From positions 9,734,001 to 9,798,000 of the forward strand of contig JBHGNT010000010.1 in NCBI GenBank assembly GCA_043228905.1: a DNA stretch of 64,000 nucleotides, read 5' to 3'. This document shows, in pieces, positions 1 through 64,000 of this stretch. The number at the start of each line of letters is the position of its first letter. Positions within the stretch are counted from its first letter, which is position 1. The notes below the pieces were generated by a model. It saw only the letters and a program-made list of their open reading frames with translations. It searched no databases and had not been told where the DNA came from. Made by a program: the position numbers and the translations under genes. The stretch comes from Azolla caroliniana (taxonomy: Eukaryota; Plantae; Polypodiophyta).

Positions 1-353
1 AAGGAGGTATATGCAATTGCCCCAAGTCTCTGGAGCATGTGTGGAGAAAATCCGGCCATGGTTGTTGTCAACACTTGTTGTCTTTTTTATAGTCACCTCC
101 TTGATGTCATCTTTAGCGGCTAGATCCTCCATTACACTAGCCTCACACTCTTTATCTCCATTGATGAAATCTTTGATTAGGCTTGCTCCTTCATCATCCG
201 ATGTTTCGAACACGACGCGCGTTCCAAAACATTCATCCTCCCTCGAAGTGGCCTTCTCCGTCCTCGAGTCATCATCAATCTTCTTTTCATGTAGGTTGCT
301 TTGTTTAGGCCGCTCGACTTCTTTAGGTGGTTTTGATGTTTCTACGCTTGGCC

Positions 354-983
354 TTACCAAGTCAATGTCATCTTGTTGCATGCTCGCTTAACCGCAACCC
401 AGTCCACCACAACCCCGTTTGCTTGGGTATCATCTTCAAGAAGAGTCCCCAATTCTCGTCTATCCTTCATGTCCACAACTTTCAAGAAGTACAAAGTCTT
501 ATCCTCCTCAAGCAGCACTTGGTTTGTGGCGGGGAGACGACGAAACATTTGGTCGAACTCATCATACACCCTCGAAGCGTTGATCCTCTTATTCTTCTTT
601 TCTATCCACTTCATCAAGGCATGTCAAGTCATCCTCAACAAATCTTCTGTTGCGAACTCCACTAATATTGCTCTTTCAAACTTTGACCACGTTGTCTTCC
701 TTTCTTGAAGCTCGATGACCTGCCTTTGGACGTTGTTGGCGGCAACTCGCTTGAAACTCGAGATTTGATGTGCTTCAGACACGTCCCTTTGATTCATCTC
801 CCTTTTGTATACATCCAGGAACTTCGTAATGTTCGTTCCATCAAATTGACCCTCAACCTCCACGACACGGTTGGCGACCTTCTCCACGCTTACATGGTTG
901 TCCCGAGATCTCATCATTTGCTCGAAGATTATCATCATTCTTTCAAACTCTCGCACTTGATTGCTTGAGGACGCCATCTCCAA
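354..983 (-). pseudogene. gag: gag-like ORF of element A, interrupted by a stop
   Basis: Two consecutive ORFs in the same frame, right after the PBS, aligning by eye to the 61412/61772 gag. Confidence 0.7.
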
Positions 984-1023
984 GTATCAGTCGATCCTTG
1001 ACTTGATCCTTCCTACCGCCTCG

Positions 1024-1041
1024 TTCACGTCGGGTTCACCA
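1024..1041 (-). promoter_or_regulatory. Primer-binding site complementary to tRNA-Trp 3' end
   Basis: Plus strand TTCACGTCGGGTTCACCA matches the 3' 18 nt of plant cytosolic tRNA-Trp as I recall it. The same PBS occurs at 31896-31913 and 61377-61393, and in degenerate form at about 27571-27587. Confidence 0.85.
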
Positions 1042-1879
1042 AGTAAGATGTCAAGGAAATCCTCGCGTGTTCGCGAAATAAAGCGGGACCACCGAGGTCC
1101 TCGACCAGAAGGATTTGATGTTTTTAACAGTGTAAGCGAGAAAGTATTGAAGATAGATAGATGGATGAAGAGAGAGAGAGAGATTGAGAAAGAGATTGAA
1201 CCTTTGACTTTAGTTTTACGAGACAAGATACATCACCATTAGGATAACTTAGAACTTTGATTAATAGTTTCTTTTTTACTTACATCACTTGCGTCCCTTA
1301 CACAAGCCCAACTATAGGCTTTTATAGGTTTCTCCATGCAAAAACCATGGGTTAAAACCACGAGTCGAAACCATGGTTTTGTGCCCACGTTTCTATATGT
1401 TTGCTTCCTACAAAATTTTGAATATGAAAAGAAAATATACAAATTATAAAGCACCAATAGTGGCTTTAGTGGTAAGTTAATTTGTCTCCTATCTTTGAGG
1501 TGCAAGGTTCAAGGCTTGCTTCCACCCCTATGTATACACTTAAATGTTACTAGGCTTTAGTCTCATTTTATTTACAAAGTTTGAGTGCACATTACACTTT
1601 CTCGATTTTGTTTGTTCCACACGATTTTCACACCGTTGCTGAAAATCTTCACGACAACGCTTTTGTATGCTAAACAATATTCATCTTCTACAACATGGGA
1701 ACCTGAAGGTGGTTGCCAGTTATTACTTTGTATGCTGAGTACAATTGTCCATGGAGGTAAACAAATGCCAATTGAGAAGAAAGGACAGTTGCATAGTTAC
1801 TTGGTATCGGAACAAAAACAATTATGGCTTCACGCCTTAGAAGAAAAAAGAAAGCATATTGAGGCCGCAAAGAAATATG

Positions 1880-2520
1880 CCGCACAAGAAGATACATCAT
1901 GGTGGGATGTCCTTTTTAGTGATAAAAAAGGAATTATAGACAATTGTGTATTTGGTGATAATTGGGATTTGGAAACGTCATTCACATGATCGCTACAACA
2001 TGATTGTGTAAATAAAACTCTAGAGCAACCAGCAAATACGATTAATGAGAGTTTGGTCCATTCACAACAAAGAGACATTTATGTGGGACCAAGCATGTGA
2101 AAAATCACGTACATATGTGTGTAAGTGTGTAGAAAGATTCTTCCCGAATTGTCGACAACATTTCAAGGGTCAGTGGACATGAGAGAATTGTGAGCAGAGG
2201 GATGTTGCAAGATTCAAAAGACTTTCTAATTTTTGGGCTATAATGCCGACAATACGTTGATTCTGGATACAGAACATTTCCGGCATTACTTCAACATTCA
2301 TAGATGCTGTCTCATTCTACCCGATTCTGGATACAGAACATTTCCGGCATTACTTCAACATTCATAGATGCTGTCTCATTCTACCCGATGTAATGCCTTA
2401 ACACTTCTTGGTGAAAACATTGAGCTACCAACTAATTGCATGGTTGTGGATTCCATACTGAGCTCGGTATGCAGATCATATATGTAGAGAAGTTCCACTG
2501 ACCAACAAGAGCTTAGCTGT
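1880..2520 (+). pseudogene. Highly degenerate FCP1/NIF phosphatase-like fragment (tentative)
   Basis: Fragments FMWDQACE and GYNADNTLILDT resemble the WDQ and Y..NTLL.DD motifs of NIF-domain proteins. Several stops. Confidence 0.3.
2259..2388. repeat. 64-bp perfect tandem duplication
   Basis: GATTCTGGATACAGAACATTTCCGGCATT...CTACCC occurs twice, at 2259 and 2323. Confidence 0.9.
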
Positions 2521-2989
2521 TTATATGGCAATGGGATGTTATAAATATGTAATTTGATGACAGATTAATCAATGAAGAATTAAATTGCTTGTTTTGAGTA
2601 ACTTATCTATTGTGTAATTTTAAGAGTATGTTCAGGATTGTTGATTTCATGATAGTGCTTTTTCTTAAAATTATGCAAACTATTTTTACTTGTACATGGT
2701 TCACTTGAGTAAATTTATATCTCAGAAAGAAGAACCCTAAATGATATTATTAAACTAGTTTTTTAAGAAAGAAGAACAGAAAAAAGACTATATATCAAAA
2801 AGACACGATTTTATTGAGAAAGAAGCACAAAAAGTAGACTGTATGTAGAAAAAAACTCCCAAACAGGTCCATTAAACTGTTTATTTGCAATACATGTGCT
2901 TTGCTTGTTTTACAAGAAAACTGATAATTGCTACTTGTAGCTACAAATTCCATGGCATACTGTTGTAAATACATTCATACACATGAGCA

Positions 2990-3554
2990 CTAACTGTGTA
3001 TAAACCTGAGCAGCTATTGTATTGCGACATTCGAACATTGACGCACATGACCAAATGAGAGTACAGGTACGCCACTAGTTTGCTTCTAATAGCCTATACA
3101 CATAATCGTAATCATCTAGTTTTGCATAAAAAATAACTTCGATGTAGAATGTCCCGGTAAATACAACATTTCCCCAAGAATCTAATATATTCTGCGTTGC
3201 ACACTGTTTACTAACCGTGCACTTCAATATATAGAAATCAACACCCTCCTAATTTCCTTCTTCTGCATTTACAACGAAATTATCCCCAACATTTAAGACA
3301 TCACTCAGAGTATCTCCACGTCCTTGATACGTGAAGTCAGCATTCTTTTCTGTTTCTCCATGAACTACTTCCTTATCGTTCAATGTATGATATTCCCAAT
3401 TCGGAATATATGCTTTATTTAAACAATACCTCCAATTTCTTTGCACACAATGGAAGCTAAAACAAGTTAATTCTCTAACCGCAATACAATGACATCCAAC
3501 CTAGAATAACCTCAAACAACATGGAGAGATCGAAATTCGAGAATTCCTTGGCAT
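2990..3554 (-). pseudogene. Sola2-like transposase, C-terminal part (left of chromovirus insertion)
   Basis: Reads through the empty site as W-E-C-Q-G-I-L-E-F-R-S-L-H, followed by a Cys-rich R.LTC...C....C.N segment. Confidence 0.6.
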
Positions 3555-4063
3555 TGTCATGATATGGCAAGACTCGAATCCATGACCTTAGGTTATATGG
3601 GTTGAGCTCTTGACCATTATATCATCTATTGTAATACGTGGATATTATTTTCATTTACATTTTATTATAGGAAATTAATGTATATTCCAGATTTCTCTGG
3701 AACATTCTAGAAGCTTCAGGATTACTCTTGAAAACACTATAAAAGAGGGCACTAGGCATTATGTTGAACAAAATTGGTTCAACGCCAGTCTTAAGCCTTT
3801 TAGCCACCATTGTATATTCTCTTCACATAATACATATCTTTCTTATCATCACTCTCTCCCTCTCTCTCCCTCTCTCTTTCTCTCCATCTCGCTCACTTCT
3901 TCCTTCTCTCAAGGAAGTTCTACACCTCTCAGAGTACTAATCCTTCGTTTAGTACTAATTCCTTCTCTGTCTTAGTACTATTCTTGATAGTTTGAACCAA
4001 TTTTTCCTACCTTTTGTCTCTCTCATTTCCTACTAATCTCTTATTCCTCTTTTCTTTCATCCC

Positions 4064-5212
4064 ATGGCCATTCTTAGCGCTGAAGAATATCAATCTGTTT
4101 TCTCGAAATTTCAATGCTTGAAAGAGAAGTTCCATGCTTTGGAACAAGAAAACCAATGGTTGCTGGGGGATCTTCAGCAAATCTCCTTAGAAAAGCAGCA
4201 AACGCAACAACATGGGGAACTTGCGTTACGCGTGCAACAACTCGAAGCAACCATCGTAGTAATGCAACAACAAGGGCCCGGAACACAAGGGACTCATAAA
4301 GAACCCAAGATTGGCCTTCCCACGAAGTTCGATGGAACGGGATCGTAGTTTAGAGGGTTCCTTAACCAAGTACGATTAGTTATTCAAATGCATCCTTCTC
4401 GATATCCCACCGATGCATCACGAGTGGGTTTAGTAGGCACTTTGTTAAGTGGCTCAGCGTTGGCATGGTTCACTCCACTATTAGAAAAGGAATCTCCATT
4501 ACTCAACAATTTTGAAGAGTTTCTAGGTGAGTTTAAAGCATGTTTCGGAGATACTGACAGCATCAGGACCGCAATCAACAAAATTCGGCGATTACGCCAA
4601 GGTGATCGTCCAGCCTCCGCATACGCTGCAGATTTTCACCTACTCGCCGCCGATATCCCTTGGGATGATCAAGCGTTGATGGAGCAATTCCGTTATGGTT
4701 TACGCAATGACGTCAAGGATTTAGTCTTGACCTTCCCCGAAGAGCCAAAGTCCTTAACAGAAGCAATCAGTCGTGCGGTGAGATGTGACAACCGCCTCTT
4801 TGAGTGACGTTCGGAACGACAGCTACAGATGCCGAGGGCAAGATCAAAGCCCACCTATGCCTCAGTGGTAGCAAGACCTTTTTAGAGGGAGTCATATAAT
4901 GCGCCTCCAGCGAATACTCCGACTCCGATGGAGATTGACACTACACGTCGTCGAGGGCCATTATCCGAAGAAGAAAAGCAGCGACGCCGTACAAATCGAC
5001 TATGTCTTTACTGCGGTGGACCAGGACATATTGCAATAAATTGCCCCCATAGGCCAAGAAGACAGGTAAACCAAATAGTCGCTAGTTCTAATTGTACTAA
5101 ACCCGAGCCTATTTCAGTAGGGATATCTGATAGTCCTAATAGTACTAATAGCCCAGATCTAGCGAACAAATTTGATGTCCTTAATCAGTTAGAAGAAGAG
5201 TTAAACGACTAA
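4064..5212 (+). pseudogene. gag: Chromovirus gag with zinc knuckle, in-frame stops
   Basis: Retrotrans_gag-like segment (SAYAADF...FRYGL) and [14 protein letters not shown] knuckle. Confidence 0.85.
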
Positions 5213-5223
5213 GTCCAACCAAA

Positions 5224-8200
5224 ATGGGAGCCGTTTGGTTGTACAGCCCTAGATCTGTGCAGCCCATTAGTGGTTCCATTCCCTCTAAGCAAGTTAGTGA
5301 TGTGTTCGTAGCCCAAGTAATAGTTAGTACTAAAAGTACCCGTCCAATACATGTCCTAGCACTCCTAGATTCCGAAGCTAACTCTTGCTTTATGGATAAG
5401 AAATTTGCTCAAGCTCATAAGATATCGCTAAGAAAACTCCAGTGTCCAGCCTCTGTAGTAGTCATTGATGGACGTCCCATTGCTTCCGGAAATATCATAG
5501 AAGAGTCGGAGCCCATTAATATTGTCCTAGATAACTTAGCATGTGTAGTATCATTTAATATTATTAGTATCCCAGGACATCCCATAGTTTTAGGATTACC
5601 GTGGTTCGAGTTACATAACCCAGACATAGATTGGAGAACAAGAGAAATCTGGTGTCAACAAACCCAAGGGTCAACTCAGAAGATGCCAACCATTTCGCTA
5701 CGTCAGTTGCATAAAGAAGGGTGCAAGGAGGAAATGTTCCTCTTTGCAATATTAGTAAACCCCTCCAGCACCACTAAAGAAGAATCCACCATTCAACTTC
5801 CCAAAAAGTATCGTCATTACCCCGATGTGTTCGATAAAGTACAAGCCAACACACGATTTCCCCATCGATTTACAACCGGGAAAAGAGCCGCCATGGGGAC
5901 CGATCTACGATTTGTCACCAACGGAGCTGGAAGTCCTTCGGGCCTATATAGAGGAGAATTTGGAAAATGGTTTCATTCGGCATTCGAAATCTCCAGCCGG
6001 CGCGCCCATTTTCTTCGTCAAGAAAAAGGATGGATTGCTTCGTCTTGTTGTAGATTACCGTGGCTTGAATAAGGTTACAATCAGGAATAGGTATGCTCTT
6101 CCCCTTATCTCAAATCTTTTAGAACGGATCAATGGTGCCAAGTTCTTCACGAAGATCGACTTACGGGGAGCATATAACCTCGTACGGATCCGACCAGGAG
6201 ATGAATGGAAGACCGCGTTTCGCACCAGATATGGGCACTTCGAGTATACAGTCATGTTGTTCGGCCTCACTAATGCGCCGACAGTCTTCCAACACATGGC
6301 TAATGATATATTCCGAGATCTATTGGATGATTGTTTGATCATCTATTTGGATGATCTACTGGTTTATTCAAAGACCTAAGAAGAACATGATTCTCATGTA
6401 CTATTAGTACTAAAACGACTTCGAGAATATGGTTTGTATGCAAAGCTGGAAAAATGTAGTTTCGGGTGCAACCAAGTGGAATTTCTCGGCTACATCATTT
6501 CGTCAAAAGGCATCTCCATGAACCCAGCTAAGGTCAAAATGGTGGTAGAATGGCAGACTCCGTGTTCGGTGCAGGATGTGCAATGCTTCCTAGGCTTTAC
6601 AAATTTTTACCAGAAGTTCATACAAGATTACTCAAAGATCGTTCTACCTCTCACACAACTTACCAGGAAGGGACAACCGTTCATCTGGTCTGAAGAAACG
6701 GACATGGCTTTCAAGAGTCTTAAAAAGGCATTTACATCGGCTCCAATTCTAGCTCATGTCGATCCGGAAAAACCATTCATTATCGAAGCCGACGCATCGG
6801 ATTTTGCATTGGGGAGCATTCTGTCACAACAGGGGAATGATGAGAAGCTACATCTTGTGGCTTTTCACTCACGCAAGTTTGACACCGCCGAAATCAACTA
6901 TGAAATTCATGATAAGGAGCTATTGGCAATAGTGGATTCTTTTATGCAATGGAGGCATTTTCTGGAGGGATCCTCTCATCCAGTCACCATATTTAGTGAC
7001 CACAAGAACCTTGCCTACTTTCAGGATGCTCGTGTGTTGAATCGACGTCAAGCTCAGTGGGCCCACTTCCTCACGCGTTTCGACTTCAAAATTACATATC
7101 GTCCGGGGAAGCACCAAGGGAAGGCCGATGCATTATCACGACGTTCGTATCTAGCACCCCGTCCCGGTGAGCCAGCTTTCGATAACCAAAAACAAGTCAT
7201 CTTGGGACCGGCACGACTACAAGCAACACAGATCTTTGACATGCCCATGGATTCCCGCGTTATCAATACCATACGTGAAGACTTGAAGACAGATGCGTTC
7301 GCCCAAGCTATACTAGCACAAATTGATCCCTCTTGGGCGTCGTGTTCACAGTCACAACCACCAGGTATGGACTATCGGCAATTAAAATACCATGATGGAT
7401 TACTCTTCTTTAAAGAACTTTTGTATGTTCCTAATGGTTCTTGCCGCCTTCGAGTAGTACAAAACTGTCATGACACATATACAGCTGGGCATTTTGGTAG
7501 TACTAAAACATTAGATTTAGTACAACGATCATTCTGGTGGCCCTGTATGCGATAATTTGTCGAGGATTTTGTTTGGACTTGTGATACATGCTGCAGAGCG
7601 AAAATGCCAAGGCATCATCCATATGGTTTATTAGAACCATTACCATTTCCAAGCAAGCCGTGGCAATCCATTGCTCTAGACTTCATCACAGATCTTTCAG
7701 TCTCTAAGGGGTTCAATGCGATTCTAACTGTGGTCGATCGATATACGAAGATGGCTCATTTCTTGCCATGTACTAAGGAGATCTCCAGTGAAGACACTGC
7801 CGAAATTGTCATGCGTGAAGTATGTCGGCATCATGGACTTCCCGATAGTATAATCAGTGACCGTGGACCCCAGTTCGTGTCAAAATTTTGGAAGCATCTT
7901 TTTAACATGCTCAAGGTCACTTGTAACCTCTCCTCCGGCTACCACCCACTAACTGACGGCCAAGCCGAACGAACAAATCAAACGCTCGAGCAGTATCTGT
8001 GGTGCTTTCTCAGTTATCATCAGGATGACTGGGCAGATATTCTCCACTTCGCTGAATTTGCCTATAACAACTCTATCCATGCATCCACTAAAGTTATGCC
8101 ATTTTATGCTTATACGGGATGTCACCCCCGTTGGAGTGTACTTGAAACCCCAGAGGTGTCCACAAATCCGTGCGCGCAGGATCGTTTGGAGCGGTTACGC

Positions 8201-8380
8201 AAGATACAAGCGGATTTATCTACTCATCTCCAGCAAGCTCAACAAACACACAAGGCCTACGCGGATTGTCATTGACTTCCATCCAATTTTAATATTGGAG
8301 ATCGGGTATGGCTACTACGACGACACATCAAGACTTATCGCCCATGTGAGAAGTTGGATTATCGGCGATTAGGTCCTTTC
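5224..8380 (+). pseudogene. pol: Chromovirus pol (protease, RT, RNase H, integrase), frameshifted or stopped, split by copia
   Basis: LLDSEAN (PR), VDYRGLN and YLDD (RT), DASD...KELLAIV (RH), SDRGPQF and DGQAERTNQ (INT). Confidence 0.9.
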
Positions 8381-11300
8381 TGTTGGGATTACGGTCCCTT
8401 CGAATGGGATGGTCGGATGTCGGAGATGAATGCCGACGAGCCCGGTTTCGGTTTCGGAACCGGATGATGAAGACCCCGGCTTCGGAGCCGGATGACGAAT
8501 GTACCCGGAGAGCGATCCGGATGCAGGGACATATCCGTGAATATGTTTGCTATGGGCCCCTGAGGCTATAGTTGTAAATAGCCCCAAAGTCATATATGTA
8601 TAAATATGACTTAGGGCAAACTGTTTTAGTGCTGCTGATCATTTTTTCTGTTTTTCCACTCAAGAGGAGTGAAGAGGGAGCAGCCGCGAGAGAGAGAGAG
8701 AGAGATAGAGCGTGAGAGAGGAAGAGGACGACGCCTCTGTGTATTTCCGCCGCCTGTGGCGAGGACAGCGAGCTCAAGGTCGTCGCCTTGCAGCTCGCCA
8801 TTGTATACTCCTCTTTGTATAGTGTTGGTTTGGAGTCTTGTACTCCCGTGGTTTTTCCCATCTAGGGTTTTCCACGTTAATCCCTGTGTATTCGTGTGTT
8901 TCTCTCTGTTGTTCCTATTTTCTGCTACATTGATTCGCGATTACTTGGTTGTGGCCGAGTGGTGAAGGTGAATCGAAGCGTCGATTCCCAACAAACTGGT
9001 ATCAGAGCGAGCTGCTGCAGAAAATGGAAGGCGGCGGCAGCGGGCAGCCGGGGATGATGGTGCTAAATGCGCAGAATTACGCCGACTGGAAGATCAAGAT
9101 GGAGGATCTTCTGATTGTTCGGGACCTGTACGAACCGATTGACAGGTCGGAAATACCGAAGGGGGTACTTGAGTCGGAATGGAGGCTTCTGAACCGGAAA
9201 GCCGTTGCAACCATTCGGCAATACGTCCACGTGAGCGTTCTACAACATGTGGCGAACGACACCAACGCATATGAGATGTGGCGGAAGCTGTCGGGCCTCT
9301 ATGAGAGGAAGAATGCGTTGAACCGGACCTCCCTGATGAGGAAGATAGTGAATCTCAAGTACCGGGACGGCGACAGTATGGTGGAACACGTAAGCACGTT
9401 CATGGGATTCGTGAATCAGCTTGCGGCGATCAAGTTCCCGTTGGAGGATGCAATGCAAGCCATCATCCTGATGTGTACATTGCCGGAAAGCTGGGAGAAC
9501 TTGGTGGTGACTCTCAGCACCTCCTGCACCGAAGATAACTTGTCCTTACAAACGGTAAAGACAAGTATTTTGAACGAAGAAGCGCGTCGGAGAGATAAAG
9601 AACCGGCCTCCGACTCGAAGGCGCTGCTTACCGAATCGGATCGGGGAAGACAATGGAACCGGAGTCCGCAAAGACGGGAGAAGTCGGGGACCCGGTCGCA
9701 GTCAAGAGGAAGGCCCACATGCTTCCACTGTGGGAAGCCGGGGCACTTCCGAAAGAATTGTCGGCATTACCGAAAAGACAACGGAGCCGACGACACCGAC
9801 TCGAAGAAGTCACCGGAGAGAAACGGTGCATACCGGGGAGCCACGGACCGGAGAGGTTCGGATCGGCGAGGGCAGGACCGGAAAGGAACAACGGCACTCG
9901 CGGCAAGTGAGGAAGAAATCATGCTCATCACCGAAGAAGGTGAACTAAACATTGCCGGCGATGAGACGACCTGGGTGGTCGATTCCGGAGCATCGTTCCA
10001 CCTGACCCCGGAGAGAAGATACTTCTCATCCTACACAGCCGGTGAGCATGGCTGTGTTCGGATGGGAAATGAAGGTACGTGCCGGATTGCCGGCATAGGA
10101 GACGTGTGGTTGACAACCCCGACCGGATGCAAAATGCTGCTGAAGGATGTCCGACACGTTCCGGAGGTTCGATTGAACCTGATTTCGGCCGGGAGGCTAG
10201 ACGATGAAGGCTACACAGGTAGCATCCGGAACGGCGTAATGAAGTTCAGCAAGGGGAGCCTGATAGTGGCTCGGGCCCGGAAAGACAACACACTGTACCT
10301 GATGAATGCCCGGTTATGTCCTGAAGAGCTGAATGTGGCAGCCGACACTGCCGGTGAGCTGTGGCACAAAAGACTGTGTCACATGAGTGAGAAGGGGATG
10401 AAGAGTCTTGCAGAAGACAACCTTATTCCAGTGAAGCATGTGCACCTGGAGAAGTGCACCGATTGCCTGGCCGGTAAGCAGAACCGAACCTCCTTCCACT
10501 CAAGGCCACCGACGAGACGTAGCGCACCATTGGAGTTGGTGCACACTGATGTGTGTCAGGTAGAAACGAAGTCACATGGCGGAGCCCAGTACTTCGTAAC
10601 ATTCATTGATGATCACAACCGGAAGCTGTGGACGGCACCGCTGAAGATGAAGGACCAAGTGTTGTGCGTCTTCAAAGAACTCCACGCGAGAGTGGAAAGG
10701 GAATCCGGCAAGAAGCTGAAAGCGATACGAGCGGATAACGGAGGGGAATACCGGGGGCAGTTCCAGGAGTACTGTCGCTCGAAGGGAATCCGGCTCGAGT
10801 TTACTGTGCCGAAGACGCCGGAACTAAACGGGCTGGCCGAGAGGATGAACCGGACCATAATGGAGCGGGTACGGAGTATGCTGGCGCATGCGAAATTACC
10901 CAAGGGGTTTTGGGCTGAGGCAATGTCGACGGCGACATACGTGATAAACAGATCACCCTCAGTACCTTTGGACGGAGACACGCCGCAGAAAGTGTGGACC
11001 GGTAAGGAAGTGTCCTACCGGCATCTGAAGGTGTTCGGGTGTCTCGCATACGTGCATGTGGCAAAGGACCGGAGAGGAAAGCTAGATCCAAAGACCCGGC
11101 CATGCATATTCCTCGGTTACGGCGACGACGAGTTCGGCTACCGAGTATGGGACCCGGTCGACAAGAAGATATTCAGGAGTCGAGACATCATCTTCATGGA
11201 GGACAAGACACTCGCCGACTGGGAATCGGAGAAGAAGATGAAGAGCTCCAAGTCGACCGGTGAGGATCAACTCTACGAGGAGCAGTCCCGACCGGCAAGG

Positions 11301-13720
11301 GACCGGTTAGCACTCGAGGATCCGGCCGAAGAAGATGAAGAAACAGAACCGGCCGAAGAAGATGAAAATGATACCGGAACCGGCCCCGATCCCGAAATGG
11401 ATTCGGATGAAGAAGAATCGGAAGAACCGGTTACCGAAGCTCCGGAACGAAGATATCCTCTAAGAGAGAGAAGGGCCCCCCGGAGATTTCCGGAACCAGA
11501 GCACGTGCTGCTAACCGACGAGGGGGAGCCGGAGAGCTTTGAAGAAGCAAAACATGACACCCAGAGCCGCAGGTGGTTGAGTGCCATGCAGGACGAGATG
11601 GATTCCCTGCATGAGAACCACACATATGAACTTGTGGAGTTGCCGAAAGGAAAGCGGGCACTTCGAAACAAGTGGGTGTTCAAGCTGAAACCGGGAGATG
11701 CCGGAAACCCCCCGAGATACAAAGCCAGGATCGTGGTGAAGGGGTTTCAGCAGAAGAAGGGCGTCGACTTCGACGAGATATTTGCCCCGGTAGTGAAGAT
11801 GACCTCCATCCGGACGGTGCTGAGCATAGCGGCAAGCATGGACCTCGAGGTAGAACAGATGGACGTGAAGACGGCATTCCTTCACGGTGACCTCGATGAA
11901 GAGATCTACATGCAGCAACCGGAAGGATTCGAGAAGAAAGGGAAGGAGCACCTGGTATGCCGGCTGAAGAAGAGCCTTTACGGACTGAAGCAGGCTCCCC
12001 GGCAATGGTACCGGAAGTTCGACTCCTTCATGACCGACGAAGGGTACCTCAAAACGCAGTCCGACCACTGCGTGTTTGTGAAGAAGTTCGAAGGAGGAGA
12101 CTTTCTAATACTCCTCCTGTACGTGGACGACATGCTGATCGTCGGACGGGACCAGGTCAAGATACGGATGCTGAAGAAGGCTCTTCACCGAACCTTCTCA
12201 ATGAAGGACCTGGGTCCGGCGAGGCAAATACTAGGGATGCACATCATCCGGGACCGGAAGAAGAAGCAGTTGTGGCTGTCACAGGAGAAGTACGTGACGA
12301 AGGTGCTTCACCGGTTCAACATGTCGGAAGCAAGACCGGTCGGATCGACCCTCCCGGCAAACTGCAAGCTGTCCAGCAAGCAAAGTCCCAAGACAAAGGC
12401 TGAAAAGGAGGAAATGATGAAAGTGCCGTATGCCTCAGCCGTCGGGAGCTTGATGTACGCCATGGTGTGTACGAGACCGGACATAGGATATGCAGTCGGA
12501 GTGGTGAGCCGGTACATGAGCAATCCCGGCAAAGAGCATTGGAACGCGGCCAAGTGGATACTCCGATACCTGAAAGGAACGGCAAACGTGTGCCTCCGAT
12601 TCGGCTCCGGTAAGCCCGAACTCGACGGCTTCACCGATTCGGATATGTCGGCTGATGCAGATACCAGCCGGTCCACATCAGGGTATGTGATGACGTATGC
12701 AGGGGGAGCCGTTTCGTGGCAGTCGAGGCTGCAGAAGACGGTTGCGTTGTCAACCACGGAGGCGGAGTATATGGCAGCTGCTGAAGCCGGCAAGGAAATA
12801 ATATGGATGAAGGACTTCATTAGAGAGCTCGGTATCCGGCAGGAGGAGTACCGACTCTACTGCGACAGTCAGAGTGCAATCCACCTTGCGAAGAACGCGG
12901 CCTATCACTTCCGGACGAAGCACATCCAGCGAAGATATCACTGGATCCGGGAAAGGATAGAAGACAGGGAGTTCGTGCTGACAAAGATCCACACGGACGA
13001 GAACGGGTCGGATATGCTGACCAAGGTGCTCACACCCGACAAGCTGGAAGCATGCCGGAAGAGGATCGGATTGGAAAGACATCCCATGCCGAAGTGAAGG
13101 GGGAGTTTGTTGGGATTACGGTCCCTTCGAATGGGATGGTCGGATGTCGGAGATGAATGCCGACGAGCCCGGTTTCGGTTTCGGAACCGGATGATGAAGA
13201 CCCCGGCTTCGGAGCCGGATGACGAATGTACCCGGAGAGCGATCCGGATGCAGGGACATATCCGTGAATATGTTTGCTATGGGCCCCTGAGGCTATAGTT
13301 GTAAATAGCCCCAAAGTCATATATGTATAAATATGACTTAGGGCAAACTGTTTTAGTGCTGCTGATCATTTTTTCTGTTTTTCCACTCAAGAGGAGTGAA
13401 GAGGGAGCAGCCGCGAGAGAGAGAGAGAGAGATAGAGCGTGAGAGAGGAAGAGGACGACGCCTCTGTGTATTTCCGCCGCCTGTGGCGAGGACAGCGAGC
13501 TCAAGGTCGTCGCCTTGCAGCTCGCCATTGTATACTCCTCTTTGTATAGTGTTGGTTTGGAGTCTTGTACTCCCGTGGTTTTTCCCATCTAGGGTTTTCC
13601 ACGTTAATCCCTGTGTATTCGTGTGTTTCTCTCTGTTGTTCCTATTTTCTGCTACATTGATTCGCGATTACTTGGTTGTGGCCGAGTGGTGAAGGTGAAT
13701 CGAAGCGTCGATTCCCAACA
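8381..13720 (+). mobile_element. Intact Ty1/copia element nested in the chromovirus integrase
   Basis: 613-bp LTRs 8381-8993 and 13108-13720 (TG...CA), no differences seen by eye. TSD CTTTC/CTTTC. tRNA-iMet PBS TGGTATCAGAGC 8997-9008. PPT GAAGGGGGAG before the 3' LTR. Confidence 0.97.
9024..13097 (+). CDS. Copia Gag-Pol polyprotein, uninterrupted (~1357 aa)
   Basis: Single ORF containing CFHCGKPGHFRKNC, DSGAS (PR), HKRLCH...C..C plus D,D,E integrase, YVDD (RT) and RNase H. Confidence 0.95.
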   Translation: MEGGGSGQPGMMVLNAQNYADWKIKMEDLLIVRDLYEPIDRSEIPKGVLESEWRLLNRKAVATIRQYVHVSVLQHVANDTNAYEMWRKLSGLYERKNALNRTSLMRKIVNLKYRDGDSMVEHVSTFMGFVNQLAAIKFPLEDAMQAIILMCTLPESWENLVVTLSTSCTEDNLSLQTVKTSILNEEARRRDKEPASDSKALLTESDRGRQWNRSPQRREKSGTRSQSRGRPTCFHCGKPGHFRKNCRHYRKDNGADDTDSKKSPERNGAYRGATDRRGSDRRGQDRKGTTALAASEEEIMLITEEGELNIAGDETTWVVDSGASFHLTPERRYFSSYTAGEHGCVRMGNEGTCRIAGIGDVWLTTPTGCKMLLKDVRHVPEVRLNLISAGRLDDEGYTGSIRNGVMKFSKGSLIVARARKDNTLYLMNARLCPEELNVAADTAGELWHKRLCHMSEKGMKSLAEDNLIPVKHVHLEKCTDCLAGKQNRTSFHSRPPTRRSAPLELVHTDVCQVETKSHGGAQYFVTFIDDHNRKLWTAPLKMKDQVLCVFKELHARVERESGKKLKAIRADNGGEYRGQFQEYCRSKGIRLEFTVPKTPELNGLAERMNRTIMERVRSMLAHAKLPKGFWAEAMSTATYVINRSPSVPLDGDTPQKVWTGKEVSYRHLKVFGCLAYVHVAKDRRGKLDPKTRPCIFLGYGDDEFGYRVWDPVDKKIFRSRDIIFMEDKTLADWESEKKMKSSKSTGEDQLYEEQSRPARDRLALEDPAEEDEETEPAEEDENDTGTGPDPEMDSDEEESEEPVTEAPERRYPLRERRAPRRFPEPEHVLLTDEGEPESFEEAKHDTQSRRWLSAMQDEMDSLHENHTYELVELPKGKRALRNKWVFKLKPGDAGNPPRYKARIVVKGFQQKKGVDFDEIFAPVVKMTSIRTVLSIAASMDLEVEQMDVKTAFLHGDLDEEIYMQQPEGFEKKGKEHLVCRLKKSLYGLKQAPRQWYRKFDSFMTDEGYLKTQSDHCVFVKKFEGGDFLILLLYVDDMLIVGRDQVKIRMLKKALHRTFSMKDLGPARQILGMHIIRDRKKKQLWLSQEKYVTKVLHRFNMSEARPVGSTLPANCKLSSKQSPKTKAEKEEMMKVPYASAVGSLMYAMVCTRPDIGYAVGVVSRYMSNPGKEHWNAAKWILRYLKGTANVCLRFGSGKPELDGFTDSDMSADADTSRSTSGYVMTYAGGAVSWQSRLQKTVALSTTEAEYMAAAEAGKEIIWMKDFIRELGIRQEEYRLYCDSQSAIHLAKNAAYHFRTKHIQRRYHWIRERIEDREFVLTKIHTDENGSDMLTKVLTPDKLEACRKRIGLERHPMPK

Positions 13721-13725
13721 CTTTC

Positions 13726-14470
13726 CATATTATCGGAAAGATTAATGATGTCGCTTTTCGTCTCAATCTACCTCCTCAACTTCGGATACATCCGGTGTTT
13801 CATAGTTCTCTCCTCGAACCCTATCATGAGAGCACCATCCCCGAACGTCTTATACAACCTCCACCCCCGATCGAGCTTGAAGATGGGCCGGAGTACGAGG
13901 TTGCCGCCATCCTTGATTCCAAGATTGTTCGCATCAAGCTCTACTATCTAATCGATTGGCTAGGCTATAGTCCTAGTGAACGTACTTGGGAACCGATCGA
14001 GAATGTGACCAATGCTCGTGCTCTTCTTGAAGACTTCCATCGTCAAAATCCACACAAACCGGGTCCTCAATCCAAGACGACTCGTGACACTCGTCGTTTT
14101 ATATCGGAAAGATTAATGATGTCGCTTTTCGTCTTGATCTACCTCCTCAACTTCGGATACATCCGGTGTTTCATAGTTCTCTCCTCGAACCCTATCATGA
14201 GAGCACCATCCCTGAATGTCTTATACAACCTCCACCCCTGATCGAGCTTGAAGATGGGCCGGAGTACGAGGTTGTGGCCATCCTTGATTCCAAGATTGTT
14301 CGCAACAAGCTCTACTATCTAGTCGATTGGCTAGGCTATAGTCCTAGCAAACGTACTTGGGAACCGATCGAGAATGTGACCAATGCTCGTGCTCTTCTTG
14401 AAGACTTCCATTGTCAATATCCACACAAACCGGGTCCTCAATCCAAGACGACTCATGACACTCGTCGTTT
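13726..14470 (+). repeat. Tandem duplication (~371 bp) of integrase C-terminus/chromodomain
   Basis: ORFs 13795 and 14166 encode near-identical EYEV.AILDS...YL.DWLGY....TWEP chromodomains. Confidence 0.9.
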
Positions 14471-14901
14471 TAAAGGGGGGATAGTGTCATGATATGGCAA
14501 GACTCGAACCCATGACCTTAGGTTATATGGGTCGAGCTCTTGACCATTATATCATCTATTGTAATACGTAGGATATTATTTTCATTTACATTTATTATAG
14601 GAAATTAATGTATATTCCAGATTACTCTGGAACATTCTAGAAGCTTCAGGATTACTCCTGAAAACACTATAAATGAGGGCACTAGGCATTATGTTGAACC
14701 AAATTGGTTCAACGCCAGTCTTAAGCCTTTTAGCCACCATTGTATATTCTCTTCACATAATACATATCTTTCTTATCATCACTCTCTCCCTCTCTCGATC
14801 TCTCTCTTTCTCTCCGTCTCGCTCACTTCTTCCTTCTCTCAAGGAAGTTCTACACCTCTCATAGTACTAATTCCTTCTCTGTCTTAGTAATGTTCCTGTC
14901 A

Positions 14902-16131
14902 GGCACTCCCAGGTCTTCTCCCTATTTACTTCATGTATTTTCACTTCCCAAAATTCACGTTTGATATCTCGGACCTGTGAGGAATAAACACCAATTGCAC
15001 TCGTTGACATATTATCTCTTAAAAATTCAACTACATGTGCTACACAATTCATCTGCACACCATTTACCTTTAGTTGTTCATGGGTAAGTACCCGTTTTAT
15101 AACAACACCTGCACCATCATGTTCACCTTTACCATGGCCAGATCCAAAAAAATCCATCTCATCTCTAAACCTATTATAGCAGGCTATCTCCCCACAAAAT
15201 AAAATGGACGTCTAGCCTTGAATTGTGACGCAGCTCCATCAGACTAGACCCAATGTAGAGTAAGCTCCAAACGTTTAGCTAATAACCATTGCCAATGTAA
15301 GTTAAAACAATGTTGGACGAACAAGGTATCATGCTTCTTATCATCAGAAATAAAAAAATGAATTACTTTTTTAACATCACCTAAAACTCGAAAATATGTT
15401 TTGTGCACAAAAATGGTTACCTACGCTAAACAACAATGCATAGATTGAATTTCATTCTGCTACTTGAAAGTATAATTCTCTACGAAATCTACTACTGAGA
15501 CTACTACATCATTTCGAAAATCAAATATGCAAGTCTTAAACTGATGAGCTTGCCATGAATAAATGAAGTTGTGTTTAATGAACTTTCCTAGAGATACTAC
15601 AAATAGAGACGCCAAATCACTTCGTTTAATCAACTTCCTAACTAGATCCTTTCTTTTACACACCTTTCCTTCGAAATTGGTGTCAACCGACTCAAATAAC
15701 TTGACAGAGATTAATATTTCACTAAATTCATTTGGACACCATCTAAATCTACTAGGGCCACAATCTTGACATAAACCTATGCCACATTTATGATTGTGGA
15801 AGATGGCCTCAGTTTCTCTCGGACACAATATTGAATCTAATAGACAACTCATGGAAGAGATAACATGCTCAGATGATTAACAGTGCTCTTAAGGGCTCGA
15901 TTGACAAATTGGGCACTCACAAGTGCAAACTGCATTAGTTAGGGAGGTGATATGGTGACGTAGTAGTAGATTAACAGAGTCCTTGAGAAAACCCATTTGG
16001 ACATGGTAAATGCAACAACATATGTATCAATCCTTCAAGCGTCTCACAAAGTGTGGCTTAAGAGACTCGAATGTTCATAGTTGAACTTTGATATTTGGAT
16101 GCATTCGCCTAAACCTAATAAATAAATCGAC
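14902..16131 (-). pseudogene. Sola2-like transposase exon 2 (catalytic core), with stops
   Basis: Motifs FESLKPHFV..CCCIYH, DFVENY, SDGAASQFK and FFGSGHGKGEHDGAG. Family assignment is from remembered Sola2 motifs. Confidence 0.7.
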
Positions 16132-16149
16132 CTACGTAATAAAATGGAC

Positions 16150-19105
16150 ATACTGATTAGCTCTATAGCTATGCTCCAAACCTGTTATAGCAGCTAATTA
16201 CGTATTCCAATGCCGTGAGGATTTTCGGCCATGGTCAGAAAACCCGAGTGGGAGGAATAAAACAAGATGTGTAACATTGCACATGAACTTAGGAAAATTG
16301 TAACATAGGAATAAAAGACAAATGTAAGGAGGAAAAGTAAGATGTAAAGGTATGAAGGTGATGTGCACTCTATAGACTAGAGGGAGGCACATGGAGTATG
16401 GGTGTAGGGAGTAGTGGGCATTGAGTATGTTGGCGAGAGGAGAGGGAGTTAAGACCCATCAATCTCACCTCCTAAGATCGATGTCGAATATTCTTCTTTG
16501 AAAGAATGAGGATTTCACCACTCCTTTTGTAATGTGCCTCACCCCTTACTACTATAAAAGGGAGTGAGGGGTCACTTTTGGAGGGGTCGCCATTTTGTTG
16601 TTTCGGGGTAGACCATTAGGGTTTCGGGTTTAGGGTTTTACTATTCTTCTTCTTCTATCCGGTTAGGGTTTCTTATAGTGGGTTGCTTCACCTACGCGGC
16701 CATGGTTGTAGTCATTTGTGGATTCTTAATATTGCTTCTTGATGTATCTTGTCTCTATTTTCTCGTTCCTTGTTAATCTCCTATTCTTTCTCATTTCCTC
16801 TTGAGCTTGAAGGTCATAAGGGTTAAGCTCCCATTTCTCCTTTACTCCCTAGTCCAAGACCCACGCGGTCCCGCCTAAAATTCGACACGTACTCGCGGAT
16901 TTCCACGACAGCGGTAGCTAATTAGCAATTTTAGTAGCTAATTAGCTGGTAATAACTAAATTAGCTATTGGGAATACCTAGTTAGCTAATATGGTTGCTA
17001 ATTAGCTATCCTGGTAGTTAAATAGCTGGTAATAACTAATTAGCTATTGGGAATAGTTAGTTAGCTATGATTGGTAGCTAATTAGTTATCCTAGCAACTA
17101 ATTAGCTATTTAGCTATTCTAGTAGCTAATTAGCTATCCTAGCAACTAATTAGCTGGTATTAACTAAATTGGCTATTGGGAATAGCTAGTTAGCTAATCT
17201 GGTTGTTAATTAGCTATCCTGGTAGTTAAATAGATGGTAATAACTAATTAGTTATGATTGGTAGCTAATTAGCTATTCTTGTTGCTAATTAGCTATCCTG
17301 GTAGTTAAATAACTGGTAATAGCTAAATTAGTTGGTAATAACTAATTAGCTATTGGGAATAGTTAGTTAGCTATTCTAGTAGCTAATTAGCTATAATTCT
17401 AGGCAGCTAATTAGCTATAATTCTAGGCAACTAATTAGCTATTCTGGTAGCTAAATAGCTATGATTGGTAGCTAATTAGCTACCTTAGCAACTAATTAGC
17501 TGGTAATAGCTAAATTAGCTATTGCGAATAGCTAGTTAGCTAATTAACTATAGTCATATGCAACTAATTAGCTAGTTCGCTAGTTAGCTATTCTGGTAGC
17601 TAATTAGCTAGTCATACACAGCTAATTAGCTATTCTGGTAGCTAAATAGTTATGCTCATATTCTTAGGTAGCTAATTAGCTATTTTGGTAGCTAAATAGC
17701 TATGCTCATATTCTTAGGTAACTTATTAGCTATTTTGGTAGCGAAATAGCTATAGTTAGAGGTAGCTAATTAGCTATTTTGGTAGCTAATTAGCAAAGAG
17801 TGCTAGCTAATTAGCTATTTTGGTTGCTAATTAGCTATCCTAGTAGTTAAAATCTGGTAATAGTTTAATTAGCTGTTAATAGCTAAATTAGCTGGCAATA
17901 ACTAATTAGCTAGCACTCTTTGCTAATTAGCTACCAAAATAACTAATTAGTTATCATCATAGGTACCTAATTAGTTATTCTGGTAGCTAAATAGCTATAA
18001 TTCATAGCTAATTAGCTATCCTAGCAACTAATTAGCGGATAATAGCCAGATTAGTTATTGCGAATAGCTTGTTAGCTAATCTGATAGCTAATTAGCTATA
18101 GTCATATGTAGCTAACTAGCTAGTTAGCTAGTTAGCTATTCTAGTAGCGAATTAGCTATTCTGGCAGCTAATTAGCTGAGAGTGCTAGCTAATTTGCTAT
18201 GATTAGTAGCTAATTAGCTATTCTGGTTGCTAATTAGCTATCCTCGCAGTTAAATAGCTGGTAATAGATAAATTAGCTAGTAATAACTAATTAGCTATTG
18301 GGAATAGTTAGTTAGCTATTGAAGTAGCTAATTAGTTATAATCATAGGCAGTTGATTAACAATTCTGGTAGTTAAATAGCTATGATTGGTAGCTAATTAG
18401 CTATCCTAGCAACTAATTAGTTGGTAATAGCTAAATTAGCTATTGCGAATAGTTAGTTAGCTAGTTAGCTATTCTAGTAGCTAATTCGCTAGTCAGACAC
18501 AACTAATTAGCTATTCTGGTAGCTAAATAACTATAGTTAGAGGCAGCTAATAAGCTTTTCTTGTAGCTAATTAACTGAGAGTGCTAGCTAATTTGCTATG
18601 ATTGGTAGCTAATTAGGTGGTAATAACTAAATTGGCTATTAGGAATAGCTAGCTAGCTATTCTAGTAGGTAATTAGATATAGTCATACATAGTTTATTAC
18701 CAATTCTGGTAACTAAATAGCTATGCTCATATTCTTAGGTAGGTAATTAGCTATTCTAGTAGGGGATTAGCTACTCTAGTAGCTAATTAGCTATAGTCAT
18801 AAGCAGCTAATTAGTTAGTCTAGTAGCTAATTAGCTATTGTTATAGCCAGCTAATTAGCTATTCTAGTTGCTAATTAGCTATTCTAGCAGCTAATTAGCT
18901 ATGATTGGTAGCTTATTAGCTATTCTTGTACCTAAATAGCTATGTTCGATATTCTTAGGGAGCTAATTAGGTATTCTGGTAGCTAGTTAGCTATGATCAT
19001 ATTCTGAGGTAGGTAATTAGCTATTCTAGTATGGTCATATTCTGAGGTAGGTAATTAGCTATTCTGGCATGGTCATATTTGGAGGTAGGTAATAAGCTAA
19101 CTAAC
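16150..19105. repeat. Palindromic minisatellite, ~20-bp unit built on TAGCTAATTAGCTA
   Basis: About 2.2 kb of degenerate repeats of a self-complementary core, interrupted by a solo LTR at 16211-16910. Confidence 0.92.
16211..16910 (+). mobile_element. Solo LTR of the Trp-primed gypsy lineage
   Basis: Starts TGCCGTGAGGATTTTCGG (compare TGTCATGAAGATTTCCGG at 51032). Ends TAGTCCAA...CCACGACA. TATA at about 16553. Flanks CCAA/GCGG are degenerate. Confidence 0.7.
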
Positions 19106-22100
19106 TGTTGAGAATCAAGCTCAACTTGGTCTAGTGTGTGAACTCACCTTGAGACTGAATAGACTCTCCAACGGTCAAGAGTCACCATTATGTCACCTCT
19201 TTGCATTCTAGCATTTAGTATGAGTCATAGAATCATATTCTATGACACATAACTTATGAGCTTTCACATTCCCCATGCTCCATGAGTCTTGTAGTTAATG
19301 AAGAGAGAGGGTGACTATATAAAGCACCCTCCTCCCACCTTGTATTGTGTTGACTCTTTCTCCTTTGTTAATATAATCTACCTTGCGTGTACTCTGTGTC
19401 TTACTCCTTGTCTCTCTCTCACTCTCTCTCTCTCTCTCATACACACACACAACTCACACCTATTCCGCTACACCAAAATCACACCCGATTCTTTACATGG
19501 TATCAGAGCGATTTGGTAGCTCGATCTAGCCCATTCGCCTCATCGTGATCGTTTGTTGTGCTCTACGCCGACGACCAAGAACCGGCTCATCGTTATCGTA
19601 GCTTCGCTACATAGCTCGCATTGGAAGAGAAGAAGAAGAAGAAGAAGAATCGACATAATGAATACTCAAATGGGGAGCGCTCTCCCTACCGAGAAGTTGG
19701 ATCGAAACAACTTCGCATCTTGGGAGTACAAGATGCACCAATTCCTTGTCGGACAAGGCTATTGGAGCTACATCAAAGGAGAGCACGAAGACCGACCCGC
19801 CGAAGCGGCTCCCGGATACGCGACATGGGAGCAAGCCGCAAGCCGCGTGATGTATTGCTTGGCAACATGTGTTCACGATCACATGCTCGGCTACATTCAC
19901 CAAGCCAAGACGCCAAAGGAGGCATGGGAAAATCTAAGAAAGATTTTCGTGGCGAACACAACCACAAGAAGGCTTCAACTCCACCAAGAGTTGAACAACA
20001 TTCAACAAAGGGACATGACCATCACGACATACACCTTGAAGATCAAGGAGCTTTGCGACTCACTCGGCTCGATAAGTGTAAGTATAGATGATGATGAGAT
20101 GGTGCAAATATGCCTCGGCGGCCTCGCACCACGGTTTGGCGCGATGCGAACCGCCGTTGTAGCAAGGGAGAAATCTCCCTCCTTCTTCAAGCTCCAATCA
20201 ATGTTATTGGTCGAAGAAAACCACGTGCATACAAGGAGCAATGAATCGGAAGGCCATATGCTCTACACGCATTCGAACGGAGGAAGAGGATGCGGACGAG
20301 CGAGAGGCCGATTCGGCCAAGGACAAGGCGGACGAGGTCCGACCTACGAGAACAAGTCCCAATTTAGCCTACAAAACGCAAGCCAACGAGGAACCTTCGC
20401 AAGAAGGGGGAGCTTCCACTCCGGCCCGAGCCATCAAAATACAACCAAATGCGGATATTGCGAAAGCTCGGCCACCACGAAGAATAGTGCCGAAAGAAGA
20501 TGCGTGAATCGGCTTCCACAAGCCGACAACTCACGAATTACGCGCACAATTCTGACTATGAAGAGTATAGCGGAATGTACGGGCACAACTCCAACCGTGG
20601 CGGAATGTTCATGATAAAAAATAGAGCAAACTCTATGTTGGCCTCTACCTCAACTAATGCCTCCGGTCCGGAAGACATATGGTTCGTTGATTCCGCTGCC
20701 TCCAACCATATGACATTGCATCAAGAATGGTTCCTAGAACTTTGAGAGCCGGACCGACCCGGCTATGTCGAAACCGGAGACGACACTACGCACCCGATTC
20801 AGCACATCGTCAATGTTTCGTTCGGAAAAGAAGGTAAGCAAAATTACATTAAAAATGTCTTGCATGTATCGACCATTACGAAGAATTTGGTCTCCGTCGG
20901 CCAAATTGTAGAGCAAGGGATGCAAGTTTGATTTAATCAAGGCAGTTGCTTCATCGAAAAAGAAGGCTGACTCATCGCACGCGGACGAAAAGAGAGCCGA
21001 ATGTTCATTCTCGACTCACACGAAATGAAATCGGCCATGTTTGCAAAGGGCATGAAAGCCGACTCCGACATAGAGCTATGGCACAAGCGAATCGGCCACA
21101 TCAATCTCAACAAACTCAAAGCAATGAAATCGAAAGGAGTCGTCATCAGACTTCCGACATTCAAAGAGAAGGAGATTGAAGGTGTATGCGAAGCGTGCCA
21201 ATTTGGCAAGCAACACTGAAAGCCATTCCCGAAAGAGCGGAATGTGAGCAAAGTTCTACTCGACGTAGTCCATTTCGACATATGGGGACCGGCGCAAACG
21301 GCTACATTCGGCGGATGCCGATATTACGTACTCTTCATCAACGACTTCTCTAGGCACACTTGGATCTACCCGATGCAGCAAAAGAGCGAAGTGTTCGGAC
21401 ACTTCCAAAAATTCAAGAAGTCGAGAAAGCCATGGGCCGACATGTACGATGCCTTCGATCGGATGGTGGCAAGGAGTACTTCTCGAACGATTTCACGACG
21501 TATCTCTAAAAGGAAGGAATTCGGTGAGAATTCACTTGCCGATACACTCCGCAACAAAATGGAGTAGCCGAGCGCAAAAATCGGCACATCCTCGAAGTGG
21601 TGCAGGCCATGATGAACAAGAAGAATATGCCCAAGTCATATTGGGCCGAAGCTGCAAATACGGTCGTCTACCTAATGAACCAGTGCACAACATCCGGCGT
21701 GCACGAGGTCACTCCGCACGAAAAATACTTCGGAAAGAAGCCGAACTTATCATATATCCGGATATTCGGCGTGATAGTGTACATGCACATCCCCGATGAG
21801 AAGCGTCGAAAACTTGACCCGAAGTCGGAGAAATGTATCCTCGTAGGATACTCATTAGAGCAAAAGGGGTACAAGTGGTATAACCCCTCAACTCGAAAAT
21901 CTTGAGTAAGTCGAGACGTCATTTTTGACGAGTCCGCATCCAGGTACGCACCAGAGACAACTTTGACTCCGACTCCGCTCGACCCGGAATTCCCCGAACA
22001 AGAGATAGAGGATGAAGATAGCCTTACGCGCATGTTCGAAGAAAGTCTGATCACGACCCGACTAAGCGGACCACAAGAGCCTTTGAGCGATCAAAGCACA

Positions 22101-25100
22101 TCACGGCCTAGCCCGAAGATGGACAAAGGCAAGGCAAAAATGGTGGAATATGTAGACGAGCGCTTCGACGACGATGAGTCGACTCACTCACTCGATAGTG
22201 AGTTTGGCAGCTTCGATGTACCAATCGGAGCTAAGAAAGCCCTCATCTCTGCAAATGAAAAGCTTCGTCGCTCCACCCGTGAAAAGAATCCGGTCAGCCG
22301 ATTCGGCTACAATGACTACATGTCATATCACTATGCCTTTATGATGAAGGTGGCGACAGTACGCAAACCGGAAACATTTTCCAAAGTAGCCAAGGATCCG
22401 TGATGGATCGAAGCCATGAACGAGGATATGCATGCACTACGCAAGAACGAGATGTGGGATCTCGTTCCCACCTCACCACACAAGAAGGTGATCAGTTGGA
22501 GATGGATCTACAAGGTGAAGTATAACGTTGATGGCTCCGTAAACCGCTACAAAGCTCGACTCGTAGCGAAAGGATACGCTCAGACGCATGACATCGACTA
22601 CGAAGAGACCTTTGCCCCGGTGGCAAAGATGACGATGGTACGGACCGTAATTGCGCTTGCCGTGGCGAAAGGGTGGCACCTCCATCAAATGGACGTCAAG
22701 AACGCATTTCTTCAAGGCGAATTAGAAGAGGTGTACATGATACAACCACCCGGCTTCAACTCGAGCACCCATCCGAAAGCTATATGCCAACTCAAGAAGC
22801 CACTCTACGGCCTCAAGCAAGCATCGCATGCTTGGCTTTCGAAGATAACGCAATATCTTCATCAAATCGGCTTCCGTATATCAAAACCGGACAACTCCCT
22901 CTACATACGAAGTGATTCCGCAAGTCCGATCATCATCATCTTATATGTGGATGACCTAGTCATTGGAGGTGAGCATCTCGTCGAAATCAATAAGGTCAAA
23001 TCCCTCCTTTCCGACAAGTTCGAGATGAAAGACATGAAGGAGCTCCACTACTTCCTCGGCATCGAGGTAATTCGGACTCCGGCCAGAATCATGATTTCTC
23101 AACGGCACTACATCCTCAACTTGTTATACAAGTTCGGTATGGCTGCGTGCAAATCCGCGGCAACCCCACTTGATCGCAATGTCAAACTCGATGCGAACTC
23201 CGGCACCAAAGCGTGTGAGCCGACTCATCGGGAGTCTCATCTACCTCACGATCACACGACCTGATCTTAGTTTTCCGGTCGGTCTCCTTAGCCAATTCAT
23301 GCAAACACCGCGTGATACTCACCTTGATTGCGCTAAGCGAGTTCTACGATACGTGAGCGGCACAATGGATTGTGGCATCCTCTACAAGACCGCGATGCCA
23401 ATACGACTCGAGGGGTACATAGACGCCGATTGGGCCGGCTACAAAGCCAATAGAAGATCAACCTCTGGATTTGTTTTTTCCCTCGGTAGCGGAGCAATAT
23501 CCTGGAGCAGCAAAAAGCAACCAACCGACTCTCTTTCGAGCACAGAGGCAGAATACAAGGGCGCGGCAGTGGCCGCATGTGAAGCCGTATGGCTCAAAAG
23601 GATACTCAAGGATCTGGGCGTACCCATCAAGGATCCGACTTCCCTTTATTGCGACAACATTAGCAGTATCTATCTCGCTCGGAACCTAGTGTTCCACGCG
23701 CGGACAAAGCACATCGAAGTGCACTATCACTTCATCCGAGAACGTGTTCTGGCCGGCGATGTCGACCTACAACACATTACCACCAATCTTCAAACGGTCG
23801 ACGTCTTCACTAAAGCCTTAGGAGCCGACAAGCTATCGCAATTCATGACCAATCTCGAATTGACGATCCCTGACCTGCCAAGCTTGAGGGGGAGTATTGA
23901 AAACACTACGCAATAACACGAGGATTCCGCAACCGCACAACGAAGCCGCGAAGAGCTGATCTACCACACAAAGCCGCGAAGAAAGACGCAAGCTGAAGCA
24001 CAGACTTCGCAACTACACACAATGCAAGCTGGAGCACGGACTCCGGAACTTCGCATAAATGTGAGTCAACGCGAGTCGACGCGGACTCCGGAACATGAGT
24101 CGAAACAGATTTCGGATACCGTCTAAAACCAACCCGACTTGAACTTGAGGGGGCGTGTTGAGAATCAAGCTCAACTTGGTCTAGTGTGTGAACTCACCTT
24201 GAGAGTAAATAGACACTCCAACGGTCAAGAGTCACCATTATGTCACCTCTTTGCATTCTAGCATTTAGTATGAGTCATAGAATCATATTCTATGACACAT
24301 AACTTATGAGCTTTCACATTCCCCATGCTCCATGAGTCTTGTAGTTAATGAAGAGAGAGGGTGACTATATAAAGCACCCTCCTCCCACCTTGTATTGTGT
24401 CGAGTCTTTCTCCTTTGTTAATATAATCTACCTTGCATATACTCTGTGTCTTACTCCTTGTCTCTCTCACTCTCTCTCTCTCTCTCATACACACACACAA
24501 CTCACACCTATTCCGCTACACCAGAATCACACCCGATTCTTTACATGGTATCAGAGCGATTTGGTAGCTTGATCTAGCCCATTCGCCTCATCGTGATCGT
24601 TTGTTGTGCTCTACACCGACGACCAAGAACCAGCTCATCGTTATCGTAGCTTCGCTACATAGCTCGCATTCGAAGAGAAGAGAAGAAGAAGAAGAATCGA
24701 CATAATGAATACTCAAATGGGGAGCGCTCTCCCTACCGAGAAGTTGGATCGAAACAACTTCGCATCTTGGGAGTACAAGATGCACCAATTCCTTGTCGGA
24801 CAAGGCTATTGGAGCTACATCAAAGGAGAGCACGAAGACCGACCCGCCGAAGCGGGTCCCGGATACGCAACATGGGAGCAAGCCGCAAGCCGCGTGATGT
24901 ATTGCTTGGCAACATGTGTTCACAATCACATGCTCGGCTACATTCACCAAGCCAAGACGCCAAAGGAGGCATGGGAAAATCTAAGAAAGATTTTCGCAAC
25001 GGACACAACCACAAGAAGGCTTCAACTCCGCCAAGAGTTGAACAACATTCAACAAAGGGACATGACCATCACGACATACACCTTGAAGATCAAGGAGCTT

Positions 25101-25265
25101 TGCGACTCGCTCGGCTCGATAAGCGTAAGTATAGGTGTTAATATAATCTAACTTGCGTATACTCTGTGTCTTACTCCTTGTCTCTCTCACTCTCTCTCTC
25201 TCTCTCATACACACACACAACTCACACCTATTCCGCTACACAAGAATCAGACCCGATTCTTTACA
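19106..25265 (+). mobile_element. Ty1/copia with LTR-internal-LTR-partial gag-partial LTR structure
   Basis: LTRs 19106-19497 and 24156-24545, plus a 3' LTR remnant at about 25136-25265. Met PBS after both full LTRs. One TSD, CTAAC, at 19101-19105 and 25266-25270. Confidence 0.92.
19658..23916 (+). pseudogene. Copia gag-pol with many frameshifts and stops
   Basis: EKLDRNNFASWEYKM gag, VDSAAS PR, WHKRIGH INT, YVDDL RT and HARTKHIE RH, spread over fragmented ORFs. Confidence 0.9.
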
Positions 25266-25313
25266 CTAACTAAGCTCAAAAGTCAAAACAAATGTTGAGA
25301 TAAATGTAAATAC

Positions 25314-26039
25314 TTGAGGTACATCAAGAAGATGAATGGGATGCTCCTCGTATTGACTCCTTCGAACACGTTTCCTGCATAAATCCTTCTTATTGGGTGA
25401 AACTCTACTCTCATTAGTCCAAAATATTGTGATTATATCCTTGATTTCTGATGTTATGGGTGTCATTGGCTTACATTTTGTTGTTAGCTTTAGCAGACTA
25501 GTTCCTTCACCCAAGGAAACTATCCAGTTCAATGTATTGTACACACTTTTTCTAGTAACACCAATTACCTTAGATAGCACACTGATGTTAATATCGTCAA
25601 CATCACTATTAAGTAACATCATTTGACTAGACCTTTTTAAGACAAGGTCATCTTCTGACTTGCTCATGGATACGAAACTATTACAGAGATTATTTACTAG
25701 TACAGATGTTATGTTTGCATTAAGACCATCACAATCAACTAACTCCATTATCGATGGATCATTTAATATTCTATAAAGTACTACCTTCTTGTCTTCGTTC
25801 CTGATGTGCTTGGTTTGAACATTGAAATAGTTCACAACCTTTCTCTCTATGATAGTAGTCTCATTACTTCCATTCTCAATGATATATAGACCTATATCGC
25901 AACCAATACTATCTTTACCTTTAGTGAGTGTGGCTTTCGTATCCTTCAACAATTGACGATGTTTTCTTTTTTTTTTCTGCCCAATACTTTCATATCGCTT
26001 GTTTTGTCCTGATAGCATCATCCCTATCCAGATGATCAT
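25314..26039 (-). pseudogene. Sola2-like transposase exon 1
   Basis: FWTNESRVSPNKKDLCRKR motif. Ends CCTCAA|GTATTT (phase-0 donor), which joins in frame to TAG|GTCGAT at 16131. Confidence 0.6.
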
Positions 26040-26234
26040 TGAGGGGTAATTCTAAATACCCTCCTTCCCCTTCCATTTGGCTTGACAGGTTTAAACCCTA
26101 ATTTTCCCGAAAAAAAGACACGTATTAAAGATGGCTATGGGCAACAAGAATACACAAAAATATTCCACAATACACAAGATTATACACAAAAATACACAAG
26201 ATAATCAATAGACAGAATAGTTATTGAAATCCAA

Positions 26235-26795
26235 GACCGAACAATGGCGGTAATCCAGGGCCGAATAGTGGTGGCAACTGAGTGTAGAATGGTGGTAGTG
26301 GAGGAGTGAACTCTGTTTGATTGAATAGTTTTGGCAATCTAGGACCGAACAATGGCGGCTACTGAGTGTAGAATGATGGCAATGGAGGAGTGAATTCCGT
26401 CAAATCGAAAAGTGACAGCAATCCAGGACCGAATAGTAACGACAACTAAGTATAGAATGATGGCAATGGAGGAGTGAACTCCGTCAGATCAACCAGTGGT
26501 AGATGATGCTTGGACGACAATTGAGAGTAGAATGGCAGTAGTGGAGAAGGAGTTAACTCCGTTAGATCGAAAAGTGGCAAAAATATACGACCTTCACAAT
26601 AGCGGCAACTGAGTGTATAGTGGCAGCAATGGAGGAGTGAACTTGGCAGATGATGTTGGGATTGAACAGTGGCGGCAACTAATGGCGGTAATGGAGGAGT
26701 GAACTCCATTGAATCAAACAGTGGCAGATGATACTTGGACCGCACAGTGCCGGTAACTGAGTGTAGAATGGCGGCAATGGAGAAGTGGACTCAAT
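26235..26795. repeat. Degenerate tandem repeat, ~80-bp unit
   Basis: Recurring ACTGAGTGTAGAATGGCGGCAATGGAGGAGTGAACTCC motif, about 7 copies. Confidence 0.75.
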
Positions 26796-29047
26796 AGGGT
26801 TTAGCATCAGTGGTAGTAATCTAAGCGAGAATACTCAACCAGAGATGGCTCGCGTGATGTGGCAAAGGATCATGCATAATGGACCTAGGAATTTGGTATA
26901 TAATTTATGGTGCACATTTATGGTGCTCATTTATATAATTAAAACTCTCTACTATTTTCAATGGTAGCTTTTTGCATAGCTAATGCTATGTCAAGGACAT
27001 AGCTAATTGTTTCCGCTCGCATGCTTTCACCCTATAGTCGATAAAAAAAACATGAGGTTAGAAAAAGCATGATCAGTTTTAGAAAAAGCATGTTAGAGAA
27101 AGCATATAGTCTATAGATAGAGAAAGCATGGAGTTCATAGTTCGAGAAAAAGCATGGATTGCTAAGACTCGCTCATCACTATATAAGGATGGGAGTAAAT
27201 TGTAATGGGGAGAGAAAGTTATGGATAAAAAATCATTAGGGTTCAAAAATAATGATTTTGTGGGATTCACAAGTTTTCTATATCTTTCTCTTCCAATATA
27301 TTCTAATTTATTATTAGGGTTTTAAATAGTAATAAAATAAATAAACTATACTCATGGGATTCAAGACGTTTCTATATCCTTCCCTTTCAATCTAAATTCA
27401 TATTCTTATCTAAATATTGATTAATAAAATACATTATACTTGTGGGATTCAAAAGTTTCTATCTCTCTTTCTTGTAACCTAGTCTCGAATTCTTCCTCCT
27501 CCTAGTCCAAAACCCCAGCGGTTCCCACCCGACTCACGCAACGATCCGGTGCCGAGAGGCACTACACATTTTTTGAACCCGACGTGAAAGGGGGTGGCAA
27601 GGATATGGAGAATCAACAAGAGGTGATGACCATGATGACCATGATGTTCAACTGCATACTACAAGAACAACGCACGATGTCCAAGATCAAATTGGCAGTA
27701 GAGCGGCTTGTGCAAAGAATCGAGCAATTCAACGAAAAGGATGTGTCATGCTATCTATGTGACTACAAGACGGAGATGATGCGATGTGGGATACCGGAAG
27801 GATTGCAAGTGATATCCTTCAATTGGGTGGCCACGGATGAGTTGCAAGAGAGCATCTACGAGATACGGCAACAAAACCCAATGTGGGTGTCCTTTGAGAA
27901 AGCTCTATTGGCGAAACATGATTACAAGAGACCAAAGGGACGAGGTCAGCGTGAATTCGACTAGCGGGTGGCATCGGAGAAGACCCACCAAAACGCGACA
28001 CAAGAATTCCTAGAGTTTGAGCATCGTTTTGCTTAAATCTCGGAATGGGAACAAAGATTTGTGGGGGTAGATAAAGTCCTAATGTTCGTAAGATCGATCG
28101 ATCAAAAAGAAAGGATGGACATCGGGATCAAACTTGAAGAAGATAATGGTGCAAATGGACTCATTGAGGATTGGACCGAAGTCGAAAGAGTAGGCCAAAG
28201 ACATGATAAGAGCAAAACGAGAATCTCATTAGCAACAACATGGTCCATGAGGGATGGTGGATTCAGGTTGAATGATGTGGCCAATACGAAGGCTGAAGTA
28301 CAATTCGACGGTACCATGGGAGAGGGAGTGGAACAAGCGCTCCTCTTGCCTTGCAAAAGAACGACGGCCAAGGATAAGGCCGACGACCTAAGAGTGGTGA
28401 ACACCACTTCAAGTGTGGAAGAAGGTTTCAGGATACAATTGCTCAAAACTTCGGGTGACGAAGGGGTAAGCGTAATTGAAGCTTGCACGATCGAGGAGGG
28501 CAAAGAGTGTGAAGCCTATGGAGTTGAAGAGATATCCACGGATAACGACATCGAGGCGAAGGTGGCTAAGGATGATTCGATGGAGGACGGTAATACCGAG
28601 GATTCCTTCCCACTAATTCTAGAGAATTCGAAAGTAGCATCTGAGAGCCAACGTGAGACCGAAGAGATGGAAGGTGGCAACGAGGAAATGAAGGTTGAAT
28701 TCTAGAGACTTCGGCGGTTGCATTCGAGAGGTAGTGTGAGACCGGAGAGAACGAAGGTGGTAATGGGAAAGTGGAAGACCAAGCCAATGTGAGCGATAAG
28801 TACAAGGTGATTGTGATTGATCAAAGACATAGGAATTCCTCCAATCCTATTCCAGAGACTTCGGCAGTTGTGCACGAGAGCCAACATGAGACCAAAGAGA
28901 TGGAAGGTAGTGGTGAGGTAGAGTTCGATGAAGAGATAGAGAGCGGGAAGAACTGGAAGTCGATTGGGATGGAAGATGATCCGACTGGTATTCCAATCCA
29001 AACGGAAGCCAACTCGAGCGGAAACCAATCAATCGAACCCAACACGG

Positions 29048-32000
29048 TGTCATGCCTTTCGGCGCCAGATTGTTTGCGTGAGTCGGGTGGGAACCACTGG
29101 GGTTATGGACTAGGAAGAGGAAGAATTTGAGGCAATTTTAATTATGTATAGATTATTAGAAGCTTGTGAATCCCACAAGTAGAGTTTTTTTAGTTTGTCT
29201 TAACCATAGTAATAAATTGAAATAGTTTAGAATAGTTTAGAGTAGAAATAGAAAAGAGATCAAACCTTGTGAATCCCACAAGTATTACATTAATCAATAT
29301 TTATGAAAGAATATGAATTTAGATTGAAAGAGATAGATTATATAAAACTTCGTGAATCCCACGATTATATTAATTGGTGTTTTAGGAAATATATCCAATT
29401 TCCCAAATATTTTTCTCCCCCACCTATTACATTGTGCTCCCCATCCTTATGTAGTGATGAGGGAGTCTTAGGAATCCATGCTTTTTTTTCTCTAACTATA
29501 GACTCCATACTTTTCATATAGATAGACTATATGCTTTATCTAACGTGATTATGTTTTTTCTAACTTGTGCGTTTTTATCAACTATAGCGTTCATGCATGC
29601 TAGATGTGCATGCGTAACTTTTTCTTTTAGCATGTGTTTTTCTTTTAACTAAAGTTTTATCCTACGTGAACTTACCTTTTTTATGTGGGACATCTACCTT
29701 TTAACACGAATGAAATGCTAGTGTAATGGTAAGACATTATATTATTAACATGGAGGTGCAAGGTTTGAATCTTGCCCTATGCATGTTATATGTATTTTAA
29801 TATTTTCTACTATTTATTCATATTTATTAAATCGCTACTTTATAAGTTTTTCATGTGGTGTACAAAATACACTACGACACTTGCCCCCTCCGAACCTGCA
29901 CATCCTCCGGTATGTGCCGAAGTTGTCGGTGATTGTTAGTCTCGTCCGTCCATTCTCCGCATGGTTGGTTTCGTCGCCGGTCATTTTTTGGTTGTTGGCC
30001 CCATTCAGTCTCCGGTTCTGTTGGGTTGCAGGCTCTATCCGATCTCCAATTACCGGCCCTCGTAATTCTTCTTTACTTGTAGTACCCTCCGTTTCTCTTG
30101 ATATGTCAACTTTGTCTCTCCATTTTGAGCACATCCAAGCTTTCCACCCGAACCATTGTTGCCATCCGATCCACCATAGTCTTCGTTCACTCTTTGCATT
30201 GCCATGAGTGGTTGTCATGGTCCCTTGTGGTTCTCTTGAGCATCTCGGTGTGCTGTCTCTCTCCGCTCCGCACTTGTCTTCCGTAGGTTCTGCCCACGTG
30301 TCGATGTCGACCTTCGAATACGCGCTCGTTGTTAGGTCCTTGTGCGGCTTTAATGCATGCTTCATTTCTCATTGTTGCGCATGCGTCGTATTACACCGTA
30401 GCGCATGCTTCGTATTCCATCGTAGTGCATGCGTTGTATTACCCCGTAGTGCATGCTTCTTTTGCACCGTAGCGCGTGCTTCTTTTTTCGCCATAGCGCG
30501 TGCTTCTTTTTATGCCATAGCATGTGCTTCTTTTTGCGCCATATCGCATGCTCCGTATTACACACTTCTCCCTTCGTAGACCCGACCTTCGCGTTGTCGT
30601 GGTTTTGTTTACATCGGAATTTTGGACGGATCATCTTCCATCCGAACCGGCTTCCAACTTTAACTTCCTTGCTGCCACCTCCCGTCTCTCCGGTCTCACG
30701 TTGGTTCTCGGACACAACCACCGAAGTCTCTAGGATTAGTGCGCATGAACCCTCGGTATTATCATCCTCTGTCATTTCAACCATAGCCACCTTTTCAACT
30801 ATCTCTCCGTCGTATGCATCGGCTTCAGCCTTCGTTTTCTCTCCGCCATCTTCCGTCTCTTCGATCTCACGTTGCTTTTCGAACGCAACCACTGGAGTCT
30901 TTGGAATCAGTGGTGGGGAAGTCTCAATATGGCCATCCACCATTGATTCGTCCATAGCTACCTTCGATTCAATGTCATCTTTCGTGGCGACCTCCTCAAT
31001 CAAGTCCTCCTTGCTCTCTTTCACTGCATCAATTATGCTTACCCCTTTTTCACCCGATGTTTCGGACACTTGTACTCCAAAATCTTCTTCTACACTTGGG
31101 TTATCGGCCTTATCCTTCGCCGTCGTTCTTTTGCAAGACAAGAGGGTAGCTTGTTTTACACCCTTTTCCGTCGCACCATCATGTTGTATTTCGGCCTTCA
31201 TATCGGCTCGATCGTTTGTCTTCAATCGACCATCCTTCATTGGCCATGTCGTTGACAAGATTCTCATCTTCCTCTCATCATGTCTCCGGCATACCCTTTG
31301 GACTTCGGCCCAATCTTTGGTAAGACCATTTGCACCATCATCGTCTTCGAGGTCGATCCCGATGTCCATCCTTTCTTTTTGATCGATCGATTTTACGAAC
31401 ATTAGGACTTTATCCTCTCCCACCAATCTTTGTTCCCGCTTCGAGAGTCGAGCAAAACGATGCTCGAACTCTAGGAATACTTGTGTTGCACTCCGGTAGG
31501 TCTTCTCCGATACCACCCATTCGTCGAATTCTCGCCGATCTTGTCCCTTCGATCTCTTGAAATCATATGCCTCTCGTAAAGCTTCTTCAAAGGACTCCCA
31601 TGTCGGGTTTTGTTGCCCTATTTTGTGGATTCTCTCTTGTAACTCATCTGTGACTACTCGATTGAAGGATGTCACTTGCAATCCTTCCGGTATCCCACAT
31701 CGCATCATCTCGGCCTTGTATTCGCATAGATAGCGTGACACATCCTTTCCGTCGAATTCCCCATTTCTTTGCACAAGCCGTGCTACTGTCGATTTCATCT
31801 CCGACATTGTGTGTTGCTCTTCTTGCATCCGCTTAATCATCATCATCATCATATTCATCGCTTCTTGTTGATTCTCCATCTCCTTACCACACCTCTTCAC
31901 GTCGGGTTCACCACTTGTGTCTTGCCTTTCAGCGCCAGATCGTTTGCGTGAGTCAGGTGGGAACCACTGGGGTTATGGACTAGGAAGAGGAAGAATTTGA

Positions 32001-32740
32001 GGCGATTTTAATTATGTATAGATTATTAGAAGCTTGTGAATCCCACAAGTAGAGTTGTTTTAGTTTGTCTTAATCATAGTAATAAATTGAAATAGTTTAG
32101 AGTAGAAATAGAAAAGAGATCAAACCTTGTGAATCCCACAAGTATTACATTAATCAATATTTATGAAAGAATATGAATTTAGATTGAAAGAGATAGATTA
32201 TATAAAACTTCGTGAATCCCACGATTATATTAATTGGTGTTGTGGGAAATATATCCAATTTCCCAAATATTTTTCTCCCCCACCTATTACATTGTGCTCC
32301 CCATCCTTATGTAGTGATGAGGGAGTCTTAGGAATCCATGCTTTTTTTCCTCTAACTATAGACTCCATGCTTTTCCTATAGATAGACTATATGCTTTATC
32401 TAAAGTGATTATGCTTTTTCTAACTTGTGCGTTTTTTATCAACTATAGCGTTCATGCATGCTAGATGTGCATGCGTAGCTTTTTCTTTTAGCATGCGTTT
32501 TTCTTTTAACTAAAGTTTTATCCTATGTGAACTTACCTTTTTTATGTGGAACATCTACTTTTTAACACGAATGAAATGCTAGTGTAATGGTAAGACATTA
32601 TATTATTAACATGGAGGTGCAAGGTTTGAATCTTGCCCTATGCATGTTATATGTATTTTAATATTTTCTACTATTTATTCATATTTATTAAATCGGTACT
32701 TTATAAGTTTTTCACGTAGTGTACGAAATACACTACGACA
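29048..32740 (-). mobile_element. Non-autonomous Trp-primed element C nested antisense in B
   Basis: LTRs 31918-32740 and 29048-29879. Perfect 4-bp TSD ACGG/ACGG. PBS 31896-31913. PPT next to 29880. Confidence 0.93.
30362..31879 (-). CDS. gag: Gag-like ORF with acidic low-complexity C-terminal half (~505 aa)
   Basis: N-terminal ~200 aa resemble the 61412/61772 gag (FDGKDVSRYL, FNRV.TDELQ). No knuckle or protease. Ends in 23-24-bp tandem repeats at about 30380-30560. Confidence 0.7.
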   Translation of the reverse strand: MENQQEAMNMMMMMIKRMQEEQHTMSEMKSTVARLVQRNGEFDGKDVSRYLCEYKAEMMRCGIPEGLQVTSFNRVVTDELQERIHKIGQQNPTWESFEEALREAYDFKRSKGQDRREFDEWVVSEKTYRSATQVFLEFEHRFARLSKREQRLVGEDKVLMFVKSIDQKERMDIGIDLEDDDGANGLTKDWAEVQRVCRRHDERKMRILSTTWPMKDGRLKTNDRADMKAEIQHDGATEKGVKQATLLSCKRTTAKDKADNPSVEEDFGVQVSETSGEKGVSIIDAVKESKEDLIEEVATKDDIESKVAMDESMVDGHIETSPPLIPKTPVVAFEKQREIEETEDGGEKTKAEADAYDGEIVEKVAMVEMTEDDNTEGSCALILETSVVVSENQRETGETGGGSKEVKVGSRFGWKMIRPKFRCKQNHDNAKVGSTKGEVCNTEHAIWRKKKHMLWHKKKHALWRKKKHALRCKRSMHYGVIQRMHYDGIRSMRYGVIRRMRNNEK

Positions 32741-35700
32741 ACGGAAGGGGGCCGAGTCGGTTGAAACCGATCGACCAAGTCTAATTCGGTCAAATGCGAA
32801 TCCGGTCGGAAGCCGGGAGCCCATCGGACGAGACCAATACCAAAGGAAGCTAATCCGACTGAATTGGAGGTCAAAGAGATCGAGGCCGGTGAATACGAGG
32901 GAGAGGCCAAGCAAGAGCACTACCATGGACAACAAGGGCCAAGTGGGCAAGTGGATTTGAAGGGTGTTATCGAGGATGACATCTCAACAAAGGAGGGCTC
33001 TAACATGAAGATTGTCAACCCTAAAGGAAGATTGTATGATGAAGGTGGACGAAGTAGGAAGCATGATAACATGCACTTGAAGGGTCTACATGGGATAGTC
33101 AACGTTGGTATTCGGAGAAAGACTTGGTGAGGAAGGCATGAAACCAGAATAAATGATGGGTCAAAGTGCCTTGACCAAGGAGACAGTCGGGACAAAGGTG
33201 GCACATGCACGAGACATGAAGGGTTAAGCTCAAAAAGAGCACAAGGAGCCATGAGAACCGGTCATGGCAATGCAAAGAGTGAACGAAGAATATGGTGGAT
33301 CTGATGGTGACAATGGTTCGGTTGGAAAAAATCGATATGCTCAAAATGGAGAGACAAAGTCGACATAGCGAGAGAAACAGAGGATGCTATGGATGAAGGA
33401 GAGTAACAAGCATCGGCAACTTCGGCACATACCGGACGATGTGCGGGTTCGGAGGGGGCGAATGTCATAGTGTATTTTGTACACTATGTGAAAAACATAT
33501 GGAGTACCCGAGTCAATCAATATAAGGAAATAGATGAAAATATTAAAATATATATTTCATGCATAGGGCAAGATTCAAACCTAATACCTCCATATTAATA
33601 ATTTGGAGCCTCAGCATTACATTAACACACCAAAAGTGTTAAAAAAATAGATGTCCCACATACAAACATAACTTCACACATATTTTCTAGGAAAAAGCTT
33701 TAGTTAGAAGAAAAACGCATGATAGAAAAACGCTCCACATGCACATCTAGTGTGCATAAACACTATAGTCGATAAAAAATGCATGAGGTTAGAAAAAGCA
33801 TGTTAGAGAAAGCATATAGTCTCTAGATAGAGAAAGCATGGAGTTCATAGTTCGAGAAAAAGAATGGATTGCTAAGACTCTCTCATCACTATATAAGGAT
33901 GGGAGTAAATTGTAATGGGGAGAGAAAATTATGGATAAAAAATCATTAGGGTTCAAAAATAATGATTAATAAAATAAACTATGCTTGTGGGATTCACAAG
34001 TTTTCTATATCTTTCTCTTCCAATCTATTCTAATTTATTAGTAGGGTTTTAAATATTAATAAATTAAATAAACTATACTCATGGGATTCACGAGGTTTCT
34101 ATATCCTTCTCTTTCAATCTAAATTCATATTCTTATCTAAATATTGATTAATAAAATACATTATACTTGTGGGATTCAGAAGTTTCTATCTCTCTTTCTT
34201 ATAACATATTCATAACTAGACTCGTCTCAAATTCTTCCTCCTCCTAGTCCAAAACCCTAGCAGTTGCCACCCGACTCACGCAACGATCCGGCGCTAAAAG
34301 GCACTACAGCGTACACCACACTTTTTTTCCATTTGCATGCTCTAGTTTTCCCTCTTGCACCTGATGTTAGCAAAAAGGTAATCACAATGTCTACCATCAC
34401 ATTTATTTATCTAAACTTGCTAGTTGTAACTCTATGATTCAAGAATGAAGTTTTAAATGTATGAACCTTTCAAAGATTGACAATTGGATTGCCAAGGAAA
34501 CGTCCCTCATTCCCATTTTGATTTTGTAGGCCTCCAGGTATCGAGTCATATCTTTCCCATCAAAGCGACCATTTGCATCCACCATATTTTTAATGGCCTT
34601 GTCAAGGCCTATGGTTCGTCATCATGGTCTTTACTCAAACCAAATTGTTTCTCGAATCACTAGCACTCGATTCACCAGCCCTCCTCCCTTGCCACTCTTT
34701 CACGTTAGGTTGACCAAATTTATGTCATAAAGCTACGTGAGTGCTTATGAAATCTAAGAAGGACCACCAGGCATTTGAATTAGAGAGGATGGGTTGACTT
34801 GATTATTTTAAGTTCAACATACAAGGACGTCAATGTCCAGACTAGTTTAAGGTAAGTGTGTTTTAAATTGTACATTGATTGTGAGTAGATATCTATCGAT
34901 GGGATAGGTAGATCTCTAACTTTTAATCTTAGTATTTATTTTAATTTATTTTATTCATTATTTATTTATTTTTATTATCTTATTTAAATTAAGAAGTTAT
35001 TATTATTTGATTTTATATTATTTATCTATATACTTATGTATTTCAATGTTGTTATTAAACTCTTATAATTATTTTAGGTTTATTTTCTTATTTATTTTGC
35101 GATTATTATTATTATTATTTAACATTATAATTAATTATTTTTCATATTTCCTTCCTATTATTATTAATATTGATGTATTTTTACTATTTTTATATTTTCT
35201 ATTTAATTATTTCCTAATTTTTTATTTTATATATTTATATATCCAAACCTTCGTCCTTATTTGTAAGTCTTGGCTTGACCGCAGTTCCTCTGTAGAATGG
35301 CTTTGGTTTTCTGTTGTCATTAAAGTGTAAGAGATCATTAACACATTTTACCAAATATTGCTTTACTTTGGAGGTTATAGATTATGTAAATTCAACAGGT
35401 AGAATAATGGAAAATGTCCATCTTGCTATAGAGTATATGCATCATAATGATGATGGCTTATGGCTCTTGAATATCCCCAACATATACCACTTATTTGAAA
35501 ATGATTCTTGGATTTAACTTGTTGCATATGATTGGTACATGAGCGTTTTTTACGTGGTGATTGACTAGATGGTCGGCCTTCAAATGAATAGCAATTTACC
35601 TGTTTAAATCCCAAATTATATACCTACAACATCGAGTTATTTGAAACATGTAATATGTTGCAATTTGAGAACAGTCCGTCAAAAAAAGACACAAAATAGT

Positions 35701-36879
35701 CGATTCACAGAAAGTGGTGTCACATGTGTAAAGGATTTTCAAAAATGACCCAAAAATGTATTTATTTTTAGCATGTCCAACATTGTAGGTCTTTACAAAA
35801 ACACTTAAATAATAGACATGCCAAACTTACAAAAGAATGTACAAAATGACTACCACCTATATTTATACATATTCGATAATTAACATTTTGATGTACAATG
35901 CAATATTTACCGTTCATGTATTAGCACTATTGCTTTCCAACACTATGCCATCATTTTCAGACCCATCCGATGAACTAGAAGAGTTTTGTCAGGTCTCATC
36001 CTCATCATCACTACAACCAATACATTGTCTTCATCCAATTGCAATCCAACCTCACTGTGGTTATGAGACATGCTTCTTGTTTGTCTTTGTGTCGTGGCTA
36101 GAGCCACGTTTGGGATCTGTTGGCATAAACGACCAACTCCATCCACATTGTATCCTACGTGTGAACACGTTCTCAGGTTAGGGCTTGAATATATAAGCCC
36201 GACCCTAACATTTACACATAGATGAGAGTTGCAGTTGGTCTTTCATTCGTTGTATTTTTGCTTCTGCCACCTCTGTCCTCTTATTGGCACTTTCGAGTAC
36301 AAGTCTTTTTTTTCTTTTAACTGCTCTTGCAATCCTCTATTAAGTACTTGTACATCCTCCAATCCGCGCGTTTCAAGACTTTCCTTCGCTTCCTTTAGTT
36401 TAGACTCCACATTTCGTAATCTAGCTGACAATTCTTCGTTGGTCTGCTTGACGACCGACCACTCTATGTGCATTTGGTCGGACGCGTTTGTTGCTTGTTT
36501 ACAGACTTCAGCGATCTCTTTCGCTTCCTGAGTGGTTTTAACCAATTCTTGATGAACTTTGACTAGAGTTGTATTGAGTCAATCATATAGTAGAAATATG
36601 TTTGCATTTACTCTATGTCTATGTCGTAACGGTTTTGTCTTAAACTGTGTATAACCAATCAGTTGTGGTTGGCTTGGATCTTGTTTGAACAGATACTACA
36701 ACTTGATCCGATAGCGTTCTAGGTGAGCTCACCTCATCATGTAGGTGTATGCTATGTACACTACTGTGTGTGACTTGTCAACGTTTCCCATCCTCCCCCG
36801 TCATGTATGCTATGTACACTACGGCTTGAGCAGGGTACCGAAGGAGAGAGTACCTAAACCCCATGTTATTTAGGGCGGT

Positions 36880-37345
36880 AACACTTCAGAGTCGAAAACT
36901 CTTTAGAATCTAAAGCTCATCAAAGTCGAAAGCTCTTTGGTGTTATTTAAAGCTCTTCAGACTTGAAAGGAAGGTGCTTCAGACTGGAAAGCAAGGTTCT
37001 TCAGAGTCAAAGGCTCACTAGATTCGAAAACCCTCTAGAGTCAAAACCTCTCTAGAGTCGAAAGATCCCTAGAGTTGAACATTCTCTAGACTTGAAACCT
37101 CTCCAATGTCGAAAGATCCCTAAATTGGAAGGTTCCCTAGAGTCAAAACCTCTCTATAGTCAAAAAAGCACTAGAGGCGAAGGTTCTCTAGAGTCACAAC
37201 CTCTCCACAACCTTCAACTATAGGGACAACCAAAAGATTCCTATAGTTCAAGGTTCTCTGAAGTGGGACACTCTTTAGAGTCGAAGGCTCCCCAAAGTCA
37301 AAAGCTCTCGAGAGTCGAACACTCTTTAGAGTTGAAAGCTCCCTC
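36880..37345. repeat. Degenerate ~19-21-bp tandem repeat (CTCTAGAGTCGAAA core)
   Basis: About 20 recognisable copies. Confidence 0.8.
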
Positions 37346-38549
37346 ATATGGGGGTTTGACATTTTACTCTCCTTCCCCCATTTGCCCTTGCGAGTAGATC
37401 CTTGATTAATGTACGAGATTAAGCTTGAAACAAGAGATTAACATAACAACATAATATTAAAGATGGGTTACAAAATCTTAAGTCGAAGGCAGCCTATTTT
37501 TAGGCCAAAAATGTTAGATTCAGAAGGAAGATCCCTTTATAAGATAGGGCGTACAATGGTTTGAGGTGAATGATTACAATGGTGGAAACAACCGTTAACC
37601 GCTAGAATAAGTAACAAAGAAAAAAATAGGATGGGGACGGTTGAAGTTTCCGATGCGAGGATCATACTAGTTTTTCCAAATCAAGAATTGGACCTACAAG
37701 CATACATCTATTTGTTAAATCGTGTAAGACCGAATAACATAGTGCTTGGTTCCATTCACTCATTGTTCATCATGCCATTACATAGGCATACAAGAAACGC
37801 AATGAAATTATTGGTTCATCAATAATAATTTTCATGAAGAAGTTAGAAGCAAAAGAAGATTAGCAATCAATAGGAATTTAACCCACAACACCTTGTCTTG
37901 TGGAACCTAGCCCACAAACATAGCAGCATTCACACTTCCCAGGACAAGGGAAACCTGCAAGTGTTTGAATCGACTTGAGGAATTCAAAGGGGAGCACACA
38001 AGGATTGAGCATGTGAAGAGGTCCTAACTAAAGAAGGCATGAGAATTCAACACCCAACTCAAGTCATGTTAAGAGCGAATGGGAACATGGCTCAGAAGAG
38101 TCAATTGCTCAAGTCATTTGGTGTTAACCACATGAACATAACCCTTGAAAACCTGACCTCAGGACATGGGAACCTAATCGAATCAAACCCACTCACCCCA
38201 GTTTACATCTAGCCGAAGAGAGTGTAAAGGGGAGTGCTTGTTTGTGTAGAATGCAGAACCTACAGACTTCGGCCATGTGACATTCAAGCCCTCTCTTCTA
38301 CCATGTTGAACCTTAGCTACATGGAGCCTTCGAGGCGTTCATCATTGTCTTCAGCTTTACCTTCAAGAATTCCATGCTCGAGCTTTACCTCATCCTCAAA
38401 CCTCGACTCAGATCTTACAAACCTCGAGTCCCCAACTCTCAACCTGAGGTTTGGGATCCAAGCCAAGCATTCACACTATGACTTTCTTTCATAAATACAA
38501 ACATTCTACCTTTCAATCCTCAAATCGAAGCATGGGATGCAACCCAAGC

Positions 38550-38700
38550 CTTACCCTTCCTCACCAAAATTGCATTTGTATGCCTACACATAAGACACTT
38601 AACACATACAAACTTTCCACCATTTTACCCTTCCTCACCAAATCTGCATCTGTATGCCTACACATAAGACACTTAACACATACAAACTTTCCACTATTAA
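38550..38700. repeat. ~75-bp tandem duplication followed by TG/CA microsatellite
   Basis: CCTTCCTCACCAAA...TATGCCTACACATAAGACACTTAACACATACAAACTTTCCAC occurs twice. Confidence 0.8.
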
Positions 38701-40461
38701 CCTTTTAAATATGTGTGTGTGTGTGTGTGTGTATGTCTATACACAGACACACACTCACTCATCTAGCATGCTCATTTAAATACTTACTCAAAGACCTACA
38801 TGTATATTTAAACATAAGAGTTACACTTAACTTTTACACATATTTTAATACATGCATATCCATATACTCACATACATTTCCATAAACACACATTACACAT
38901 ATCCCAACGACATTGGCATACTCATAATATGCGCGGGTTTGAATTCCAGCTCTGGCTAAATTATCATCCGAGAATTCCAAAACTTGACAAAGAGATATAT
39001 ATTTTTGCTCTAGTATACCAAAGTAATTCTCATTTACCTAGATCATGGAAAGGGCATGTTTTCAACTTATGTATTGATTCAAACATTAATGCAATTATGA
39101 TTTCTACATATTACATTAAATTTGAGGGGAAATAAAATGAAGAGCAACTCCATTTTTGCAATAATTAATCATTTTACATAAGGTAAGGGAGATTAAGGTA
39201 AAGGATGATACGGTGGAGAAATCGTTGAGTTTCAGCATTGTAAATCCACTAATGACAACATTCTCCTTCCTCATCATAGGCTTCCCCTGCACTCTTGTGA
39301 TTTGCTATCTCATGATAATCTATATATCGTTAAAACCTCAATGATTGACTCCCAAATTTTTGTGAACCAAAAAACAATGAGCTCTCTTGTTCATTAAATA
39401 GCATTGTGGATCTCTCTTGTTTGCTAGTGCTGCCTACACAAGTGACATGAGTTATGTCCATAAAAGATTCAATGATAATTGTTGGTGCCATAAATAATGT
39501 TAGACTCGGTCATGGGCGTATCTTATCGTGGAGTATTTACTATATGTGTATCACAAAAGAAAATGACTCTCTAGTAATAATGATAACATATGTATCTCAT
39601 CAAGTATTTATATTTTTTTATTAATTGACTTGAGACAATAAATTAAGAAATGTGATAAGAGTTATTACTGTAACTAGAAAATGTTAAGGTCTGCTATACC
39701 GGTATAATATATTGATTGCCAAAAAATGATCTAAAGTTAAACTATAATTTCTTTTCGTGGGGGTCTTTATGATTTTTGTCTCTTTCTTTGATTGTTTGGA
39801 AGACTTGTTGTGCTTAATTAACTTTTCTCACCTTTCATCCCTGTGGGATCCCATATTTTCCATACTCAACGGAGGTGGCAACTCAAATTGTGACAAAAGC
39901 GCATATTAACAAACAAAAAGCTAGCATAAGATCGAGTCAATGCAACATGTTTTTTTTATTATGTCTCCATTTCGTGACTGGTGGTATAACTATATTATGG
40001 TATACTCCCTTTTATGTACGTATTAAAGGTGGTAGATTGGCAAGTGCTAGTAGAGAACCAACAAGAGAGAGAGCGAGCGATTTAGTTAGGTAGTCGGGGG
40101 CGAGCAAAAGTTAATATGCCAACCAAAAGTTTGGAATGATGGACTCAAATTGCAAAAAGAAGAAGATGGGGGGCATAGGACTGAAGTCAACGCCACATGC
40201 ATACATATGATTGATTATGGTTGACCGAAGTCTGGACTGGTATTGACCAGCTTGCCACTTGATCATTGACTAGTGACCAGAGGAGACTTCCTCTGTCTGT
40301 CTGTCTTCTCTGTTTCTCTTGTCTCTCTGCATATATGTATAATGTATATGTATAAGAGGAGTGGAATAGAGCACACACAGAAACAGAAACAGAAACAGAA
40401 ACAGAGACACAGAGACAGACAGACGTGGCTCTGCTTCATCCCTTCCCCTTCAAAACCAGCC

Positions 40462-41401
40462 ATGGCAGCAGACTCTCTATCTCCATCTCCATCTCCTTCC
40501 TTCCTAATCAGATCCATCCTCCTCCTCCTCTTTCTCCTGCTGCTGCGGCTTCCTTCTCCATCGCTCTGCCAGTCACCATCCCCATCTCTTACCTTTGACG
40601 ACGACTTTACCTCCTCCTCCTTCTCTTCCTCCCCTCCTCCATCATATGATTCTGAGAGCTCAGGACCTAGCGATTCAGGAGATGAGTTCACATCCCCTTC
40701 AGCCCCTGCTCCATTTGATTCTGAAACCACTGATTATGCACCCACTTCTTCCTATGATTCCGAAACCGGATTCCAATTATTCTACCCCCATGGAAGACCC
40801 CCAATTTCTTCCTCCTCCTGCCATGGCTCCTTCTCCCACTTCACCATCTGCGTCTGCACCATCTGCTCCTGCTCCTTCCCATGTACCTTCCTCATCTAAT
40901 TCCACCGCATCCTCTCGTTCATCCGGCCCCACAGTTAATGTGAAGATCAGCATCTCCATCGGATCAATCGCCGGTGGTTCCTCTGTCATTGCCATCATCA
41001 TCTTCGTGATCAAGATGATCAGAAAACGCAAAAAACAGTCGAATTGTGAGGGAAAACCCCCGTCTTACCATAACAAGTAAGTTTCTTGCAGTTGAAATGA
41101 CATCCTCACCTACATTTGTATTGAGCCTCCCCTCCCCTCCCCTCCCCCCCCCCCCCCCCCCACCCTTTCAATGGTGATACAGAAAAAGGCTTGTCCATGC
41201 TTCTTCTTTCGTTTCTTACTTTCTAACCCTAGCTCACTCATGGTTGGCAGTGGTGGTGGTGGCGGCGGCGGCGGTGGCGGTGGTGGCGGTGGCGGCGGCG
41301 GCAGCGGTGGTGGTGGCGGCGGCAGCGGTAGTGGTGGCGGCGGCGGCGGCGGTGCTTCTACTTCAAATGTAGACTTCTCACTTTGTCCGTCCACTACATA
41401 A
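40462..41401 (+). CDS. Probable host gene: signal peptide, Ser/Pro-rich (AGP-like) ectodomain, one TM helix, basic stop-transfer, poly-Gly tail. Two exons (40462-41076, 41233-41401) with an apparent frameshift near 40765
   Basis: GCCATGGC start. ILLLLFLLLL signal. ISISIGSIAGGSSVIAIIIFVI-KMIRKRKK TM. AA|GTAAGT donor and CTAACCCTAG|C acceptor join in frame. TATA-like at about 40351. Confidence 0.65.
41245..41355. repeat. (GGC/GGT)n trinucleotide repeat encoding poly-Gly
   Basis: Seen directly. A poly-C tract lies at 41126-41166 in the predicted intron. Confidence 0.9.
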
Positions 41402-42189
41402 TGCCATTGACTACGCCCCGTGCATGCAAGAATTCTAAACTTCTATTCTCCCGAATGCATCTTTGATGCTTTCATGTCGTAGCCCACACTAAATGCCTTA
41501 ACTAACCGCTCATGACAAGACATCGTGGACCAAGAAATGAACCACGATAACAACATGTGGATAACAAGGGGAAGTCACTGATGTTTCGAGGGATTTGTAT
41601 GGAGCGGAAATGTTATTGTTGAACTTTTTTGTTCTCCGTTAGTTCTCCCAAGTTGCTCTGTTTCGAGAAAGCTACGAGGATTTTAATTAGTTAATTAAAT
41701 AAGTTTACTTCGGGCATGTGCTGGTGCAAATCACCACGTTTCTAAAGATGCCTCAAAATGTAGAAACCAAATTTTGCCATAAATAAAAAAATATCATATG
41801 AAACTAAGCACAAATTACAATATTGTTCATCAACCTTTCCATGGTGTTCATGCTTGCTTTTCACATTGAACCTTTATTGTTATCATCATCGTTATTGAAG
41901 CCAAGTTTGCCATTTTGCTAACTATTCGTTGCACGCAAACACACAATGTACAATTGTAATTTTCACTTGTTCTTGTACACATCCACATACACATACACAT
42001 ATAAACTTAGATCCATATTGCACTGAAATGTAGTCATTCCTTTACATATGAATACACATGTACACCCAAACAAACTCATGCGAGCATTCACAAACTATTC
42101 CACATATAATATAAAAACTTATTCACACACACATATACACATATCTTCGCTGAATATTTCAATCCTCAAGTGATCAGTAGAGGGAATAA

Positions 42190-42900
42190 GCATCTTGGTG
42201 GCTCAAAATGCCAAAAAGGATTACCATCCTTTGAGGATGTAAGTGAAGTAGCTTTCCACAAAGTAAGAAGTTGATGGTGTTGAGAAGCTTTATCTTCAGA
42301 ATCTCTAATAAGACAATCCCATTGTCCTTTTAAAGTGTGAACCATGTCTAGTCAAATATTATGTTCCATTCCAACTGGTGGGGCTCCAACTTGATGAAAA
42401 TTGAGAAAGCAAGACGCCTTCTAGATGTAATATATAGTGGTACTATTCAATAACTCCCATAATGGTTGAACCTCCTTACTTATTCCTAAAAAGTGAATAG
42501 ACAATAATGGAAGTACGCAAACTATTCCCAAATTAGTGCTAAAACCATTGTCCATAGATTCATCGTCTTAGTGAAGAACAGAACGGACAAGCGATGTCCA
42601 AACCACCATGCTCCATGTGAATACCAATGGGGAAAAGTAGTTGGCAAATATTCTATGGGAGGGGGGGCTATTACTTTGGAGTAAAAACTCTCTACATGCA
42701 AATAATTCCCACACATATGTGCTCACCCTTCTTGGTGGACATTTGAGTATGACATTTGCATTATTAGGCCCATCTAACAAGTCATCATATTTCTTCAAAA
42801 TTACCTTACACATTGAGCATGTAATAAGTAAGCGATATGCATCCTCCTCTAGGTTTCCACTAGATACCTACTACATATTTGTATTTGGGTGATAATCCCA
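42190..42900 (-). pseudogene. Possible LINE (L1) ORF2 C-terminal remnant
   Basis: CSMC...VILKCP...VW and LWELLN..IYYI(W)KASC.LNF resemble the zf-RVT/C-terminal LINE region. Confidence 0.35.
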
Positions 42901-42950
42901 TTATGCTAACTCAACACGTAACTTGTGTGAGTGAGTTTTAAGAAGTGTTA

Positions 42951-44490
42951 TGTAAAAGAATAACGTGTAGAGGCTAGTACACAAGACACAACTGGCTTAG
43001 CAGGACACCTGCAAACAGTTAGGTAAACACAAAGAATGTACGAGGAGAGAGACAAAGAGACAGAGTTGAGCAGACAACCAAAAACCTCCATTCAAAATAA
43101 CAACGCTCTATACAAGATGATGTGCTCATTGAGCACCTGTTATACAAGTCCTCCAAAGGAATAACAAGTACTTCAATGCTAATAAAAGAGCTACTCACAC
43201 TAACTGCCTAAAATATTCCTATTTACGAAAATACGATTATTGGCCCCTAACGGTCTGGCGGCTCCCAACCGATCTGGGCCTAGCCAATCGGCCTACGTCT
43301 GATCCGGTTGTTGGTTTCTTGAGCTGATTCGACCCATTTTGAGCTTGTCAACTAACACTCCCCCTCAAGCTCAACTTGAGGTCCCTCCTTTTGCTCTACC
43401 AATTCTTCGCTCTGGCTTCATGCCACCTTACTCGCGCTCCTTGACCTATCCAGTCGTCTTGTCTGCTTCCAAGGCCCTCAACAGCCTTCTCCTTGCCTCT
43501 GTGGATTTGGGGCCCATGGACTCGTCGACTCCTCCATATCGGCGTCATCTTTGGTTGCCTCCTCATCCATTTGGCCTTCATATGATTTGGCTCATTCGAA
43601 TCAACTGTCTCCAACTCATTCTTGCTTTTGTCTGAATCGGGTGTCTCCGATTCGTTTCCAAATCGACCTTTGGCTATGTCAGCCCAAGTCTTCATGGCTC
43701 TCTTCTGACGGGTTCTCCCCCTATGTTTGGGTAGCTTTGGCTCAGTCTTTATGTTCCCCCTGTAGTTGGTTGGTCTTTCCTCAGCCGATTCAATTGCTCT
43801 CACATCAAGTCTCTCTTCGACTCTCCCCCTCAAATTCGGCAAGTTGAGGTGTTGTGGACCAAGCATTGACAAGAATTTTCATAACTTGTCAAGTTAGAGA
43901 GGTTTGGTGAAGATGTCGGCCACCTGCCGATCAGTCGAAACATATTGCATTTCCACTTCACCATTGAAAACTTGCTCGCATACGAAGTGGTAACGCACTT
44001 TGATGTGTTTCGTTCGAGCATGGAAGACGAGGTTCTTTGCTAATTGGATACTGCAAAGGTTGTCGCAGTAGATCATCATCGCATCAAACACCTCCACCTG
44101 CAATCCTTCAATAGCCTTTTAAGCCAAATGGCTTCGCACGTTGCGACAACCACTCCTTTGTACTTGGCCTCAGTGCTCGATAATGCCACTTTTGGTTGCT
44201 TCTTGCTGCATTAGTTGATCACCGCACTCCCTAATGAGAGCGATATCCGAATGTCAATTGACCATCACCTGTGCTTTTGGTCCAATCGACATCTATGTAG
44301 CCGACGAGTTGTTCGACTATACCTATCCAATACAACATCCCACAATCCTTCGTGTCGCTGACATATTGCAATATCCTCTGCGCATATTGAAGGTGATCGG
44401 ATGTCATTTGCGACATGAATTGATTGACCAAGATGACTGGATAGCTAAGGTCTAGACGGGTGAGCATCAAATAGATGAGGCTTCTAACAA
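42951..44490 (-). mobile_element. Copia 3' fragment (RT end, RNase H, PPT, 3' LTR 42951-43357)
   Basis: FHARTKHI and ADIFTKPL motifs. PPT CTTGAGGGGGAG followed by TGTTAG. LTR ends TTTTACA. Confidence 0.85.
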
Positions 44491-44491
44491 T

Positions 44492-45447
44492 TCACCGAAA
44501 CTTCTTATGTTCTGCTTCGAGTTGCTTATGACCTCTATGTAGCTTCTTAAAGTCTTCTGTTTTTTTGTTTAGGCGCCAGTTGATTTGAGAGCACGTCCGA
44601 TCTTCCCGGTCCTTTTTTTGTTTCCGAATCTCTTCCTTTAGCCTCTCTATCTCCATTTCGGTCATCCTCCAGAGCTTGTCATTTTCCTGCATCAGCTTCT
44701 CTCTTTCCTCCTTATGTTCGTCGTTGTTCGCTTGACTCTTCCGAAGACATTCCTCAGTCCTACATTTCTCTTCTTCGGTTTTCTTCCTCTATTCTCTTTC
44801 TCGCTCTCTTAATTCTTCTTGAGAGGCTAATTCCTCCCTTAATGTTTGCATTTCCTGTTCCCGCTCAACTTCTTTTTCCGAGGCTGTTCTGGCCACCAGT
44901 TCCCTCTGTGTTACTTGTATCCGGAGTTTCTTTGCTGGTTCCTTCTCCGTCATTGTTCGTTTGGTCGTCTCGTTGTTCTTCTCCGTCTTTCTTGTTGTCT
45001 CTCGCACCACGCTTTCTTGCACACACATGTTGTCGCTAACCGCACATTTGCACAAACGTCATTGCCATTCTCGCACTCTAGCATAGCGTCATCATTTCTT
45101 CTACCGCATATCATTCCGCGACTTCCTCCCACACATCATCATTGTATCTCATTCATCGACTTCCTATCGCACATCTTACCGTTGCGTATCATTCCTCGAC
45201 TCCATCTCCAAAGGGGGTTCGCCATTGTGGTCACCAAAATAGTGTTTATCTTGGGTTGGACTAGCCACAAACACAATGTGTCCTTCCAGAACACTTCATC
45301 AAAGGGTGGTTAAGGGAATGATGTTATCCGCCGATCCAATTGATTCCGGATACATTTCGGATTCGTAATAAGCAACTGTTTAATTAAAACATGCGTAAGA
45401 TAGAGAATGAAAGCACAACACCACAAGTAGAGAAGGGACACAATAAT
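44492..45447 (-). mobile_element. Possible LTR-element 5' fragment (coiled-coil gag-like ORFs, TGGTGACC PBS-like at about 45229-45236); LTR may continue at 57433-57686
   Basis: PBS-like TGG immediately followed by ATG and charged coiled-coil ORFs. Host sequence is split by copia E. Confidence 0.35.
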
Positions 45448-45589
45448 TATTGAGCAACAAGCTCAATTGGAGCCGGATCGGTTGGATAAGCCTGAGCCGG
45501 TGAGCGAGACAGATCGGTGAGCCAATGAGTTGGGGAGCCGGTTAGCTGGATCCATCAGTAACTGGAAGCCTAGTAGCAGCTAGACTACT

Positions 45590-48500
45590 AACACCTTTGC
45601 ATTCACAAGTGGAAGGATTGCGCATTCCACTTATAGATTCCTTTTATAATCTTGCGATTTTAGACAATTTCCAAAAACTTGATACACTAGTATCACATGT
45701 TTTAAATAGCATGTAAATTTTGCTAATTTTTTGAGATTTAACAAATTTCTAAATGATAATTTCTAAAATTGAATAGTTTAGGGATAATGTTTAAATGTTG
45801 ATGGTTTGTAGATATGAAATGTAGTTAACTTAAAGAAAATCACAATTATGGTCAACTCAAGGCACAAGTTAAGATTAATGGTTTCACCGTCTTGAGAAGA
45901 TTAAGGTTACATCTATTGTTAGACTTGAAAATGTTTTAAGTATAAAAGGTAATATTGCAATCCTTAATGTCATCATCTATAAATTAGTGCTCATTAACAT
46001 CCATAAATTCACAACTCAAGAAATGTAGACAATATTCATAAACAATTCAGATAAATCCACAACTCCTAAAATGTAGACGATATTCATAAATTGTCAAACT
46101 TTAGATGTGAACATTAATATATCAATTTGAACATAACACATAGTTATCAAGGTATCTACAATGTTATAATCTCCTTCCTTATAAGAATTCCCCTTCAAAA
46201 TTTGTGAAGTAAATGGCATTTGCAAAGTTCAATTACCATCAACACAATTATTAATGGTTTTCTTCTAATAAATGAAGCACATATTTACCATAAGGTATCT
46301 TGTTGTGCAACATACATCTTTAAAAACCTCTTTTATTTGAAAAACAACAAGAGTTTTAAACATGAACACGATATGTTGTATTGAGTTTTCATCATAACTC
46401 TATACAATATATTAAATTCATGTTCAAAGTTTTTTTACCGGATTTAAAAAATAATAATAATAATAAATTAAGCTTGAGTTCATAGAAAAACCAGATTTTT
46501 CATCACAATTCAATACAATGTATCGAGTTCATGTTTAAAGTAATTTTTTCTAATTTAAAAAAAAAAACATTTTCAATTTGTTTCAATTTTTTTTTATTTT
46601 TTTTCAATTTTTTTTGTTTCTTTTTGTTCCTTTTAATTTCTTTTTTTTTTCTTTTTTTTTTTTTTTATGGAAAAAATAATAATTTTAAACATGAACTTGA
46701 TACATTGTATCGACTTGTGATAAAAACTCAGGTTTTTTCATCACTTATTAAAGCTCAAAAACAAAATTCTAAGACAGAGACGAAATTAGTACTAAGAGAG
46801 AAATATTAGTACTAAGAAGAATTTAAGGTGTAGAACACTTGAGAAAAGAAGAGAGAGAGAGAGACTGAGAGAGAGAGAGGGACTGAGAGGGAATGATGAT
46901 GACATGAGTTAATCTACGACGTATCGAGTTCATGTTGAAAGTGTTATTTCCGAATTTTTTTTTAAAATAATTACATTTTTTCCTATTTTATTTTGGTATT
47001 TTGTTTTTTTCTCTAAAAGGCTTTGAGCTTTAATAAGTGAGGAAAATAATATTTTATGTATTACAATGTATCGTCTAATGGTCAAGAGCTTGACCCATGT
47101 AGCATAATGTCATGGGTTCAAGTCCTACATATCACGACATGAACTAAGTTAACTTTTTTACATGAACTCGATACGCCTTTTCAACATGAACTCGATACGG
47201 CGTATCGAGTTCATGTTTAAAGTTTTATTTCTGATTTATTTTTTTAAATAATTACATTTTTCCTATTTTATTTTGGTATTTTGTTTTCTTTTCTAAAAAA
47301 CTTTAAGATTTAATAAGTGATGAAAATAATATTTTATGTATTACAATGTATGGTCTAATGGTTAAGAGCTCCACCCATGCAGCACAAGGTCAAGGGTTTA
47401 TGTCCTAGCATATCATATCATCAACTAAGCTAACATTTTTACATGAACTCGATACCCCTTTTCAACATGAACTCGATACGCCGTATCGAGTTCATGTTCA
47501 AAAGCTAACTTTTTTACATGAACTCGATACGGCGTATCGAATTCATGTTTAAAGTTTTATTTCGGATTTTTTTTTAAAATAATTACATTTTTTCCTATTT
47601 TATTATGGTGTTTTGTTTGTTTTCTGAAAACAAATTGAGCTCTAATAAGTGATAAAAATAATAGCTTATGTATTACAATGTATGGTCTAATGATTAAGAG
47701 CCTCACCTATGTAGCAGAAGGTCATGGGTTTGAGTCCTACTATATCATGTCATGAACTAAGCTAACTCTTTTACATGAACTCGATACCCCTTTTAAACAT
47801 GAACTCGATACGCCGTATCGAGTTCATGTTGAAAAGCTAACTTTTTTACATGAACTCGATACGGTGTATCGAATTCATGTTTAAAGTTTTATTTCGGATT
47901 TTTTTTTAAAAATAATTACATTTTTTCCTATTTTATTATGGTGTTTTGTTTGTTTTCTAAAAACAAATTAAGCTCTAATAAGTGATAAAAATAATAGTTT
48001 ATGTATTACAATGTATGGTCTAATGGTTAAGAGCCTCACCTATGTAGCAGAAGGTCATGCGTTCGAGTCCTGCTATATCATGTCATGAACTAAGCTAACT
48101 CTTTTACATGAACTCGATACCCCTTTTAAACATGAACTCGATAAGCCGTATCGAGTTCATGTTGAAAAGCTAACTTTTTTACATGAACTCGATACGGCGT
48201 ATCGAATTCATGTTTAAAGTTTTATTTCGGATTTTTTTTTAAAATAATTACATTTTTTCCTATTTTATTATGGTGTTTTGTTTGTTTTCTGAAAACAAAT
48301 TGAGCTCTAATAAGTGATAAAAATAATAGTTTATGTATTACAATGTATGGTCTAATGGTTAAGAGCCTCACCTATGTAGCAGAAGGTCATGGGTTCGAGT
48401 CCTACTATATCATGTCATGAACTAAGCTAACTCTTTTACATGAACTCGATACCCCTTTTAAACATGAACTCGATACGCCGTATCGAGTTCATGTTGAAAA

Positions 48501-50620
48501 GCTAACTTTTTTACATGAACTCGATACGGCGTATCGAGTTCATGTTTAAAGTTTTATTTTAGATTTTTTTATTTAAATAATTACATTTTTTCCTATTTTA
48601 TTATGGTGTTTTGTTTTTTTTCTAAAATAAAATTAAGCTTTAATAAGTGATAAAAATAATAATTTATGTATTATAGTGCATGGTCTAATGGTCAAGAGCT
48701 CCACCCATGTAGCAGAAGGTCATCGGTTCGAGTCCTACCATATCATGACATATAAAAAAGTTACCTATTTTACAAGAACTCGATACTAACTTTTATACAT
48801 GAACCCGATACGGCGTATCGAGTTCATGTTGAAAAGCTAACTTTTTTACATGAACCTGACACGGTGTATCGAGTTCATGTTTAAAGTTTTATTTCGGATT
48901 TTTTTTTTAAAATAATTACATTTTTTCCTATTTTATTATGGTGTTTTGTTTTTTTTCTTAAAAAAAATTGAGCTTTAAGAAGTGATAAAAATAATATTTT
49001 ATGTATTACAATGTATGGTTTAATTGTCAAGAGCTTGACCCATGTAACATAAGGTCATGGGTTCGAGTCCTACCATATCATGACATGAAAAGTTTAATTT
49101 TAGATTTTTTTTTTTAAAATAATTACATTTTTTTCTATTTTATTTTGGTACTTTGTTTTTTTTTCTAAAACAAAATTGAGCTTGAATAAGTGATGAAAAA
49201 ACCAAAGCTTTTATCACAAGTTGATACAATGTATCAAATTGATGTTTAAAAAATAAAACAAAATCAATAAAAAACTATAAAAAATTGAAAAAAATTGAAA
49301 CAAAATTGAAAACAATTAGAAAAAATTACTTTAAGCATGAACTCAATACATTATATCGAATTGTGATGAAAATTATAAATTTTCTAGATGAACTCAAGCA
49401 CAATTGATTATTATTATTATTTTTTAAATCTAGTAAAAAAAACTTTGAGCAATAATTCAATACCTTGTATGGAATTATGATGAAAACTCTATTTTTTACA
49501 TCAACTCGATATAACATATCGACTTAATGTTTAAAATCTTGTTGTTTTTCAGATAAAAGAGGTTTTTTAAACATGAACTTGAATCGTACTAAAATCTTTG
49601 TTTTTACAAGAGAAAAAGATGCATATCGATAGTGCAAACAAGTATGTTGTACAATAAGATACTTTATGGTAAACATGTGCATCATTGATTAACAAAAAAC
49701 TATTAATAATTGTGTTGATGGTAATTGAACCTTGCAAATGCCATTTACACGGTCCATAAAGTGTTCGTGTGGTTCTCAATCACTACTTAATGTTGATCTT
49801 TATAGTTGGAACAAATGATGACAACACAAGCATAACTCAGGTGACAAGGAAACTTGCAAGAAGTCAAGGTGAGTATATTAATAGCTACACATGTAGATGG
49901 CCATGACCTAGGGTACCAATTTTGCATTGGTAAAGTTTTGGACGTGATGATGCATAAAACCTTTGTAATACATCTATCATTGACATTAATGAGGTGGATA
50001 TCATTATGTATGACTTTACACAAATAAAAGTTGGATGTATAAGGACAACAACGATATGCATAATAAAAGAGATATTAGCAAGTCTAGAAGATATCTCAGA
50101 TTGAAGACGAAGAAGATTTATTGCACAAAATTTGGAGATACCATTTGGTGAAGACAATGATTTGATTGGTACATTAGAAGATGAGGAGGAAGAGTCACAA
50201 TTGTATATTATCTATAGTAGTGATTATCATGAAAAGAATGATGATAGTCATGCAAATAACTCCCAAATGTATTTGTTGTGCAACTATATGTAACAAATTT
50301 AGACAACATTTTATCGAATGGAATAAAAACGTTCATTGTTTTGAAATATTCTACTTTGATTTCTTTAAGATCTAAAAACTTATTAGTTGTCATTTTTCTT
50401 TAAAAATCCACAAAGTTACTTTTCATATTTTACCCAAATTTGGCATTTTTCAATTTTACCAAATGGTGAAATTTTCAACTTTTTCATCAAGTTTTGGAGA
50501 ACATGTGATACTAGTATCAAGATGTTTTGTGAAATAGCAAAAAAAACCCCAAAATCAAACAGAATATTCCTTATCCTTCCACTTGTGCGCGATCCTTCCA
50601 CTTGTGAACGCAAACGTGTT
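45590..50620. mobile_element. Non-coding foldback-like TIR DNA element inserted in the copia E 5' LTR
   Basis: TIR AACACCTTTGCATTCACAAGTGGAAGGAT versus ATCCTTCCACTTGTGAACGCAAACGTGTT. TACT(A) duplicated relative to the intact 3' LTR. Inner inverted arms about 46205-46750 and 49190-49750. Confidence 0.88.
46905..49090 (+). repeat. Tandem array, 7 units of ~332 bp, each with ACATGAACTCGATAC palindromes and an LTR-derived tRNA-like cassette
   Basis: Equivalent positions at about 47518, 47850, 48183, 48515 and 48849. Palindrome AACATGAACTCGATACG-C-CGTATCGAGTTCATGTT. Confidence 0.92.
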
Positions 50621-51031
50621 TACTAGGGAGTTATTACTCTCGTAGTTAGTGTCAGACGCTCGAGTGAGCATTGAAGTACACCATACTTTTGTTAGTCCGT
50701 ATGGACCTGTATAAAAGTGTTCGTTGAACACATACGATGTACAGAGTGTTGATATAATTTTGAATAGAGATTCTTGTTCTACTCTCTCTGTCTCTCCCAT
50801 GTACTGTTATGCTCTCCATTAAACCTGTTCTCTGTTTTCTGTTTTTTATTGCTTCCACACGCTATTTGTTTTTACATGGTATCAGAGTGCGAGGGTTGAG
50901 AACCTCTGCAGCCAACATTCGCTTTCGCAAGAAGAAAACCTAACCTTTGTAAAGAACAAGGAAAAAAAAACAATGGATAGAGGAATGACTAGCTCGCTTC
51001 TGGTGGAGAAGCTCGACAGATCCAACTACGA

Positions 51032-52163
51032 TGTCATGAAGATTTCCGGCAATGGTGTGAAAATCACATAAGATGTACAAAATCAAGTGTCAATCATATA
51101 AAACAATAATAGTGAATATACTAATTCTAAGTAAGTTTAATATCTTAGTACAAAAGACGAAGATCTTGAAGAGATGCACTTTACTACATAAGAAACGGAC
51201 ATTTAAGTGTCAACTTATGTGGGTAAGAAGTTGCGAAAGAAAAAGAGAAAATTGTGAGGTATCCCACATAGACAGGAAAAATAAGGCTCTCACCATATAT
51301 AAGGTGGAGCAAAAGTTATCATCTTTGTGTCTATGTGTGGAGCATAGAGAGTTCAAGGTAACTTGAACTAAGAGTGGAGGTGGCCTAGCCACTCGTAAAG
51401 GTTTTGGCCAACCAAAACGGAACTGGACAGTAACCGGGAATCGGCATCCGACGGAGCCGGTGATCAGGCGGTATCGGCATCTGACAGAACCGGTGATCCG
51501 GCGGCGGCGGCAACCGGCGACATCCGGCAAACCGGTGTCATCCGACAACCGACGACGACGGGCATTCGGCAACCAGATAGATATATAAATAAATAAATAA
51601 ATAGATACACAAGGAGGGCAAGTGCATATTCAAACCTTGCACCTCCTAATTAAGAGTCAGTAAGCTTACCACTAAGCCATGACATTTAGTTGAATTTATA
51701 TTTCTATCATTGTACTTTTACATATAAATTCTCATACATGAGAGCTAAAATGAGTGACATGGTTATCATGCACCACATGTAATACATGAGCGCCAAATGG
51801 CAAACATGCATTTTATGCATGTCTTGAACCCTCAAATGCATGGGGGCATCTATAAAAGAGGGAATGAAAAAGATCAAAGGGGGATTCTTGGGAAAAAAGA
51901 AAGCTTTGTAAATCAAAATTAATATTAAGAAGAAAATTCGTTATCCTTTTGATGATATACCTTGTTCTTGAAATCTAAAGTCAAGAGTTCTTAATCTCTC
52001 TCTCAATCTAAAATCAAGCGTTCTATTTTTTCTCAATCTCTCTCTCTTTCAATCTATCTTAATTCCTTTCTCGCTAAAGCTTGTGCCAACGTCGAATCCT
52101 TCCGGTCTAGAACTCCGGCGGTTCGGCCTCACGATCCGTGCGTAATGACGGATCTTCACGACA
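51032..52163 (+). mobile_element. Solo LTR (~1.13 kb) of the Trp-primed lineage in copia E gag
   Basis: TGTCATGAAGAT...ATCTTCACGACA terminal inverted ends. TSD ACGA/ACGC. Removing it restores DRSNYASW. Confidence 0.88.
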
Positions 52164-55100
52164 ACGCATCTTGGTCATACAAGATGCACCAGTACCTGCT
52201 TGGGCATGGTTACTGGAGCTATGTCAATGAAGCTAACGACACAGCACCTGATGCGGCACACAAGGACTTCCCGGTGTGGGAACAATCGGCAAGCAGAGTG
52301 ATGTATTGTTTTGCGTCCAGTGTCGGAGACCAGCTGCTGAGCCACGTCCGAGATGCCAAGACGCCGAAAGAGGCTTGGGGAAACCTGAAGAAGGTGTTCG
52401 CCGCAAGCACTATAGCCCGGAAGCTGCAACTCCAACATGAGTTGAGCAATGTCCGACAGAAGGACATGTCGGTGGCTGATTACACTGCCCGAATCAAAGA
52501 GATCTATGACTCGCTTGCCTCTATCAACGTCACGGTAGAGGAAGACGAGATGGTACAGGTTTGTCTTGGGGGCCTAACATCTAAGTTCCGAGCTTTCCGG
52601 ACAGCGGTATGTACGAGGGAGAATACGCCGTCATTTTTCGACTTATAGTCGATGCTCCTTGTAGAGGAGAACCATGCCGGTGCATCAACAAGTGCACCCA
52701 CCGGCAGCCAAATGTTGTACACGGAGGCAGATCGGCCCCGTGGGCATGGTGGACGAGGCGGGTCAGCACGCAATGGAGGCAACCGGCAAGGGCAAGACCG
52801 ACGACACAGACACCATGCCGACAGCAGTTCCGGGACTTCCACAAGCAGGGGGAGTCAAGATGTAGCCAGAGGCCGGCAAGAGAAAGCCGCCACGGAATGT
52901 TGGTACTATGGCTAAAAGGGCCATAGAGAAAGTGAGTGCTGGAAGAAGTGCACTAATTCGGACAGATCCGGATCCGGCAAGGCCGGCAGAGAGAACCGGC
53001 AATACTCGCACTACGCAATAGGATCGAGAGGATCCAAAACTGGAAAAGCCGGTAAAGGGCCAACCTTGGTGATGAAACATGAGGATAACTTGATGAAGAA
53101 GACCACTTCCAAATCGGAGGAAGTGTGGTACATTGATTCCGGTGCGTCGAATCACATGACAAGCCACAAAGAGTGGTTCTCTTTCCTAGAGAAACCGGAA
53201 CAACCAACAGTTGTTGAAACTGTAGATGACACTCCTCACCCAATCGTGCATGTCGGAAAAATTCCCCTGAGCCACGTCGGACAGAGGGGGAAGTTGATGA
53301 ACATATTACACATTCCGACTATCACGAAGAACCTGGTGTTGGTCAGACATATCGTCGACCAGGGAATGCAGGTGCGGTTTACGCACCTCGGGTGCTTCAT
53401 CGAGGAGGAGGGCCAGATTATCACGCAAGGGCGCAAAGATGGGAGGATGTTCATCCTCAACACCAATGACGTCGGGGCCACCTAGTTCGCCAAAGGACAA
53501 AGGGTCGAATCAGACATCGACCTGTGGCACAAGCGGATCGGCCATGTCAATTACCAAAGGCTTCAAGACCTGCAAACGAAAAAAGTTTTTTTCGGTTTGC
53601 CAAAGTTTAGTAGCCGGAAGGCCCAAGTATGTAAAGCCTGCAAACTCGGGAAGCAACACCGGCTTCCATTCCCCGCCAAACAAAACCGTAGCCGTAACAA
53701 GCTCGATCTTATTCATTTGGATGTATGGGGACCGGCACAGAACATGAGTCTTGGCGGGAGTCGATACTTTGTGTCATTCATCGACGACTATAGCCGGCAC
53801 ACATGGATCTACCTCATTGAGCGGAAGAGTGAAGTCTTCGACTGTTTCCAGAACCTCTAGAGCATGGTGGAATGGGAATCGGAGAGGAAGATCAACTGCC
53901 TGCGGTCAGATGGCGGAAAAAAATATTTTTCCGGCCAATTCAACAGTTATCTCCAGCAAGCAGGAATTCGGAGAGAGTTCAACTACATATACACACCGGA
54001 GCAAAACGGTGTGTCGACACGGCAAGGGCAATGCTAGAAGAGAAGAGCATGCCCCATTTCTACTGGGTGAAGGCGGTCTGGACGGCCATCTACATCCAAA
54101 ACCGGATCGGTGACAAGGTGTCCGCGCATGAGCTGTATTTCGGGCGCAAGCCGAATTTGAGACACCTTCGGATTTTCAGCAACATAGCATATGTGCATGT
54201 GCCGGATGAGAAGCGGAGGAAGCTGGATGCAAAATCGGAGAAGTGCATCCTCATCAGCTACTCACATGAGCAAAAGGGGTATAAGTGTTATAACCCCCGG
54301 ACGAAGCAGGTCCGAGTTAGCCGCGATGTTGAGTTTGATGAGACGACATCATGGTATGCCTTACCAACTCCGACTTCTGACCCCGACTCGATACTAGAGG
54401 ATGAGGCTAGTGAGCCTGAACCGGTTCAATTAGAAGATGATGAATCCGGGACTCAAGAAGAGAGTCTGGAATCGTTTCGGTTGAGTGGGCCGAACGAGAG
54501 ACTGGGTCAATACAACCAGTCAGAAGAAGAACTGGCGAGTAGTGAAGACTTTGTCGTGCTCTCCCCACGCAAGGAACCGAGGAGACGGTTCACGCGCAAA
54601 GAGAAGGGGAAGAAGAAGATGCCGGATTATAAAACCGGTATTGATAAGTCGGATCGGAGCGGATCCGACTCCGGAAAGGAAAATGACGGTTCTTCGGCAC
54701 CGAAGACCAAACCAGCCAAGAAGGGCCTCAAACCAGGTAACGCTGGGTTACGCCGGTCAACCCGCCAGAAGGAACCTGTTAAGCGGTACGAGTACAATGA
54801 GTACATGGCGCATCACTATGCGTACATGACCAAGGTGGCGGAAGTGCGTGAGCCAGAGAGCTACACAGAAGCGGCAAAGGATGCACATTGGTGTGCCGCT
54901 ATGGAAGAAGAGATGCGGGCACTTGATGCCAACGATACATGGGACCTGGTTGACCCTCCCCTTCACAGTAAACCGATCGGATGCAAGTGGGTGTACAAGG
55001 TAAAGTACAACACCAACGGTTCAGTTAACCAGTACAAGGCCCGGTTAGTGGCGAAGGGATATGCACAGACCCACGGAATCGACTACGACGAGACCTTCGC

Positions 55101-57017
55101 TCCGGTAACAAAGATGACGACGGTTCGTGTGGTGCTTGCGGTTGTAGCGGCAAGGGGGTGGCATCTTCACCAGATGGATGTGAAGAATGCATTTCTTCAA
55201 GGAGATCTTGAAGAAGAGGTCTTTATGATACAACCCCCCAGTTTCCAGACGGAGATGAATAAGTCGGCGGTATGCCGGCTGAAGAAGTCACTTTATGGCC
55301 TGAAGCAAGCCCCTCGAGCTTGGAATGCAAAGATCACGCACTAGTTGCGTAAGATGGGGTTTGCGGCCTCCAAGTCTGACTCTTCGTTGTTCATCCGGCA
55401 AGGTCCGGACGGTCCGGTTTGCATCTTGTTGTACGTTGATGATCTAGTCAACACCGGACCTGGACTCGATGAAATCAGCCGAGTCAAGTCCCAGTTGTCG
55501 GATGCGTTTGAGATGAAGGACCTGGGGGACCTTCACTATTTCCTTGGGATCGAGGTGATCGAAACCCCCAACGGCATATTGCTCTCACAAAGGCACTATA
55601 TGTTGAATATGTTGTACAAGTTCGGCATGACGGAATGCCGACCTATCTCTACTCCCCTGGACCGGAACCAGAAGCTCCGTCCCGACTCTGGACTGGCCTG
55701 CGATGAGAAACGGTTCTGACAAATTGTCGGAAGCCTTATATATTTGACCATCACCCGACCCGACATCAGCTATCCAGTCGGTGTGATTAGCCAATTCATG
55801 TAGAAGCCGACCGTAGAGCATCTTCAGTGCGCACACCGAATACTGCGGTATGTGAGCCGCACGAAGGACCGGGGATTGTTATATCGGCAAGGTATAACCG
55901 AAGATCTGGTCGGTTACACAGATGCCGACTGGGCCGACGATGCATCAGATCGCCGATCAACCTCCAGTTACATGTTTTCCCTAGGTAGCACGGTTGTTGC
56001 TTGGAGCAGCAAAAAGCAGCCAACAGTTGCTCCATCGAGCACTGAGGCTGAGTATCGGGGCGCTACATTGCCATCTGTGAAGCCATTTGGCTTCGATGAC
56101 TACTGCAAGACCTACGGATCGAGGTACCGACCCCGATTCTGATCTACTGCAACAACATAAGCAACATGCAGCTCGCCAAGAACCTCGTATTCCATGCTCG
56201 CACAAAGCACATAGAAGTGCACTATCACTTCGTGCGTGAGCGTGTCCTGAGCAGCGAGGTCGAACTTCGGTATGTTCACACGGATCGGCAAGTTGCCAAC
56301 ATCTTCACCAAACCACTCGGATTGGACAAGTTGCAACACTTCACTAAAATGCTTGGTGTTCAGCATCTCGATGTGCCACACAGGGGGAGAACGGGCAAAG
56401 ACACCAGAATGGGCAAAGGCAAAGAGACTGCCGATTGCGCCGGTGAGGGAAGAACCGACGAAGGGAGAGTCAAGAAGAAGAAAGGAGCCGAGTCAACAAA
56501 GGAAGTCAACACATCCGAACAAGTTGGAACAAGCGGCAACGGCGACAGAGTCAAGAAGGATAGAGCCGACCGGAAGAAGAAGGCCAAGACCCGAACATGG
56601 TCCGATGTGGTGAAGGGGCTAGAACCAGAAGACGACTTGGGAGCGATTGATTTGGACAAGAGTTGGAATGAATCGGAGACAATCGATTCAGTTCAACAGA
56701 CAGATTCGGAAGAACCGGATCAATTCAAGGCCAATAGGACCAGAAGGCAGCGAAAGTCGACGCCAACACGAAGGAATCGGCGAACCGGCACGTGCCGAAG
56801 TCACAACAGCGAGGGAGCTGAATTGGGCCTGTTGAGCAGACAAGCCGACCGAGGTCGAGGTGCACAGAACAAGAGGGGTCACGGCAAACAGAACCGGACC
56901 GAACGAAGAGCGCGAGCAAGGCGGAGTGATGCCAGAAGGAGCCAGGTAGAAGGACCGGTTGCCACAGACGTTGACACTACGACCGGACCTCAAGTTGAGC
57001 TTGAGGGGGAGTGTTGA
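52164..57017 (+). pseudogene. Copia E gag-pol, multiple stops and frameshifts, with basic C-terminal extension
   Basis: IDSGAS (PR), WHKRIGH (INT), YVDDL (RT), HARTKHIE (RH). Confidence 0.9.
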
Positions 57018-58839
57018 GCGGCAAGCTCAATTGGAGCCGGATCTGCTGGATAAGCCTGAGCCGGTGAGCGAGACGGATTGGTGAGCCGGTGAGCACCCGG
57101 TGAGCAAAAGAGCCTGTGAGTTGGGGAGCCGGTTAGCTGGATCCATCAGTAATCAGAAGCCTAGTAGCAGCTAGACTACTAGGGAGTTATTACTCTTGTA
57201 GTTAGTGTCAGATGCTCGACTGAGCATTGAAGTACACCGTACTTCTGTCAGTCTGTATGGACCTATATAAAAGTGTTCGTTGAACACATACGATGTACAG
57301 AGTGTTGATATAATTTTGAATAGAGATTCTTGTTCTGCTCTCTCTATCTCTCTCGTGTATTGTTATGCTCTCCATTAAACCTATTCTCTGTTTTCTGTTT
57401 TTTACTGCTTCCGCATGCTATTTGTTTTTACAATAATCTTAAATCAAAACTCAAACTTGTATTACTTCCGTTGTTCATTACGTCGATTCCCAGATCCTTT
57501 TATAGGAATCTGGTTAGAAATACATAACGGTGCCTTACCGGTTACCCGCTATCAATCGGTCCAGATCCGGATCGGTACAACTATTTCGGATCCGTCCGTT
57601 CCTATAATATTCCTAATTACTAATTAATCTAATTATCATATCCGACTCATCCCTTTTCAAATATATTCCTCTTGATCCGTCCAACAGAGAATACAAGAGA
57701 CCCTAAGGCAACGACCTTGAGCTCGTCTTCATCTTGCAGATGAGAAGACACACTCACTCACACACTTAGAGTACACAGTGATTACAACACTCATGATCAC
57801 ACTATGTCCCCATACATACAGATTGACCTAGGTGTATTTATACTTATACATCGTATGGGCTATCTACAAATGTACCCTCTAATTGGCTATGACTGAATCA
57901 ACCTTCGGCTCTTTGCCGGCCTTCATCCGATTTGGCTCTCTGCCAGCCTGTATCTGATTTGGCTCTCTGTCGATCAGGCTTTCCAACTCATCCCATCCAG
58001 AGGAACCATATATCCCAACACAAACCCCAAACAATGACTAAATGCTCTACCTTGGTGAACATCTTCAGCATCATTGCTACGGGATACGGAAAAGGCCAAA
58101 ATTTCGCGAGCAAGTTCCCCACACCCTAGTCCAAGCACAAGGTGTGTACAAGAGCATTACCCAACTCTGGGAACCTATGAACAGACAAATGCACCCCAAC
58201 GCCAAACCCCAAAAACCCTTGGCCCCAAAAAACCATCCCACCCACCCTAAGACATCTCTCACGAGCCCAATTTGTTTGTGCACAGATAGTACTCCTTGTA
58301 AATATCCCAATTCCCCATGCTCACCTCCCACAGTGCATCCAAGAGTGTGCACGCAATAGGTTGGGGAGGATGTTAAGCATCTGGAATACAACACACACTC
58401 ACTGTGAAGAAGAGCACATAAACAAGGGATACAACACACACTCACTATGGAAGTAGCCAATTAGGGGAGAGGCAAGCCAATGGGGGGCATATAGTGAAAT
58501 GAGCACACTCATAATGTAAAATCTATAAAAGCCACCTTGTGGTGACTTTTTAGCTTCTTCTTCATTCGTAAGAAATATTCTAGTGATTAGAACTCTAAGG
58601 CTCCTCTCCTTCTTCAAATCATAGTTTAGAGATAGTGTATAGTTAATAAACACTAATTTCTCTCTTCCGTGTTGATGCTAGACTTAGTAAGAGTGTTAGA
58701 ACTTGTCCTAATATAAGCATATGATAAGGAAATAATAGATAGAAAGATAAGAACGGAGAGAGAAAGAAGGGTGCCTATCCACCCAACCATCCCCGAGTGA
58801 AGGGATCAAGACGGACTTGAGCCTTGATCGACCGACGTG

Positions 58840-59801
58840 ATTTATAAGCTCTGGGAAGGCATTCATGTGCTCTGCCATACTGGATCCGTCTTGGTATCGG
58901 AGTCTCACTAACTTCCGGAATATTGAGACCCGATTCACAACATTTTTTTCTCTCCAGCATGATACTGATTTTTTCCCAAAGCACATGAACCTTACTCTCT
59001 TCATTAAAGTTGTTGTACAGGCTCATGTCGATGAAGCATCGAATGTATGTCGTCATCTTCATATGCATCACCTCCCAGTTCGTGACATCGATTTTATTTG
59101 GTCTTTTGTCTCCAAATGGTACCGGCAACTAGAGATCTTTGACTACCAACATGTCCCTCATCTTCGACTTCCACACTGGGTAGTTGGAGCCGGTGAGCTT
59201 GAACATGCCGCCGAATGGATCTTCCATGCTCTGATACCTGATTGTGCGGAATGGTGTTTGGCCACAACCTGAAGAGTCTCAATCACTCAATGGAAGAAAG
59301 CAGAAAATAGAAATAAGACGACACAAGATGTTAACGTGGAAAACCCTAATCGGGAAAAAACCACGAGAGTCCACAGACTCCAACTATCACTATGAGAGAA
59401 AGGTTACAATGGGAGACTCAGAGGCAATGACCTCGAGCTCTATATTCATCCACCGGCGATTACAACTGAAAAGCTTTCTATATCTCTATCTCCCTCTCGG
59501 TCTCTCTCTGTCTCTCTCTATACAACAATAATGATAACAACAACTAAAACAGTATGCCCTAGTTATTTTTATACTTATATAACTTTGGGGCTATTTACAA
59601 ATATGACCTCAACGGTCACGTCTAAACATATTTACTAATATGTTCATATTTGTTGGTTCATACCGGATCCGGCCGGACTCCTTCCGGATTCATCCGATCC
59701 GGTATCAGGATCCATTCGGTCTGGTTCCTTCCTTCGTCTTGTTTGATCTTGCTCGTCCGGTTCTCATCCAGATCTCATCCGGAGGGACCTGTTTCCCAAC
59801 A
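58840..59801 (-). mobile_element. Truncated copia (5' LTR 59243-59801, Met PBS, gag start), related to the 8381 copia
   Basis: LTR starts TGTTGGGAAACAGGTCCC (compare TGTTGGGATTACGGTCCC). GCTCTGATACC at 59228-59238. Gag NYPVWKSKM...RLRYQDGSSMAEH. Confidence 0.8.
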
Positions 59802-59943
59802 ATAGATCGGTATCCGGAACCTAGAGCCAGATCAAAGAACCAGTTCATACTCCGGAATAGTGAGAACCAGTAGGCAATTGGAGCCTATGGTCCTAGCCTA
59901 GTACATAGGCATATGTCTTGGAGTCAATGTCAGTGTCAGTACT

Positions 59944-60271
59944 TGTTGAGCGGCAAGCTCAACCGGAGCCGGATCGGCTGAATAAGCCGGAGCCGGTAAG
60001 CGAGACGGAACGGGCGAAACGGATCGGTATGACGGTGAGCAACCAAACCGGCAAGCCGTGGAGGCCGGGTGCAATCCATAACCGGCAGTCCAATCGGAAG
60101 CCTAGAATAGGATAGACTACTAGGTAGTTATAGTCTCGTAGTAAGTGTCAGATGCTCGTGTGAGCATTGAAGTACATGGTACTTCTGTCAGTCCCAAGAG
60201 GACTTGTATAAATAGTGCTACTTAGCACAGTGTGTGTACAGAGTCTTGATATAATTTTGAAATTACGTTCT

Positions 60272-60310
<39 letters not shown>

Positions 60311-60613
60311 GTTGTTCTCTGTTTTACGCTTCTGCAAACACTCACGTTTACATGGTATCAGAGCGCGAGGGTTGAGAACCTCTGCTGCAGACATTTAACT
60401 CTTGAGAAGAAAACCCTAACAGGTCGAAAACAGACACAGTAGAAGACATGGATAGAGGAATGGCTATGTCGCTCCCGGTGGAGAAGCTCGACAGGAGCAA
60501 CTACGCATCCTGGTCTTACAAGATGCACCAGTACCTGCTTGGACACGGGTACTGGAGTTATGTCGAAGGAGCGAATGATGCGGCGCCAGACTCGGCACAC
60601 AAGGACTTCCCGG
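59944..60613 (+). mobile_element. Second copia E-family copy: 5' LTR 59944-60352, PBS and gag start, interrupted by element D
   Basis: TGTTGAGCGGCAAGCTCAA start. TGGTATCAGAGC at 60353. Gag EKLDRSNYASW. Confidence 0.88.
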
Positions 60614-61411
60614 TGTCGTAGTGTATTCCACACACTACGTGAAAAAGTAAAAATAATATAACCGATTTAATTACATATAAATAAATAAAATAAGAATATC
60701 AAGATATTTATCACCAATCAATAAAATAAGAATATCAAGATATTTATCACGTGCATAGGGCAAGATTTGAACCTTGTACCTCCACGTAGCCAAATCTCAA
60801 CTTTACCATTATACTACCTTATCTTTAGTGTTCTACAAATAGATTTAATAACTATAAGTCCTTTATTTGCGCCTACCTTTATTAAAAGGTAAATCATGCA
60901 TTTTTAGAGTGCGTGAATATTTTATAGAAAAACGCAAGCAACTAAAAAGTGACTCATGCACATCTAGCGTGCATGAGCACTATATTTAGCAAATAAAAGC
61001 AAGGATTAGAAAAGCATCACATGCACATTTAGTGTGCATGAACATATTAGAAAAAAGCATGTAGCTATGCTTAGTCTCTCCCATCACTATATAAGGATGG
61101 GGAGCACATTGTAGTTTTTGTTGATTATTTTTCTATAATGATCAATCAATCTAAAATATTCGTGGGATTCACGAATTTGCTAAAATAATTCTCTCTTACT
61201 ACCTAAATATTGACTAAATATACTAAACTCGTGGGATTCACGAGATTCTTATCTTATAACTCTTTATACCTATTCTTTACTAGCCTTATTTGTATTTTTC
61301 TTTCCTCCTAGTCCAAAACCTCGGCGGTTCCCACCCGACTCACGCAACGATCCGGAGCCGAAAGGCACGACACAGTTGGTGAACCCGACGTGAAGACCGG
61401 GTGGCAAGGAG

Positions 61412-63454
61412 ATGGAAAATCAACCGGAGGCTAACAACATGATGATGATGTTCGAGCGCATGCTACAAGAACAACGCGCGATGTCGGAGATAGCGGCATC
61501 AGTGGAGCGGCTCGTGCAACGAAACGGGCAATTCAACAGGAAAGACGTGTCGCGGTATCTTCGGGATTACAAGGCGGAGATGCTACGGTGCGGAATATCG
61601 GAAGGACTGCAAGTGACGTCCTTCAACCGGGTGGCGACCGACGAGCTTCAAGCAAGCATCCATGGGCTACGATAGCAAAATCCAACATGGGAGGCGTTTG
61701 AAGTAGAGCTAAAGAGGGCGTTCGCCATCGAGGATTCCTCCAAGGCGACGCGAAGGGGATTCGAAGACTGGGTGGAGACGCCGGACAAGGGATTGAAGGT
61801 CGTTGATGTGTTTTCGGCATTCGAAAGCCGGTTCGGGAGGTTGTCCGCGAGAGATCAAGCTATCCTCGTACCGGACAAGGTGATCATGTTCTTGCGAGCC
61901 GTGGACGTCCGGGACCGGAAAGATCTCGGAGTGCTCTTGGAGGACACGACCACGGAGAGCAGCCTCACCGAAACATGGGAAAGCGTGCGGGATATCGTCG
62001 CGCGATACACGAAGAGGGGGCAATGGCTTGCCGACGAGGAAAAGAGGGTTTCGGAACCGATTCCGAAACCGAGAACCGGATTGGAAGACCATCAACTGAG
62101 GGCTCGAGAGACTACAACCGAGAAGGCGATTGATGCATCTACGGTGGAGCAACTATTGAAGGAGATGGAGAATCTGAAGATCGCGATGGTGAAGAAGTCG
62201 GATGACCGCCCCACAAGCTCCAAGTATACGGACCGACGGTGCATATGGTGCGATAGCGCCGAACACGATCGGAGGGATTGCGACGAGCATAAGGAGGCGC
62301 TACGGCGGGATCTCATCTACTACGAGGGAAACCGGATTCATTCGATGGACTCTCGGAAGCCACTCCGACCGAACTTCCGTAAAGGCGGCATGAAGAAGGT
62401 GCTCGAGGAGGAATTGGCGGCAAGAAGCAACTATGCGACAACCGCGGGAATATGTGTCGGGGAGTCATCGAGAGCAAAGACGTCTTTTTGGCCGGAAGTT
62501 CTAGAAAACACTGAGAAAACCGACTCTAACGAGATCCGAAGCACCGCGGAAGGCGTCCGGGAAGCTACGGGATGGGAGTGCCCTGTCGACAAGAATAGCA
62601 TATACGCCCTGTGTCAATTGCATAAGGTGTATGTGGACGAGAAACGACGACGCACGGAGGATGCGGCCGGGCCATCGAAGATACCGGAAAGCTGGAACTC
62701 CGGAGGTAAGGGAAAAGAAAAGGCGACTCCGGCATTCAAGCTCGCCTCGGACATAGAACAACAAACCGACTTGAAAAGAGTGTTCGAGGAAAGAATCTTG
62801 GATAGTCGGGTAGATTTCTCCCTTCGGGAGCTACTCGGAATAGCAAAGAAGGAGTTCCACGATCTTCTCGTGGATCTCGTGAAGCGAAAAAGACAAAGTA
62901 CGGAGGAAAATGCTCCAAGGGTGAATGTGAACACCGTTTTAATGAACGACACCGAAGTGGAGGACGAAATTCCAAACTCCCACTATACAAGGCCACATTG
63001 GGCACGCGCGACTACGGAGACTCCGGTCCGAATCGGCAACATCAAAGAACCCGTGCTAGCATTGATTGATCACGGATCGGAGATCAACTTGATGTCCAAG
63101 GAGTTCTACCGGAAGGGGAAGTGGCCTATTAACACAAACCATGGATGGAAGATTCGGGCGGCCACCAAAGCAACGGAAGATCTATTTGCGGCTTGTCCGG
63201 ATGTGACGGTGAAGATCGGGGATGTCGAGATCGACCAAAATTTCTTCGTGCAAGATGAGGTTTCACATTCCGTCATCCTCGGCCAACCCTTTATCACGGC
63301 ATCACGGATGGAGACGAAGGTGCTCGATAGCGGTGCGGCTTTTGCGCGAATTCAGAGCCAAAACGGTGGGAAATCCGTCCAATTCCTAACGGTGCCGGCA
63401 AATCACGAAAGGAACAAGAGGGAACTCTTGTCCCAAGTGAGAATGGATTTTTAA
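61412..63454 (+). CDS. Gag-protease ORF1 of element D (one internal TAG at 61673-61675)
   Basis: CIWCDSAEHDRRDC knuckle and ALIDHGSEIN...ILGQPF aspartic protease. Confidence 0.8.
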
Positions 63455-64000
63455 AGCGGACTGTTGTGGAGTGGGGAAGTGATAGTCCGAGAAGCCCTGA
63501 TACCCCACACAGGAAGAAAACTCTCGGAGCAAAACATGTACGAATTGGTCCGGATGGGGCATCTACGTACACGACCATAACCGGAGGATTGAAGAAAGGA
63601 TACCGACAAGTGGAGGATAAGTTGCGGTCGGCATCAATAATAAAAGAAGATGAAGAAATCGTGGGGATAGTCGAAGAAGTGTTCTATGGGAGCACACTAC
63701 AACGACTTGAAGAACTTGCGGAAGATAAAAGCCAAGGGAACCGGGTAGTCCCGGTGGAATCGGTCGAGATGTACGAGATCATTGCGAAAATGGAGCCGGA
63801 TACGCTCCGCAAAGAAGAAGCAATGGTAAGTACGAAATACAAGACCGTGGAGAAGAAGGTAAAACCGGCCGCGGGACCACTACCCGCCGATAGCGAACAA
63901 AAGAGGAAAGAAGTCTCGGGAGATCCGACACTTCGGAAGACCGTGGATATCGGACATGCCTTCACGGATGAGACCCGGAAGAAACTTCGGATCGGTGGAG
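63451..64000 (+). CDS. pol: Start of pol ORF2 in the -1 frame (partial)
   Basis: No stop found translating by eye from TTA at 63451 through KYKTVEKKVKP. I recall this motif preceding RT in fungal-type gypsy elements. Confidence 0.6.

What the first reader, a model, noticed from the sequence alone, without database searches (positions are those of the whole stretch)
1461..60820. Antisense tRNA-like Pol III cassettes built into the LTRs of two different gypsy lineages
Seen: A-box plus B-box pairs at tRNA-like spacing, always on the strand opposite the element and pointing toward the LTR 5' end. Trp-primed lineage: 1461-1515 (+; TGGCTTTAGTGG...GGTTCAAGGC), 29719-29771 and 32580-32632 (+; TAGTGTAATGG...GGTTTGAATC), about 33560-33625 (-), about 51612-51685 (-; TGGCTTAGTGG...GGTTTGAATA), about 60752-60820 (-; TAGTATAATGG...GGTTCAAATC). 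The motif GGAGGT(G/A)CAAGGTT is kept while the surrounding LTR sequence is strongly diverged. Chromovirus LTRs: 3555-3630 and 14485-14560 (-; TATAATGGTCAAGAG...GGGTTCGAGTC), ending at the LTR terminus. Known: Cassandra TRIMs carry 5S-derived Pol III promoters, and small-RNA-derived LTRs are reported for some non-autonomous groups. Inference: here coding elements of two lineages may use a TFIIIC/Pol III module as an insulator or anti-silencing barrier, or as a source of antisense small RNA. No full cloverleaf is evident.
Basis: partly seen in the sequence, partly recalled or inferred. Interest (0 to 1): 0.85.

Follow-up and report, generated by a model that had tools for sequence, protein, structure and literature searches.

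The report
tRNA promoters inside moss retrotransposon LTRs
Two unrelated lineages of gypsy jumping genes, likely from a moss, carry a backward-facing remnant of a tRNA gene, with its two internal promoter boxes, in their terminal repeats; it likely serves as a binding site for the RNA polymerase III machinery that shields the element's own promoter, but no function has been shown and most related families sampled lack it.

Summary
All eight sites hold an A-box/B-box pair 32-33 nt apart, on the strand opposite the element and inside U3. Strict pairs number 9 against 0.24 by chance. The Trp-primed elements are Phygy; the chromovirus is a self-priming Tcn1 type. The module is tRNA-derived but has no cloverleaf, and it cannot drive the element's own RNA. 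That separates it from Cassandra and Helenus. It is patchy: 3 of 11 Phygy LTR groups sampled carry it, and it is the only internal U3 block those three share. Close relatives carry better boxes than the window copies, whose B-box changes are mostly CpG decay. Within groups the boxes are only slightly more conserved than their flanks, and no terminator or RNA fold is shared. Best reading (0.45): a captured tRNA/SINE head kept as a TFIIIC/TFIIIB site that bounds the LTR promoter. Neutral hitch-hiking (0.3) is not excluded. The scan earlier noted an antisense tRNA-like capture inside a fungal Gypsy (e1-7123521), not in its LTR.

The parts
1462..1515 (+). A/B-box cassette (degenerate, 3 mismatches) in U3 of Phygy LTR A (LTR 1048-1656, minus strand; tRNA-Trp PBS at 1027-1043)
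3571..3624 (-). A/B-box cassette at the 5' edge of the 5' LTR (3555-3989) of the Tcn1-type chromovirus
3555..14901 (+). Tcn1-type chromovirus: gag, RT, RNase H, integrase, chromodomain, broken by stops and frameshifts; copia nested at 8381-13720; self-priming site 3990-4004 complementary to 3770-3783; TATA at 3738; 5-bp TSD GGCAT/GGCAC; LTR divergence K=0.037
14501..14554 (-). A/B-box cassette in the chromovirus 3' LTR (14485-14901), just after the PPT; predicted to fold as one long hairpin
16211..16910 (+). Phygy-type LTR without a cassette (internal negative control)
29719..29771 (+). Cassette in the 3' LTR (29048-29879) of Phygy derivative B (minus strand, ACGG TSD, gag fragment only, LTR divergence K=0.029)
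32580..32632 (+). Cassette in the 5' LTR (31917-32740) of element B
33572..33624 (-). Decayed cassette in LTR C (33463-34310), 3' LTR of the derivative into which B inserted
46209..49748 (.). Element bounded by about 550-bp inverted repeats; holds the remains of a chromovirus LTR on the minus strand (3' part at 46769-46902)
46915..49089 (+). Tandem array (period 281 then 332 bp) with seven copies of the chromovirus LTR's first 100 bp, cassette included; A boxes at 47071, 47351, 47683, 48016, 48348, 48681, 49016
51627..51679 (-). Cassette in solo Phygy LTR S (51032-52163, plus strand, TSD ACGA/ACGC, inserted in a copia gag)
60764..60816 (-). Cassette with zero-mismatch boxes in the 5' LTR (about 60614-61375) of Phygy element D (tRNA-Trp PBS, gag-protease frame 61676-63454, pol-like sequence running off the window)

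Best explanation
The cassette is a 54-bp tRNA-derived A-box/B-box module fixed antisense in U3 of some Phygy families and one Tcn1-type family, and it is likely retained as a DNA binding site for TFIIIC/TFIIIB that would bound the LTR's Pol II promoter. Shown: tRNA origin, antisense orientation, fixed 32-33 nt spacing, position about 110-375 bp upstream of the TATA-like motif, and presence in three Phygy LTR groups whose U3 otherwise does not align. Inferred step 1: a tRNA gene or tRNA-SINE head entered a U3 once or twice, was copied to both LTRs by reverse transcription, and moved between co-resident families by LTR recombination. Inferred step 2: in active master copies TFIIIC binds the boxes and loads TFIIIB on the side facing the Pol II promoter. 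Inferred step 3: this complex would keep the promoter region open and block read-through from flanks or divergent antisense Pol II transcription, as yeast tDNAs and ETC sites do. Any RNA made would be a by-product.
For: 9 strict pairs against 0.24 expected. Gap is 32 in 9 of 10 Phygy LTRs and 33 in the tenth; gap openings number 6 in 578 cassette columns against 100 in 2704 flank columns over 11 non-independent pairs (summed). Between the three LTR groups the cassette is the only internal U3 block that aligns; identity is 0.79 for the GGAGG block, 0.68 for the B box and 0.55 for the A box, against 0.49 in the spacer and 0.39-0.40 in flanks. L043 against D: 24/31 in boxes and GGAGG block, 6/22 in the spacer, p=0.0006. 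Relatives have better boxes: L043 has 0+0 mismatches and L056 0+1. In two DNA runs about 65% of contig depth at 60768 reads the letter that restores the B-box CpG. In four DNA runs 65-99.9% of depth at 14552 reads the letter that fits the A-box consensus, the common changes lie in the spacer and a free A-box position, and none of the 40 rows shown falls in the B box (21 rows hidden). A DNA-level role fits the missing terminator: first TTTT lies 11-50 nt after the B box in 7 of 10 Phygy LTRs, 117-209 nt in 3, and is absent from the chromovirus LTR. Barrier, insulator and roadblock effects of Pol III complexes are described in yeast (PMC4228148, passages).
Against: Only 3 of 11 Phygy LTR groups carry it; the gag sisters of A and L056 (L023, L054, L072, L075) lack it, so it is dispensable. 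Within groups the boxes are hardly more conserved than flanks: A 0.82, GGAGG block 0.83, B 0.79, spacer 0.74, flanks 0.78 and 0.72. The box-versus-spacer contrast is not significant for L043 against B (p=0.12) or C (p=0.26). All three A-group copies have 3-4 box mismatches. Only 1 of 10 Phygy copies keeps the B-box CpG; 4 read TG and 5 read CA, which suggests the site is methylated in most inserted copies, not protected. The best-kept block (GGAGGTRCAA) lies outside the canonical B box, and TFIIIC does not need fixed A-B spacing (recalled). No binding, chromatin or small-RNA data were available. Plant barrier activity of such boxes was not found in my searches.
Confidence: 0.45

Rival explanations
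1. Neutral passenger. A tRNA or SINE head inserted antisense into a U3, where it does no harm, and was carried along and occasionally swapped between families. The boxes look conserved because the source was conserved and the transfers are fairly recent.
For: Absent from 8 of 11 LTR groups. Within-group conservation is near flank level. S-group LTRs look mosaic: their 5' U3 aligns with cassette-free L054, L072, L075 and L083, and a 108-bp block with the cassette aligns with B. The seven array copies show that the module can multiply as a passenger (boxes 0.95 and 0.92, spacer 0.91, upstream 0.95). CpG decay in 9 of 10 B boxes.
Against: Inside the shared block the spacer has diverged more than the boxes, indels are depleted, and close relatives of S, D and the chromovirus keep consensus boxes with the mutable CpG. 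No free-standing SINE copy turned up in the window or in 216 kb of loci, although that sample is biased to PBS-adjacent DNA.
Confidence: 0.3
2. Antisense small-RNA gene. Pol III makes a 75-120 nt hairpin RNA from U3 that is diced or acts as a decoy, tuning the element's copy number or silencing, in the manner of foamy-virus U3 Pol III microRNA cassettes.
For: The chromovirus cassette is predicted to fold as one long hairpin (-29.3 kcal/mol, z -5.0); S, B and L043 fold as two hairpins (z -3.6 to -3.9). TTTT lies within 50 nt of the B box in 7 of 10 Phygy LTRs. Precedent: PMC3993851 (passages).
Against: Folding is equally strong on the sense strand. Six of 10 Phygy copies have z above -2 as antisense RNA and L056 has -0.5. 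No consensus fold across 9 Phygy copies (-1.7 kcal/mol); 0 of 18 pairs show a double change in the chromovirus/array set. No terminator in the chromovirus LTR. In two polyA raw-read runs (12-13% of each read) all reads over the D cassette had the orientation expected of sense RNA, at depth 9-19, and none the opposite; they came from diverged copies, and polyA libraries would miss short Pol III RNA.
Confidence: 0.15
3. The sequence is kept for its hairpin in the sense genomic RNA or cDNA (U3 next to the PPT), for reverse transcription, RNA stability or integration; the Pol III boxes are only a trace of its origin.
For: Hairpins are strand-symmetric. In the chromovirus the hairpin base includes the LTR terminus next to the PPT. 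A short RCAAG/CTTGY stem around the B box persists in several Phygy copies with loops of different length, and L080 keeps a stem although its B box is damaged (sequences).
Against: In the S group the cassette is about 600 bp from the LTR end. No covariation support. The A-box pattern and spacing are kept too.
Confidence: 0.1

Closest known systems
Helenus TRIMs and the TRIMp3 group (Cassandra, Ajax); Kojima 2024, PMC10886601 (parts 1-4 of 6 read, supplement searched)
   Same: tRNA-derived sequence in both LTRs, conservation centred on boxes A and B, mostly no functional tRNA, origin proposed as SINE insertion into an LTR. The paper notes in passing that 'not a few' Repbase LTRs hold part of a tRNA.
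   Different: Helenus are non-coding elements of 311-1263 bp with short LTRs, and the cassette is thought to transcribe the element; the Helenus LTRs seen in the supplement, Selaginella included, carry it in sense. Here it is antisense, in 420-1160 bp LTRs that keep a TATA-like motif, in gag- or gag-pol-bearing gypsy lineages. The paper studied only TRIMs under about 1 kb.
Foamy-virus U3 Pol III microRNA cassettes; Kincaid et al. 2014, PMC3993851 (passages)
   Same: A/B-box Pol III units inside U3 of an autonomous LTR element, with hairpin or dumbbell folds; dispensable in some settings.
   Different: Those have terminators at the hairpin base and proven small RNAs. Here the terminator and fold are not conserved, no RNA is shown, and the unit is a recognisable tRNA remnant in plant gypsy elements.
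Yeast tDNA and extra-TFIIIC (ETC) boundary elements; PMC4228148 (passages)
   Same: Boxes without a useful RNA product that could act as barrier, insulator or roadblock to bidirectional Pol II transcription next to a divergent promoter.
   Different: Those are host loci with measured occupancy. Here the site travels inside a retrotransposon and occupancy is untested.
Phygy and Tcn1 clades of plant Ty3/gypsy; Neumann et al. 2019, PMC6317226 (passages, one supplement row)
   Same: Host elements match: 4-bp NCGN TSD and tRNA-Trp PBS for Phygy; chromodomain, self-priming and fungal relatives for Tcn1.
   Different: The passages I saw describe no tRNA-like module in these LTRs.

Membership tests
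Helenus / TRIMp3 | tRNA-like sequence with boxes A and B in both LTRs | tested here: met
   Both LTRs of B and of the chromovirus carry it.
Helenus / TRIMp3 | Short non-coding element (311-1263 bp) | tested here: not met
   Chromovirus has gag, RT, RH, INT, chromodomain; D has a 592-aa gag-protease frame and pol-like sequence; B is 3.7 kb with a gag fragment.
Helenus / TRIMp3 | Pol III promoter placed to transcribe the element (sense) | tested here: not met
   All LTR copies in the window and 5 of 5 in loci are antisense.
tRNA gene | Cloverleaf passing ARAGORN or Rfam RF00005 | tested here: not met
   0 genes; best copy 13.1 bits against gathering score 29; L043 no tRNA hit; real tRNA-like genes in L060 and L038 scored 59.4, 35.5 and 29.3 bits.
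tRNA-derived SINE | Free-standing copies with tail and own TSD | tested here: inconclusive
   None in the window or 216 kb of loci; sample biased and no genome held.
Type-2 Pol III promoter | A box and B box at tRNA-like spacing | tested here: met
   Zero mismatches in D, L043 and two array copies; gap 32-33.
Type-2 Pol III promoter | TFIIIC binding and Pol III transcription | not testable with these tools
   Only polyA raw reads were on offer.
Foamy-type U3 Pol III small-RNA cassette | Conserved hairpin with a T-run terminator at its base | tested here: not met
   Terminator position varies 11-209 nt or is absent; no consensus fold or covariation.
Phygy | 4-bp NCGN target duplication | tested here: met
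   B: ACGG/ACGG; S: ACGA/ACGC; definition.
Phygy | tRNA-Trp PBS | tested here: met
Phygy | Placement in the Phygy clade by RT-RH-INT phylogeny | not tested
   RT of D lies outside the window; named gag relatives are from Physcomitrium, Riccia and Adiantum.
Tcn1 chromovirus | Chromodomain and self-priming without tRNA PBS | tested here: met
   PF00385 E 4.5e-14; the 15 nt after the 5' LTR are complementary to 3770-3783 over 14 nt.
Tcn1 chromovirus | Grouping with fungal Tf1/Sushi elements in a tree | tested here: inconclusive
   No tree built; named RT-RH relatives are mostly fungal, plus one fern.

The most novel reading that the evidence does not exclude
Protein-coding plant gypsy elements of two distant lineages independently domesticated tRNA genes as backward-facing Pol III modules in U3, and trade them between families, to insulate their Pol II promoter from the silenced, nested repeat clusters in which they sit: a transposon-borne tDNA barrier, and the first case in plants of TFIIIC-based anti-silencing.
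Probability: 0.25. Interest if true: 0.8.

Novelty: new variant of a known kind. Interest (0 to 1): 0.5.

Why it matters
Small-RNA-derived promoters in plant LTRs are described for miniature non-coding elements, where they transcribe the element. An antisense copy in coding elements cannot do that, so if it is selected it must do something else. It would offer a direct test of whether TFIIIC sites act as chromatin boundaries in plants, with natural controls: sister LTR families with and without the module. It may also show how TRIMp3 elements arise from autonomous LTRs. If neutral, it is still a source of false tRNA-like calls in bryophyte genomes.

Tried and rejected
No whole genome is held, so no genome-wide LTR test. 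Viral contigs gave 0 PBS matches and 3 weak, unrelated chromodomain matches. The GGAGG-B-box 20-mer has 0 matches in prokaryote genomes. No RNA holder was listed for the D region; this is no evidence on expression. Summed contig depth peaks over both B boxes, but contig depth cannot rank parts of a stretch, so I do not count it. ARAGORN below -ps90 is noise (49 window calls at -ps80). Rfam miRNA hits in the window are palindromic repeats, far below gathering scores. Box-like pairs in L081 (antisense), L059, L021 and window 1246-1193 (sense) are not homologous to the cassette or not kept in relatives, so I treat them as chance. The pairs in L060 and L038 are tRNA-like genes upstream of the LTR, not in it. 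G-U strand asymmetry as a sign of an antisense RNA fold was not supported. Independent origin of the two lineages' cassettes is not settled: spacers are unrelated, but the 16-20 nt after the B box are alike between the chromovirus and B or C (1 and 0 of 500 shuffles reach the score), not S or A. Ten literature searches found no description of this arrangement in Phygy or Tcn1; subscription papers and Repbase entries were not searchable, and PMC11963269, PMC12786077, PMC3286476 and PMC5371812 (passages) added nothing on it.


Full report
Setting. The window is a nested cluster of copia and gypsy LTR retrotransposons. The named relatives of the Trp-primed elements' gag are from Physcomitrium, Riccia and Adiantum, so the host is likely a moss. 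These elements have 4-bp NCGN target duplications (ACGG/ACGG for B, ACGA/ACGC for S), which with a tRNA-Trp PBS marks the Phygy clade (PMC6317226, passages and supplement row). The chromovirus at 3555-14901 has gag, RT, RNase H, integrase and a chromodomain, mostly fungal named relatives and a self-priming site complementary to the LTR just after its TATA box: Tcn1 type. Neither assignment was tested by an RT tree.

The observation. All eight sites are present. Strict A/B pairs number 9 against 0.24 in 25 shuffles. The new ones belong to seven copies in a tandem array at 46915-49089 (period 281 then 332 bp) inside an element with long inverted repeats (46209-49748). Each unit holds the first 100 bp of a chromovirus LTR, ending at the LTR terminus, and the LTR's 3' part lies at 46769-46902. 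I read this as repeated duplication of the junction between a solo LTR and its flank (inference). Array boxes are no better kept than the rest of the unit, so these are passengers. Copia LTRs and the Phygy-type LTR at 16211-16910 have no cassette.

tRNA origin. No copy is a tRNA gene. The best array copy aligns along the whole Rfam tRNA model at 13.1 bits (E 3.2, gathering 29) and is one of two window calls by ARAGORN at -ps90. Patterns drawn from the cassettes' 3' halves fall inside called tRNAs in 33 of 35 and 44 of 54 viral loci; the best alignments are to an Ile(TAT) tRNA for the array and to Met(CAT) tRNAs for L043. That sample was chosen by the patterns themselves, so the isotypes are only hints.

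Distribution. Forty-eight had an LTR-like end and at least 450 bp upstream. For 25 I could place the LTR start or hold nearly all of the LTR; the rest were left out of the count. With six window LTRs these 31 form 11 groups by DNA similarity; the cassette is in 10 LTRs of 3 groups: A/L005/L080, S/L043/L056 and B/C/D/L015. All 5 locus copies are antisense, 380-640 bp upstream of the PBS; L015 is weak (E 0.006) and the other four strong. On a gag tree (short N-terminal stretches, FastTree, seven weak rows dropped) the carriers fall in two separate clades, and the sisters of A and L056 (L023, L054, L072, L075) lack it. Between the three groups the cassette is the only internal U3 block that aligns, while the S group's 5' U3 aligns with cassette-free families. 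This points to transfer of a module between families, or to repeated loss.

Constraint. For: between groups the GGAGG block (0.79) and B box (0.68) exceed the spacer (0.49) and flanks (0.39-0.40), with the A box at 0.55; L043 against D gives p=0.0006 for boxes versus spacer; spacing is 32 in 9 of 10 and indels are about four times rarer than in flanks (summed, pairs not independent). Relatives hold better boxes than the window copies: L043 is perfect; about 65% of contig depth in runs X1 and X4 restores the B-box CpG of D, and 19-24% shows the other CpG decay product (40 of 100 rows shown); in four runs under four organism labels the chromovirus A box mostly fits the consensus and the frequent changes lie in the spacer (40 of 61 rows shown). 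These shares are contig-depth ratios, not copy counts. Against: within groups boxes reach 0.79-0.83 against 0.72-0.78 in flanks; L043 against B and C is not significant (p=0.12, 0.26); A-group boxes carry 3-4 mismatches; 9 of 10 Phygy copies lost the B-box CpG, which suggests methylation in most inserted copies. Selection is thus suggested, not established.

RNA or DNA role. The first TTTT lies 11-50 nt past the B box in 7 of 10 Phygy LTRs and 117-209 nt in three; the chromovirus LTR has none. The chromovirus cassette is predicted to form a long hairpin (z -5.0 antisense, -5.1 sense); S, B and L043 form two hairpins (z -3.6 to -3.9), the others little. There is no common fold and no covariation. 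PolyA raw reads over the D cassette were all of the orientation expected for sense RNA, 9-19 deep, from diverged copies; such libraries would miss short Pol III RNA. A defined RNA product is therefore less likely than a DNA-level role. The module points away from a TATA-like motif about 110-375 bp downstream, so TFIIIB would load between the boxes and the Pol II promoter. In yeast, Pol III complexes in that arrangement act as barriers, insulators and blocks to bidirectional Pol II transcription (PMC4228148, passages). For an element in nested, silenced clusters this would be useful, at the 5' LTR against read-through and spreading, at the 3' LTR against antisense transcription into the body. 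Every step of that is inference.

Comparison. Helenus, Ajax and Cassandra are short non-coding elements whose small-RNA promoter is thought or shown to transcribe the element (PMC10886601, parts 1-4 of 6 read); the Helenus LTRs I saw in the supplement carry it in sense. The present case fails membership on size, coding content and orientation. The same paper remarks that many Repbase LTRs hold part of a tRNA and studies only the TRIMs, so tRNA pieces in other LTRs are not unknown. Foamy viruses carry Pol III microRNA cassettes in U3 (PMC3993851, passages), the nearest functional precedent in an autonomous element. Ten searches found no account of antisense tRNA-derived modules in Phygy or Tcn1 LTRs; Repbase and subscription papers were out of reach, and the sequence files of PMC6317226 were not among the supplements held.

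Verdict. A real, previously undescribed as far as I could search, but patchy feature: new variant of a known kind. DNA-level TFIIIC/TFIIIB boundary 0.45, neutral passenger 0.3, antisense small RNA 0.15, sense-strand structure 0.1.

Noticed in passing
window 46209-49748: AT-rich element with about 550-bp inverted repeats, no TSD evident, whose interior is a 332-bp array joining a palindromic subterminal motif to the first 100 bp of a chromovirus LTR. Whether it is a repeated family is unknown.
   Followed up: partly
L060 1151-1223: tRNA-Arg(CCG)-like gene (Rfam 59.4 bits) about 200 bp upstream of a cassette-free Phygy LTR, pointing away from it: the same geometry as the cassette. One case; may hint at how a flanking tRNA could be captured.
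   Followed up: partly
L038 2244-2315, 2614-2685, 2983-3042: Tandem array, about 370-bp period, of tRNA-Met(CAT)-like sequences upstream of a Phygy element.
   Followed up: partly
window 16913-19100: About 2.2 kb of degenerate self-complementary short repeats (TAGCTAAT type) directly after the Phygy-type LTR at 16211-16910; folds back extensively and gives spurious miRNA hits.
   Followed up: no
window 8381-13720: Copia element nested in the chromovirus integrase region with identical 613-bp LTRs and one unbroken 1387-aa frame: a very recent insertion.
   Followed up: partly
window 13731-14472: 371-bp tandem duplication (96% identical) covering the chromovirus SH3/chromodomain region just before the PPT.
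   Followed up: no
window 38915-38955: Short stretch resembling an anticodon loop plus B box with no A box; possibly a tRNA fragment.
   Followed up: no
window 51400-51570 and L054, L056 LTRs: GC-rich short tandem repeats inside U3 of S-group and L054 LTRs, upstream of the cassette where present.
   Followed up: no
L020, L021, L039, L053, L060, L064 LTR ends: A sense B-box-like GGTTCRAGRCC about 63 bp before the PBS in several cassette-free Phygy families, without a good A box; probably a conserved U5 motif.
   Followed up: partly
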